Source of the DNA: Chiloscyllium plagiosum
Taxonomy: Eukaryota
Assembly: GCF_004010195.1 (NCBI RefSeq)
Contig: NC_057752.1
Coordinates: 15,017,585 to 15,081,584, forward strand
DNA length: 64,000 bases
Direction: 5' to 3'
Part shown: piece after piece, positions 1 to 64,000 of the stretch
How positions within the stretch are numbered: the stretch's first letter is position 1
Layout of the letters: the number at the start of each line of letters is the position of its first letter
Notes under the pieces: generated by a model
Told to the model about the DNA's origin: nothing
What the model saw: the letters and a program-made list of their open reading frames with translations, nothing else
The model's database searches: none
Program-made: the position numbers and the translations under genes

Positions 1-285
1 CGTATGGAGTCAGCTATTATGAGGGGGCATAGCTTTAAATTAAGGGGGGGGGGTAGGTATAGGACAGATGGTACGGGTATGTTCTTTACTCAGCGAGTCG
101 TGAGTTCATGGACTGCCCTGCCAGTAGCAGTGGTGGACTCTCCCTCATTATGGGCATTTAAGCGGGCATTGGATAGGCATATGGAGGATAGTGGGCTCGT
201 GTAGGTTAGGTGGGCTTGGATCGGCGCAACATCGAGGGCCGAAGGGCCTGTACTGCGCTGTATTCTTCTATGTTCTATGTTCTAT
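1..285 (+). mobile_element. CR1/HER1 LINE 3' end (runs off window edge)
   Basis: ORF2 C-terminus RGHSFKL...FFTQRVVSSW...FKRALDRHM, 3' UTR, (TTCTATG)n tail. Confidence 0.9.
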
Positions 286-2304
286 AAAGCCACGCTGACT
301 ATCCCTAGTAAGTCCATTCTTCTGTAAGTTAATCCTGTCCTGTAATTTCCCTACCATTGACGTAAGGCTCACTAGCCTTCTGTGACCTCGCCTGTGACTA
401 AAGATCTCTATCAAGCTCTCAATAATCTGTTCCCTTGTCTTCAGTATCTAGGGTTATATCCCATCAGGCCATGGGGGCTTATCTTCTTAATGGTTTTCAA
501 GACATCCAACACCACCAGCACCTTAATCTTGACATGCCTAACAATATCAACAAACCCCTCTCTAAACTTAGCATCATACGTACCTTTTTCCTTGGTGAAT
601 ACCAATGCGAAGTACTTATTAAGAACTTCATCCACATCCTCTGGCTCCACACACAAAAACCCTCCTTTGTTTTTGAGTGGACTTACCCTTTCCTTTGTTA
701 TCTTCTTCCTCTTAATATACGTTTAAAATGTCTTTGGATTCTCATTATAGTAAATGTTCTCTACAAACTCTCCAGAGCAATTACATCCTTCCTGTAATGT
801 GGTGACCAGAACTGCACACAACACTCCAGTTGTGGCCTCTCCAGTGTCTTGTATAGTTTCGTCATTACATCCCTACTTTTGTATACTGTACTTATATCAA
901 TGAAGGAGAACATTCCATGTGCCTTCTTTACAACCTTTTCTATCTGTACTGCAACTTTCACGAACCTGTGCACTTGCATGCCAAGAAATCTAATTTCATC
1001 TGCCCTTCTCATTATATTCCCATTTATTGTGTATTCCCTTTTACTATTTGACCCTCCTAAGTGCATTCATCAGAGTTGGATTAGTCACTTTCTTGCCCAC
1101 ACCTTTTGGAGCTTATAGCTATCTTCTACATGATCCACTACATGGCCAATTTTTGTGTCACCTGAACGTTTCTCAATTGTGCTCCCATGTTCAAGTCTAA
1201 ATCATTAATGTATTAAATAGCAGGGGTCCCAACACCAAGCCCTGCGAAACACCACTTGAAACAGCTTTCCATTTACAAGGGCAGCCATTGATCATTACCT
1301 TTTGTTTCCTCTTACTAATCCAACTTTGGATCCAATTCAACACATTACTTTCTATCCAATGGGCTTTTGCTTTTTTAACTAGTCTGCCATGTGGGGCCTT
1401 GTCAAATGCCTTACTAAAGTCCATTTCGATAGCATCCACTATATAACCCTCATCAATCCTCTTTGTCACTTCCTCAAAGAATTCAATTAGATTTATAATG
1501 CATGACCTTCCCTTAACAAGTCCATGCCTTTCTAAGCAACAGTTTATCTGATCTCTCAGAATTGATTCTGACAATTTGACTACCACTGACTACCAATTTG
1601 ACTAACTGGCCTATAATTGTTTGACATTTCCTTTGTGCCCTTTTCAAACAACCGAACCACATTTTCATTCCTCCAGTCCTCTGACAACTCACCTGTGTCT
1701 GATGAAGATTGGAAGATAATTCTGAAAGCATCTGCTATTTCCTCCCTGATTGTCTTCAGCACCCGAGCAAACAATCCATCTGGTGCTGGCAACTTATCCA
1801 CTTGCAAGGATTCCAACTCCTCTAATACTTCCTTCCTTGTTATGATTATTTTGTTCAAGATTTCACACAGCTCTTCTTGGATTGCTATATCTACATCATC
1901 CCTTTCCATTGTGGATAAGGAAACAAATAAAAAATAATTTAAAATACTTGCCATATCCTCTACATGTTCATACATTTTCTATTTTCCTCAGAATTTCTTG
2001 ATAAAATTATGTTCTGCTTCCTCTGTATTCCCTTTGTTTGATGTGTTTCCTAAACTTATGATATCTCTTGTCATCCAAGCTTCCTGAATCTTTATCTTTC
2101 ATCTGCACAGGAACATGGTGGTCCTGAACTCTGTTCAATTGGCTTTTAAATGACTCCCAATATATCAGATATGGATTTCCTCTCAAACAGCTACCCCATC
2201 CAATTTCTCCAGTTCTTGCCCAACACTGTTGGAATTTGCTGTTCCCCAATTTAGTCCTTTCACCCAAGAACCAGTCTTCTCCTCTTCCATAACTGTCTTA
2301 AAAC
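286..2304 (-). mobile_element. Decayed CR1 LINE ORF2 fragments (more than one piece)
   Basis: Minus-strand peptides DFSKAFDKAPH, GVSQGLVLGPLLF, PAPDGLFARVLK, LECCVQFWSPHY with many frameshifts. Confidence 0.85.
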
Positions 2305-2312
2305 TTTGATCA

Positions 2313-2831
2313 ACACTGAAACAACTCCTGATGAATTTAAAGGACCCCATACCAACAACCAGCAGAATGAACATCACATACAAAATACCCTACAAGGACT
2401 GCAACAAACGTTATATTGGATAGACGGGCAGGAAACTAGCCACCAGGATACATGAGCACCAACTAGCCACCAAAAGGCATGACCAACTATCACTGGTATC
2501 CATACACACACATGAGGAAGGATACCAGTTTGACTGGGACAACACATTCATTTCGGGACAGGCTAAACAAAGACACACATGGGAATTCTTAGAGGTCTGG
2601 CATTCAAACCAGAACTCCATTAACAAACATATACATTTGGACCCTATTTACCAACCTCTCGGAGACAGCACCAGAAATGATATCACCCACCACAGCAAAC
2701 CGAGACAGATAAAGATCAAGTGGGGCAGAACACCAATGCTTCACCGGAGGCTCACTGATGATGTGACCTGGCATGGTGATGAAATGTCTGAGAACAAATC
2801 TACTAGCTTAGCGAGCAAAGTTACAACCAAA
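2313..2831 (+). mobile_element. Penelope-like element (Poseidon-type) 3' fragment: GIY-YIG C-terminus plus pLTR
   Basis: Peptide ITYKIPYKDCNKRYIG*TGRKLATRIHEHQ...FDWDN...EFLEVWHS...DPIYQPL; tttgatca direct repeat at 2305-2312 and 2832-2839. Confidence 0.85.
2751..2792 (+). ncRNA. Minimal hammerhead ribozyme motif (slightly decayed) in PLE pLTR
   Basis: CTCA-CTGATGA-t-gtgacc/ggtgat-GAAAT-GTC-TGAG; helix I CTCA:TGAG. Confidence 0.7.
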
Positions 2832-3169
2832 TTTGATCATTATTGTGTGCGCTTCAGGAGTCTGCACTACAGGAGGGATGTGATTGCATTGAAGAGGATA
2901 CAGAGGACATTGACCAGGATGTTGCTGTCGAGAGTTTTAGTTATGAAGAGAAACTGGATAGACTGGGGTTGTTTTCCTTCGAGCACAGGAGATTGAGGTG
3001 GGGTATGATTGAGATGTGTAATATAATGAGGGGCGTAGAATACAATAGAGATTTATTGTCATGCATACTTTTACAAGAAAAATAGAGTGAAAAATTTTAT
3101 AAGTTGCCATACCACGGTGCCTATATTAATGATGGAAGTAATAATGACATAATTTTAAAAAATGAAATT

Positions 3170-3349
3170 TGTAGTGATTGGAATGATGTTCGCCAGGTGG
3201 ACCAATGGCTGACCAATGTAAACAGGACTGTCAGGGGTTCTGTTCACTAGGAGCCAGCTCTGAGCTAGCTGGGTCAGTCTCATGTAATATGCATGTGTAA
3301 ATAAATGGTGACTTGATGACGGGATACCTGCATTCGTGGAATTACTTCA
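3170..3349 (+). mobile_element. Solo LTR (180 bp)
   Basis: TG...CA termini, perfect 5-bp TSD AAATT (3165-3169 and 3350-3354), AATAAA at 3299-3304. Confidence 0.75.
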
Positions 3350-5080
3350 AAATTAAGACAGTTCATCACAGTTCAGTTAACGGCTCCTGGGTTCAGGGAA
3401 AGCTGATTAAGGAATGATGAAATATCCTGAAGATGCAGCCAGGATGAGACTGCCAGTCTGGGATGAGCACGCCACGTTAGGAGGACACCACCATGTCAGA
3501 CTTCTGGAATAATGGGCTGGAAACTTCTGCCAAAGAAGACTGCCATGCCAGGCCAAGACTACCACTCCTGACAAGACTGGCATACGGGCTGCTGGAAGCC
3601 AACTCGTCCCTAGTCTGGGCGAAGCCTCCTGTTCCCCATTTGATGCTCCTCCAAACACTGCCGCCGATCCACTGTCCGTCCCTTTCACTGATCTTTCCGC
3701 TCCTTCAGGTGCCTGGGCCTAGCTGCAGGCCTGGAACTTCAGCCATGCACATCTTTTTAAATTTGTCCTCTCATTTTGGCTCCTTTTCTAAGTGGGTTAT
3801 GGCTTCATCCTAACTATTCTATCCAGCCCACTCATGATTTTGAAAGCCTCAATCAGATCTCTCAGCGTTATTCTCTCCAATGTCCCAACTTCTTCAATCT
3901 ATCCTCAGGACTGAAGTTCATCAAATCGGGAACCATTCAAGCAAATTGCTTCTGCACGGTTTCCAGTGCATTCACATCTTTCCCATAATGTAGTGCCCAC
4001 AACATTACAGTATATAGTGTACAGTACTGTACTGCGGGGTTTTGCAGTTTCAGACTGAGGTTGGGCTGAAAGATGAGTGGAGGCGGCAAGTTGCCGTACG
4101 GCATTGCTGGCTTGGGAATGGTGATGTAGCAAGTATCATTCAAGTCAAAAATTTCAACCACGGCTTTAACTGAGCCAAAGCACGCTCATGAAGCTATATG
4201 ACAGTGCTGGGTCTGAAAAGTCCATGCCAAAATCCCAACCTTTGATGAAAGAAAATGACTGCAGAATTTCATGTTGATGGCATAAAGTATTTAAGTAAAT
4301 GAATGTAAAATAAATTTAGCTGTTTTATATATTAAGCTTTTTCAAATTGGTACCTATTATAAAGGCTGTGTCATTTTTTTGTTTTCTACGTTTTCGATTG
4401 TGGACTAACATGGAACTAGGAATGGTTTAAAATGCAAGGACTGTGGAAACTATTGCTGCCTTTTTCAAAACACATTGCTAAAATTCACTATGTGGTGTTT
4501 ACACTGTTGCTTTGTTGAAGCAGTGGGAGAAAATGTTTGTAAATGAGGAGGCTCCAGGATGCATGTGCAAAATGAAAATTGCTTGGTGATAAGTGGCTGA
4601 TTGGTTTATGCAATTATGATTAGTCATGGATAACAAGTCTCTGGTTCCTGGCCAGCTTAACAGGTTGTGGTTGAGAGCAATACAGGAAAAAAAACCTTCA
4701 GACTGCTGGAAGGACAGGTAGCATGTGTGTTTTGCTCTTTCCCTGCAGTCAAAATGCCTGAAGCCTGAAGAAAGTTATTTTCTTCCATCCGTTGCTATAA
4801 GCTGTTGCCTTTACCCAATGATGAAGAGATTTTCTAGCTAGTGTACCAATCACTTTGTACCTCCTACAAAGAAGTGAAAGAACTAGAGAATGGAGATTGA
4901 AGAACAGAGAGTGCAGAGAAGCAAAGGATCATCTCAACAAACCCTTTAAACTGGTGCCATTGAACTAATATTCCTGTTTTCTTTCCATTCATAAAACCAT
5001 TTTTTTCTTAGTTTGTGAGAAGATTTGTAGCTTGGGTGCTCGTTGCTGTGGTTCTGTTCGCCGAGCTGGAAGTTTTTGTT

Positions 5081-5120
5081 GCAAATGTTTCGTCCCCTGT
5101 CTAGGTGACATCCTCAGTGC
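5081..5120 (-). ncRNA. Minimal hammerhead motif in opposite arm (helix III G>A decayed)
   Basis: Reverse complement GCA-CTGAGGA-t-gtcacct..aggggac-GAAAC-ATT-TGC. Confidence 0.65.
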
Positions 5121-5435
5121 TTGGGAGCCTCCTGTGAAGCGCTTCTGTGGTGTTTCCTCCGGTATTTATAGTGGCCTGTCCCTGCCGCTTCCGGTTGTCA
5201 GTTTCAGCTGTCCGCTGTAGTGGCCGGTATATTGGGTCCAGGTCGATGTGTTTGTTGATGGAGTTTGTGGATGAGTGCCATGCTTCTAGGAATTCCCTGG
5301 CTGTTCTTTGTTTGGCTTGCCCTATAATGGTAGTGTTGTCCCAGTCAAATTCATGTTGCTTGTCGTCTGCGTGTGGACAGGCCACTATAAATGCCGGAAG
5401 AAACGCCACAGAAGCGCTTCACAGGAGGCTCCCAA

Positions 5436-5475
5436 GCACTGAGGATGTCACCTAGACAGGGGACGAAACGTTTGC
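5436..5475 (+). ncRNA. Minimal hammerhead ribozyme motif, intact core
   Basis: GCA-CTGAGGA-t-gtcacct(agac)aggggac-GAAAC-GTT-TGC. Confidence 0.8.
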
Positions 5476-6744
5476 AACAAAAACTTCCAGCTCGGCGAAC
5501 AGAACCACAGCAACCATTTTTTTCTGTTTATCAGTATCAGACTTATGTGTGTGTTTTGGGTTTTAAAAGCGGGTTAGAGTTTTGCTAATTCAGCCATACA
5601 TTGACATTTTATAGTTATTTACTTGTGGTTACGACTTTCTTATTTGTATTAACTAGAAATTCTTGTGAAATACAGGAACCTGGTCAGGGTTTTTTGTTAA
5701 ATTGATTACAATAGCTCTGTAAATTTAGGACTTTGTGTGCTTTGATTAAATCATTACACTTAACTTAATACGGCTCACAATTCAGTGCACTTTTTCCCAA
5801 GTGGGTCGTAATATTATGTTGAAAACAATGGCACATCTGCAGTTTGTCATTAATTTCTGTTAGATAGAACTAGCCTGATTGACGTTACTTTCAGGTGCTG
5901 CGAGAGTAATAGCTTGACAATAGAATTAGATTCTCGGGTCACAGGTGGTAAACTGGCCGAATATGAGAAGGACTGGGTTGGGTCCATTTCAACATTGGGC
6001 AGAACAGGAAATGTTGATATGTCCGTGAGAACAAAGTGTGAATCCTGGGCTTAGTTCAGTGCATATCATCAGATTTTGCAAACTGTACAGAAAGCTCATC
6101 CAAGAAGGAATTTGCTTCAAGGTGACAGAGTAACAACCACTGGGGGAGCAATACTTCTAACTGCCCTATTCTTTGTAAATTTTCTATAGAATCTATAGCC
6201 AATATTTATGATGTCTTTGAGTGTGCAGTTTTACAAACAAAACAGCAAATACTTAGAGTTCAAATAAATCCCTTGCTATTGTGGTTTTGTGTGAATGAGT
6301 GTCACAGGAAGGAAAGGTCTGTACTGGGCGACTGATCACTCAATTACTTTAACATTAGCTGAGATACCGGGGTTTGAGAGGAAAAGGAAAGGCAAGGAAC
6401 AGTTTTTCCGTGTCTTAATACTTGAACAAAAAGTCTATGGGAAAAGAATATTCAAGAATACAAGCTGTCATTTATCTTGGAGTTCAATTTTTGTTTATAT
6501 AGTTGTGATTTTAAATAATGTAATATTAATTTGGAAACTCTTGAACATAATTTAAAAGTCATTTGCTGGAGCTAATGAAATCACGGGTGAAATGTGTTCC
6601 TACATTTGTACACCCTGTCCAAAATCTTGTACACTTGGAATCTAATGGTTGCAGCAGGGTAAGCATATTTGTTCAGACTTTGCTTCACTGATTGTTGTTC
6701 GGTCACTATACCTCAACACCAACCTCCTGAATATTCACAAGAAT

Positions 6745-8240
6745 GTAAGGATAGGAGCATGAGAAGACAGTATGGCCTGAAGGGCTTGCTTCGCCATTAT
6801 AAGTGATCATGGATCATCTTGGGTCTCCATTCCACTTTCTTGCCACTTCTAATATGTCTCAATTTCTCTAAATGTTATCTCCCTCAGCTTTACTTATATT
6901 CAATGAGAGGGCATCCATGTTTATAGAATTCCAAAGATTTGCACCATTTTGAGGGAAGAAATTTCTTCTCATCTGTCTTAATGACTAGCCCCATCCTGAG
7001 ACGCCCCTGCCCCCTGACAACCCTACAACAAATGTTGTAGGTTCCTCAACCAAGGGAAACAACCTGACAAGCCCCTTCAGAATCTTGTATGTTTTAAGGT
7101 GGTCACCTCTCATTCTTCTAAATTCCAAAGAGTATTGACCACTTCTTCATCCAAGTCATTTATAAAAGCAACAAAGAGTAGACGCCCAAGAACGGATCCC
7201 TGTGGGACACCACTGGTCACTGACCTCCAGGCGTAAAACTTTCCATCCATTACCACTCGCTATCTTCCTTCTGCCAGCCAATTCTGTATCCAGACAGCCA
7301 AATTTCCCTGTATCTCACACCTCCTAACTTCTGAATGAGCCTACCATGGGGAACCTTATCAAATGCCTTACTGAAATCCATATACACCACATCCACTGCT
7401 CGACCCTCATCAACTTGGCTCGTCACATCCTCTAAGAACTCAACAAGGCTTGTGAGGCATGACCTGCCCCTCTCAGAGCCATGTTGACTATCCTTAATCA
7501 AACTATGTTTTTCTAAATAGTGATAAATCCTATCTCTCAGAATCCATTCCAGCACCTTAGGTACCACATGACATGAGACTAATTGGTCTGTAATTCCCAG
7601 GGATATCCCTATTCCCTTTCTTGAACAGCGAAACAACATTTGCCTCCCTCCAATCAGCTGGTACTACTTCCCTGGAGAGTGAGGATGCAAAGATCATCGC
7701 TAGAGGTGTAACAATCTCATTCCTATAGAAAACACCCAATAAAATGTCCTTTCTTGTTACTGACTTCCACCCATACTAACTCAGTAGACAAACCCTCCTC
7801 AACAACCTCCTTTTCTGCAGCTGTGATGCACACTCTAATTAACAATGCTACTCCCCCTCCTCTTTTACCCCCCTCCCCCCTGTTCTTTTTAAAAGATCTC
7901 AACCCTGAAACATCCAGCAACCATTCCTGCCCCTGTGAAATCCATGTCTCTGTTTTGGCCACAACATCGTAGTTCCAAGTACTGATCCATACTGAACTAA
8001 GTTCATCACTCTTATTCCTGACACTCCTTGCATTGAAGCAGACACATTTTAACCCATCCCTTTTTCCTTCCAACTGTGTATCCTTCCCAACAGACTCTCT
8101 GTATTTTATCTCTTGCCTATTCAACAACTACCCTCTCCTCTGATCTGTAGCTCTGGCTCCCATCCCCCTGCCAAACTAGTTTAAACCCTCCCGAAGTGCT
8201 CTAGCAAATCTCCCACCCAAGACATTGCTGCCCTTCCAAT
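6745..8240 (-). mobile_element. CR1 fragments: old 3' end, RT block and APE endonuclease N-terminus
   Basis: CFNARSVRNKSDEL...ETWISQG...RGGGVALL; QHGSERGRSCLTSL...YMDFSKAFDKVPH. Confidence 0.85.
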
Positions 8241-8661
8241 TTTGTGGATACTAGAGTCGCATGTTGTTATGAAAAATGTTCAATTTGTTTCTGCACAGCT
8301 TGATGTGATTACTTTTAAACTTTCCATGCTTCCATAATAAATAGACCGGCTTTTATTGATGATTCCTTCTTTCATTGGCTTTAAAGTTGAGATTTGTGCT
8401 TTAAGTCTGTCAACTTCCAGAAGTTTGTACGTTCATTTCTCTGGCCACGCAAAAGCACTCAACCAAAATCAGCAACAGTTTCCTTCCTAGCTGATCATTC
8501 AATCAAACATTCTGACATTACCTCAGTGGACCTGGATCTGTACAGTCCAGAGGATATGTCTGAATGAGAAAGCATGTCGGCTTTCACTATAATGTGTTTT
8601 TCTTCCTCCTGGGGGACATATTCAATTAGCCCATGCCATAATCCAGCCTCAGAAAGTGGGT

Positions 8662-9385
8662 TATAAGACCATAAGACGTAGGAGCAGAAATTAGGCCATT
8701 CAGCCCATCGAGTTTGCTCCACCATTCAATCATGGCTGATAAGTTTCTCAACCGTATTCTCCCATTTTCTCACCATAAGACTTGATCCCCTTGATACTCA
8801 AGAACCTATCTATTTCAGTCTTAAATATAGTCAATGACCTGGCCTCCACAGCCTTCTGTGGGAATGAATTCTATAGATTCACCACTCTCTGGCTGAAGAC
8901 ATTTCTCCTCATCTCCGTTCTAAAAGGTCTTCCCTTTACTTTAAGGTCGTTCCCCCGGGTTCTAGTCTCTCCAAACAATAGAAATATCTTGCCAACATCT
9001 ACTCTGTCCAGGCCATTCAGTATTCTGTAAGTTTCAATTAGATCCCCCCCTCATCCTTCTAATCTCCATCGAGTATACACCCAGAGTCCTCAAACGTTCC
9101 TTATATGTTAAGCTTTTCATTCCTGGGTCCATTCTTGTGAACTTCCTCTGCTCCAGGGCTAGTACATCCTTCCTGAGATAGGGGGCACAAAACTGCGCAC
9201 AATACTCCAAATGTGGTCTGACCAGAGCCTTATAGAGCCTCAGAAGTGCATCCCCACTTTTATATTCAAGTCCACTCAAAATAAATGCCATCATTGCATT
9301 TGCCTTCCTAACTACTGACTCAACCTGCAAGTTTACCTTGAGAGAATCCTGGAGTAGAAATCCCAAGACTCTTTGCATTTCAGAT
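8662..9385 (-). mobile_element. 5'-truncated CR1 LINE with (TAAGACCA)n tail
   Basis: YKALVRPHLEYCAQF...; 3' UTR and tail at 8662-8680. Confidence 0.9.
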
Positions 9386-9614
9386 TTGTTCCTTCCTCAT
9401 AAAAGTTGCATGATGAGTTTCTTTTGTTCCATGTCAATTTTCTCACTCTTCAAATCATGCAATGGGAACTTTGGTTATAGTTCCATAGGTCTCAGCAATA
9501 CCTCACTTGACTAGAAATTGAATGCCTGGGTTGGACTATTTTAAAACCCATTATGAAGGGCAATGCAGCCAAGTCTGATGGTGTCCTCATCCAGCCTCAC
9601 TCTGCATTTTTCAG

Positions 9615-10270
9615 TTGGAATTCCGTGGGATGATGGAATTTGAACTGGATTTTAAAAAGCCTGGAATTAAGAATCTAATGATGACTATGAATCCATCGTT
9701 GATTATTGGAAAAACCCATCTGGTTCACTTATATTCTTCAGAGAGGGAAGTCTGCCATCCTTACCTGGTCTGGCCTACATGTGGTTCCAGACAATAGCAA
9801 TTAGTTCACTCTCAATTGCCCTCTGAAATGGCCTAGCAAGCTACTCAGTTGTACCAGTCTCAAAGAAATTAAACCTGAAAAACCTGACAGTGGAAAAAGC
9901 AATGGCAGAAACAGCCTTAAGGACCCTGCAAAGTCCTACTTACTAACATCTGTGGGTTAGTGCCAAAATTGAGAAAGCTATCTCAACTAGTCAAGCAACA
10001 ACCTGACATAGTCATATTCACTTAATCTTACCTGACAGATAATATCCCAGACACCACCATCACCATTCCTGGATATGTCCTGTCTCACCGACAGGACAGA
10101 CTCAGCAGAGCTGGCAGCACACTGGTATGCAATCTGGAAGGGGTTGCCCTGAGAGCCCTCAATATTGACCCCGGATCCCATGAAATCTCATGGTTTTGGT
10201 TAAACATGAACAAGGAAACCTCCTTGTTACCACGTGCTTCCCTCCTTCCGCTGATGAATCTGTACTCTTC
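9615..10270 (+). mobile_element. 5' UTR and APE endonuclease start of a non-HER1 LINE (RTEX/CR1-group-like)
   Basis: TNICGLVPKL...KQQPDIVIFT*SYL...TIPGYVLSHRQDR...STLV is an APE N-terminus; clade uncertain. Confidence 0.6.
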
Positions 10271-10785
10271 CATCGTCCTGGTAAATCTCCTCTGTGCCTT
10301 CTCTAAACCTTCCACACCTTCCCTATAATGAGGCAGCCAGAACCAAACACAATATTCTAAATGTGGTCTGCTTTATAGAGCTGTAGCATAACCTTGCAGC
10401 TCGTAAACTCAATTCCCATGCTAATGAAAGCCAATGCACTGTATGCCTTCTTAACAACCCTATCAACCTGGGTGGCAACTTTGAGGGATCTATGGACATT
10501 GACCCCATGATCCCTCTGTTCCTCCACACTGCCAAGAATCCTGCCTTTAACCCTGTATTCTGCATTCAAATTTGACCTAGCAAAATGAATCACTTCACAC
10601 TTTTCCAGTTTGAACTCCATCTGCCACTTCTCAGCCCAGCTCCCGCATCCTGCCAATGTCCTGTTGCAATCTACAACAGCCCTCCACACGATCTACAACT
10701 CCACCAACCTTTGTGTCATCGGCAGACTTACTAACCCACCCTCCCACTTCCTCATCCAAGGCATTTATAAAAATCACAAAGAGCA
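10271..10785 (-). mobile_element. CR1 RT fragment
   Basis: SKSADDTKVGGVVD, WAEKWQMEFKLEKCEVIHF. Confidence 0.9.
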
Positions 10786-10853
10786 GATGCTGCCTGACCA
10801 GCACCACACTATTCAACTCTGATCTCCAGCATCTGCAGTCCTCACTTTCTCCT
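10786..10853 (+). mobile_element. PLE pLTR/tail remnant
   Basis: gatgctgcctgacc...ctctgatctccagcatctgcagtcctcactttctcc, the same tail as the element at 21441-21578. Confidence 0.75.
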
Positions 10854-11271
10854 AGTGAATGTAACATATTTGGATCTTTAGAAGGCACTTGACAAGGTAC
10901 CACACATTTGGCTACTTAATAAAATGTTGGAGGTATTTGAGTTGGAGGTATTATATGAGCATAGATGGAGGATTGACTAACTAACAAAACACAGTTGTGA
11001 TTAAGCGGGGTTACCATGAAGACTCTGCTTCTCAAATTCTCCTGTCAGCTGGTGGCGTGGTGACCTTCCGGTTAAATCAACATCAGTTATCTGTCTCTCT
11101 AATAAGAGAGCCATTCTATGGCTCAGTCGGACTATGGCGACTTTACCTTTTGTTTTATCCATTACCTTCAGCATCTTAAGTATACTTCAGTTAGATCTCC
11201 TCTCATTTGTGTATTTTGGCCTAAACACTAGTGTGTTTTGGCCTAAACGCTTCAATCTCTCTTCATAAGAC

Positions 11272-11735
11272 AAAGTTAAAAATCACACAACACCAGGTTA
11301 TAGTCCAACAGGTTTAATTGGAAGCACACTAGCTTGGAGCGACGCTCCTTCATCAGGTGATAGTGGAGGGCTCAATCCTAACATAGGATTTATAGCAAAA
11401 ATTTACAGTGTGATGTAACTGCAATTATACATTGAAAAATCGATTGTCTGTTAAGCCTTTCATCTGTTAAAATACAGTGATAGTTTCACTTCTTTCATGT
11501 GTAAATCACAAAACCCTTTATTTTAAAGGGTTAGCTGTTAACAATGGTGATGGCTGGACAATATGTTGAAGGTGTTGGCCCCCTGTGTTCTCTGTCTATG
11601 CCATGATGTTTAGATTGATTCTAATTGAAAAAGTAAGACAACGCAGTTTTACATAAATTCATGCAGTTTTTGAGCTCAGAGTTCTACATGAATGCATGCA
11701 GTTTTTGAGCAAAGTACAATGTAACCCTGCAAGTA
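11272..11735 (-). mobile_element. Probable PLE pLTR of another family, with decayed hammerhead at 11327-11359
   Basis: Reverse complement CAC-CTGATGA-a-ggagc(gtc)gctcc-[GA missing]AAG-CTA-GTG; helix I CAC:GTG. Confidence 0.6.
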
Positions 11736-11829
11736 CCCTTTAGTCTGACTTTATCTATTAACTTGCTATTCTGTCTGCTAGTGCCAACTGTATCCTTAAG
11801 TATTGTACAAACCTGATATTTTCCTATAC

Positions 11830-12215
11830 AGTTCCCATACCGCTGCCAACTTAGTCTAAAGCTCTCCCAACAGCACTAATATTACACACTGCAAGGAGTT
11901 CGGTCCCAGCTCTGTTCAGGTGCTATCTTAGCCTGAGCTTGTGCCAGGAATCTAAAGCTCTTCCTCCTGCACCATATTTCCGGTCACGCATTCATCTGCT
12001 ATATCCTCCTATTTCTGTACTCTCACGTGGGACTGGGAGTAATCCAGAGATTACATTTGAAGTCCTGTTTGCTAACTTTCTACCCAGCTTCCTAAATTCT
12101 AATTGCAGGACCACATCCCCCTTCCTACCTAAGTCATTGGTAGCAATGTGGACCACAACCTCTGACTGTTCACCCTCCCCAAGTAGAATGGCCTGTGGCC
12201 TCTCTGTGACATCCA
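11830..12215 (-). mobile_element. CR1 ORF1 (SGNH esterase-like) fragment
   Basis: EQSEVVVHIATNDLGRKG...LGRKLANRTSNVISGLLPVP. Confidence 0.8.
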
Positions 12216-12800
12216 GGGATAGGTGGAGATGGAGTCCAGAGAGAGAGAAAAAAATAACATCAGCAGACAAAGCCAAGGAAGAAGAGAAGTTCGACAGGCG
12301 ACAATGGAGACTGAGTAGTTGAAAATGAATTGACTGTGCTGAAAGCAACCCAAGTCATGACAGAACCTGGGATATGGGGGTAGGTAATAGATAAGGAATG
12401 GGGAATTCATGCTTTGAAATAGTTAAATTTCAATGTGATCCTTTGGAGAGAATGATCTGTGCGGAATGCCAACAAGGGAGGGGAAGAGAATGTGTGTGTG
12501 GTCATGGCATCCTGATGGAAATGGTAGCTTACGATCCTTTGAATGCAAATGATGGTGGAAAGTGAAGACCGGGGTCCTATCAGTGATGTGAGAGGGAAGA
12601 GAAGGGGGTCAGAACAAAAGTGCACAAAATGGGCTGGACACAGCTAAGGGCCCTGTCAACCACTGGGGAGAGGAATCCTCTGTTGAGGAAAAAGGTGACA
12701 CTTCTAAGGTCTCCCTGCGTAAGGTGCCACCGCCAGAACAGAGGCAGAGAACCTGGGAGAATGGAAGGGACCGTTTGCAGGAAGCTGAGGGTGAGGCTTC
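12216..12800 (-). mobile_element. Old Neptune-type PLE fragments
   Basis: SCKRSLPFSQVL... and FSSPPLLAFRTDHSL motifs typical of the PLE post-RT region. Confidence 0.55.
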
Positions 12801-12807
12801 TTTTTTT

Positions 12808-13112
12808 ATTAGATTAGAATCCCTACAGTATGAAAACAGGCCCAACAAGTCCACATTGACACTGTGAAGAGTAACCCAGACCCAGACCCATTCCCCTACC
12901 CTATATATACCCCTGACTAATGCGCGTAACACGATGGCAATTGAGCATGACCAATTTACCTGACCTGCACATCTTTGGACTGTGGGAGGAAACCGGAGCA
13001 CCCGGAGGAAACCCACACAGACACTGGAAGAATGTGCAAACTCCACACAGACAGTAGCCTGAGGTGGGAATCGAACCCGAATCCTTGGTGCTGTGTGTTA
13101 ATCACTGAGCCT
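12808..13112 (-). mobile_element. HE1-type tRNA-derived SINE
   Basis: B box ggttcgattcc, central gtgtggagtttgcacattct...ggtttcctccgggtgctccggtttcctcccacagtccaaagatgtgcag domain, (TCTAA)n tail. Confidence 0.85.
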
Positions 13113-14334
13113 TCTATTCATCTTGCTATCTGTGTCCTCCGTTAGTTTATTCTTTCTGATGCTTTTCTGCTTTGTTTATATTTAGATTGATTTCATTTCC
13201 TGTATACTCCCCCTTTACTAGTTTAAAGTCTTTGTCACCTCTTATTTACTCTTTCTTCTGGGATATGGCTCATGTCCTGGGTCAGGTAGAGCCCATCCCA
13301 TTCGTACAGCTCTTTCCTGTCCTAAATTGGTTGCAATATCCCATAAAAAGAAATTCCTCTTTCCTGATCTGTGCTGTCTAATACCAGTATTTACATGAGG
13401 CTATTACCTTGAAAGTGCTGCTTTTTAATTCAGATCCCAACTCTTAGCACTCCTTGAAAAGTACCTGTTTGTTCTAATGACACTATACTTGTTGGGGTTT
13501 TGAAGAATGACAGGTGAGTTTATTGAAAATACCAAATTCTGAGGGATCTTAATGGGGTAGATGCTGAGAGCATGTTCTCCCTTGTGGGGGTATCTAGAAC
13601 TAGGTGGCATAGTAAGGAGTGCTCCATTTAAGATGGGGCTGCGATGATGTGTCCTGACTCATCATCTGCCTGAAATCTGTCGTTTTTAAAATGTGTTTGC
13701 TAAGTTTCAGCCTTAAGACATTTACTTTGTATCTCCTCAGTTTAAGCAAGAACCCTAGATTAGAGAGAAAAACATAAAATGCTGTAATGCTTGCCAACCA
13801 ATCACTTACCTGTTGCAGGATATAATTCCTTGATTTTTGTTTGGTTCTCTCTCCCACCGCTCCCTTTCTTGGTGGCACTGCCACATTTCTTCCCAGGAAT
13901 TAAACTTATTCATGTAATACCTTGCATGCCTTCAGCAAGTCACAAAGTACTTTACAGCTGGACTTATTTTTGAAATGTAGTTATTGTTGCAATATAAGAA
14001 TCATGTAAGCTCCGAAAATCAGCAATGTAATAAAGGCCAAATTATCTGTTTTTGTTCCTTTACTGAAGGAACGGATATTCCGGGTCAGGGAGCCAAGTCA
14101 TGAGCTATTGACAATTCTCTTGTCTCCAGGCTCCTAATTGCCCCAGCACTGAATGCCTCATCCTTTTAAGTGCCCCTGCTGCTGCTTTTTCAGACAAGTA
14201 CACACAACTTGTTCATTCACATTATGAAGCTCGCTCCATTTCTTTGAACCTGGGCTTATGCAATATCTAAGCATGCAAAAGACCTTGGTCTTGTTAACAG
14301 AAAAATTGCACTTGGCATTGAGTACAGTTTTAGT

Positions 14335-14846
14335 CGCCACATTTCCAAAAGGATATGGGTGCTTTGGCAAGGGTGCAGAGGAGGTTCATGAGGATGTTGC
14401 CTGATGTGGAGGGTGCTAGCTATGAAGAGAGGTTGAGTAGATTCAGATTATTTTCATTAGAAAGACAGAGGTTCAGGGGGACCCGATTGAGATCTACAAA
14501 ATCATGAGAGGGTGGATAGCCAGAAACTTTTTCCCCAGAGAGGGGGCTTCAATTACTCGGGGTCATGAGTTCAAGGTAAGAGGGGTGAAATTTAAGTGAG
14601 ATATACGTGAAAAGTTCTTCACGCAGAGGGTGGTAGGTGCCTGGAACACATTGCCAGCAGAGGTGGAGGAGGTGGGCACGATAGCGTATTTTAAGATGTA
14701 TCTAGACAGATACATGAATGGGCAGGGAGCAAAGGGATACCGATCCTTAGAAAATAGGAGATAGGTTTAGATAGAGGATGTGGATCAGCACAGGCTTGGC
14801 GGGCTGAAGGGCTTGTTCCTGTGCTGTAATTTCCTTTGTTCTTTGT
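14335..14846 (+). mobile_element. CR1 3' end
   Basis: QRRFMRMLP...RGHEFKVRG...FFTQRVVGAWN; 3' UTR and tttgttctttgt tail. Confidence 0.9.
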
Positions 14847-14900
14847 AAGACTTGTCAATGTTGTTCCTTTTTGAATAGTGCCATGAGTTTATTTCAAAGC

Positions 14901-15185
14901 TCGGTGGCTCAGTGGTTAGTACTGTTGCTTCTCAGTGCCAGGGTTCAATTCCACCCTCAGGCGATTGTGTGTGTGGAGTTTGCACATTCTTTCTATGTCT
15001 GGGTACTCCAGTTTTCTCCCACTGTCTAAACATGTGCAGGTTAGGTGGATTGGCCATGGGAATTAGACGATTGCAGGGGTAGCGTAGAGATGTTGGTCTG
15101 GGTGTGGTAATCTTCAGAGAGTCGGGATGGACTCGATGGGCCAAATGGCCTGCTTCTACACTATAGGGATTCTATGATTCCATGA
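14901..15185 (+). mobile_element. HE1-type SINE
   Basis: A box tggctcagtgg, B box ggttcaattcc, CR1-like tail gggattctatgattcc. Confidence 0.85.
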
Positions 15186-16137
15186 AATCCACCCTAGTCA
15201 GTAGGCCCTATATTTAGCATCTGATCTGGAGTGCAGCACTGAAGCATCAGCCTAGATTTTGTACACCAATCTCTTGGATCCACAGGGACAAGAATGTTAC
15301 CAACTGTGAAATGCTGTAGCACGCCTCTTAGCTCAAGAACTTATAAAGATGGTAACAAATGCTAGCTTTCCCACAATATCCCATGAAAGAATAAAAATAG
15401 TTCGGAAACTGTACAGAAAATTTGACTTTGAAAGCAGCAACATTTAATCCAAAAATAAAAGTCCTGCAATGTCTTCTGTTCCTGATTCCACGCCATTCCC
15501 TCTGGTTTCCCCATGGATCTATTCTTGTCCCTGGCCTATTTCTCATGCACATGCTGTCCCTCAGTGGTATTGCCCAAAAGCGAAGTGTTAGTTTTCATAC
15601 GGACGTTGACCACAGCCTGCTCTACCTCACCATCATCTCTATCTCAACCCCTCTACTAGAGTCATACAGCGTGGAAACAGACCCTTCAATCCAACTGGTC
15701 CATGCTGACCAGGTTTTCCAAACTAAATTAGTCCCATTTGCCTGCGATTGGCCCATATCCATGGATAGTTTTCCTATTCATATACCTGTCCAAATATCTT
15801 GTAAATGTTGTAACTGTGCCTGCAGCTACCACTTCCTCTGGCAGTTCATTCCAAATATATACCACCTGCTGTGTGAAAAAGTTGCCACACAGGTCCCTTT
15901 TAAATCTATGCCCTCTCACCTTAAATCTATACCCTCTAGTTTTGGACTCCCCTACCCTCTGGAAAAGACCTTGGTTATTCGTCTTGCCTATTTCTGACAT
16001 GATTTTCTAGACCTCAATAAAAGTCTCAGCTTCTCTTTATAATGTAAACCATCCAGTCTCGGTAACATCCTTGTAAACTTTTTCTGCACCTTTTCCAGTT
16101 TAATAGCATCCTTCCTATAGCAGGGTGACCAGAACTG

Positions 16138-18230
16138 TTGCTGAAAAAGTGCAGCAGGTCAGGCAGCATCCAAGGAACAGGAGAATCGACGTTTTGGGCA
16201 TAAGCCCTTCTTCAGGAATGAGGAGGGTGTGCCAAGCAGGCCAAGATAAAAGGTAGGGAGGAGGGACTTGGGGGAGGGGCATTGGGAATACGATAGGTGG
16301 AAGGAGGTTAAGGTGAGGGTGATAGGCCGGAGTGGGGTTGGGGGTGGAGAGGTCAGGAAGAAGATTGCTGGTCAAGAAGGCGGTGCTGAGTCCGAGGGTT
16401 GGGACTGAGATAAGGTGGGGGGAAGGGAAATGAAGCTGGAGAAATCTGCATTCATCCCTTGTGGTTGGAGGGTTCCTAGGTGGAAGATGAGGCGCTCTTT
16501 CTCCAGGCGTCGTGTTGCCATGCAGGTCCTTGGCGATGGAGGAGGCCAAGGACCTGCATGTCCTTGGCGGAGGGGGAGTTAAAGTGTTCAGCCACGGGGC
16601 AGTTGGGTTGGTTGGTGCGGGTGTCCCAGAGGTGTTCTCTGAAACGTTCCGCAAGTAGGCGGCCCCTCTCCCCAATGTAGAGGAGGCCACATCAGGTGCA
16701 GCGGATGCAGTAAATGACGTGTGTGGAGGTGCAGGTGAATTTGTGACGGATATAGAAGGATCCCTTGGGGCCTTGGAGGGAGGTGAAGGGGGAGGTGTGG
16801 GCGCAAGGTTTGTATTTCTTGCAGTTGCAGGGGAAGGTGCTGGGAGTGGAGGTTGGGTTGGTAGGGGGTGTAAGACCATAAGACCATAAGACATAGGAGT
16901 GGAAGTAAGGCTATTCGGCCCATCAAGTCCACTCCGCCATTTAATCATGGCTGATGGGCATTTCAACTCNNNNNNNNNNNNNNNGGCGGAAATGACGAAT
17001 GTATCTGGAGGTTGGTGGGGTGGTAGGTGAGGACCAGTGGGGTTCTGTCCTGGTGGCGATTGGAGGGGTGGGGTTCAAGGGCAGAGGAGCGGGAAGTGGA
17101 GAAGATGCAATGGAGAGCATCGTTGACCACGTTGGAGGGGAAGTTGCGGTCTTTGAAGAAGGAGGCCATCTGGGTTGTTCGGTATTGGAATTGGTCCTCC
17201 TGGGAGCAGATGCAGCGGAGGCGGAGGAATTGGGAATATGGGATGGCGTTTTTACAGGGGGCAGGGTGGGAGGAGGTGTAATCTAGGTAGGTAGTAAATG
17301 TCTGTATTGAGTCGGTCGCCCGAGATAGAAATGAAGAGGTCTAGGAAGGGGAGGGAGGAGTCTGAGACGGTCCAGGTAAATTTGAGGTCAGGGTGGAAGG
17401 TGTTCGTAAAGTGGATGAACTGTTCAACCTCATGGGAGCACAAGGTAGCGCCAATACAATCATCAATGTAGTGGAGAAAAAGTTGGGGGGGTGGGGCCAG
17501 TGTAGCTGCGGAAGATGGACTGTTCCACATATCCGACGAAGAGGCAGGCATAGCTGGGGCCCATGCGGGTGCCCATGGCTCCTCCTTTCGTTTGGAGGAA
17601 GTGGGAGGATTGGAAAGAGAAGCTGTTCAGAGTGAGGACCAGTTCAGTCAGTCGAAGGAGGGTGTCAGTGGTAGCATGCTGGTTGGTTCGGGAGGAAAGG
17701 AAGAAGCAGAGGGCTTTGAGGCCTTCGTGATGGGGGATGTAGGTGTATAGGGACTGGAGTCCATGGTGAAGATAAGGCGTTGGTGGCCGGGGAAGCGAAA
17801 ATCATGGAGGAGGTGGAGGGCGTGGGTGGTGTCCCGAACGTAGGTGGGGAGTTCTTGGACTAAGGGGGACAGGACAGTGTCGAGGTATGCAGAGATGAGT
17901 TCGGTGGTTGCAGGAGCAGGCTGAGACAATGGGTCGGCCGGGGCAGTCAGGTTTGTGGATTTTAGGCAGGAGGTTGTCTGCTGGTTTGATAGTGAGGTTG
18001 GGGTTGGAACAGAGGGAGTGGAGGGCTGCACGTTCCGAGGGTGAGAGGTTGGAGTGGGTGAGAGGAGTGGACAGGTTGAGGTGGTCAATGTCGCGGCGGC
18101 AGTTGGCTATGAAGAGATCGAGGGCAGGTAGGAGGCCAGCACGGGGTGTCCAGGTGGATGGGGAGTGTTGGAGGCGGGAGAAGGGGTCGTCGGAGGGTGG
18201 CCGAGAATCCTGGTTGAAGAAGTTCCAAGG
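16138..18230 (-). mobile_element. Neptune-type Penelope-like element, 5'-truncated and frameshifted (RT, Cys-rich linker, GIY-YIG, pLTR)
   Basis: LIFTMD, FLHYIDDCIG, FHPDLKFTW...LPFLD, FPCNCKKYKPCAH linker, VIYCIRCT*CGLLYIGE; pLTR HHR at ~16186-16217 with GAAA>AAAA. Confidence 0.9.
16871..16969 (-). mobile_element. CR1 3' tail nested in the PLE, next to an assembly gap
   Basis: (TAAGACCA)n tail plus CR1 3' UTR. Confidence 0.8.
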
Positions 18231-18265
18231 AGCAGTATTCCAAAAGTGGCTTCACCAATGTCTTG

Positions 18266-18378
18266 CCGAAAGTGAGGACTGCATATGCTGGAACTTAGAG
18301 TCGAGAGTGTGATGCTGGAAAAGCACAGCAGGTCAGGCAGCATCCAAGGAGGAGGAAAATCGACATTTCAGGCAAAGG
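18266..18378 (-). mobile_element. Short PLE pLTR+tail insertion, truncated inside the HHR
   Basis: TSD ccaatgtcttg (18255-18265) and ccaatgtattg (18379-18389). Confidence 0.8.
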
Positions 18379-18799
18379 CCAATGTATTGTACAGCCCACG
18401 AGGTACCAACTCCTATACTCAATGCTGTGACCAACGAAGGCAAGTGTGCTAAATGCTGCCTTCACCACCCTTTCTACCTGCAACCTCACTTACAAGGAAC
18501 AATGTATCTGCACCCCTCAGTCTCGCTGTTTGGCAATAATCCCCAGGGCCCTACTATTAACTGTGCAAATTTCATCAGACAATATAATGTCTCTGCTCAA
18601 AAAAGGAGAGAGCACTAAGCCAGCAGACTGGAGATCAGTCAACCTAACATCAGTAGCAGTGAATATGCATAAAATTAATGGGACAAAATTTATAATTCCC
18701 AAGAATGGCATAGATTTTGAAAAGATTAATTTTATCTGACAACTTTATTTATTATATGGAGATTGTATTGATAATGGAGATTGCAATGCGTGTTACAGA

Positions 18800-20470
18800 T
18801 ATTACAAAGATACAGCTATAAGGAGACCAAAATCGGAAACTTAACATTCAGCATATTTGACCTTTTGGAAAGACAGGAGGGTAGGAAGAGGTGATAGGGT
18901 AGCACTGTTAATAAGAGATTAAATGAGAACAGTTATGAGAGATGATCAAAGCTCAGATAATGTAGAATCCATTTGAATGGAGATTTTATTAAAAATCAGC
19001 AAGAGAAAGAAGGCATTGGTATTAGTATATAGACCCCAAATAGTAGCCACATTGTACGAATGTGTATATATCAACAAATAATAGGACCATGCCAAAAAAA
19101 ACAATAATTCTGGGTGACTTTAATCTTCATGTTGATTGGGTTAATCAAGTTGTAAAGGTATGAAAACAAATTCATAGAGTGATTACAGATAATTTCCTAG
19201 AGCAATATGTCATGGAGGTAACTTGGTGGCAGGCTGTCCTGGATCTGGTAATGGTTAATGAGGCAGGTTTAAGGAGAATGTTAAGTTGAAAGGAAAAGCA
19301 TATCAAGAAGCAAAAGTCCATTGATAGTTCAGAAAGTTGGAATAAGAATTCAGTAAAGGAGGACAAAAAGATAATAAAGACAAAGAAAATAAACTTTGAG
19401 GCCAAACTAGTGAGGGATTTAACTGACAATGAGAGCTGCTTTAAATGTGTAATAAGAAAGAGAAAGGTCAAAGTGTGCAAAGGCCCCTTCTGGGGAGATA
19501 GTTACAGGGAACAAAGAAATGACAGAGCAGTCAAACAGATATTTTGCGTCAGTCTTTACAGCGGAAGATACTTCAAACATCCTAGTAATACTAAAGCATG
19601 CAGGGGAGGAATTAAGTACCATCATCATCACTAGATAAATAGTATTAGACATACTAATGGGGCTAAAAGCAGATAAGTCCCTTAGCCCTGATGGCTTGCA
19701 TCCTAAGATCTGAAAAGAAGTTACAACATAGTGGCTGCATTGGTTGCAATTTTCCAAACAAAAATCCTTAGATTCTGGAGAATTACCAGAACATTGGGAA
19801 ACTGTCGAAGTGAAACATCGATTCAAAAATGGAGGAAAGGTACCCAGTCCTGAAGAAAAGGGTTATACCCAAAATGTCGACTTCTGCATCTCCTAATGCT
19901 GCATGGCTTGCTGTGTTCTTCCAGCCTCCTGCCTTCTACTTTGGATTCCAGCAGCTTTTTTTTATCTCTAACCATTTCATTGAAGGCAATTCAGAGAAAG
20001 CTAACTAGCATGATCCCTGGTATGAAGGGATTGTCTTAAAGGCAAAGGGGTAGGGACTCTACTCACTGAAAGAATGAAAGGTGATCTCATTGAAACTTGT
20101 AGGGTTTTTAAGAGACTTGACAGGATAAATGCTGAGAGGATATTCCCGCTCATATCTAGGGTCAGAGGACATAATCTCAAAAAAAGAGGGGGACCAATTT
20201 AAGACCGAGATGAGGAGGAATTTCTTCTCTCAAACGATTGAGAATCTTTGGAACTCTTTGCCATAGAGAGTATGGGGGTAGAGTATTGTATGTATTTAAG
20301 GCTGAGATAGATAGATTCTCGATCAGAAATGAAATCAAGGGTTACTGGGAAAGGGCAAGAAAATGAACGTGATGAGTGTTGGATCAGTCATGATCCTATT
20401 GAAAGGTGGAGCAGGTCCCAGAGGCCGAACAGCCTATTCTTGTTCCGATATTTTATGGTTTTGTTATTGT
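18800..20470 (+). mobile_element. Old, internally deleted CR1 ORF2 and 3' UTR
   Basis: ILGDFNLHVDW, YFASVFTAED, KSLSPDGLHPKI and CR1 3' end motifs. Confidence 0.75.
19846..19973 (+). mobile_element. PLE pLTR/tail with decayed hammerhead (19846-19882)
   Basis: AGTC-CTGAAGA-aaa-gggt(tat)accc-AAAAT-GTC-GACT; helix I AGTC:GACT. Confidence 0.65.
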
Positions 20471-21440
20471 ACTTAGGAATTATCTAAAGGTGTTTGACAG
20501 AGGACTTCAGAGATTAAAATTGAAGCACAATATACGAGAGGAAGTAAGGGAGAATGGATAAGAAGTTGATTAAAGGACAAAAGTACTAGTTAATGAACAT
20601 TTGATTGGACTGAAAGGATGCAAATCGAGATGTCTGTTAGTAGTCGGTGTTGAAACTGTTGTTTTCTCATTATAGATATATGACCTGGACTTGGGTAGAG
20701 GGCCACGTGTTAAATTGACATACAGACTTAGTACAGGTTAACTAGGAAGAGGACAGTTAGTGACTTCAGGAGGTTGTAGGCTGGTTAGTTCATGAATTGG
20801 ACTGATAAGTGTCAAATGTAATTCACTGGAGAAATGTAAGGGAATATATTAGATTGAAGAATAAAGAGCAGGGCTCTATGTTAAATGGTAGAATTTTAAG
20901 AAAAGCAGAGAGACTTCATATTTAGAGATCAAATACAAACTGCTGTTAAAAGGTGCCTGTGAACTAGATTTTATAAGTGACATTGTGGACTGCAGAAAAA
21001 GTTGGGGAGACAGTAGTGGAACTGTGCGCCCTCTGCTCTCATGTTTCCCCATTTCCCACACAGTGGCAGTTCAGAGATAAAGTTCCACACAACGTACATG
21101 GGAAGTGTGTGTGATTCTCTGATGGTTGGGGAAAGCTTCTTGTAGTGAAAGCAGCTGTCATTTAATGAGGCGAGTTGCTATGGGTAGCCTGTTAAAGAGT
21201 CTCCTGGTCAAATAGAGAGGCTATACATCTGGGCCACAATTTACCTGCCCAACTCTGTTGTCAATAACATGAGATGTGTTGAGGGCACAGAGGTGGCACA
21301 AGTTTTTTTTTAATTTTACTTGGTCAGCGTGCAACGTGTATTGGCAGACAATGTGGTTTACAGGGGAGTCAGGGGCTTTCCCATCCTTTCTTGTAATGTT
21401 TTTGCATTCACTCTTTATTGAATGTTCATGTTTATGTCTA

Positions 21441-21578
21441 TGTTTATGCCCTTCCTGAAGAAGGGCTTATGCCCGAAACGTCGATTCTCCTGTTCCTTGG
21501 ATGCTGCCTGACCTGCTGCACTTTTCCAGCAACACATTTTCAGCTCTGATCTCCAGCATTTGCAGCCCTCATTTTCTC
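21441..21578 (+). mobile_element. Single-arm PLE pLTR+tail insertion
   Basis: 14-bp TSD CATGTTTATGTCTA at 21427-21440 and 21579-21592; same pLTR family as 16138-16220. Confidence 0.9.
21453..21484 (+). ncRNA. Minimal hammerhead ribozyme motif, intact core
   Basis: TC-CTGAAGA-a-gggc(ttat)gccc-GAAAC-GTC-GA. Confidence 0.8.
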
Positions 21579-21869
21579 CATGTTTATGTCTAGTATTGTA
21601 TTCTCCATTCAGTGGAATGGGACTGAACTTGCAGGTTTAGCTGGCTCTCTGTTCTTTACATTATGAAGGACACTGTTCAAGATCACTGAGTGAATCTTTG
21701 AAATGTTGTATGTGAACTCAGAACCCTGTAAGGACTCTGCCGGTTAACACATTGGATGTTGCTGACATTGTTCATTCAGTCCTTTGTTTTCTTATCTTAA
21801 CTGACTGCCTTCACCACCAGCCCACCACAGGATGTAAGGTCTATCCCATTTCATTACTCTGACCCAGAA

Positions 21870-22290
21870 TAAGAGACAATCTAACCATTGTCACTTGACA
21901 TTCATGGCATTGCCATTAATGAATCCCCCACTGTCAAATTCCTGGGGGTTACCATTGAAAGAGATTCTAACCATTGCCCCCTTGATGTTCAGTGGTGTTA
22001 CCATCACTGAATCCCCCAACTATTGATATCCTAGGGGTCACCAATGACCAGAAACTGAATTAGCCATATAACTACAACGGCTAAAAGAGCTGATCAGAAG
22101 CCAGGTATCTTGCATGAGTAATTCAGCCCCTGACTGCCCGTAGCCTGTCCATAATCAACACACAAACCAGGAGTGTGATGGAATGCTCCCCATTTGCCTG
22201 GATGAGCACAGCTCCAAAAACTCTAAAGATGATCAACACATTCCAGAACAAAGCAGCCCCCACTTGTTTGGTACCACAACCACAAACGCC
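21870..22290 (+). mobile_element. Post-RT C-terminal fragment of a non-HER1 LINE with ~86-bp tandem duplication
   Basis: PLMFSGVTITESP..ILGVTNDQKLN...RSVMECSPFAWMSTAPKTLK. Confidence 0.6.
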
Positions 22291-23319
22291 CACTGCCTCC
22301 TTTGCATATCCACCCAGTCAAGTCCCCACAAGATCTTATATGTTTCAATTAAGTCACCTCTGATCCTTCTAACTCCAGAGGGTACAAGCCTAGCCCATCT
22401 AGCCTTTCCTCATCAGGTAATGTGCTAATTCCAGGTATTAGTCTAGTAAACCTTCTCTGACTTCCTTAACAATGCATTAAAATCCTTCTGTAAGTTTGGT
22501 GACCAGTCTTGTGCACAGTACTCTAGATGTGGTCTCACCAGTGCCTTGTATAACCGAAGCATAACCCCTCTATTCTTACATTCAATTGTCCTTGCTGTAC
22601 AACATAACATTCTATTAGCTTTCCTGGCTACTTGTTGTGATCTACTTCAGTCCAATGGTTGAGTTTGAGAGTGTTGAGGAGTAAACCTGTCTTTGAAGAA
22701 TGAAAACAACTTTTCCATTGAAGGCTATCGAGGTCCTGTTTATGAAATTTGACTCATGAATTGCACTCCACGCCTACTAGACCTTGGATAATGACTTTTT
22801 GATGTGCAATTTGCAGTGCGTTAGAACACATTTGCTATTTGTGTATTTAGGTTATCTTTACAGAATATCCCTGTTCATCTTGAAAGCGTATTTACAATTG
22901 GTTTATGCCAAAGGACAGTTAACAGACACAACACGATCCAGTAAGGAGACACCGTGGAACCAGCACAGATCAACACAGTACTGTCTGGAATATTCCAAAT
23001 TCTTTAATGATGAGACTGTTACTTCAGAATGATAGCAAGCATTTTATTACAATGTGCAAAATGTTCATCTCCAAAAGGAAAAACTCCTCTACGTGAGTCC
23101 AGTTCAGATCAGATCTGAACATTCAGTAGTGTGTGATGGTGCCAGGCCACCAACATGTTGTATGCATATGATGCTTTCAATATTAAATGTCCCAGCATGC
23201 TTCACATAGACTTGATGTTACTACCCAGTGAGAAGAGGCAAACCAATTCCTTTCCATGTCCCAATTCTCCTCTGGTCCCAATTAGTTTGATTTACCAAAA
23301 AGATGTGATATAAATATAT

Positions 23320-23825
23320 ATGATTAATAATCATCCAGAAAGGAATAAGTTGATTAGGGATAGTCAACACGGTTTTGTGAAGGGTAGATTGTCCCTCTCA
23401 AACCTTATTGAGTTCTTTGAGAAGGTGACCAAACAGGTGGATGAGGGTAAAGCTGTTGATGTGGTGTATATGGATTTCAGTAAGATGTTCGATAAGATTC
23501 TGCATGGTAGGCTATTGCAGAAAATACAGAGGCATGGGACTGAGGGTGATTTAGCGGTTTGGATCAGAAATTGGCTAGCTGAAAGAAGGCAGAGGGTGGT
23601 AGTTGATGCGGTACACCACTAGTAACTGAACTCCAGGATGAATATTTCCCATCAATCACCACCCTGCAACAGTAGTAGAGTCACCAGCTTTAAGTGCATT
23701 TAAATTGTCATTGGATAGACATATGGATGAGAATGGAATAGTGTAGGTTAGATGTGCTTCAGATTGGTTCCACAGGTCGACGCAACATAGAGGGCCGAAG
23801 AGCAGTACAGGCCCTATGTTCTATA
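23320..23825 (+). mobile_element. Rearranged CR1: RT block, short inverted piece, 3' end
   Basis: QHGFVKGRLSLSNLIEFF...YMDFSKMFDK; 23611-23666 is the adjacent RT segment in reverse; tail ctatgttcta. Confidence 0.85.
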
Positions 23826-26602
23826 TATATATAGAACATAGAACAATACAGTGCAGACAGGCCCTTCAGCCCTCGTTGTTGCACCAACCTGTGAACTATT
23901 CTCAGCTTGTCCCCCTACATTATCCCAAAATCATCCATGTGCTTATCAAAGGATTGTTTAAATCTCCCTAATGTGGCTGAGTTGACTACCTTAGCAGGTA
24001 GGGCATCCCACGCCCTTACCACTCTCTGCGTAAAGAACTTGCCTCTGACATCAGTCTTAAATCTATCACCCCTCAATTTGTAGCTATGCCCCCTCGTACA
24101 AGCTGACGTCATCATCCTAGGAAAAAGTCTTTCACTGTCTACCCTATCTAATCCTCTGATCATCTTGTATGTCACGACCAACTCCCCCCCTTAGCCTCCT
24201 TCTTTCCAATGAGAAAAAACCCAAATCTCTCAGCCTTTCCTCATAAGACCTTCCCTCCAGACCAGGCAACATCCTGGTAAATCTCCTCTGCATCTTTTCC
24301 GATGCTTCCACATCCTTTCTGTAATGGGGCAACCAGAACTGTACACGATATTCCAAGTGTGGTCACATCAGTGTTTTGTATAGTTGCAGCACGATATTGC
24401 GGTTCCGGAACTCAATCCCTCTACCAATGAAACCTAACACACCGTATGCCTTCTTAACAGCACTATCCATCTGGGTGGCAACTTCCAGGGATCTATGCAC
24501 ATGGACTCCAAGATCCCTCTGCACATCCACACTACCAAGAATCTTTACATTGACCAAGTACTCTGCCATCCTGTTATTCTTCCCAAAATGCATCACCTCA
24601 CATTTAGCTGCATTGAACTCCATTTGCCACCTTTCAGCCCAATTCTGCAGTTTATCCCAATACCCCTGCAACCTGTAACATTCTTCCAAATTGTCCACCA
24701 CTCCATCGACTTTAGTGTCGTCTGCAAACTTACTAATCCGTCCACCTATGCCTACGTGTAAGTCATTTATAAAAATGACAAACAGCAGTGGTCCCAAAAC
24801 ACCACTTGTAACTGGACTCCAGACTGAATATTTTCCATCAACCACCACTCGCTGCCTCTTCTAGAAAGCCAGTTTCTAATCCAAACTTATCACCCTCAAT
24901 CCCATGCCTCTGCATTTCTCCAACAGCCTACCATGTGGAACCTTATCAAAGGCTTTACTGAAGTCCACGCCAACTGCCCTACCCTCATCTACATGCTTGG
25001 TCACCTTCTCAAAAAACTCAGAGGTTTGTGAAATAGGACCTGCCCTTGACAAAACCATGTTGACTATCTGAAATCAAATTGTTGCTTGCTAGATGATTAA
25101 AAATCTTATCTCTTATAATCCTTTCCAAAACCTTTCTGATAACAGAAGTAAGGCTCACTGGTCTATAATTACCCAAGTCATCTCTGCTGCCCTTATTGAA
25201 AAAGGGCACAACCTTTACAATCCTCCAGTCCTCAGGTATTAAACCCGTAGACAATGACGACTCAAATATCAAAGCCAAAGGCTCTGCTATCTCCTCCCTA
25301 GCTTCCCAGAGAATCCTCAGATAAATCCCATCTGGCCCAGGGGACTTGCCTACTTTCACTCCTTCTAGAATTGATAACACCTGTGCGTAACTAACCTCGA
25401 TTCTTTCTAGTTAATATCTTGTATCTCATTCTTCTCCTCTACAATATTCTTCTTTTCCTGAGTGCACACTGATGAGAAATGTTCACTTAGCACCTCTCCG
25501 ATCTCTACAGGGTTCACACTCAACTTCCTACTCCTGTCTTTGACTGGCCCTATTCCGACCCTAATCATCCTTTTATTCCTCATCTTTTATTCTACTTGCT
25601 AAAGACTGCTCGTGTCCTCTCTTTGCTCTTCTTAACTCTCTCTTTAAATCCTTCCGATCTGATCTGTAACTCTCCATCGCCTCACCTGTACCATCTTGCC
25701 TCATCAACACATAAGCGTCTTTCTTCTTCTTAACAAGAGATGCAATTTCTGTAGAAACCATGGTTCCCTTACCTTATCACTTCCTGCCTGCCTGACAAGG
25801 ACATATATATCAAGGAACATGCAATATCAAGGAACATGCAATATCTGTTCCTTCACCCAGCTCCACATTTCGATTGTCTGCTTCCCCTGCATTTTGCTAC
25901 CCCATTCTATGGATCCTAATTCTTGCCTAATCGCATTATAATTGCCCTTGCCCCATCGATAACTCTTGACCTGTGGCATGTACTGATCCCTTTCCATCGC
26001 TCAACTAATCGTAACTGAATTATAGTCACTCTCTCCAAAGTGCTCACCTACAACTAAATCAAACACCTGGTCTGGTTCATTACCAAGCACCAGATCCAGT
26101 GTGGCCTCCCCTCTTGTCAGCCCTTCGACATACTGTGTCAGGAAACCCTCCTGTACACATTGGACAAAAACTAATCCATCCGACATACCAGAGCTATAAC
26201 ATTTCCAATCAATGTTGGGGAAGTTAAAGTCCCCCATAATGACCACACTGTTCCTTGGAAACAGTAGAGACAGTTGACACTGCCAGTCCCCGAGGCGGCC
26301 AGGTCTGTCAATCAAAAGTTGGCGTGGAGGCAGAGCTGAAGAGTCGGACATCGCACAGAGCCGTGGTAATAGGGGACTCCATAGTGAGAGGAACAGACCG
26401 GGGTTTTTGTGGCAGCAGGCGGGACTTAAAGATGGTGTGTTGCCTTCCTGGTGCCAGGGTTAAAGACATCACAGACAGAGTGCAGGAAATCCTCAAGGAC
26501 GAAGGTGAAGAACCTGAGGTGGCGGTACATGTCGGAAAAAATGATGTCGGGAAGAAGAGGAGGAACATACTACAGCGGGACTTCGGAGAACTAGGAAGAA
26601 GG

Positions 26603-26603
<1 letters not shown>

Positions 26604-26649
<46 letters not shown>
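26604..26649. repeat. G46 homopolymer
   Basis: 46 consecutive G inside CR1 ORF1. Confidence 0.95.
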
Positions 26650-26650
<1 letters not shown>

Positions 26651-28261
26651 GGGGAGGGGACAAACTGGATGTTTAAGAAGGAAATTGAAGGGAAAGTTGG
26701 AACAAGGGAAGTCAAGAAAGACAACTGTATCAATGAGGCAGAAAACTCAAAAAGGGATCATGCTGTAAGATTGAGTGAAATAGGAGTGGATGGGAAGGGT
26801 GAGGACAGTAACAAATTAAAAATACGATACATGAATGCATGAAGCATTAGAAATAAGATGGATGAGCTTGAGGCTCTTTTGGAAATTGGCAGATACGATA
26901 TTGTGGGGATAACTGAGACGTGGCTTCAAGTGGACAGGGCCTGGGAAATTATTATTCAAGGCTACACGTGCTATCGTAAGGACAGACTGACAGGCAGAGG
27001 GGGTGGGGTGGCCATGTTGGTAAGGGATGATATTCAGTCCCTTGCGCAGGGGGACCTAGAATCAGGGGATGTAGAGTCAGTGTGGATAGAGCTGAGAAAT
27101 TCTAAGGGTAAAAAGACCCTCTTGGGAGTTATCTACAGGTCCCCAAATAGTAGTCTCGATGTCGCATGTAAGTTGAATCAGGAGCTGAAATTGGCCTGTC
27201 GCAAAGATGTCACTACAGTTGTTATGGGGGATTTCAACATGCAGGTCGCCTGGGAGAATCAGGATGGTATTGGACCTCAAGAAAGAGACTTTGTGGAGTG
27301 CCTCAGAGATGGATTCTTAGAGCAGCTGGTGCTGGAGCCTACCAGGGAGAAGGCAATTCTGGATCTGGTATTGTGCAACGAACCAGAATTGATCAGGGAC
27401 CTCAAAGTGAAAGAGCCATTGGGACGTAGTGACCATAATACAATAAGCTTCAATCTGTAATTTGAGAGAGAGAGGGTACAATCAGAAGTGACAATATTTA
27501 CATTGAATAAAGGGAACTATGGAGCTATGAGGGAGGAGTTGGCCATAGTTCAATGGTGCAATACCTTAGCAGGGATGACAGTGGAGGAACAAGGGCGGAT
27601 ATTTCTGTGTATAATGCAGAAGATGCAGGATCAGTTCATTCCAAACAGGAAGAAAGATCCTAGGAGGCAGCATGGGTGGCCATGGCTGACGAGGGAAGTT
27701 AAGAAACATATAAAGTTAAAAGAGAAAAAGTATAACATAGCAAAGATAAGTGGGAAAACGGAGGACTGGGAAGCTTTTAAAGAACAACAGAGGATTACTA
27801 AGAAGGAAATATGCAGAGAGAAAAATGAGGTACGAAGGTAAACTAGCCAAAAATATAAAGGAGGATAGTAAAAGATTTTTTAGGTATGTGAAAGGCAAAA
27901 AAATGGTTAAAACTAAAATTGGGCCCTTGAAGACAGAAAATGGGGAATATATTATGGGGAACAAAGAAATGGCAGAAGAGTTGAATTGGTACTTCAGATC
28001 TGTGTTCACTGGGGAAGACACAAGCAAACTCCTTGAGGTAACAGTGACTGAAGGACCTGAACTTAAGGGAATTTATATTTGCCAGGAATTAGTGTTGGAG
28101 AGACTGTTAGGCTTGAAGGTTGATAAGTCCCCGGGGCCTGATGGTCTACAACGCGGGTACTGAAGGAGGTGGCTCGAGAAATCGTGGATGCGTTGGTGAT
28201 TATTTTCCAGAGTTCAATAGATTCCGGACCAGTTCCTGTGGATTGGAGGGTGGCTAATGTT

Positions 28262-28911
28262 NNNNNNNNNNNNNNNNNNNNNNNNNNNNNNNNNNNNNNN
28301 NNNNNNNNNNNNNNNNNNNNNNNNNNNNNNNNNNNNNNNNNNNNNNNNNNNNNNNNNNNNNNNNNNNNNNNNNNNNNNNNNNNNNNNNNNNNNNNNNNNN
28401 NNNNNNNNNNNNNNNNNNNNNNNNNNNNNNNNNNNNNNNNNNNNNNNNNNNNNNNNNNNNNNNNNNNNNNNNNNNNNNNNNNNNNNNNNNNNNNNNNNNN
28501 NNNNNNNNNNNNNNNNNNNNNNNNNNNNNNNNNNNNNNNNNNNNNNNNNNNNNNNNNNNNNNNNNNNNNNNNNNNNNNNNNNNNNNNNNNNNNNNNNNNN
28601 NNNNNNNNNNNNNNNNNNNNNNNNNNNNNNNNNNNNNNNNNNNNNNNNNNNNNNNNNNNNNNNNNNNNNNNNNNNNNNNNNNNNNNNNNNNNNNNNNNNN
28701 NNNNNNNNNNNNNNNNNNNNNNNNNNNNNNNNNNNNNNNNNNNNNNNNNNNNNNNNNNNNNNNNNNNNNNNNNNNNNNNNNNNNNNNNNNNNNNNNNNNN
28801 NNNNNNNNNNNNNNNNNNNNNNNNNNNNNNNNNNNNNNNNNNNNNNNNNNNNNNNNNNNNNNNNNNNNNNNNNNNNNNNNNNNNNNNNNNNNNNNNNNNN
28901 NNNNNNNNNNN
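28262..28911. other. Assembly gap (650 N); smaller gaps at 16970-16984 and 41379-41391
   Basis: Runs of N. Confidence 1.
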
Positions 28912-31459
28912 GGGATCTGATTGAGACATATAAGATTATTAAAGGATTGGACACTCTGGAGGCAGGAAACGTGTTTCCGCTGATGGGTGAGTGCCGAAAC
29001 AGAGGACACAGCTTAAAAATACGGGGTAGACCATTTAGGACAGAGATGAGGAGAAACGTCTTCACCCAGAGAGTGGTGGCTGTGTGGAATGCTCTGCCCC
29101 AGAGGGCAGTGGAGGCCCAGTCTCTGGATTAATTTAAGAAAGAGTTGGATAGAACTCTCAAGAATAGTGGAATCAAGTGTTATGGAGATAAGGCAGGAAC
29201 AGGATACTGATTAAGGATGATCAGCCATGATCATATTGAATGGTGGTGCAGGCTCGAAGGGCAGAATGGCCTACTCCTGCACCTGTTGTCTATTGTCTTT
29301 CACTCCTATCCAGGATAATGTTGCTAATCCTCTCTTCCACCTCTCTGGAACTTTGCGGAGGCCTATAGAAAACTCCAAGAAGTGTTACCTCTCCTCTCCT
29401 ATTTCTAACCTCAGCCCACACTACCTCAGTAGATGAGTCCTCACCAAAAGTTCTCTCAGCCACCGTTATACTATCTTTGACTAACAAGGCCACGCCTCCC
29501 CCTCTTTTACCGCCTTGCCTGTTTTTAATAAAAGATCTAAACCCTGGAACCTGCACCATCCATTCCTCACCCTGCTCTGTCCATGTCTCCAAAATGGCCA
29601 CAACATCGAAGTCCCAGGTACCTGTGCTGCAAGCTCACCAACCTTATTTCAGATACTTCTGGCATTTGAAGGAGACACACTTCAAACCAGCTTGCTGCCT
29701 GCCAGCACATTCCTGTGACCCTGAAATCCTGTCCCTGTCCTTCCTACTCTCATCCTCCTGTGCACTGCAGCTACACCTCCAGTTCCCATCCCCCTGCTGA
29801 GCTAGTTTAAACCCATCCAAATAGCACCAGCAAATTTCCCACGCAGGATATTAGTACCCCTCTGGTTCAAGTGAAGACCATCCTGTTTGTACAAGTCCCA
29901 CCTTCCCCAGAATGACCCCCAATTATCCAAAAACCTGAAACCTTCCCACTGCACCATCCTTGCAGCCACGTGTTTAGCTGATATCTCTCCCTATTCCTTG
30001 CCTTGCTATCATATGGCACGGGTAACAATCCAGAGGTAACAACTCTGCTTGTTCTAGCTCTCAGCTTCCACCCTAGCTCCCTGAAATCCTACCCTCTTTC
30101 TACCTATGGCATTGGTGCCTACGTGGACAACAACTTGAGGCTGGTCACCCTCTCCCTCAGGACCCCAAAGATACGATCCGAGATATCACGGACCCTGGAA
30201 CCTGGGAGGCAACACATCAACCGCGAGTCTCGTTTGTTCCTTACAAGCCTTCTATTTGAGTCTCTAACTATCGAGTCCCCAATGCCTAACACTCTCTTCC
30301 TTTCCCTCCTTCCCTTCTGGGCAACAGGGACAGGCTCTGTGCCAGAGACCTAGGCCCCACTGCTTTCCCCTGGTAAGTCATCCCCCTCAACAGTATCCAA
30401 AACGGTATACATGTTTTTCAGGGGAACGACCACAGGGGATCCCTCCACTGACTGTTTTTCCCCCTTTCAAACAGTCACCCAGCTTTCTTCTTGCCGAGGA
30501 GTAACTACTTCCCTGTAACTCCTATCTATCACAGCCTCTGCCTCCTGAATGATCCGAAGTTCATTCAGCTCCCGCTCCAGTTCCCTAACACGGTCTTGGA
30601 GGAGCAAAAGTTGGGTGCACTTCCTGCAGATGTACTTGGATGAGACACTATTGGTGTCCCTGACCTCAAACAACAGGAAGAACATTACTCTCCCTGTACT
30701 GCCATCCCTGCTAGTCCCCTAGTCACAAAGTAAAAAAGAGACACTTACCTGATATGTCCCTGATCTTTAAGCATATAGCTCAATGTCAGAAACAAGTCAG
30801 CCAGGTTCCTGATGTAACAAATAAAGAGCCTGTTTTACTGAAAAAATGTAAAGATTATTAACAAAAGCTTTAAACTATGCAAATAGATACGTCTTAGAAA
30901 CCAATGCACGTACACAACCTCCAAGACTTGGGGGAGAAAAATATTAAAATGCTGCAGTATTTTCTCATAAGCTTACCTTGTATATATTTTATTATCTTTG
31001 GCTAAGTATGAGTTAAATTCAGAAAAAAAACCACTTAGTCACTGACTGTCCACATGTAACCAATGTCACTTTGCACAAAAGCTGTTGGCAGTGGGATTTC
31101 TCTTGGGATCTGATGTGGCTGGCTGAATCTGTTGTTATTTAAATAGAGTGTTACAGTTCCCCAATTCTCCTTTTAAAAACTCTCAGATTGCAGCAGTGAA
31201 GGCTGTGAAAGCAGTGTAGGAGCCCTCCATTTTTGGTGATATGGTCTTCCAACTTTGAGAGCTTTACAACTCTCAAACTTCAACATGAGGATTTTCAATG
31301 AAAAGTGGGGGGAGTGGAGGGAGCTGTTGTTATAGACAAGCTATCTTCTCGGACTCTGTTCAAATCCTCTCTGAAGATGTTCAGCTTGACATCTCTGTCC
31401 AGGCAGATTGGTTCTTGCAAATGCAATATGAAGATATATCCAGTCAATTTCATTGTCCA

Positions 31460-32330
31460 ACCATAAGCACTTTGTAAAACAAAATATGACATAGGCACAT
31501 AAAGAGATATTAGGTCAAAGAGGTAGCTTCTAAGTAATGTCTTAAAGGAAGAAAGTGAGGCCGAGGTAGGGAAAGGGAATTCAGTGCTTGGGACCTCAGC
31601 AACTGCATGCCCAGCCATGGATAGTGGCACAATTAAAATTGAGATGCTAACAGGCCAAAGTGAAAGGAACCCTAAAAACTAAGAGTTGTTGGTCTGGGGG
31701 AGATTGCTGAGTTGAGGAGAGTCTTGAAGACAAGGTTAAGAATTTTTAAATCAAAACATGCTTGACCAGGAGCAAGTATAGGTCAGTGAGCTCATGTGAG
31801 ACATGAAAGTTGAGACATGGCCAGCAGAGTTCTGAATGACCTAGGTTTACGGAGGGTGGAATGTGAGAGACCAGCCAAGAGTATATTAGAATAACTGAGT
31901 CTGGAAATAACAAAGGCGCAAATGGGAGTTCAGCAGGTGAACTGAGACAGGGTAAAGTCTGGAAACGTTATGGAGGTGGCAATGGGTTTTCTTAGTGATG
32001 GCATGTTTTGTGTGGTCCAAAGCACATCAGCCAGCAAGGAGATGAATGGAATCATTAGTTTGGAGGTAGAGACTGTCTGACAATTTTGCAGTGGAGGGGT
32101 TGAGAGAGGGGTGGTGATGAGGTGATGCAGAGTGCCACCTGCATACATGCGAAAATTAAATCAGATGATGTTACCAAGGCACAGCATCTAGATGAGAAAC
32201 AGGAGGGGTACAAGAGGTAACTGTTCAGGGACAGGTAAAGAAGCCATTGATTTTGAATCTCTGGCCATGCTTCGGAAGATGAGTTGCTAAAAGAAGTGAG
32301 CAGAAGGGCTTGCCATAATCTCCCAATCAT
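31460..32330 (-). mobile_element. Old L2 LINE 3' fragments
   Basis: SASLSSFKTLLRSYLFD C-terminal motif; purine-rich plus strand typical of L2 antisense. Confidence 0.6.
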
Positions 32331-33651
32331 CCTTCAATATGAAGAATAGCAAATGTGACATTTTTTTTTTCAAGCAAGGATGTAAGGGTTTTCCGAGTAA
32401 CTACAGGCCAGTCAATTTAACATCAGTGGTGTGCAAAATTTTAGAAATAATAATTGGGGGAAAAATAAGCAGGCATTTGGGATGGCTTGAGTTATTTAAG
32501 GAGAACTGGCTTGGATTGATAAAAGGGAGAGGGTAAACAAAATTGGAAATTACTGGAAAAACTTAGCTGGTCTGAGAAAGCAGAGTTAATGTTTTGGGTC
32601 CAGTGGCCCTTCAAAACTGATTGGAAAAGGTTGCTGAAGATGGGGTGGGAGAGGGCTAAGGTGGAGATGGAGCCAGAGAGAGAGAGACACAAACAGTTTG
32701 GCAGCCAAAGGAATGGGAAATTGTGTTTGATTGACCAAGAATGTTGATGAAGGGAATGCAATAGTTTTTTTTTTTCTATATAGATTTTTAAGAAAGTGTT
32801 TTAGAAGGTACCTTCATAAAAGGCTGGTTAACAAAGTTGATGTTCATGAAATACCAGTATCCAAGGGTTAGAAAAATTGGTCCAATTCAGGGAATCATGG
32901 TAACTGGAGGATAGTAGCCAGTGGAGTTTCCCAAGGGTCAGTGCTAGGCCACTGCTTTGTTTATTTATAGATATATATGGCTTGCATTAATAAATATTAA
33001 GTAAAATTTCAAAATTTGCCGATGGTGCTAAACATAGACGTGTGACAAATGGTGAAAACACAGGTTAGCAAAGTGGACGTGAGTGTTAGGTGATACGTTA
33101 TTGCAGAAGGGATGGGGAACGGCACAGTTCTAAAGTGTGTGCAGTGACAGAGAGACCTGGGGGGTACACATGCAGATATTTTTGAAGGTGACAGCAAATG
33201 GGACCTTGAGCTTCACAAATAGAGGTATCAAGTACAAAAGCAGGAAGTGATACTGAACCATTATAAAGCTCTGGTTAGATCCCAACTCATGTATTTTGTC
33301 CAGTTGTGCGCACCACACCTTAGGAAGACTGTGAGGGCCATTGAAAGGATGTAGAGTTGATTTACCAAAATGGTTCCAGGAATCAGGATTTCATCTCCAA
33401 AGTTAGCTTGGAGAAGTTGAGGTTGGAGATTAGATAGAAGTGTACACATTGATGGTAGGCTTAAATGGTAGGTTGGTTGTCCCAGTGAATGTATTTCTTT
33501 GTCCCTCAACTCTACTTTTTGTCCCCCATCCAGCCTCTTCCAATCTGCATCTATGTAAAAACAATGACTGCAGATGCTGGAAACCAGATTGTAGATTAGA
33601 GTGGTGCTGGAAAAGCACAGCAGTTCAGGCAGCATCCGAGGAGCAACAAAA

Positions 33652-33683
33652 TCGACGTTTCGGGCAAAAGCCCTTCATCAGGA
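33652..33683 (-). ncRNA. Minimal hammerhead ribozyme motif, intact core (mirror copy)
   Basis: Reverse complement of tcgacgtttcgggcaaaagcccttcatcagga. Confidence 0.8.
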
Positions 33684-33692
33684 ATACTGTAT

Positions 33693-33724
33693 TCCTGATG
33701 AAGGGCTTTTGCCCGAAACGTCGA
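33693..33724 (+). ncRNA. Minimal hammerhead ribozyme motif, intact core
   Basis: TC-CTGATGA-a-gggc(tttt)gccc-GAAAC-GTC-GA. Confidence 0.8.
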
Positions 33725-34030
33725 TTTATTTGCTCCTCGGATGCTGCCTGAACTGCTGTGCTTTTCCAGGACCACTCTAATCTACAATCTGCATCTATGG
33801 CTGTTCCAATGCTCTGCATCATTTCAGCAGTTTCCAGTTTCCTGGCACCAGTTGTCCCCTTGCAGCTGCATATTTAATCTCTCCTAACCTCCATCTTTAT
33901 TTTTGATTCTTCCTTGAACAGAGGCCTGACCTGCCCTGTCCACTGCCACTCTCTCTCTGCTGGCTGAAATTGCTTTCATGATGAGCAACTTCACCTTTAA
34001 CTTGTTGCACTTTCTTCGAGCAAAAGGTGT

Positions 34031-34350
34031 TAGATGAGATTAGATTAGATTACTTAGTGTGGAAACAGGCCCTTCGGCCCAACAAGTCCACACCGCCCCG
34101 CCGAAGCGCAACCCACCCATACCCCTACATTTACCCCTTACCTAATACTACAGGCAATTTAGCATGGCCAATTCACCTAACCTGCACATCTTTGGACTGT
34201 GGGAGGAAACCAGAGCACCCGGAGGAAACCCACGCAGACATGGGGAGAACGTGCAAACTCCACACAGTCAGTCGCCTGAGGCGGAAATTGAACCCGGGTC
34301 TCTGGCGCTGTGAGGCAGCAGTGCTGACCACTGTGCCACCATGCTGCCCC
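34031..34350 (-). mobile_element. HE1-type SINE, full length
   Basis: A box tggcacagtgg, B box ggttcaatttcc, (TAATC)n tail; highly similar to 58781-59116. Confidence 0.92.
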
Positions 34351-34374
34351 TAACATTCCTTGTTCAGCTTCATA

Positions 34375-34885
34375 AGACTTTGGCGAGGCCACTCTTAGAG
34401 TATTGCATTTAATTCTGGTTGCGACATTACAAGAGGGATGTGGAGGCTTTGGAGAGAGTGCAGTAGATGTTTACTAGGATGCTGCCTGATTAGAGGGTAT
34501 GAGCTATAAGGAGAGGCTAGAAAAACTTGGGTTGTTTTCTTTGGAGCTGCAGAGGCTGAAGGGAGACTTGATAGAAGTCTATAAAGTCATGAGATACATA
34601 GATAGGGTTGTCGGTCAGAATTGTTTTTCTCCCAAGCGTTGCAATGTCTAATACTAGCATTTAAGGTGAGAGGGGGAAAGTTCAAAGGAGACGTTTGGGT
34701 CAACTATTTTGCACAGAGTGATAGGAATCTGGAACGTGTCGCTGGTGGTGGTGATGGAGGCAGATATGATCGGGGTATTTAGGGGACTTTTAGATAAGCA
34801 CATGAATATGCAAGGGATGCAGGGATATGGACCAAAGGCAGTCAAAAGGGATTAATTTGGTGTCATGTTCAGCACAACATCATGT
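34375..34885 (+). mobile_element. CR1 3' fragment
   Basis: KTLARPLLEYCI*FWLRHYKRDVEALERVQ. Confidence 0.85.
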
Positions 34886-35129
34886 GTTTCAGTCTTATTG
34901 AGGCTATTCCTTCAACACTCTTTTTTTTTGGCACATTGATTGTACGTTGTCCCTTTGCTCTTTCGCCATGAACAGGAAAGTTTTATTAATCTTGTTTCCA
35001 ATTTCCATCATTCTCTCCAATTGTCCTGGTCTTCATCGGTCTCCATTTTTGAAGACGTTATCAACTAATATTCACAACAAGCCCACACACTTCCAAAAGC
35101 TACATTGACTACACCACCTCAGTTCCCAG

Positions 35130-36030
35130 TGGATGACAGTGGAGCGGTGTTGGAAGAGGATGGTGTAATCACCATGTCAAAAGCTGCAAACAGGTCAAAG
35201 AGGAAAAGGAGAGACAGTTTGCACGTGGACTGCAGCAGTTCAAGAAAGCAGCCACACTACCTTCTCAAGGCAAATAGGTATGGGCAATAAGTGCTCACCA
35301 GTCAGCAATGCCCACGTACCAGACATGAATAAAAAGAAGTTTACCTTTGTCGCAGTAACACAGGATTTCAATTGTGACCTTGATAGGAGCTCTTATGAGA
35401 CTGTGGCAGGACAGAAACCTGATGGGAGGGATTCAGACATGGAGTTCTGGGAAAGATGGGAACAGATTTGAGAGGCGACAACACGTTCAAGGACTTTGGA
35501 GAGGAAATTGTGGTTAGAGACAGAACAGTAGTTTGCAAGAATGGTGGGCTTGAGGAGGTATGATCACGGCAGATTTGAGGGACAGATGGATAGAGCTGCA
35601 GGGAAAACTATTAACAATATCAGGTAACAAGGGAATCAGGAAGGAAGTTTAGTGGGAATAGGGTTGAAGGAACATGACGTAAAATGCATGGTCAAGATGA
35701 ACTTGGTGCAAGGGGGGCTAAGAGAGAAGCCAGAGAAAATTAAGAATTCAGGGAGAGGGCAAGGAGGAGCTTTAAAAGAAGTTTGGTTAGGTGAGCTTGT
35801 GGAAAAGAGGTATGCAGTTGAGTTAGCTAGTCAGATAGGTTTGAGTAGCAAAGTGCGTGAACTCCATGCATTTGTTGTTGGAGGTGAGGGAGGAGAAAAC
35901 GGGGAAGGGAAGTTTAAGAAGACAGTTTGCAATGGAAAAAGGAAGTCAGAGCAATCTTTGTATTTGGGGTGATCTTTGAACAGTGAGCGGTTTGAGATGA
36001 GAAGAGCTGGATCCAATAGTGCTTTATGTG
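35130..36030 (-). mobile_element. Old L2 fragments, with a LINE/SINE 3' tail at 35230-35335
   Basis: Reverse complement of atggtgtaatcaccatgtcaaaagctgcaaacaggtc reads DLFAAFDMVITP (DLSAAFDTVDH-like RT motif). Confidence 0.55.
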
Positions 36031-37986
36031 ATTCAGCCATATCCGTTATCCACTGTACCCATTTCTCTGGGTGCTCTGGTTTCCTCCCACAGTCCAAAGA
36101 TGTGCAGGTTAAGTGAATTGGCCATGCTTAAATTGTCAATTAGGTGCATTAGTCAGAGGGAAAAAGAGTTTGGATGGGTCACTCTTTGGAGGGTTGGTAT
36201 GGACCTGTTGGACTAAAGGGCCTGTTTCCACACTGTAGGGAATCTAATAATAAAGTTGTCTACTTTGGAATTAAAGAAATTGGGAAGAGGGCTGTTTGAG
36301 GGAAATGCCCCTGCTGAGAGGGATTGATGGTTTATTAGGACTAGTGATGGTAGTAGTAAGGATGCAGTCGTGTAAATCAATAGCTACAGAAATGTAGTGT
36401 TGAATGTGTTGTAAGTGAATTGGAAGACAAATTTTATCCAAGGACAAATATAGAAGCTTCAGATTGAAGGTCATTGACCTGAAATGTTAACTCTGTTCCT
36501 CTCCATGGATGCTGCCAAACCTATTGAGTTTTTTTTTTAAGCTTTTTTGCTTTTGTTTCAGATCTCAACATCAACAGTATTTTGTTCTTTCAAAGAAGAA
36601 GGTAGGGTTGGACCATGGAAAGGGATGTTGGTGGAAGTGGTACAAGTGTGTGATCAGAGATGGACTAACCTGTGGTTGGGAAGAGTGAGGCCATATGAGT
36701 TGGGGATGGCTGTAAATAAAATTCTAGGCAAAACTCAACCACTGGTCTCAGCCAGGCACAGTGAGGGAGCTTGCATGGTTTTCCTTGTTCTGCCCAAAAA
36801 GGGAAGGAATCAAGCAGGCACCCCTCTAGTTCATCCCAACAGTGTTCGTTAGTTGTAGTGAACCAAATATTAGCTTCCCATTAATTGAACCTCACTGTCC
36901 ATCTTTTACAGACCATGCAGAGTTTCATTTGTGACACGACATTACTTATTGTGGACTTTATCACTGACAGATATCCTAACTTCTGTTTGTACTTTGTATC
37001 CTTTTTAAAAAAAAAAGCCACCTGCAGCACTTCTGCTCTCTGACCAGGTCTTCCTATACGATAAAGTTGAATTTGGCTGAATGGGTGAATTGGATAATAT
37101 TAGTGCTGGAAATCTGAAATAAAAACAAAATGCTGAAAATAGTTGGCAGCGGAGTAAAATTGTTCTCAATATTAACACTGTCCAAGATGCTGCCAGCTGT
37201 GCTGAGTATTTCTTGCACTTAATTTTTTTTTAAATTACTGCTGACCCTTCTACCTAAGTCGTTGCATAATCTTTGAAAAGAAACCACAAATTCATACATC
37301 TGGTCTAAACACAGCATTAAATAGTCATGTTAAAGAAAAGATCAGTCATATCATATTTCATGAACGATTCATGTGATAATTGAGCTTTGTGAAACACCAA
37401 TGAAAAGAAAATTGCCAAATAATGGGTTAGGTGAAACGCTCCTCAGATTAGGGTGGAGTTTTGCTGTCGTCCTTCAGAGCTGATGATTCAAGGTGACAAA
37501 ACTAAAAGAAAACATTTTACTGAAACCTGCGTCACGTTTTTACTTGCCTTAAGCTCAGTTTACAAAGTTTAGTATTGCAAGTATCACTTTTAAAAACATC
37601 AGGGCTTTTCTTTTCTCTGTGATTTTCTTCTCCCTGGAGGCACTGATTTCTGAAGGAATGCAGCTCCATTGTTGCCTAACATACTGAGTGACCATCGTTC
37701 ATGTCCAAACAGCAGACATATCACTGATTGATTGATTGTATTGGCTAATAAGCCTGGCCAAGTGACTGACCTGACCATGGGAGAACGTTTTGGAAACTGT
37801 GACCACAACTCTTGAAGTTTTACGATAGCTATGAACAGGATAAGTAAGGACCTTGGAGTAAGGTACTAAATTGTGGGAGGGCAAATTATGTCAGTATTAG
37901 GCACGAACTAGGGAGAGTTAGTTGGGAGCAGCTGTTATCGGGCAAGTCCACGTTTGACAAGTAGGAGTTGTTTAAAGTCCTACTGA

Positions 37987-39078
37987 GGCATGAGATTGAA
38001 GGTAATTTAGCAGTTTGGATTAGAAACTGGCTTTATGAAAGAAAGCAGCGAGTGGTGGTTGATGGAAAATATTCAGCCGGGAGTCCGGTTACTAGTGGTG
38101 TGCCACAAGGATCTGTTTTGGGACCACTGCTGTTTGTCATTTTTATAAATGACTTAGACGCAGGCATAGGTGGATAGATTAGTAAATTTGCAGATGACAT
38201 TAAAGTCGGTGGAGTAGTGGACAATTTGGAAGAATGTTACAGGTTGCTGGGGAGATTTAGATAAGCTGCAGGATTGGGCGGAGAGGTGGCAAATGGAATT
38301 CAATGCAGCTAAATGTGAGGTGATGCACTTTGGGAAGAATAACAGGAAGGCAGAGTACTGGATCAATGGAAATATTCTTGGTAGTGTGGATGTGCAGAGG
38401 GATCTTGGAGTCCATGTACATAGATCCCTGAAAGTTGCCACCCAGGTGGATAGTGCTGTTAAGAAGGCATACACTGTGTTAGGTTTCATTTGTAGAGGGA
38501 TTGAGTTCCGGAGCCGCAATGTCATGCTGCAACTATACAAAACGCTGGTGCGGCCACACTTGGAATATTGTGTACAGTTCTGGTCGCCCCATTACAGAAA
38601 GGATGTGGAAGCATTAGAAAAGGTGCAGAGGAGATTTACCAGGATGTTGCCTGGTCTGGAGGGAAGGTCTTATGAGGAAAGGCTGAGAGACTTGGGTCTG
38701 TTCTCATTGGAAAGAAGAAGGCTAAGAGGGGATTTGATAGAGACATACAAGAGGATCAGAGGATTAGATAGGGTAGACAGTGAAAGTCTTTTTCCAAGGA
38801 TGATGACGTCAGCTTGTACGAGGGGGCATAACTACAAATTGAGAGGTGACAGATTTAAGACAGATGTCAGAGGCAGGTTCTTTACGCAGAGAGTGGTAAG
38901 GGCGTGGAATGCCCTACCTGCCAATGTAGTTAACTTAGCCACATTATGGAGATTTAAACAATCCTTGGATGAGCACATGGATGACGATGGGATAGTGTAG
39001 GGGGACGAGCTGAGAATAGTTCACGGGTCGACGCAACATCGAGGGCCAAAGGGCCTGTTCTCCACTATATTGTTCTAT
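37987..39078 (+). mobile_element. Younger 5'-truncated CR1 with an uninterrupted 235-codon C-terminal frame
   Basis: ORF 38293-39000; same subfamily as 23830-24915 (FPRMMTSACTRGH.YKLRGDRFKTDVRG). Confidence 0.92.
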
Positions 39079-40200
39079 GATCAGGGTTCAGGGCCAGCAT
39101 GTTCCAGGAAGGAACATGCTGGCCAAGGATGGCAAAGTAAGGGACCCTTGGATAATGAGGGAGGTGGTGAATTTAGTCAAAAAGCAAAAGGAAATTTATG
39201 TAAGGGTTAGAAAGCCAAAATCGAACAGGGTCCATTAGGAATATAAAGAAAGCAGGAAAGTACTCTAGCAGGGAATTAGGAGAAAATGAGGGGACATGAA
39301 ATGTCCTTGTCAATTAGGGTTAAAGAGAAACCCAAGGCATTTTATACATTAAAAGCAAGAGGATAACTAGGGAGAGGGTAGGACCACTCGAGGATAAAGG
39401 CGGAAACTTGTGCTTAGAGGCACAGGATATGGGTGAGATCCTAAATGAGTACTTTGCATCAGTATTCACCAAGGAGAAGGCTGAGGAGGAGAGTGAGATG
39501 ATGGTGGGGCATGCTAATACTCCAGGGCATTTTGAGATCCACAAAGAAGTGCTGTTGGGTCTCTTTAAGAGCATTAAGGTGGATAAGAGCCCAGCAGAGA
39601 GGCAAGAGAGGAGATTACTGGGACCTTGACTAAGAGTTTTGTATCCTATAGCCACTGGAGAGATCACAGAGGACTTGCAAGTAGCTAATGCTGTTCCTGT
39701 ATTCAGTAAGGGAAATAAGGATTATCCAGGAAGTTATAGACTGGTGAGTCTCAGATTGGTAATTGAGAAGCAATTGGAGAGGATTCTTAGGATAGAATTT
39801 ACATACATTTGGAAAAATGTGGTCTAATTAGGGACGGTCGGCATGGCTTTGTGCAAGACAGGTCATGTCTTGCAAACTTGATTTTTTTTAAGAGGCGATA
39901 AGGGTGATCGATGAGGGTAAGAGCAGTGGATGGTGTATACGTGGATTTTAGTAAGGTTTTCGACAAGGTAGGCTCATCCAGAAGATTAAGATGCATGGGA
40001 TCCATGGTGACATCGCCGTGTGGATTCAGAATTAGCTTGCCCATAGAAGACAGACGGTGGTGGAAGGGTGTTTTTTCTGGCTGAAGGTCCATGACTACTG
40101 GTGTTCCACAGAGATCCATACTAGGACCTCTGTTGTTTGTGATTCATATAAATGACTCGGATGGAAACATAGATGGATGAGTTTGTAAGTTTGCAGATGA

Positions 40201-41470
40201 TGATGTAGCAAAGTGGAGGTCGACACCCTTCTGATAATTAAAACCAAAACACCCAGAAAAGCTTGCCTCGCTTTGTAATATGATAAAGAGGTGTGACAAG
40301 GGGTACAGCCTACCTCTCGATCCCCAATCTGTTATAAAGGAGTGGTTAAATGAAATGAAATCCTTTCACTCACTCTTTCATCAACAAGTAACAATTTATT
40401 CATTTAACCCTAACAGTGAACAAATTAACAGAAATACTAACAAGGTAAAAACAATGACTGCAGATGCTGGAAACCAGATTCTGGATTAATGGTGCTGGAA
40501 GAGCACAGCAGTTCAGGCAGCGCCCAAAGAGCAGCGAAATCGACGTTTCAGGCAAAAGCCCTTCATCAGGAATAAAGCTGAAGGGCTTTTGCCCGATACG
40601 TCGATTTCACTGCTCTTTGGGCGCTGCCTGAACTGCTGTGCTCTTCCAGCACCATTAATCCAGAATTACTAACAAACCAAACAATTCCTCTCTAACTACC
40701 TATTCCCAAATAAAGCAAGGTTCTAATAGGATGCTGTTTGAATAAATACAAGTCCCACTTTTATAAATCCAAGTAATAAGAAAACAATAAATTAAAACTT
40801 AGTCTCTCAAAGTTCACTCAATGGGTCTTCCAGAACTTTCTGTATCTTCTTCCATTGTCTTCCTCTGTCTGAAATATCTTCTCTGACGTTTTCTCTAAAA
40901 TTTCTTTTGCCTGGAATATTATCGAAAAGTACTGTGCTATGTTTCAGAGATTGTGTTCTGTTTTACGGAGCATGGCGATTTCTTGTGAGAGCCCAATATT
41001 TATTTCTCAGATGGCAGGTTTGCTTTCTCCTCAGATGGCAGTTGGTTCTGCCTGATTTTCCAAAATGCCCTCATCTTTATACCTTTGATGGCATATTAAT
41101 TTCTTTACAATCGATTGGTTTGAGGTCATCAAAACCAACAGTTTTAAATTTAATTAGGTTTTGGTATCCAGGGCCTGGTTTAAATTAATTAGCTAATATT
41201 CGGGCTGGTGGCCTTAGCATCAAAACAAGCCGAGGTTGCCAACAACACTGCCAATTGATACATGTGTTTCAATTTGAACACCTGCAATACTACTGCCCAC
41301 AGACATTGATTTTTAAATCTCCAAGCTTTGGAAAGCACATCATCTCTTAAAGGGACCAAGCACTTTATTAACTCCTGCNNNNNNNNNNNNNCCCCCAACC
41401 ACCATCATTTTTACAAACCAATTCTGGCTTCCCGCCTTCCACTTCATGAGTACTTTACACAACTTTGTAA
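40201..41470 (-). mobile_element. LTR-like non-coding insertion in CR1 (contains a 13-N gap)
   Basis: Interrupts the FADD/TK motif; tttatt at ~40395 (minus-strand polyA signal); clean TSD not seen. Confidence 0.5.
40444..40666. mobile_element. Palindromic PLE pLTR insertion
   Basis: TSD cagaaatactaacaa (40429-40443) and cagaattactaacaa (40661-40675); minus-arm HHR core intact, plus-arm truncated with GATA. Confidence 0.9.
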
Positions 41471-42626
41471 CTAAGATCAGTCGAGTTGTGGATAGTGTAG
41501 AAGGTTGTCAAAGGATACAGCAGAATGTAGATCAGTTGTAGATATGGGCAGAGAAATGGCAGATGGAGTTTAATCTGGGCAAGTATGCAGTGTTTCACTT
41601 TGGGAGATCAAATGTTAAGGGAAAATGTACAGTTAATGGCAGGGCCCTTAACAGCATTGATGTACAGAGGGATCTTGGGGTCCTAGTCCATAGCTCCCTG
41701 AAAGTGGCCATGCAAGTAGATAGGGTGCGAAAGAAGGCAGATGATAATCTTGCCTTTATTGGTCAGGACATTGAGTACAAGAGTCAGGATATGATATTGC
41801 TGCTTTATAAAGCTTTGCGTAGTCCACACTTGAGTATTGTGTTCAATTCTGGTTGCTACATTACAGGAAGGATGTGGAGGCTTTGGAGAGGTTACAGAAG
41901 ACTTTTACCAGGTTTCTGCCTGGATTAGAGGATATGAGCTATAAGGAGAGGCTGTACAAAGTTGAGTTGTTTTTTTCTGGAGCAGCAGAGGCTGAGGCGA
42001 GACTTCAGAGATGTTTATAAAATTATGAGGGGCACTGATAGGGTTGACGGTCAGAATCCTTTTCCCAGAGTTGAAATGTCTAATACTAAGGGGCATGCGT
42101 TTAAGGTAAGTGGGGGAAAGTTCAAAGGAGATGTGAGTGGCAAGTTTTTTTTTTACACACAGTGGCAAGTGTAATGGTGGTGGTAAGCAAGGAATGGAGG
42201 GGAATGGACCATGGGCAGGCAGAAGGGATTAGTTTAATTTGGCATCATGTTCGGCACAACATTGTGGTTCAAAGGGCCTGCTCCTGTGCTGTACTGTTCT
42301 GTGCCCTATGATATTCGGTCATGGAGGGCATGCCAGCCAACATCCTCACTTGAGTGTCAACACAGACGCTTTTGAGCAGTAGTGTGTGGCCAGTAGTCAG
42401 GAGCACAGCCAATTGCTGATATCTTACTCTGGGCCATTGAGGTTACCTGATGGGGTGCGCCTTGGGACCTTGCTAGTTTGCAAGGCTCAACACCATTCTG
42501 AACAATTCAAGTATCTATTAAACTATCAGTGGACAATACCTTTGAGTGTCAATCATCACCAGTACAGTTACTCAATTATTCACTATAAAATTATAATCAG
42601 TATGTAAGCAAGCCAAGGAGGATGAA

Positions 42627-42792
42627 TGACATCACCACAAACCCAGGAACCCCATCCAGGAGAAAGATATAAATAGAAAGCAAGAGACAACAGCTTCGCT
42701 TTACTTGGAGGTCGCCACTGATGATGTTACCTAGCCAGGTAATGAAACGTCTGGATATCAAACCTACAGCTCAGCGAGCAAACCTACACCCT
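42627..42792 (+). mobile_element. Poseidon-type pLTR-only insertion
   Basis: TSD aaggaggatgaa (42615-42626) and aaggaagatgaa (42793-42804); homologous to the pLTR at 2680-2830. Confidence 0.85.
42715..42754 (+). ncRNA. Minimal hammerhead ribozyme motif, intact core
   Basis: CCA-CTGATGA-t-gttacct(agcc)aggtaat-GAAAC-GTC-TGG. Confidence 0.82.
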
Positions 42793-43624
42793 AAGGAAGA
42801 TGAAATAAGTAATGCACACATGATTAAGAGCAATCAGTACTGGACTTCATAATTTGCATTATTCAAAATTAAAGATTTCAAAAAAGAAATCTGTGTATGC
42901 TGTGAACACAGACTGCTCTCAACACCTGCCTACCGGATAGTCACGAGCTATGATTTAAAAAAAAATTCTGCACATTAGCTTAAATCTTTTTGCTGTGGTT
43001 CTTGATGCTTCACCAATGGGAACAGTTTTTTCCTATTCTCTCTGTCCAGATGCCTCATAGATTTGATATAAGTATTCAAAACCATCAACTTCACTCCGTC
43101 TTCTCTTCTTCAAGGAAAACACTCCGTCTTCTCTAATCTGTCCACATAACTGCAGTTCTTCACCCCTCGAACCATTATCATAAATTGGCAGCCTTTCTAA
43201 AGCCTTGACATCTTTTCTGAAGTGTGGTGCCCAGAACTGGATCCAATAGCCCAGCTGAGACCAAGCCTTTTTTAAAGATTTATTATAACTTCCTTGCTTT
43301 TGTACTCTTCCTCTATTTATAAAGCCCAGGATTAAGCGGACCTTATTAACTGCTTTCTCAACCTCTCCAGCCACCTGCGCATAAACCCCCAGGTCCCTCT
43401 GCCCCTATACCCTCTTTAGAATTTTATGCCCTTTTTAGCTTTTGTACTCAGAGGGATTTTGTACTCTGGGACACCTTTATTCCTGTATTCCATCTAGACT
43501 TGCACATTCCAAGTAATAAGTAACCCCTGTTTTTCCTGCCAAAATATATAACCTCATAAGTATCTGTACTGAACATCATTTGTCCATTAAGCAATTTTAT
43601 TACTATCCTATTGTAATTTTTCAT

Positions 43625-44785
43625 GGTCATAGAGTCGTGAAGATCTACAGCAAAGAAAAAAGGCACTTCACCTTATCAAGTCTGCACCAGTCAAAAAGAA
43701 GAACCTAACTTTTATAATCCCATGTTCCAGTACTTGGACCATAGCCTTCCATGCTTGGGCATCACAAGTGAACATCTAAATATTACTTGGATGTTATGAG
43801 GGTTTCTCCCTCTGCCACCCTTGCAGACAGTGAGTTCTGGATTCCCACCACCCTCTGGATGGAAAATATCTTTCCTCACATCCCCTCGAAACAGCCTGCC
43901 CCATACCTTACATTGATATCCCTGGCCATTGATTCCTTCACTGAGGGATCTTGTCTACCCAATCAATGCCCCTCACAGTTTTATACATCTCAATCATGCA
44001 CCTCCCTGCCCCACCTAAGTCTCCTCTGCTCCAAGGCAAACAACCCCAGTCTATCCAATCTCTCTTTATAACTGAAACTGTCTAGTCCAGGCAGCATCCT
44101 GGTAAATTTTGTCTGCACCCTCTCCAATGCTATCACATCCCTCCTCTAATGTAGGTTCCTGCAGATCCTGTAGAGAACACACAATACTCTAACTGTGGGC
44201 TCACAAAAACGTTATGCAGTTCCATCATAATCTCCCTGTTCTTACACTCTAAATAATTACTAATAAAGGCAAGTATATCTTATGCCTTGTTAACCACTTT
44301 ATCCACCTGTCCTGATACCTTAAGGGATTAGTGAACATGTACACCAAAGTCTCTCTGAAGCTCAGTGCTCCCCAGGGTACTGCCATTCAGCTTGTATTCC
44401 CTTACCTTGTTTGTCCTTCCCAAGTGTGTCATCTCACACTTATCAGATTGAAATCCATTTATCACTGATCAGCCCATCTGACCAGCCCGTCCTTATCCTC
44501 CCTTAATCTAATGCTATCCTCCTCAATATTTACCACCCTGTCAATTTTTCTGTCATCTGCAAACTTGCTGATCAACCCTCCAATATTCAAGTCTGAACCA
44601 TTTATATTAACCACAAACAGCGAGAGCCCCAACACTGACCCCTGTGGTATCCCACTGGATGCAGAAGACCAGTCATAAAATCACCCCTTGCCCTCTGTTT
44701 CCTGCTACTTATCCAATTCTGGTTCTAATTTACCAAATTTCTTTTGATCCCATGGGCTCTTGCCTTCGCTATCAGTCTCCCATGG
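43625..44785 (-). mobile_element. CR1 RT to 3' end
   Basis: Reverse complement encodes PQGSVLGLSLFVV, SKFADD, RLDRLGLFALEQRRLR. Confidence 0.8.
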
Positions 44786-45380
44786 CTGACAAACAGAAAG
44801 CTAAGAGTTGATATAAATGGGTCGTTTTCTGGTTAGCAAGGTGTAACTAATGGGATGCCACTGGGTTTGGTCCTTGGGCCACAACAATGTGCAATTTATA
44901 TTAATAACTTGAATGCAAGGACAGCAATACTAACTAAGTTTGTAGATGTCACTAAAATAAGTGGGAAAGTAAGTTGCAATTAAGAAATAAAATTACAAAT
45001 GGATATGGATAGGATTGATGAATGGGCAAAAATTTGGCAGATGGAGTTTAACATATAGGTAGTTCGCCTATAGCGCCGTAGTTGCATTCCAGCAAAACCT
45101 CGCTTAATAGAAAACCGCTTGATATAAATAATGGGGCCTATGGGAGAAGTGGAATTAGGGGCACACCAGCAGAAAATATCACTCATGATTGCTCAAATAT
45201 CACTCAGAAGTTTAACACAAGTTTAGCACAGCCTGAATGAAGGTATAAATTTAACACAGTACATCTAAAAAACAGAGGGTCATCATGGTGCCCGTTTTGA
45301 ATAACGGTACTACAATGGTTTTTTTCCAGTCCTCTGGAACCTCTTCTATGGCCGGAGAGGAATTGAAAATTATTGCCTTA

Positions 45381-45576
45381 AGATTAGAGTGCTGCTGTAA
45401 AAGCACAGTAGATCAGACAGCATCCGAGGAGCAGGAAAATCAACATTTCGGGCAGGAGCCCCTCACCAGGCTTTTGCCCAAAACGTTGATGTTCCTGCTC
45501 CTCGGATGCTGCCTGACCTGCTGTGCTTTTCCAACACCACTCTAATCTCCAGCATCTGCAGTACCCACCTTCGCCT
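45381..45576. mobile_element. Palindromic PLE pLTR insertion (tail on right, HHR cores destroyed)
   Basis: 14-bp TSD AAATTATTGCCTTA at 45367-45380 and 45577-45590. Confidence 0.88.
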
Positions 45577-46025
45577 AAATTATTGCCTTAGTCATGCCTT
45601 CTACCTGAATAATTCCCTTTTAGGTCCTTAATCAGTCCCAGGCACACTCCCACTTTTCCTACACTTTCTCTATTTGTGTGCCTATAGAAAGATTTTGAAT
45701 TACCTTTTATATCAGCTCCCAATCTTTTTGCATACTCTGTCTTTGCTCTCTTTATTTGTTTTTCAATTTCCCTCTGAACATTCTACATTGAGTCTGGTCC
45801 TCCCTTGTGCCAGATCCAGCAATAACTCTTCATTGGACTAAAAACATATTCTCTTGAGACCATCTCAGAAACTCTCCTCTGCCTCTGCTGTTCACACAAT
45901 TATTATTTCAGGTAACGTTAGAATATTTTTTTTTCCATTGTAAATTTCATTATATGCCCCATTTTATCTTTCTCACTATCTGGTGGCCTCAGGTGGCCAG
46001 TTTTGTATTGATGCCTCCACTGTAT

Positions 46026-46080
46026 GGAGGAGAAAGTGAGGTCTGCCTGACCTGCTGCGTTTTTCCAGCAACACATTTCC
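46026..46080. mobile_element. 55-bp PLE mini-insertion (minus-strand tail fused to plus-strand pLTR piece)
   Basis: 13-bp TSD GCCTCCACTGTAT at 46013-46025 and 46081-46093; junction overlap ctgc. Confidence 0.85.
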
Positions 46081-46499
46081 GCCTCCACTGTATCCTCGGT
46101 CTAATGAAATGGATTCTGCTCCGATCCATCTGGGACCTCCTCTCTCTCCAATACTCTAATGTGCTCTTTAGTCAATACTGTTATCCCTCCTTCTTTCTTT
46201 CTTTCCATGTACTTCCGAAACACCTTATATCCAGGAATATTTAGTACCCTGTCCTATTTCGAGGCAGGAGTCAGTTATTGTCGTATCTGTTCTGGAGTAA
46301 CAACCAGGGTGGAAGGTAATAGAGAATATATCCCACTTCAGTATTCTTATTTATGTTGTTAGCCAGAACATGGTTGATAGATTACTATAACAGGTGTTAT
46401 AGCTACAGAGATTGCCCAAAAAGGAGATGGGGAATCGATAAATAGAAGTGAGGGAAGGCTTTGAGTGTTGACAAATAAATGGATGCCTTCCAATGGGCA

Positions 46500-49040
46500 A
46501 GAAATAGATAAGGGCAGGGTTAAGTATGTAAATGGTCCCAGAGTATAGTGAACAGGTTTGAGGAATTGGAAGTAGAAATTGCTCGGGGGGATATGAAATA
46601 GTAACATTGTCAGAAATGTGGCTCAAGCCAAAATAGGGCTGAATATTTAACAGGGAGAAAGTGAGGACTGCAGATGCTGGAGTACCAGAGTTGAAAAATG
46701 TGGTGCTGGAAAAACACAGCAGGCCAGGCAGCATCTGAGGAGCAGGAGAATCAACGTTTTGGGCATAAGCCCTTCTTCAGGAATCCTGAAGAAGGGCTTA
46801 TGCCCGAAACAACAATTCTCCTGCTCCTCGGATGCTGCCTGGCCTTCTGTGTTTTTCCAGCACCACATTTTTCAACTCTGAATATTTAACATCCTGGGCT
46901 ATGAAAGTTTTTAGTATAAACAAGGCGGATAAAAGGAAGCAATCTTGGTCAAAAATAGTCTCATTGCAGTTCCTGAATTGGAATCTATATGGCTGGAGGT
47001 GAGAAATAGGAAAGGGGCAGTGACCTTGTTGGGTATTTATTATCGACCTCCCAATAGAGGGGAGGAAGTAGAAGAGAATATTTGTAGGCAGATTATGGAA
47101 ATCTGCAGGAGAAGCAGGTTTGTGATAACTGGTGATTTCAATTACCCTAGGATAGACTGGGAAAAAGAGGTAGAATATGGGATATGGAAAGGGAGAAATG
47201 CCTGCATTATGTGCAGGAGAACTTTCTGGAACAGTGTTAGGGAATAAGGCAGGCCAAGTGGGGAACATTTGAGTGAGGAGGCATTTAGGAAATAGTGATC
47301 ACGATATAATAAGGTTCAATATAAGTTGGAAAAGGGGAGATAATACAGGCTCAATGGTACAACTTTGAGGGGAGCATAGGAGGAGAGGGACTTTGGGTTT
47401 CAAGTGCAGATTCTCTGAAAGCGCCAGGCAAATTGAAACAGTTGATAAGAAGGCTTATAGGATCCTTGGATTTATAAATAAAAGCATAGTATAAAAGCAA
47501 GGGAGTTATGCTACACCTCTACAAATCATTGGTTAGACCACATTTGGAGCATTGTGTTCAGTTCTGGGCACCTTATTTATGGAAGGATGTTAAAGCCCTG
47601 GGGAGAGTAAAAAGGAGATTTTACTGGAATGATAGCAGGAATGAGGGAGTTTACATACAAGGAAAGATTAGAGAAATTGGGCTTACTTCTCCTTGGAGCA
47701 GAGATGTTCAAATTATGAACAAATTGACAGGGTAAAGAAGGATATTCTGTTTCCACTAGTTGGTATGTCAGTAATTGGGGGTCACAATTTCAAGATTGTC
47801 AGCAAGAGAGCGAGGAGTGAGATGAGGAGAAACTTCTTTATACTGGGAGTTATTTGGATTTAGAATGCTCTGCCTGGGAGAGCAGTGAACGTGGATTCCA
47901 AAGGAGGTTTCACAAGATAGCTGGATATATATAAGTGGAAGTGGCATTGTCAAAAAGTATAATTGCTCTGGCCACTTGCACTCAATTTACCACCAATTGG
48001 GAAGAAAAAACATCGGTGTTGCGTTCAGTCCACCTATTGGTATGATCTGTATTAAGTAGAGGTAAAGCATATGTAAAAGAATATAAAGCTATCACGAAAC
48101 ATAAACCCACTGTTGCAGCCTCTATTAAGTCAGATTCTGTTTCTCATTTTCATTTGAAAACCTGACCTTCCTGAACAGTGTTACTGTGTTACTTATAAAC
48201 TGTTAATATCCGGGCTAAATAGATGCACTGTTGTTTTGTATGTTTAGTATCCATCTGCAAATCTTAAAATATAGGGCCCTGAAAAAGTTACATATGTACA
48301 TTTTAAACTTTTGCAACTGATGTTTTATCTCTAGGTTGTTTAGAAAATATGAATATGAGGAGTGATGCAGGAGAACATTGAAAGACAATATAAAATAGGG
48401 GGTACGAGTCTAAAGGGAGTGTGTAGGGACCGGGGTGTATATCTGCACAGATCATTGAAAGTGGTAGGACAGATGGAGAGAACAGTTAATAAAGCATACA
48501 ATGTCCTCAACTTTATTAATAGGGGCATAGAGTACAAGAGCAAGGAGGTGATATTGAACTTGTATTAGATCTCAGCTGGAGTATTGTGTACAGTTGTGGG
48601 TGCCACGTTATAGGAAAAATATAAAGATACTAGAGAGAGTACAGAAGTGATTTCCAAGAATGATTTCAAGAATAAGACACTATGAGGCTTGATTGACGAA
48701 GTTGGGACTGTTCCCTTTGAAGAGAAGAAGGCTGAGAGGAGATAGCTGGAGGTTTTCAAAATTATGAACGCGCTGGATAGACTAGGTAGGGATAAGCTGT
48801 TCCTGCTCTTAACAGGAACAAGAAAGAGAGGGTATATAGTTAAAGTGAATTGTAAAATAAGTGAGGGTGATATGAGAAAAATCATTTTTCACACAATCAT
48901 TAATTAAAGTACGAAATGCACTGCCTAGAAATGTGGTGGAGGTATGTTCAACTGAAGTATTCCAGAGGGCAGTGGGGATGATTATTTGGAAACCAGTGGT
49001 GTGCAAGGATAAGGGGGAAAGGAAGGAGACTGGCACAATA
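46500..49040 (+). mobile_element. Old CR1 fragments (EN and two 3' regions)
   Basis: ESIWLEVRNRKG...YYRPPN...ITGDFNYPRIDW; YKSLVRPHLEHCVQFWAPY. Confidence 0.75.
46653..46880. mobile_element. Palindromic PLE pLTR insertion inside an old CR1 EN region
   Basis: 14-bp TSD CTGAATATTTAACA at 46639-46652 and 46878-46891; centre cttcaggaatcctgaag; both HHRs decayed. Confidence 0.92.
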
Positions 49041-49551
49041 TGTCCGTTGAGCTCATATAAAACAAGATTTCACCCTGTAAAATTCTTCTCTTAATAGGGT
49101 TGAGAGTTCCTACACTGAGAGTTATCTCCTGGGAATAAAGCAAAAAATCGATGGATAGAATAAAGAAAGTCCCATTTGAGATGCCAGGAGCAATTCTTCA
49201 TTGTTGGAATGGGGGATCTTTTGTAAGGCCCTTCACACTGTTCCAGTTGCCTTTGAAGATTTGGATTTTGTTCTGATTCCTTATGATGACATATTGTGTA
49301 TAGACTTGGGCATGGAGATTGGCCATTTGGGCAAAGGATCAGAGGATGCCTGTGGCAATTGTTAGTGCTATTGAGAGGAGACTGAAGGTGAAAATGAGCA
49401 AGTTGAAATGCTTCATTTTCTAGCACAAGACCTCTTCCCCCTTAAGTAACATGATTGATTCCTTTGTGCTGCTAATAATGTCCTGATTATCAGTGGAAGT
49501 AAGTTTTAAAGTGGAAAGAGTTGGGGAATAAGCCAGCACTGGGACTGGGCA

Positions 49552-49742
49552 CAGTTAGTCCTGTTATAGCGCATTAGTTCCATTCTCGTGCAATCGTGTG
49601 TTATAAGAAAATTGGGTAATTATAGCACTATTTAAACTAATAGAGCCAAAATCGTGTTATAACCAATACATGCTTTTAAAGTTCACATTTTAGATTGTTC
49701 GCATTTGTGTTAATGAAATGCAAATTATAGCAGACTGACCTG
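49552..49742. mobile_element. MITE, Tigger/pogo-like
   Basis: Imperfect TIRs cagttagtcctgttata and tatagcagactgacctg; a related left end occurs at ~45057. Confidence 0.5.
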
Positions 49743-50584
49743 TGCTAGATTTCACTGAGGCAGAAAGAACTGTACCTAACTGTGTGGGATGTTCGCTCGT
49801 GTTAGTCGACTCCATATGCTTCTGGGTATTCAATGCATTCCAGACAGCTAATTCTGTAATTAGTCTTTTTCTGAAGTTGTTTGTCATCCAAAATAAACCA
49901 CGACACTGTTTTCAAAGTTCAAACATGTAATTTATCTGTGTAATTACGTGTGAGACTGAAAGAAAGCTAGAACAATGCAACACTGTGCTCCTCACAGTTG
50001 CAGAGAGTGCAAAGGTTAACAGTATCTCGCAACCAGTACAAAGTTGAAGCTTAGCTAATGTACCAGTGTCCCAGACAAGGTAACAACATTTAGAGATTAT
50101 AAATTTCTATCATTACAGAGCAATAAGCGCTTGGAATTGAAAGCCAGGTATTTGTGTTTAAAAAAACTGAAATATGTACTTTGCCTTTCTTATTGACACA
50201 AATTACATCTAAAGCAGACATGACTTCTCTACTACCTTGTCCCTATTCCCCTCGAGACTATTCATTAGTTATTCCCCGGGTTTAAAATTTCCCCTTCTTT
50301 GTTATGCTTCTTAGCTCCCTGTTGCTCCGTGTAATATAAAGTTCCCCTTGCATTCTGCTTCTGTGTGAACTTTGGTTGATAAATCAGACCAAGCCTTTTT
50401 TGGGGCTGCCCTGTTCTTGTCTCCTCTTCTCCTCATCTGTCTAATCCCCCTTGTGAAGCACCATACCTTAATTCTTCCTGATGCATCAACCTTCCTTCCA
50501 TTCTGTCATTTGAGGGTTAAAGCCGCTCCAGAGCAAGTTTACCATCACCAGGGGGTTTTGTGGTAGAATGATAGTCTTCCTACC

Positions 50585-51068
50585 AAAGTTTGGGTGAAGA
50601 TTTGTAGCTCGGGTGCTCGTTGTTGTGGTTCTGTTCGCCGAGCTGGGAATTTGTGTTGCAGACGTTTCGTACCCTGTCTAGGTGACGTCCTCAGTGCTTG
50701 GGAGCCTCCTGTGAAACGCTTCTGTGATGTTTCCTCCAGCATTTGTAGTGGTTTGAATCTGCCGCTTCCGGTTGTCAGTTCCAGCTGTCCGCTGTAGTGG
50801 CCGGTATATTGGGTCCAGGTCGATGTGCTTATTGATTGAATCTGTGGATGAGTGCCATGCCTCTAGGAATTCCCTGGCTGTTCTCTGTTTGGCTTGTCCT
50901 ATAATAGTAGTGTTGTCCCAGTCGAATTCATGTTGCTTGTCATCTGAGTGTGTGGCTACTAAGGATCACAGCGCTTCACAGGAGGCTCCCAAGCACTGAG
51001 GATGTCACCTAGACAGGGGACGAAATGTCTGCAACACAAATTCCCAGCTCGGCGAACAGAACCACAAC
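50585..51068 (-). mobile_element. Poseidon-type PLE insertion with inverted pLTR (same family as 5009-5511)
   Basis: 12-bp TSD AGTCTTCCTACC at 50573-50584 and 51069-51080; HHRs at 50658-50697 (minus, GAAAC-GTC-TGC) and 50993-51032 (plus, GAAAT-GTC-TGC). Confidence 0.92.
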
Positions 51069-52370
51069 AGTCTTCCTACCTCCAGGCTAGGAGGCCTAGG
51101 TTGTTATCCCACCTTCTCCAGAGTTGTGTCATAACATTACTGAACAGGTTGATTAAAAATATCTACCACCCACTCAGGGTACCTTTGCTGCACTGATCAT
51201 TTAAACCATTTCCTCGTCTCATTTCTTCCCATCTTCATGCTTTCAGGTTTGATGGCAACAAACTCAAATGCACATAATTCACACAATCTTAGTCATTCAT
51301 ACCTAGACTTGGCTCAACCATGTTATGGTTTACCATCCTTTTCTCTCTGCTGCCAAAGCCTGCAGGATCATGTTGAGGGCAAGAGCAAGTCTGGGTTCCT
51401 GCTGTTCATGATTCATGTCATTTTCAAACCCTCTACTTCTGTCCCTACTTCCCACCTGTATCTCTTCTGTTATGTGGCTTGTCAATGAGGCAGCAGTGTT
51501 TGCAGTGCTTTATTACTTCAATTTTAAGATAATCAACCTCATCATCATTTCCCATTATGTTTGAGACATGTGCAATGGGCTGAATAGCCTCCTCCTCTGA
51601 TCATATCATCATCTCCCCTCTACTGTCCAGCTGAATGGACTGTGCTTTGTTCCACTTCCAATGATCCAAGCACAGCCAACAGATCACCAGCAGTAGCTTC
51701 TCTTCCCCACCCACACTCTCATTAATTGAATTTGCCAAGGCTTGTGTCCTTAACTCCTCATGTTCATAGATGTGTTACACATTGGTGGCATTGTTGACAG
51801 AGACAGGATCAGAAACAACATGTTTGCTAATGAGACTCAAATCTCTCCCTTCACCATTGTTCAGAGCCAAAACCAACTCCACATTGTTAGTCTAGAAGTC
51901 TGCACTCAAGTCATAGATGAGTCACAATTAGTGTTTCCTCTTCAGTTTTTTTTTTGTTGCGTGCAGTCAGTTCATTTCAATTTGTACCTTGAATTTGTTT
52001 TTCCTGGATGCACAAGGGCGTTGTCCAAAATGGAATAGTTGCCTCAATGGCCATAAAGTGCATGCAGCTTTGAATAAACATGCTGAACCTTCTTTCAGTT
52101 GAAAAACAGCAAGGTTGAGGCAATTTTCATAGCCCCTGCTATAAATTTCACTCATTTACCACTGACTCTATCCAATATCCCCAAGTAAGTGCTTGGTCTA
52201 GTACCAGTGAATTCATTCTGTTTCACAGGAGATTTTAAACTAATTTAGCAGGGAAATGGGTCACAGAGTAGATGTAAAGTTAGGAGAGCAAGGTCTAATT
52301 GCGTATAGAAGTAATACTAGGACAGTACAGTTGGAGGAGAAGACATGCATAGGGTAATGTACAGGGAAGG

Positions 52371-52479
52371 CAAAAGTGATGACTGCAGATGCTGGTGAAG
52401 GGCTTTTGCCCGAAACGTCGATTTTCCTGCTCCTGGGATGCTGCCTGACCTGCTGTGCTTTTCCAGCACCACTCTAATC
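52371..52479. mobile_element. PLE insertion: 25-nt minus-strand tail joined to plus-strand pLTR arm
   Basis: TSD aatgtacagggaagg (52356-52370) and aatgcacagggaagg (52480-52494). Confidence 0.88.
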
Positions 52480-52602
52480 AATGCACAGGGAAGGTCTAGA
52501 AACCTAAATTGTATCTATTTTAATGCAAGGAGCTTAACTGATAAGGTGGACAAATGTAGTGTTGATCAGCACATGGGAAGATGATATTGTTGCAATCACT
52601 GA

Positions 52603-52900
52603 GGGCGGTACAGTTGCTCAGTGATTAGCACTGCTGCCTCAGAGCGCCAGGGACCCGGGTTTGATTCCAGCCTCGGGCGTCTGTCTGTGCGGAGTTTGTA
52701 CATTCTCCCCACGTCTGCGTGGCTTTCCTCTGGTTTCCTCCCATAGTTCAAAGATCTGCAGGTTAGACGAATTGGCCATTCTAAATTGTCCTAGTGTTAG
52801 GTACATTAGTCAGAGGGAAATGGGTCTGGGTGGGTTACTCTTTGGAAGGTCGGTGTGGGCCAAATGGCCTGTTTCCACACTATAGGGAGTCTAATCTAAT
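52603..52900 (+). mobile_element. HE1-type SINE inserted in CR1 EN remnant (52200-53480)
   Basis: tRNA-like head, central domain, (TCTAA)n tail. Confidence 0.88.
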
Positions 52901-53483
52901 TGTTGAAGGAAAGACAGACTGGCAGCTCAACATTTGAGGGTATTGAAGTTTCAGGTGTGATGGCGATGTGGTGTCATAGACATTGGAGCATTGCATTAAT
53001 GATAAAGGAGGCCATCATTGCAGTAATGAGGGAGGGTGTGCGAGAAGGGTCTTCAAATGAGGCCATCTGGGTAGAGCTTAGAACTTAAAAAAATGGGCAG
53101 TTACCTTGCTGGGATTATACTACAGACCCTACAACAGTCAGAGGGAGATAGGTTGTAAGAGACTTCAACTTTGCTAAAATTAACTGAGATCTTCAGTATG
53201 AAAGGATGAGACGGGGTGAAATTTTTAAAGCGCACCCAAAAGAGCTTTTTATGCCAGTATGTAGATGGTATTAGTAGAGATGAGACCGTGTTCGACCTAA
53301 TCCTCGTGAATGAAGCCAGCCAAGTGATTAAAGTTTGTGTGCGAGCATTTTGGGGATAGTGACATTACTCTGTAAGTTTCATAATTATTATGAAAGAGGA
53401 CAAGGATAGCACAGATGTTGTGTCTGAATTGGAAAAGGCCAATTTTAATATCATTCAAAATGATGCGGCAAACATAAACTGCT

Positions 53484-54755
53484 AGAGACATAATCCTACA
53501 GCATGGAGACAGGCCCTTTATCCCAACATAGTCCAGGCCGACCATATTGTCCATCCACTCTAACCCCATTTCCTTGCACTTGGACATCGTCTAAACCTTT
53601 TATATCCATGCTTTTGTCTGAATGCCTTTTAAATGTTGTCTAATTACTTGCCTCAGCTACTTCCACTGCTGCTCATTCCATATGTGTACCACCCTCTGTG
53701 TAAAAAAAAACAAAGTTGGTGCCTCATGTTCCCTTTTATGCTTCCCCCTCTAACGTTAAACTGATGCCCTCTAGTCCTCGATTCTGCAACCCTGGGAAAA
53801 AGACTGAGTGCATTCACCCTATCCATGCCCTTCATGATCTTGTACACTTCAATAACATCCCCTCTCAGTCTCCTACGCTTTAAAGAAAAGCTTCCTAGCT
53901 TGTCCAACCTCTCCCTATAACTCAGACACTTGAGTCCTGGCAACATCCTTGCAAATTTCTTCTGTGCTCTTTCCAGTTTAATAACATCCTTCCTGTTGCA
54001 AGTTGACAAAAACTGAACACAATACTCCAGATGTGACCTCACCAACGTCCTGTACAACTGCAACATAACTTCCTAGCTTCTATACTCAATGCCCTGACTG
54101 ATGAAGGCCAGTGTGCCAAAAGCCTCCTTCAGTGCCCTGTCTACCTGTGATTCTACTTTCAGAGAACCATGCATCTGAACTCCAAAGTCCCTCTGTGTTA
54201 CTACAATCTTTAAAGTCCCTGTTCACTACAAACCTCCTACCTTGATTTGACTTTTCCAAAATACTCTTATCTATATTAAACTCCATTTGATATTTCTTGG
54301 CCCACTACCCCAGCTGATCAAGGTCCTGCTGTAATTTCTCATAACCTTGCTCATTGTCCACAATACCTCATATTTTAGTGTCATCTGCAAACTGACTAAC
54401 TATGCCTTCTATATTCTCATCCAAATCATTGTTATAGATAACAAATAGCAACGAGCCCAGCATCGACCCCTGAGGCATACCACCAGTCACAGGTCTCCAG
54501 TTAGACAAGCATCCTTCCACAATTACCCTCTGCTTCCTACCATGAAGCCAATTAAATATTAAATTTTCCAGCTCCCCCTGAATTTTGGATTAGTGGTGCT
54601 GGAAGAGCACAGCAGTTCAAGCAGCATCCGAGGAGGAGCAAAATCGACGTTTCAGGCAAAAGCCCTTCATCAGGAATAAATGCCAGGTGATCGAACCTTC
54701 CAGAGTAGCTTGCCATATGGAACCTTATCAAAGGCCTTACTGAAATCCATATAGA
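53484..54755 (-). mobile_element. CR1 RT to 3' end
   Basis: YRTLVRSHLEYCVQF...RGHQFNVRG; QFADDTKI. Confidence 0.85.
54581..54680 (-). mobile_element. PLE pLTR arm with hammerhead (54644-54675)
   Basis: Reverse complement TC-CTGATGA-a-gggc(tttt)gcct-GAAAC-GTC-GA. Confidence 0.82.
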
Positions 54756-55451
54756 CTTGCTACTTGTAGCAAGTCTTTTAATAGTAGTGTTGTGAGAATT
54801 CAGGGCCAGCGTATTTCCTGTAAGAGTGAAGAGCATCGCCAGCAAGCCCAGGGAGTCCTGAATGATAATGGATATCAATAGTTAGATAAAGAAAAGGGAG
54901 AAAACATGTATCAAGTACAGAGCATTAAAAACAGTGGAGGCCCTTCAAAAGTACAGAGAGGTTACCTAAACAGGAAATCAGGAGGGCAAGGAGGAACCAT
55001 GGAATATCTTTGCAAATGGGATCAAGAAAAATCCCAAGACTTTTTACATGCATATTACGAGGTTTATTAGGAAAAGAGTGGGACCTATGAGAGACCAAAT
55101 GGTCAACGTGTACATGGGGCAAGTGGACGTGGGTGAAGTCTTAAATCATCTGTATTCACAGAAGAGAAAGACATTTTAAGCGGGGACTTCAGTTGTGAGA
55201 GTGAGGTTATAGAACACGTTAAGGTTCATAAAGAGGGGATGTTAGATGTTTTAGCGAGCATAGAGGTGCATAAATCCCCGGAGCCTGATGAGAGGCTGCT
55301 ATGGGAGCCAAGGGAGGAGATTTCTGGGGCCCTGGTGGCGGTATTTAATATTTTGCTGGCCACCAAATGATTGGATGATAGCTAATGTGGTTCCTTTGTT
55401 CAAGAAAGACAGCAAGGATAGGCCAGGTCATTACAGACCAGTTAATCTTGT

Positions 55452-55965
55452 GCTGAGGCTTGAAGAACAGCATCTCATTTTCTGCTTGGGGACCCTGCAG
55501 TCCCTAGTACTCAATATTGAGTTCAATAGCTTTACAGCCTGATTCCTTCCTTCCATGTTTTTACCCACCCCACACCCAGTCATGTTATGGCATGCTTTTG
55601 GCGCAGTCACCCATTCTCACGTAATCCTGTTTTCTCATTTTCTCTTAGTCTTAGTTCTTATTATCACTTGTTCAGCTTTTCTTCTGTCCTGGCCTGCTAT
55701 CCATAATCTCCTTGTTTACCTCCCCACTTCATATCTCTTTCTCCCTCCGGGCTCCATCTCCACCTATCCACTCACCCTTCCCAATCCTCCCCTCATCCAA
55801 CTTGTGGTTCAGCATAAATACGACCTTATCTGAGCTGCTAACAGTTCTGAAGAAGAATCATTAGACTTGAAACTTTAACTGGGCTTTCTTCCCACTGATG
55901 CTGCCAAACATGCTGAGTTTCTGTTTTCTGTTTTAGATTGTCAGCATCAGCAGTTCTTTGTTCGA
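55452..55965 (+). mobile_element. Old Neptune-type PLE 3' end with decayed hammerhead (55843-55880)
   Basis: RLEEQHLIFCLGTLQSLVLNIEFNSF*; AGTT-CTGAAGA...GAAAC-TTT-AACT. Confidence 0.75.
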
Positions 55966-56404
55966 TTTTAGTATAGACCAGTGTTTGTTGGTCAGCATTG
56001 ACATGGTGGTGGGGGGGTGGGGAGTTGAGTTGAAGTGAGAGAGAGGCTTTATGAATGAAATTCTGGAATGAGGAGTGACTGGGACGATGAGCAGTGACCA
56101 TGAAAGCTGATCCTAGCAAGACGTCCACTTTTTCTCGCAGAACAAGGAAGAAAATTAACAACGTGTTAGGAATCACCTAAGCATTATACTTAAACTCTGC
56201 TAATAGTCACTATAGTGATCTTGCTCACACTTTTACATCAACATTTAACATTCAAAGTGTCTATGTCAACATTTTGGACTGAAATTCTGTGTAAACAGTA
56301 CAACTGTTTCTTTCTCCAGCCATTGTTAAATTTTGGAAAAAGGCCTGTCTTCTAAATTCCCTGTAGACTTTATTCGTGGCCTCCAGTTTTTGTCTGTCAA
56401 CCTG

Positions 56405-56790
56405 CATTTCAGAATGCCCCAAAGCACCTCAATCTAATGAAGTGACCTGTAATTTTGAAGCGCTGGTACTGTCATTATGTAGCAGCCAACAGACTTACAG
56501 AAAGTTCCCGCAAACAGCAATGAAATAATGACCGGATAACCTGTGAGGTTTTTTTGCGATGTTGATCAAAAAATAAATATGCCCCAGCTCCTAGAGATAA
56601 CTCCCCTGTTGTTGTTCCAAAATACTGCCATGGAATCTTTTCCATTCACTCAAGAGAGCAAACAGGGCCTCAGTATCTGATCTGAAAGATGGCACCTCGA
56701 CAGCATAGCACACACTTAGGACAACACTTGGAAGCACAGCTCAAATCGCTGGATTGGGAGCTTGAACCCATGACCTCAGGGGCAAATGCT
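56405..56790 (-). mobile_element. DeuSINE (SacSINE1/AmnSINE1-like)
   Basis: ctcccctg...aaatactgccatggaatctttt...ctgaaagatggcacctcgacagcatagcac resembles the Deu domain; cttgaaccc is a reverse B box. Confidence 0.7.
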
Positions 56791-56794
56791 GTTG

Positions 56795-57545
56795 GACTTT
56801 TCATTTTGGTAAAACAAACAAGGCCAGGACTTAAACAATTAATGATAGGGCCCTGGGTCGTGTTGTTGAATAGAGAAGGTTTTATTTGCATAATTCTTTG
56901 GAATTTACATCATAGGTAGACAGTATGGTTCAGAAGGCATTTAGCATGTTTGCCTTCATTGCTCAGATCTTAGGACATCATGTTGAGGTTGTACAGGACA
57001 TTGGAGAGACCTCTTTTGGAGTAGTGTGTGTAGTTCTGGTCACCATGCTATAGGAAGGATATTGTTAAATTGGAGAGGATTCAAAAAGGATTTATCAGGA
57101 TGTAGCTGGCAATGGAGGGTTTGAGCTATAAAAATAGGCTGGAGAGGCCGGGACCTTTTTCACTGGAGTGTAGGAGGTTCAGGGTGAGCTTATAGAGATT
57201 TATAAAATCATGAGGGGCAGAGATAAGGTGAATACCAAGGGTCTTTTCCCTGGTGTGGGAGAGTTCAAAACTAGGGGACACATTTTTAAGGTGAAAGGAG
57301 AAAGTTTTAAAAGGACATAAGGGGCAACCTTTTTCCACAGAGAGTATTTCATGTGTGAAACAAACTGCCAGAGGAAGTGGTGGAAGCAGTACAGTTTACA
57401 ACATTTAAAAGATGTTTAGATAAGTACATGAATAGAAAAGGTTTGGAGGGATATGGGCCAAATGCAGGCAAGTGGGACTAGTTTGATTTGGAAAACATGG
57501 TCGGCGTGGATCGTTGGACTGAAAGTTTTATTTCCACGCTGTATC
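56795..57545 (+). mobile_element. CR1 3' fragment
   Basis: YRTLERPLLE...RGHIFKVKGESFK. Confidence 0.8.
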
Positions 57546-57574
57546 AGATAGAGGTTCTGTCGACTCTCTCAGCT

Positions 57575-57870
57575 GGTTATAAAAGATCCCATGACACTAG
57601 GCAAGTAGGGGAGTTCTGCTTAGTGTCCTGGTCAATGTTAATCCCTTATTCAACATCACAATGACCAGATAATCTGTTTTAATCAGTTTGTTGTTTGTGG
57701 GAGCTTGCTATGTGCAAATGATCTGCTGCAGACTAGTTTCTACAGTACAACATCTCTGACTCTATAACAGTAACTGCATTTCACAAGTACTTATTTGGCA
57801 GTGAAAGCTCTTTGTGACAGTTTAAGATTGTGAAAGGTGCTTTTGGAATCTAAGTCTTTGTTTCTTTTCT
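57575..57870 (+). mobile_element. DeuSINE 3' half (another decayed copy at ~61990-62200)
   Basis: aaaagatcccatgacact...ggggagttct...tgtttgtgggagcttgctatgtgcaaat...aagtacttatttggcagtgaaagc. Confidence 0.65.
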
Positions 57871-58780
57871 GAAACCTCAAAAGTGGTCCAGAAGAGTATT
57901 TTTAATCAAGGGAGTGCCTGAAAAGAATTATATTGTCAAACAATCCACTAATCTAACAGCTAACAAAGAACATTTAGTGACTTAAGTTACAGTATTGTCT
58001 CTGAGCACTTCAGATTAGAAAAAGGGCAGTAATTTATAACACTGAAATGTCATCACCTGCCCAAATAAAACTGTTTGAGAATTCAATCTGTGTTTTCTTC
58101 AAGCCTTGTGGGCAAAACCAAATATACTGTAAGGTGCTCCCTGCAGTTGGGTCACAGGCCCTTTCACTTCATGTTCTGTTGATGTACTGTGTGCAAACTG
58201 AAAAACTCTGCAAATTGTTCAGGATGCACAGAATTGGTTTGAATTTCTTTCCACCTGATGTTTCCTAAAACTTCTGTTGAAATCCAGGCCTTAAAGTGAA
58301 AACTTTAATGAAGGCTTTGAAAGGTACAAAGCATATTACAATGTAAATATTATTATGAAATTTGTATTTCTTTATTAAACTTGTAATATGCTCAGATGAC
58401 CACTTAAGGAAGTGGAAGAGTCAAGAACCAGGGGACACAATCTCTCAATCAGACATTGCACATTTAAGACAGAAATTAGGAAAAATTTCTTCTGAGTTTT
58501 GAGAACCTGTGGAATTATTTACCACCACGGACTGTTGAGGCTGAATCATTAGGTACATCCAGGACTGAGACAGACCGATTTTTAATCTGTAAGGGAATCA
58601 CGTGTTACAGGGAAAAGGCAGAACAGTGTAATTGGGAATTATCCAGTCATGACCTCATTGAATGCCAGAGTAGACTCAATGGGCTAGATTTGGCTGACTT
58701 CTGCTCCTGTGCTTTAGGGTCTACCTGAAGCTGGATCTCTGAATTGAAAAGTGGTCCATTCTTCATGACTGACATTTGTG

Positions 58781-59116
58781 ATTAGACTAGATTTTGATTA
58801 GATTAGATTACTTACAGTATGGAAGTAGGCCCTTCGGCCCAACAAGTCCACACCAACCCGCCGAAGCGCAATCCACCCAGACCCATTCCCCTACATTTAC
58901 CCCTTTACCTAACACTACGGGCAATTTAGCATGGCCAATTCACCTAACCTGCACATTTTTGGACTGTGGGAGGAAACCGGAACACTCGGAGGAAACCCAC
59001 GCAGACACGGGGAGAATGTGCAAACTCCACACAGACAGTCGCCTGAGGTGGGAATTGAACCCGGGTCTCTGGCGCTGTGAGGCAGCAGTGCTAACCATTG
59101 TGCCACCGTGCCGCCC
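58781..59116 (-). mobile_element. HE1-type SINE, full length, ~210 bp upstream of the SPRYD3 exon
   Basis: gggcggcacggtggcacaatggttagc head, ggttcaattcc B box, (TAATC)n tail. Confidence 0.92.
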
Positions 59117-59328
59117 ACTTTACCTGAAATGATTAATTTAAAATATGAGTATCTTACAAATTCTTTTCAAATTGCAATATTTGCACACTGAACACAGAGC
59201 AGTAATTAAACATTGAAACTAGTTATTCTCATTTTAGAACAGACATGACCTGGAAATTGTGAACTGTTTCTCACATGTTGCACCGCTTTCCCCCAAGTTG
59301 TTTGATTACTTTTTATTTCCTTTTTTAG

Positions 59329-59386
59329 GACTACCCAAAAAATCGTCATCCAGGCTGGAGTCGAGGATCAGTGGCCTATCATGCAG
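59329..59386 (+). CDS. SPRYD3: Internal coding exon of SPRY domain-containing protein 3 (58 bp, phase 0 start, phase 1 end)
   Basis: Strong acceptor ttttatttccttttttag|GAC and donor GCAG|gtatga. Translation DYPKNRHPGWSRGSVAYHA(D) matches my recollection of vertebrate SPRYD3 (...LARK-DYPKNRHPGWSRGSVAYHA-DDGKIFHG...). Flanking exons not found in the window. Confidence 0.9.
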
Positions 59387-60504
59387 GTATGAAATTGAAG
59401 TCTGAGCATTTCTGCAAGCCTGGGTCAATGTTCCCCTAAATGCTTCTCTTTGACTGTATAAAGATGGGATTTGGGCTTTGCACACTTGCATTGCTAAACA
59501 GTGCAGCACGATTTGTGTTTGAACAGACCAATACTGTTCATCCTAAACACCCTAGTCCTCCTCTTCAATTGGCACACAACATTCATTGGAACCTTTCCTT
59601 GCTTTCTTTTATACCAGTGGATCTCCCCAAGTGATGCAGTGAGTCTAAAGCATGTAAAAGGGACAATGTTCAAGGAGGTAAATGAGACTTGTCAGAAAGA
59701 TGAGAATTTTGAGGCATATAAACAGATCAAGGAATGTGTGAATAAGCAAATGGTGAAGGGAGAGAAATCAAGGAGGAAGTTTGGTTATGCAAGTGAATGC
59801 CAATTGAGCAATATGGCTGGGCCCAGTGAGGGAAGCTTGAAAACAATGTATTGGAATTAAATGAGAGGAAGACTGCCAGAGGGGCTTCAGGATTTGGCCT
59901 CATGAAGACTAATTTATTGTTGTTCAAGTAATGTTGGATTTCTGTGTTATTGGGGTGACCGTGGCTGCAAATACCAATGTACCGCCACTTGGCAGAAAGG
60001 AAAGAGGAGGGCCCAAGACTGAGCATGGCTAGGGTGGCAGATGGAAATAGGGTGGAGAACCCACACATGTTAGTCAGTAGGTGCCAATTGTCACAAGCCA
60101 ATGGGGGAGCAGAAGTTCTTTTGAAATTATTGGTCACCTCAGCAAGAGTGGTAGTGCAGAGCCCAAGAAGAGGGCAGCTAAGCTGTCTCATGAATGTGGT
60201 AAGACTGCAGTGTATGTGGAAATTATTTTCAAAGCAGGAAAATAAGCAAAATTGTATTTTCAAAGTAATTAATTTTAAAAGTCAGTACCCATTTACCTCT
60301 ATAAAAACAAAATCAGTTGAGAAAGATGTTTATGGTTCAGCAGTACCACCTGTTGTTCAGCTGTTAGAATTACAGCATGATGAATTACAGCAGAATGTAC
60401 AAATGTGGACACAGGCATTTGAATAAAATGTCCTAAGAGATTTGGTTCTGTGAACAGAACTTTTTGTTTTCTTTCATGGGATATAGCCCTAATTGCCATT
60501 GAGT

Positions 60505-60760
60505 CCTCAGCATTTCAAAGTCAGCCAAGTTGCTGTGGGTCTAGACTTAAATGTAAGTCAGACTCCATTAAGTTGGCCAATTTCCTTCCCAAAATGTAAG
60601 AGGTACGAATGAAGCAGGTGGGTTTTTACAACAGTGGTTGATAGTCACCATTTCTGAGCTTTCAATTCCAGATTTATGAATTAACTTTTATGGTAGGATT
60701 TGAACTCATGTGCCAGGGCATTAGTGTGAGTCCACTGGAGTACTAGCAGTTACCACCTGT
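60505..60760 (-). mobile_element. Old tRNA-headed SINE whose body matches the LINE 5' UTR at 9650-9830
   Basis: Reverse B box ggatttgaactc; aaaaacccacctgcttca and gggaaggaaa...cagcaa blocks shared. Confidence 0.5.
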
Positions 60761-63671
60761 AGTGTAATGTACCATGACGCCTCCATCCACTCCATCGATT
60801 TCTGGAAAGTGTACCATTTCCCTGCCACATTTATGTTAGTCGTACCTGACATAACAATAACTGTTCAGTTTGATACTGACACCGTTATTTCTCTGCCATG
60901 GTTCCCAGAACTAGCAGAAGGAAAATGAAAGGTTGAAAACAATGGAAAGTTCCACTGACATTCCATTATCTGGGGATTGATATTTTTGCATATCTCATAT
61001 TTTTTCAAGTGTGCCACCTCAAAGGTATCCATAGAGCTAAGAAATATGCTAACTAGTCATAACTAGTCGTGCTGCTTCTGTCTAACATAGTGAATTGAGT
61101 TGTTGCGTTTTAGGGTCTTCTCTACCTTTACTATGGATTATTGGATTATTTTATCTCCTGTTAGATCATGGCTAGCTGCAGACTTCTCAGAATTTCAAGA
61201 GTGTATGTATTTTTGACGTGGGATCCAAATGAAGCTGTCAATCTTGTGCCAGGAAGTGAACAACACCCCTGTCTGATTGTTATTACTTCCTGTGGCTCCA
61301 CATCATCCTCTCTGACTGGTAGAGCATCAGATTGGACCTTGTTTTAAATTTAAAATGGCCAATGAATTTATTTGCATATGGTAGAGAAGAACTTTGTCAG
61401 ATTAAATACTTTTTTCTAACTGCTCAAGTGGACAAAATAAGATGCAAACAAGCTCTAAGCTAACTTTTTGTAACTACATTTTTAGTACTTTTTTTTAAAA
61501 CCTCCTCCAACTTTGAGTAGCTCAGTAATATTGGCTGAGGATTTTAGTGGAATTTTGTAATCCCTGGGTTTGCTGCTAGATTAATGTAGAGGAGGTCAAC
61601 AGTGTCAAAGGCTGCCAAAGGTGGCCAGGGAAGGAAGTGATCATGATTTTGATGAGGGTTAGGAGAAGAGTGGGAACCTGATTGGTGGTGTGAATTTGGG
61701 TTAGGCAGAATTTAAGGAATGGGACTTATTAACAAAATGGAGATCCAGAAGAGAAGTTTGATCAACACTGCAGTTGAGTGGAACATGATTGAGGGGTGGA
61801 TCTCATGGGCAAGATGAGTGTAGAGATAGCAGTTTGGAGGGAGCGGGATGCGAGACGGGAAAGACACTAGAGAAGATGAGGGTTTACGAAGAGACTGCTT
61901 GGCTTGTTTGTCATGGTAAAGCATCTAATACTTCAGTGAAGTCCTGCGGGGGGAGGCTGCATCATTTGATTTATTTGTTTATTTAATTTAAAAAATCCCA
62001 CATCAGGGGAAGAACAACAGGGGAATTCTCTTTGTACTAATGAGCATTGTTCTGTCAACCAATATCACCAATTCAAATTATATCTGGTTATTTTTCTCCC
62101 GACTATAAGACTTTGTAATTGTGACAATATTTCAGAAGTACTTGATTGTAAAGCATCCTGAGGTTCTGAACAATTACTGCAAGTCTGCTCTTTCCCTCTT
62201 CGTTTCCGTCCTTGTATTGAGAGAAAAGGATCAGGAAGGGAAGGGCAGAGAAATAAGTTACCCATGAGGTTAAATGTCTCATGCTGTTTAAATAAGTGAG
62301 CACTAAGAACTCCTGTGAGGGAAATATCGGGGAAAACAAATTCTGCAAAGGTCGTCAGTCACAGTCTACCTCACCTTCTAGGAAAAACTAGATTCTCAAG
62401 TTTGGTTGACCAGGAACAGAAGTGAACATTTGGGACTAATATCAAACTGTGAAAAGTACTCAGTGAAGTGAATCATAGTTGCAAAACAATCCAGGTAAAT
62501 TGCAGCATGACCTGATGTGCATCTGTCAGAATTACAAGATGAAACATGTAGATCTCCTTGAGGTTATTGTAGTGTTTTAATGAGATTGCCTCATCTCTGC
62601 TGTGTGCCAGGAACCTGCACAGTATGTTGAACTCTTTTGCAGCAGTTGTTGTTGTGACAAGGCTTTCGTGCTGGATGGAACGGAAGTGAGAAATCTGTTC
62701 CCACCCATGCTGCATCTAACTGGGTTTATAATTGTTTTCTGCTCGTTTCCATAGTGATTAGGGAAATATTTACATACGCACAGCAGCTGGATGTGGGCAG
62801 ATGGATGTATGTACAGTGTATACAGATGAAGTCCTGGCTAGATATTTCGTTCACGAGTCCATAAAAGAATTCCAATGCGGGATTGCAGTAACATCGAAAA
62901 TAGAAGCCAAGGGAGGCCATTCAGCCCTTTGAGCCTGCTCCATGATTCAATATGATCATGGCTGATAATCTAACTCACTCCCCTGTTCCCACTTTCTCCC
63001 TATGCTGGCTGATCCATTTAGCTTTAAAAACTGTAGGTATCTCTCTCTTGTAAACATTCAATGTTTTGGCCTCAACTGCTTTCTTGCAGAGATTTCCATA
63101 GGCTCACCACTCTTTAAGTGAAGACATTTCTCCACATCTCAGTCCAAAATGGCTTTGTCTGTCCAAACATCCAACGAGTTAGGAGTAAGCCATTTGGCCC
63201 CATGAATTTGCTCCACCACCCAGGATATCATGGCTGATCTGATTATAACTTCAACACCACTACGAGAGCTAATTTTCAAGGTTAGAGTGAAAAATCTGGA
63301 GCTTGGGCCTGAGTTGGGTAGTTTTATGGAAAGGCTCAGTATAGACTCAATAGGCTAGGTGTTATCCTATGCTGTTAAATTAGATGATGTGGAGGTGCCG
63401 GTAATTTGAGACTTAGACTTGGTTGCAAGTTGATGGATACGTAGAGACAGCAAGACAGCACAGGAAGAGATTTAAAAGAGCCTTTATTTAGAAAAACATT
63501 TCAAAGGCAGTTTACAGGATGTAATCAGTCACAACTACACCACAGTAAACACAGCATTATGACAGGTGACCTAAAACTTGGTGTACGAAATGGATTATCA
63601 TAAAATAGAATCCCTCCCATGTGGAAAGAGGCCATTCAGTCCATAGAGTCTGCACTGACTCTCTAAAGAGC

Positions 63672-64000
63672 ATCCGCAAGAAATTGCAGAGATTTGTGAA
63701 CGTGGCCCAGTCTATCGCAAAAACAGCCTTCCTTCCATTGACTCTGTCTACACTACCCGCTGCTTTGGAAGAGCAGCCAACATAATGAAAGACCCCCTCC
63801 AACCCCAGTTATACACTCTTCCATTGGGCAGATAATACAAAAGTTTGAAAACACAGACCAACAGATTTCAGAACAACTTCTTCCCTGCTGTTATCAGACT
63901 TAGAAACCGACCTCTCTCACATTAGAATTGATCTTTTCCTGCACCTTCTTTGTAGCTGAAACACTATATTCTGCATTCTGCTCTATTACCCTAATGTACT
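63672..64000 (+). mobile_element. Rex1/Babar LINE 3' end
   Basis: RKKLQRFVNVAQSI...LPSIDSVYTTRCFGRAANIMKDP...TNRFQNNFFPAVIRL. Confidence 0.8.

What the first reader, a model, noticed from the sequence alone, without database searches (positions are those of the whole stretch)
2751..55880. About 20 minimal hammerhead motifs from several PLE families with covarying helix I
Seen: all share CTGANGA + one extra base (A or T; three As at 19846) + helix II + GAAA + a tiny palindromic helix III (ACGT or AGCT) + cleavage triplet. Helix I changes between families but always pairs: CTCA:TGAG (2751), GCA:TGC (5436, 50658, 50993), CCA:TGG (42715), AGTC:GACT (19846), AGTT:AACT (55843), CAC:GTG (11327), TC:GA (21453, 33693, 33652, 40540, 54644). 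Helix II also covaries (gggc/gccc, gttacct/aggtaat, ggagc/gctcc). Further remnants lie at ~32585-32620 and ~36460-36492. Established: minimal type I hammerheads with palindromic helix III occur in PLEs and are thought to cleave as dimers. Inference: the covariation indicates selection on the fold in the source elements.
Basis: partly seen in the sequence, partly recalled or inferred. Interest (0 to 1): 0.72.

Follow-up and report, generated by a model that had tools for sequence, protein, structure and literature searches.

The report
Penelope hammerheads with fossil cut sites
The small hammerhead motifs are real end-pieces of a known kind of jumping gene (Penelope-like elements); most short copies begin at the motif's front edge, likely the capped start of uncut RNA, and a few copies elsewhere in this genome are fused to U6 RNA exactly at the predicted cut, which suggests that these weak ribozymes do cut in the germ line.

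Summary
Observation largely confirmed. The window holds 25 homologous arms (about 19 insertions); 24 carry hammerhead sequence, but only 12 keep both core boxes, so 'all share' is overstated. They are pseudo-LTR stubs of two Neptune-type families (A with older C/D, and E) and one Poseidon-type family (B). They match the minimal hammerheads described in 2014. Helices I and II covary between families, while genomic copies decay at CpG. The genome holds about 240,000 intact cores above control. Cleavage and the dimer were not assayed, and inverted pairs cannot form cis dimers. The scan reported points 1, 3 and 4 before, in this genome and others; the U6 and cap leads came from those notes and were re-tested here.

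The parts
2751..2792 (+). Family B3 hammerhead (C3 2755, N17 2788), helix I CTCA:TGAG, decayed helix II; follows a Poseidon-type GIY-YIG remnant at about 2340-2750
5042..5514 (.). Family B1 head-to-head insertion, 14-bp TSD; hammerheads N17 5084 (-, ACAT) and 5472 (+, ACGT); TATAAAT at 5386-5392, ATG at 5445-5447
11327..11359 (-). Family E hammerhead (C3 11356, N17 11330), helix I CAC:GTG, AGCT; GAAA box broken by a 2-nt deletion; TATAAAT at 11394-11388
11298..11318 (-). Family E poly(A) signal ATTAAA (11318-11313) with poly(A) tails joined at 11301 and 11298 in RNA reads of family members
16136..16219 (-). Family A1 hammerhead (C3 16215, N17 16188, G12A) and tail to the first 3' end site; TCATTCC initiator-like word at its 5' edge
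16450..18250 (-). Broken Neptune-type PLE ORF: RT motifs, CxxxxCxxC-type linker, GIY-YIG
18306..18380 (-). Family A stub starting inside helix II (no CUGANGA)
19846..19940 (+). Family C (older A-type) hammerhead, helix I AGTC:GACT, G12A, ATGT, with tail
21452..21580 (+). Family A1 stub, intact hammerhead (C3 21455, N17 21482), long tail, TSD of about 14 bp
32546..32620 (-). Family D remnant, decayed core
33556..33782 (.). Family A2 palindromic insertion, two intact hammerheads on opposite strands (N17 33654 - and 33722 +), TSD of about 14 bp
36460..36533 (+). Family D remnant, decayed core
40444..40664 (.). Family A2 palindromic insertion; minus arm intact (N17 40542), plus arm truncated with GATA
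42627..42794 (+). Family B2 stub: TATAAAT 42668-42674, hammerhead 42715-42754 (N17 42751, helix I CCA:TGG, 7-bp helix II), ATG 42724-42726, 12-bp TSD
45381..45576 (.). Family A palindromic insertion, both cores broken, 14-bp TSD
46043..46080 (+). Family A tail only
46653..46877 (.). Family A1 palindromic insertion; minus arm G12A, plus arm lacks U16.1; 14-bp TSD
50585..51070 (.). Family B1 head-to-head insertion; hammerheads N17 50661 (-) and 51029 (+); 14-bp TSD
52371..52479 (+). Family A2 stub with an inverted tail piece; first box broken; 15-bp TSD
54584..54679 (-). Family A2 stub, intact core (N17 54646)
55843..55920 (+). Family D hammerhead, helix I AGTT:AACT, decayed helix II, ACTT

Best explanation
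These are minimal hammerheads in pseudo-LTR stubs of Neptune-type and Poseidon-type Penelope-like elements; the ribozyme likely forms the first nucleotides of the element's capped RNA, most stubs are likely run-off copies of that uncut leader, and a minority of RNAs were likely cut at the predicted bond in the germ line. Shown: the motif, its families, covariation, the neighbouring RT/GIY-YIG ORFs, the clustering of 5' and 3' ends, the extra G, the U6 junctions and the family-E poly(A) tails. Inferred: Pol II starts at the first base of helix I (family A, 32 nt before the cut) or a few bases earlier (family E). The element's RT starts at one of two internal sites 55-100 nt behind the cut and runs to the cap, copying it as an extra G. 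The cDNA then integrates with a TSD, folds into a head-to-head pair, or jumps to another RNA to give a mini-tandem. When two cores pair through ACGU or AGCU, probably helped by the element's protein, the cut removes the capped leader (in family B also the AUG) and leaves a 5'-OH that can be ligated to U6. The cut would then act as an off-switch on the mRNA rather than as a step needed for copying. My odds: identity 0.95; start at the ribozyme edge 0.75; cutting in vivo 0.8; off-switch role 0.35.
For: Genome counts: 45,146 exact family-A 31-mers, control 0; 262,719 core-pattern matches against 25,163 control. ORFs. Covariation: 49 of 60 helix I cells are Watson-Crick, and 6 of 100,000 within-clade shuffles reach that; 90.7% of cells paired, covariation score 0.749, 0 of 500 shuffles, slid controls at most 0.198. 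5' ends: 93 of 215 A arms at -36..-23; among 109 non-inverted arms 39 fall there against 8 and 6 in the flanking 14-nt windows (p 2e-9); 40 of 74 E arms at -43..-22. Extra G: 67 of the first 100 of 5,359 copies with a non-C base before ATTCC have G, background 0.26; 10 of 17 plain and 10 of 13 inverted loci. Two 3' end sites in A, E and B, as for the tail and RT starts of PAc (PMC11167929). U6: 7 of 7 pattern hits join at the first base after the A cut, 0 at -15..-44, 1 of 1 at the E cut, one more among 30 Rfam loci; 8 insertions, 9 junctions, all with five T. Mature U6 ends in five U with a cyclic phosphate that RtcB joins to 5'-OH RNA (PMC6789731). In B, A9, the extra T and G10.1 spell ATG, as in PAc.
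Against: No cleavage or start-site assay was possible. RNA reads of one sample of another coded organism span the cut on both strands, with no pile-up of starts or ends; the library is 3'-tagged and weak for this. Family B shows no 5' clustering: 2 of 23 ends near the ribozyme edge, and no U6-B junction was found. In most plain loci the extra G is also the last base of the TSD, so target choice could explain part of it. About 11 of 30 U6 loci are joined at or near the start of a tRNA-like SINE and 2 inside a PLE ORF, so U6 fusion is not specific for ribozyme ends. Helix I has near-zero pairing probability in folded A and E leaders, and the helix III duplex is worth only -1.7 to -2.5 kcal/mol. 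The representatives for the covariation tests were picked by hand (18; 14 after the 4 E rows were dropped for misalignment). Frangieh et al. found no RNA-seq reads starting or ending at the PAc cut.
Confidence: 0.7

Rival explanations
1. Monomer-release model (Cervera and De la Pena 2014): the hammerheads cut tandem precursors into unit-length or circular RNAs, which are the normal templates for insertion.
For: Cleavage at the predicted bond seems to occur in vivo. Same-strand pairs exist: 3 of 12 loci hold two cores 196-242 nt apart.
Against: Ordinary copies do not start at the cut. Only 14 of 215 A ends were called at -3..+3, and of 10 plain copies called at -3..+8, 4 still show hammerhead sequence upstream and 2 are tandem tail repeats. 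In 8 mini-tandems the second unit starts at -30..-39 six times, at -6 and +12 once each, never at the cut. HHR mutants did not affect PAc insertion in vitro (PMC11167929).
Confidence: 0.12
2. The 5' clustering marks a place where RT stalls or is displaced on a longer RNA (a folded dimer or bound protein at the ribozyme), not a transcription start.
For: The spread runs from -36 to -23 rather than one base. Family A has TTATCT rather than a TATA box about 30 nt upstream. No RNA starts were seen.
Against: The peak sits on an initiator-like TCATTCC, with a sharp upstream drop and an excess of non-templated G. Family E has TATAAAT at the expected distance. RT arriving from the 3' side would already have melted helix I before reaching -32.
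Confidence: 0.12
3. The motif is kept mainly as a protein-binding, promoter or start-codon element, and cleavage is an incidental by-product or a passenger.
For: Naiad and most Chlamys PLEs lack canonical hammerheads and still proliferate (PMC8557442). In B the core overlaps the ORF start. Activity in vitro is low (PMC4209133).
Against: All catalytic positions and compensatory pairs are kept across three clades, also in A and E where the motif is untranslated. U6 junctions fall on the scissile bond.
Confidence: 0.06

Closest known systems
Minimal type I hammerheads (min-HHR) in pLTRs of metazoan PLEs (Cervera and De la Pena 2014, PMC4209133; parts 1-2 of 4 read, supplement searched by term, file 1 not searchable)
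   Same: CUGANGA, one extra base, G10.1-C11.1, GAAA, palindromic 15.2-16.2 without loop 3, short helix I, dispersed single or opposite-strand copies, several families per genome.
   Different: Copy number here is far higher (about 240,000 intact cores above control against about 4,000 in coelacanth and 9,000 in Xenopus, by a different search). Helix II is 4-5 bp in A, C, D and E. Copies start at the ribozyme's front edge, not at the cut.
PAc (Poseidon of Anolis carolinensis), Frangieh et al. 2024, PMC11167929 (parts 1-2 of 4 read; supplements searched, no hits)
   Same: ORF starts at helix II (family B), cut about 27 nt after the AUG, two internal RT starts bounding the tail, uncut RNA as the main insertion template.
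   Different: That paper found no RNA ends at the cut and, in the parts read, did not map 5' ends of copies. Families A and E are Neptune-type, with the ribozyme upstream of the ORF.
U6/L1 chimeric pseudogenes made by RtcB (Moldovan et al. 2019, PMC6789731; passages read)
   Same: U6 ending in five T joined to a retroelement and retrotransposed.
   Different: L1 junctions are variable; here all 9 PLE-pLTR junctions fall on one bond, the predicted ribozyme cut.
Non-LTR retrozymes (bioRxiv 10.64898/2026.07.22.740005, part 1 of 5 and passages; PMC7229834, search listing only)
   Same: Short non-coding hammerhead units derived from PLE pLTRs.
   Different: Retrozymes are head-to-tail tandem arrays. 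The window's copies are solo or head-to-head, and the mini-tandems seen elsewhere have variable junctions at the ribozyme's front edge.
Variant hammerheads that cleave as dimers (Lunse et al. 2017; not held, known only from its title and the review PMC6765202, section 11 part 2)
   Same: Diminished stem III, PLE association.
   Different: Could not check whether these families or this animal group are among its examples.

Membership tests
min-HHR of metazoan PLEs | CUGANGA, GAAA and UH core | tested here: met
   Met in family majorities and in 12 of 24 window arms; the rest are decayed or truncated.
min-HHR of metazoan PLEs | One nucleotide between A9 and 10.1 | tested here: met
   A in A, C, D, E and T in B.
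min-HHR of metazoan PLEs | G10.1-C11.1 pair | tested here: met
   10 GC, 3 GU, 1 AU of 14 rows.
min-HHR of metazoan PLEs | Palindromic 15.2-16.2, no loop 3 | tested here: met
   ACGU in A and B, AGCU in E; departures are CpG transitions.
min-HHR of metazoan PLEs | Compensatory changes across families | tested here: met
   hand-picked representatives, no R-scape.
min-HHR of metazoan PLEs | Located in the pLTR of a PLE | tested here: met
   Follows RT/GIY-YIG ORFs and precedes the ORF start in 381 exact junctions.
min-HHR of metazoan PLEs | Self-cleavage as a dimer, none as a monomer | not testable with these tools
   Only indirect support for cleavage; nothing here separates dimer from protein-assisted monomer.
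Neptune/Nematis-type EN+ PLE (families A, E) | CX2-5CxxC linker before a C-terminal GIY-YIG (PMC8557442) | tested here: met
   CNRKKCKTC in A, CHGRRCKTC in E; GIY-YIG by Pfam, one of two A proteins above cut-off, E not matched.
Neptune/Nematis-type EN+ PLE (families A, E) | RT phylogeny | not tested
   No reference PLE set was on hand; Neptune versus Nematis is not resolved.
Penelope/Poseidon-type PLE (family B) | No zinc-finger linker; ORF start at helix II as in PAc | tested here: met
   Linker without cysteine motif in the 3 least broken of 6 translated pieces; ATG at A9. Pfam did not match the B endonuclease piece.
EN+ PLE insertions | Inverted pLTRs, optional 30-40 bp tail, TSD | tested here: met
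Non-LTR retrozymes | Tandem array of at least two units, each with a complete hammerhead | tested here: not met
   No such array in the window; 15 of 230 sampled A copies had a same-strand neighbour within 600 nt.
Rfam hammerhead families | Match to a curated covariance model | tested here: not met
   No hammerhead family among 20 matches at E up to 10.

The most novel reading that the evidence does not exclude
PLE pseudo-LTRs work like compact retroviral LTRs. The cap sits at the hammerhead's first base, RT primes inside the 5' pLTR and makes a strong-stop-like cDNA that either integrates as a 95-130 bp stub or jumps to another RNA, a poly(A) signal just behind the ribozyme closes an R-like region in family E, and the dimer- or protein-dependent hammerhead is a dose-sensing decapping switch on the element's own mRNA, whose 5'-OH products are fossilised as U6 fusions.
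Probability: 0.3. Interest if true: 0.78.

Novelty: new member of a known kind. Interest (0 to 1): 0.5.

Why it matters
The role of hammerheads in endonuclease-positive PLEs is described as unclear (PMC8557442), and the one biochemical study found no RNA ends at the cut (PMC11167929). A genome with hundreds of thousands of copies gives a record of RNA ends. It points to a start site at the ribozyme's front edge and to real cleavage at the predicted bond, and it yields exact constructs and coordinates for testing whether the cut silences the element. The motifs as such are not new.

Tried and rejected
Rfam gave only hairpin-type miRNA models below threshold on the palindromes. PDB sequence searches with an A RT piece and an E piece found nothing. 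No RNA holder was listed for the stretch. Run X21 laid no reads, and the contig runs X1 and X3 cannot show ends. No host exon was identified among 14 window ORFs by Pfam; one matched a LINE-type endonuclease. A subfamily artefact for the 5' pile-up was checked by printing upstream flanks: a few copies had pLTR-like upstream, most had unrelated or inverted flanks. The MAFFT alignment of all 18 representatives put family E one column off, so E was left out. The first hexamer count for E used a faulty expression and was redone. A cryptic type III fold upstream of the core was rejected by inspection (no room for stem I). A genome-wide map of mini-tandem junctions was not obtained; only the 12 loci bear on it. 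Literature searches: hammerhead + Penelope + shark, 1 review (listing only); Penelope + Neptune + shark genome, 0; start site, template jump or strong-stop, no paper making the link in the listing; U6 + RtcB + ribozyme, 2 papers on L1/SINE; Penelope + U6 chimera, 1 unrelated; pLTR + polyadenylation signal, 1 review (listing); papers since 2024. Subscription papers, Repbase and Lunse 2017 were not visible.
Full report
1. Observation. Every named position holds hammerhead-type sequence. A type I descriptor finds 6 perfect motifs and 9 with at most one core mismatch in the window, against means of 0 and 0.53 in 15 dinucleotide shuffles. Homology to natural copies finds 25 arms, one of them tail only. 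Six insertions are head-to-head pairs with target-site duplications of about 12-15 bp, so the arms stand for about 19 events. Twelve of the 24 hammerhead-bearing arms keep CUGANGA, GAAA and UH, and 8 also keep ACGT. Rfam has no matching hammerhead model.

2. Families. Coordinates below count from the first base after the predicted cut (0). Family A (helix II GGGC/GCCC, helix I ATTC:GATT or GAAT) follows an ORF with RT motifs, a CNRKKCKTC linker and a GIY-YIG domain. C and D share its tail and look older. Family E (GGAGC/GCTCC, AGCT, helix I CAC:GTG or TAC:GTA) follows an ORF with CHGRRCKTC and a YIGET motif; Pfam did not match that piece. A cysteine motif in the RT-EN linker marks Neptune and Nematis (PMC8557442, passages). 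Family B (6-7 bp helix II; helix I GCA:TGC, CCA:TGG, TCA:TGA) follows an endonuclease without that linker. Its extra T is the T of an ATG, as in Poseidon PAc (PMC11167929). No RT tree was built. In A the ORF begins about 135 nt behind the cut.

3. Abundance. The genome (3.56 Gb; earlier notes call it shark-type, which I did not test) has 45,146 exact copies of one 31-mer, control 0, and 262,719 matches to the bare core pattern against 25,163 for the reversed control. In 138 random 10-kb stretches (1.33 Mb) there were 230 A tails above a score cut (of 273 found), 75 E and 27 B. That extrapolates to roughly 610,000, 200,000 and 70,000 arms. The window is ordinary for this genome.

4. Covariation. 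Among 18 hand-picked natural representatives, positions 2.1-2.3 pair in 16, 17 and 15 of 18, position 2.4 in 11, and 2.5-2.6 in 1 and 3. Over 15 distinct helix I types, 49 of 60 cells are Watson-Crick; shuffles within clades average 38.5 and reach 49 in 6 of 100,000. On a 14-row alignment without E (dropped because MAFFT misplaced it), 90.7% of cells pair, the covariation score is 0.749 (0 of 500 shuffles) and slid controls reach at most 0.198; the count of pairs with two-sided change was not above shuffles (109 of 500). In 93 A copies in register, CpG positions vary by 10-24%, including G12 (14%) and the helix III bases (20% and 24%), against about 1-6% at most other fixed core positions, some of which were filtered on. 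Selection thus acted on source elements, and the copies decay.

5. Ends of copies. 3' ends are bimodal in all three families: about +62 and +98 in A (202 copies), +55 and +92 in E (56), +42 and +76 in B (17). This matches the optional tail and the two RT starts of PAc. 5' ends were mapped for 216 of 230 A arms (14 dropped at gaps or locus edges, 1 more as a likely other subfamily): 93 of 215 lie at -36..-23 with a peak at -31, and 79 of 161 events have an end there. Among 109 non-inverted arms the count is 39, against 8 and 6 in the flanking windows. Position -32 is the first base of helix I and the A of TCATTCC, an initiator-like word (consensus recalled). In E, 40 of 74 ends lie at -43..-22, about 30 nt behind TATAAAT. 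B differs: 2 of 23 ends are near the ribozyme edge, and most copies reach past the TATA box. A TATA box with an initiator in a pLTR was noted in a rotifer PLE (PMC3846280, passages), and the Drosophila Penelope start lies in the pLTR (PMC2377424, passages). Among 30 loci it was 10 of 17 plain and 10 of 13 inverted, and in at least four inverted junctions the G is not supplied by the other arm; in plain copies it is usually also the last base of the TSD. Of 12 loci where the tail runs into the ORF, 8 are mini-tandems; their second unit starts at -30..-39 six times and never at the cut.

6. Evidence for cutting. This lead came from earlier notes. Two of the 30 best Rfam U6 loci run from U6's five T straight into position 0 of an A tail. 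A pattern open to junctions between about -14 and +16 gave 7 hits, all at 0; the stretch from -15 to -44 gave none. E gave one hit, at its own cut, and B none. That makes 8 insertions and 9 junctions in several subfamilies; their flanks are unrelated apart from PLE arms. Mature U6 ends in five U with a cyclic phosphate, and RtcB joins it to 5'-OH RNA (PMC6789731, passages); 5'-OH is what a hammerhead leaves (established chemistry). Against specificity, about 11 of the 30 U6 loci are fused near a SINE start and 2 inside a PLE ORF. Either ligation or a template jump would still need an RNA end at that exact bond.

7. RNA. No RNA holder was listed. Raw reads of one single-cell poly(A) sample of another coded organism (about 2% of the run) cover family A on both strands across the cut, with no pile-up of ends. 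On family E, 452 and 367 reads carry poly(A) at 11298 and 11301, 12-15 nt behind ATTAAA, where the DNA is not A-rich and where no genomic 3' end fell among 56 copies. The hexamer is ATTAAA or AATAAA in 47 of 54 readable copies (6 of 60 unreadable). Depth continues across the cut, so most of these RNAs appear uncut. The RT start sites lie behind this poly(A) site, which fits priming in the 5' pLTR.

8. Dimer. In folded leaders helix II is stable in A and E, helix I has near-zero probability in A and E and 0.3-0.5 in B, and the four-base helix III duplex gives -1.7 to -2.5 kcal/mol. A free monomer is unlikely to cut. The window's pairs are on opposite strands and would form long hairpins. Same-strand pairs 196-242 nt apart occur in 3 of the 12 loci and are the natural test substrates. 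Published activity is low, even for dimers (PMC4209133), and protein-assisted for PAc (PMC11167929).

9. Mechanism. Shown: motif, families, covariation, end clustering, extra G, U6 junctions, poly(A) use. Inferred: a capped start at the ribozyme's edge, internal priming, run-off to the cap, then integration, fold-back or jump. Occasional cleavage would remove the cap, and in B the start codon, so I favour an off-switch over monomer release, because ordinary copies and mini-tandems do not begin at the cut. The off-switch is the least supported step (about 0.35).

10. Novelty. The motifs meet every testable feature of the 2014 minimal hammerheads and are new members of a known kind. My searches of the open literature showed no paper on the start-site clustering, the U6 fusions or the poly(A) signal, but Lunse 2017, subscription journals, Repbase and one supplementary file of PMC4209133 were out of reach. 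The scan itself reported all three before; those notes are not independent support. I had reached the start-site reading and the poly(A) result before seeing the matching notes; the U6 and cap tests and the term 'strong-stop' follow them. Interest 0.5.

Noticed in passing
L222, L229, L230, L234, L239, L242-L247 (U6 loci): About 11 of 30 U6 copies are fused at or near the start of a tRNA-like SINE, the family also seen in the window at 12917, 34134 and 58901.
   Followed up: no
L236 and L240: U6 fused to internal positions of the Neptune-type endonuclease region.
   Followed up: no
L225: U6 copy followed directly by a tRNA-like sequence.
   Followed up: no
L153 and family E, cut +5 to +75: The poly(A) hexamer lies partly in a hairpin in the short fold and is unpaired when TGTTGGACT pairs with AGTCCAACA further on; a possible conformational switch.
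   Followed up: partly
family A3 copies, 47-48 nt after the cut: AATAAA in 18 of 218 A copies only; other A subfamilies have none there.
   Followed up: no
window 33585-33791, 46686-46880, 40478-40666, 5042-5514: Head-to-head insertions fold into near-perfect hairpins of 189-473 nt, possible double-stranded RNA sources; 56 such pairs among 230 sampled A arms.
   Followed up: partly
L045 minus strand, about 5695-5767 in reverse coordinates: A 36-nt tandem repeat made from the family-C tail.
   Followed up: no
window 26843-27460 and other places: Many LINE fragments; one ORF matches Exo_endo_phos. No host exon was recognised.
   Followed up: partly

Follow-up and report, generated by a model that had tools for sequence, protein, structure and literature searches.

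Short palindromic hammerhead-bearing insertions in the Chiloscyllium plagiosum genome as probable two-ended products of endonuclease-bearing PLEs

Seven inverted repeats of at least 30 nt are found in the 64,000-nt stretch of Chiloscyllium plagiosum DNA analysed here (the window): the type example at 33541-33799, five further palindromes, and one that pairs two separate inserts. In the inverted-repeat search of the window, the arms of the type example span 33585-33687 and 33689-33791 (103 nt each, 97% complementary) around a 1-nt centre. One arm carries a tail of which 30 nt (33556-33585) are unpaired, and the 15-bp direct repeat at 33541-33555 and 33785-33799 has zero mismatches. Palindrome, centre, unpaired tail, and TSD thus all reappear as described in the first-pass annotation. 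Its 30-nt short-arm offset is correct for the unpaired tail and not for the start of the arm, since the short arm overlaps the TSD by 7 nt and truly starts ~38 nt inside the tail end. The tail-bearing arm terminates 6 nt 5' of the hammerhead residue C3.

The five further palindromes are also found where they had been reported, each with a flanking direct repeat (Table 1) and with short-arm offsets of 34, 28, 33, 33, and 36 nt at 40444, 45381, 46653, 5009, and 50585, respectively. The four short palindromes of the window represent three tail variants of one family, which we will call family A (A1, A1, A4, and A2). The other two belong to a second family, B; the insertion at 5009..5511 consists of a long tail arm with the end of a GIY-YIG ORF and an inverted arm that begins at the inner site. 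Single arms and shorter two-ended insertions are also present. A short insert of templated appearance lies at the 5' junction of the single arm at 21452..21579.

Table 1. Coordinates of the type insertion, its parts, and the other insertions in the window. T and I denote the outer and inner priming sites.
Feature	Position	Strand	Remarks
Left TSD copy, 15 bp	33541..33555	+	exact repeat
Right TSD copy	33785..33799	+	7-nt microhomology: its first 7 nt are shared with the element at the I site
Tail-bearing arm, 3' part of a predicted Neptune-type pLTR, subfamily A1	33556..33687	- (element sense)	
Tail, the RNA stretch separating the putative T and I sites	33556..33591	-	
Minimal type I hammerhead core, tail arm	33654..33681	-	CUGAUGA, 4-bp stem II, GAAAC-GUC; predicted ribozyme
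Head-to-head junction of both arms	33688..33688	no strand	
Inverted arm, begins at the I site	33689..33784	+ (element sense)	terminates 8 nt 5' of C3
Minimal hammerhead core, inverted arm	33695..33722	+	CTGATGA..GAAAC-GTC match
Neptune-type A1 palindrome	40444..40660		15-bp TSD with one mismatch (40429-40443, 40661-40675); 6-nt microhomology at I site
Neptune-type A4 palindrome, right-hand tail	45381..45576		14-bp TSD (45367-45380, 45577-45590)
Neptune-type A2 palindrome	46653..46877		14-bp TSD (46639-46652, 46878-46891); 3-nt microhomology
Family B (Penelope/Poseidon-type) insertion	5009..5511		14-bp TSD (4995-5008, 5512-5525)
Family B insertion, layout as 5009..5511	50585..51068		12-bp TSD (50573-50584, 51069-51080)
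Single tail arm (A2)	21452..21579	+	14-bp TSD; stop 3 nt 5' of C3
Very short two-ended insertion	46026..46078		~18 nt tail and inverted I-site arm; 13-bp TSD
Two-ended insertion	52371..52479		~25-nt tail piece and inverted I-site arm; 15-bp TSD, one mismatch
Single I-site arm without tail	54582..54683	-	stop ~10 nt 5' of C3
Longer Neptune-type 3' fragment	16136..16969	-	I-site start, extends into the ORF as far as an assembly gap

A descriptor of the minimal hammerhead with stem II variants gives 62 matches in 1.40 Mb of sampled sequence and 0 in shuffled DNA; an Rfam scan of the window returned nothing at gathering score. The core on each arm of the type example, claimed in the first-pass annotation, is present on both strands (33695-33722 (+) and 33681-33654 (-)). 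Among the six window palindromes, this is the only one in which the descriptor finds both cores. The insertion at 50585 has two with one C-to-T change, those at 40444 and 5009 have one each, and none passes at 45381 and 46653. Among 41 sampled pairs, both arms reach the core in 12, one arm in 19, and neither in 10. Within a palindrome there is one core on each strand, and a transcript of either strand would therefore hold only one in sense, base-paired with its antisense. The type example folds with -192.5 kcal/mol and with the core paired, and freeing the core and stem II costs 40.4 kcal/mol. On these three grounds the double-ribozyme hairpin that had been proposed as the product of each insertion is not supported. 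As in the minimal type I hammerheads of metazoan PLEs described in the accessible portion of PMC4209133, an unpaired base follows the core, G10.1 pairs with C11.1, and a palindromic ACGU replaces helix III. Unlike the hammerheads in that portion, stem II of family A is just 4 bp and stem I is 2-4 bp, and the arms do not end at the cleavage site. Dual opposite-strand hammerheads, 100-700 bp apart, have already been reported in Schistosoma (PMC4209133).

The identity of family A was established by walking from the arm of the type example outwards into longer genomic copies. The family A pLTR is contiguous with an ORF that contains an RT domain (Pfam RVT_1, E 2e-07; motif YIDD) and a GIY-YIG domain, the latter with a Pfam E of 2.4e-04 and 21.8 bits, just below the curated cut-off of 22.6, in broken copies. 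All ORF copies encountered are broken or gapped, and many assembly gaps lie within the long copies. Tail, hammerhead, and ORF are contiguous in L148, L166, and L167. The translations of L143, L148, and L167 contain the linker C-x4-C-x2-C and IYCIRCSRCGLLYIG, and two cysteines are found inside the GIY-YIG domain. According to the part of PMC8557442 that is available, Neptune elements have a C-terminal GIY-YIG domain and a CX2-5CxxC linker between RT and EN, and the linker is absent in Penelope/Poseidon. By these published domain definitions, family A is predicted to be Neptune-type, the linker motif being one that Nematis also has. The family B ORF has GIY-YIG and RT, with internal GIY-YIG cysteines and without the linker Zn-finger (translations of L124, L131, and L134), and is on this reading of its motifs Penelope/Poseidon-type. 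A Pfam scan of two family B pieces gave no RT or GIY-YIG match, and the motifs were read in the translations instead.

The features of EN+ PLEs are present: RT with a C-terminal GIY-YIG domain, pLTRs at both ends or in partial tandems, a tail with an inverted 5'-truncated copy, and the hammerhead motif. In three near-full-length family A copies (L189-L191), the ORF start is preceded by the pLTR and the tail, and the tail continues into the ORF; the tail end thus lies inside the RNA. The PLE origin that had been suggested for the palindromes is thus borne out by the contiguity of pLTR and RT/GIY-YIG ORF, and the two pLTR families noted among the six are in fact two clades. The four short palindromes of the window are the shortest Neptune-type insertions and the other two are Penelope/Poseidon-type. 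They are not a new system; what had been regarded as separate mini-retroposons grades in size into the longer autonomous PLE insertions, of which these are the shortest.

For a wider view, 1.4 Mb (1.398 Mb non-N) was sampled in 14 regions, one of which surrounds the window; their coordinates on large contigs were chosen arbitrarily. The sample holds 277 family A arms, 126 with tail. Among pairs of arms within 200 nt in this 1.40 Mb, 56 are head-to-head versus 2 tail-to-tail and 3 direct, and the tail is on exactly one arm in 51 of the 56 head-to-head pairs. The palindromic products are mostly 100-250 nt in length and contain no ORF. Outside the window the density is ~39 short palindromes per Mb. 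The genome size is 3.56 Gb, and if this density is extrapolated, ~1.4e5 copies (~1e5) would be present genome-wide; the high abundance suggested earlier agrees with the 56 short palindromes sampled. Copies L001-L030, for which the query included the type centre, are excluded from every end-point count. Arm stops were scored for 216 of the 277 arms (53 from diverged relatives and 8 poorly aligned ones were left out), and the family B end counts omit L111, the query itself, and L112, which is gap-flanked.

A junction-anchored TSD was detected in 28/37 one-tail pairs of the first 864 kb versus 4/400 mismatched-flank controls. In the full set, with a slightly stricter filter, a TSD was found in 39/61 one-tail pairs and 22/61 failed. 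Among the pairs without TSD, a few that are far apart are neighbours by chance. The family A TSDs are 11-17 bp long, and 29/39 are 14-15 bp (14 bp, n=17; 15 bp, n=12). In the TSD-bearing family A pairs the tail-side boundary is confined to -3..+4 (8 nt), and the inner start is 31-42 nt inside the tail end in 35/39. The short-arm endpoints are therefore not randomly distributed, and the fixed start near the tail that was first seen as offsets of 28-36 nt in the window extends to the sampled set. In family B, a 9-14 bp TSD together with an inner start at reference positions 34-42 is found in 14/15 inverted-arm loci (28 examined).

Empty sites provide a further line of evidence. Seven of the 39 insertions are within host repeats, other copies of which span the site with one TSD copy, and in 6/7 there is no gap at the junction. 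The single copy at these sites indicates that the flanking repeat is a true duplication. An orthologous empty allele was sought at the type locus only, which is represented by 74,220-85,570 short-read contig records in each of three organisms; the flanking contigs of all three enter the element, the allele without the insertion was not found, and the type insertion therefore predates their split.

These data bear on the possibility that two adjacent insertions occurred independently, that the arms were later homogenised by gene conversion, or that the palindromes are an assembly artefact. The chance neighbours among the long-distance pairs and the assembly gaps within long copies would be compatible with such explanations, which we nevertheless regard as scarcely credible: one TSD flanks both arms, the orientations are distributed 56:2:3, and at the type locus the contigs of two other organisms enter the element from each unique flank. 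General gene conversion is further rejected by the likeness of the arms to each other, which in 39 pairs is 0.907 and thus lower than the 0.948 of each arm to its best other copy. The divergence of the arms within pairs fits independent decay after insertion.

The target site and the two start sites differ in what they reveal. A G two bases outside the TSD is found in 15/29 left and 17/29 right flanks (32/58, both strands; p 7e-09), and the target site is two-fold symmetric. For Neptune, the accessible text of PMC8557442 hypothesises a microsatellite insertion bias, which is not clade-defining; in family A no such bias was found, the 39 TSDs being non-repetitive, 63% AT, and in unique sequence. 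At the inner site, microhomology between target and element averages 1.71 nt versus 0.61 nt in a two-sided null (0/5000 simulations as high), and 5/35 clean junctions share at least 5 nt (5-7) versus 0.2 in the null. Where the overlap is long, the TSD still measures 14-15 bp, which identifies the target as the source of the shared bases. For the tail site an excess is not established, since the mean of 0.85 nt compares with a one-sided null of 0.43 that omits chance extension of the TSD. Single arms pass the TSD score filter in 19/44 tail singles and 18/46 I-site singles. Of the 18 I-site singles with TSD, 4 conceal a short inverted tail piece and are therefore two-ended too, and ~8 are clean cases.

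The centres of the palindromes vary. There are 39 junction types among 41 pairs, in line with the differing central breakpoints noted earlier in the window. Overlaps of 1-3 nt are found in 10/41 pairs, and many others have inserts, often copied from nearby element bases. The exact 33-nt centre of the type example has 8 matches in the genome; it recurs in differing sequence variants and subfamilies (L001, L004, L006, L029), so it has been made repeatedly. In 2 of the 10 inverted-arm cases among L001-L030, the arms come near to non-overlap (L016, L027). MITEs have fixed symmetric termini, a conserved interior, and a short fixed TSD. The recurring type centre, the terminal-like inverted repeats, and the extrapolated ~1e5 copies could suggest a non-autonomous palindromic element of this kind, or a palindromic master RNA retroposed whole, whose centres are inherited. 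Against this stand the 39 junction types, the recurrence of centres in differing variants and subfamilies, the asymmetric ends, the 14-15 bp TSDs, and the contiguity with an RT-GIY-YIG ORF. Fixed breakpoints and termini with 2-9 bp TSDs are thus not what is found, the identification as a MITE is rejected (39/41 centres are distinct), and inheritance of a palindrome as such is very improbable.

A more serious alternative, though still an improbable one, is fold-back, in which a single strand (the first cDNA, or element RNA in antisense) folds onto itself and serves as its own template for the inverted arm. Self-priming of this type is the hypothesis published for head-to-head PLE junctions, according to the part of PMC3846280 that is available. 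It is consistent with the many centres that have 1-3 nt overlaps or lie within the self-complementary stem II. The arms of a pair also belong to the same subfamily, and in the type example and the 40444 palindrome the arms are closer to each other than to any other sampled copy. However, fold-back predicts that one given arm is the longer one, and the inner arm extends 5' beyond the tail arm by more than 2 nt in 19/41 pairs (by more than 10 nt in 8/41) and falls short of it in 14/41. In family B either arm can be the longer one too (L113, L126, and L136). Fold-back also leaves unexplained the fixed inner start that occurs alone with a TSD, as in the ~8 clean I-site singles, and the target-derived microhomology at this start.

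Based on these observations, we consider it probable that each palindrome is a single short insertion of an endonuclease-bearing PLE, in which two nicks each prime a cDNA and the cDNA ends are joined head to head. In the proposed mechanism, the element protein would nick both strands ~14 nt apart, so that the resulting 3' ends carry the sequence that becomes the TSD; 14-nt 3' overhangs would be expected from a two-fold symmetric (dimeric) nuclease. The top 3' end would prime at the tail site and the bottom 3' end at the inner site, ~35 bases further in, where the primer may often anneal to the RNA by 2-7 nt. Both cDNAs would extend towards the RNA 5' end, and their 3' ends would be joined by end-joining and then filled in. 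The joints resemble those made by polymerase theta. Both arms cover the same RNA stretch, which requires either a pair of RNA templates with a common source or a single RNA that is copied twice. In keeping with a common source, an arm's own partner ranks at percentile 0.14 versus 0.5 expected by chance. A single arm would result where just one nick is extended, and longer copies would result from priming on the 3' pLTR. That both primings take place within one event is inferred from the products, which have one TSD, two fixed starts, variable centres, and either arm longer. In vitro, the anole Poseidon protein nicks both strands and extends them from two internal sites that delimit the tail (PMC11167929). 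The earlier proposal of two nicked strands that prime at two sites is accordingly supported in its fixed starts and head-to-head joining; it placed only one of the starts inside the RNA, and the tail end is an internal position too.

A less confident step is that the family A insertions are short because both cDNAs run off the RNA 5' end. It is based on a stop immediately 5' of the hammerhead. With positions numbered from C3 of the core in the direction of the RNA 5' end, 124 arms extend as far as C3; 71 of them terminate in the following 10 nt, and 53/124 pass. The loss per 11-nt window before C3 is 44/168, 17/185, and 12/197, and after the stop zone it is 6/53 and 6/47. In paired arms, where the junction is visible, 46/57 stop within 10 nt past C3. 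The cut-offs of single arms rest on 31 long references, and their sharpness may be artificial. The modal stop, at +3/+4, falls on TCATTC in A2 and A3, an initiator-like motif. Upstream, TTATC is found 31-36 nt from C3 in 29/31 long copies of diverged subfamilies, although the surrounding bases vary. This motif occupies the TATA position, with the stop 30 nt behind it; its counterparts in two diverged relatives, at 33 nt upstream, are CATAAAA and TATAAA (the latter identified by eye). One copy, L189, starts at +5/+6, and of 7 arms that continue by jumping to the ORF start, 5 make the jump at +4..+10 (by eye). Among the 29 scored ORF-start copies, no more than 2 of the 7 that extend to C3 end within +10 (ends at 0, 5, 11, 17, 20, 63, and 70). 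A possible cap signature, a C, follows 7/7 arms that end exactly at +4 versus 0/40 long arms, but at least 6 of these can be assigned to the other arm or to inverted nearby bases. In family B there is no pile-up 30 nt behind its TATAAAT, and 27/28 tail arms continue past this point.

Taken together, the balance tips slightly towards the stop marking the point, 4-8 nt before the hammerhead core, where transcription starts and the cDNAs run off the RNA 5' end, in family A only. The start of the D. virilis Penelope is more than 100 nt before the ribozyme, separated by 46 nt and a 75-nt intron, according to the accessible portions of PMC2377424 and PMC4209133. As a source of the 5' ends, hammerhead cleavage was rejected because 6/216 arms end at -30..-26, with no peak at the cleavage site at -27. 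An intron with its 3' splice site near the ribozyme was rejected as the cause of the stop since the candidate AG positions vary between subfamilies and the paired arms join directly, without a common upstream exon (both by eye). Another explanation of the stop, which competes with run-off and not with the two-nick reading, is a block: the RT falls off, or a 5'-3' exonuclease halts, at a protein-bound or dimerised ribozyme. The 5' strand of stem I lies at the stop, 53/124 arms pass, the ORF-start copies have no sharp stop there, and the anole PLE protein binds this region and helps the ribozyme to fold (PMC11167929). On the other hand, a structure should halt the RT on its 3' side and not once unwound, the motif in the TATA position is conserved at a fixed spacing (29/31, with CATAAAA and TATAAA in the two diverged relatives), and the arms that pass can be explained by priming on the 3' pLTR. 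A block thus appears unlikely, though less so than fold-back does for the palindromes.

The preferred two-nick reading can be combined with the start at the hammerhead into a broader and more tentative scheme, symmetric two-ended TPRT, which we favour somewhat less than its absence. Here a protein dimer would produce 14-nt 3' overhangs at a target of two-fold symmetry and would bind two RNAs, which might be paired via their dimer-dependent hammerheads, and the Neptune RNA would begin at the hammerhead. Extension would proceed from the tail site and the inner site, without classical second-strand priming. Priming on the Neptune 5' pLTR would then yield strong-stop-like cDNAs of ~130 and ~95 nt, which would either join as palindromes or jump to another RNA.

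Much of the footprint is already in print: an inverted copy, a one-sided tail of 30-40 nt, a TSD, and an empty site are described in the accessible parts of PMC3846280 and PMC8557442. Pen2a of Adineta vaga has a 31-nt tail, an inverted pLTR that is 37 bp shorter, and a 9-bp TSD, according to that part of PMC3846280. The insertions studied here resemble Pen2a_Av and Pen3a in that same text, with the inverted 5'-truncated copy, the tail at one end, the palindromic head-to-head junction, and the empty site with one TSD. They differ in being mostly 100-250 nt, ORF-less, and present at ~39 per Mb, and in the TSD, which is 14-15 bp (A) or 9-14 bp (B) versus 9 bp in Pen2a. For the Adineta vaga PLEs, self-priming is proposed in the available portion of PMC3846280; two primed cDNAs agree better with the present data. 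As in the anole Poseidon PAc, two internal RT starts delimit the tail and both strands are nicked and extended (PMC11167929). The same study used uncleaved RNA as template and predicted a protein dimer. PAc primes without homology and preferentially cuts at 5'-ATT-3'; in the present insertions there is microhomology at the inner site, and the flanks have a symmetric G/C motif. As far as the accessible main text of that paper goes, the two sites are not linked to two nicks of one event or to inverted copies.

In L1 twin priming, both nicked strands likewise prime cDNA, and the inversion has microhomology at the second primer. There the second primer anneals to the same RNA at a variable site that the first cDNA has yet to reach, the inverted and direct pieces have no stretch in common, and there is poly(A). 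By contrast, the two arms here are copies of one RNA stretch made from fixed sites, and poly(A) is absent; because of this shared stretch an L1-type product is rejected. The accessible part of a report on non-LTR retrozymes (bioRxiv 10.64898/2026.07.22.740005) describes short hammerhead-bearing derivatives of PLE pLTRs in vertebrate genomes, to which the insertions are similar. Those retrozymes are head-to-tail tandem units with same-strand hammerheads, and the insertions here are head-to-head pairs; with 56 head-to-head versus 3 direct pairs within 200 nt and cores on opposite strands, this identification is also rejected.

What is already known therefore includes the footprint, the opposed hammerheads, and the two in vitro start sites. 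The additions made here are the inner-site microhomology, the symmetric target motif, and the sharp stop 5' of the hammerhead. No published two-nick, two-cDNA model or Neptune start site was found among open-access main texts. In the accessible sections of PMC2377424, the start of the D. virilis Penelope lies within the pLTR and no mechanism for pLTR regeneration is evident. The origin of the inverted repeats, tails, and pseudo-LTRs of PLEs is stated as open in the available portions of PMC8557442, PMC2377424, and PMC11167929.

The ~1e5 two-ended products yield figures that are open to an in vitro assay: nicks 14 nt apart, symmetry of the cut motif, microhomology at a single start, and the predicted position at which the RNA begins. 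In genome annotation, the sequences may pass for MITEs but are class I products. If transcribed, the palindromes would form RNA duplexes of 80-100 bp, not working ribozyme pairs. If the scheme of symmetric two-ended TPRT is true, jumping cDNAs would regenerate the pseudo-LTRs and the partial tandems, and one mechanism would account for the tail, the inverted repeat, and the pLTR.

The copies of family B, a Penelope/Poseidon-type Penelope-like element (PLE), at loci L113-L140 are ~96-99% identical to the query and are judged to be young. Most of their tail arms stop 178-300 nt in, beyond the TATAAAT box, and this extension past the box is a feature of family B that contrasts with family A, the Neptune-type PLE. 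In the left flank of the type locus, organisms B and C both carry a 13-nt insertion at window position 33081, and organism B carries a 4-nt deletion at 33467, each relative to the window.

Additional hammerhead-bearing repeats and relatives have been identified. The third hammerhead-bearing repeat of the window shows no relation to family A or family B and is probably the end of another PLE. The diverged relative comes from the sample of contig C3 and repeats the arrangement of a tail and an inverted arm; it is flanked by a 15-bp TSD, and its hammerhead is a U3-A8 core variant with a 6-bp stem I. The three segments that we take to be LINE fragments, named from motifs, presumably comprise an ORF1-like piece with an AP-endonuclease-like piece after it, as well as two copies of RT-end pieces that share 89% identity.

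Hammerhead repeats, PLE relatives and presumed LINE fragments
Feature	Location	Details
Third hammerhead-bearing repeat	window 11270-11400	core at 11356, - strand
Older family B relative	window 2424-2850	contains end of GIY-YIG ORF
Older family B relative	window 42716-42794	hammerhead, stem II of 7 bp
Diverged relative (L046-L050)	contig C3, sample position ~73230-73410	tail and inverted-arm layout
Presumed LINE fragment	window 26243-27457	
Presumed LINE fragment	window 38218-38997	
Presumed LINE fragment	window 23834-24910	

Some family A copies (L265, L269, L278, L279, and L281) have the 3' region of the element fused to the ORF start, with the bulk of the ORF missing. Three of these junctions group ~190 nt past the tail, and the copies are taken to have undergone an internal deletion or jump. 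In L264, L266, L267, L273, L274, L285, and L287, a pLTR arm is present upstream of the ORF-start match. This arm reaches approximately the 5' edge of the hammerhead, where it connects straight to a position 170-710 nt within the ORF start, beyond which the copies traverse the tail and pLTR a second time. The join looks like a template jump off the 5' end of the RNA.
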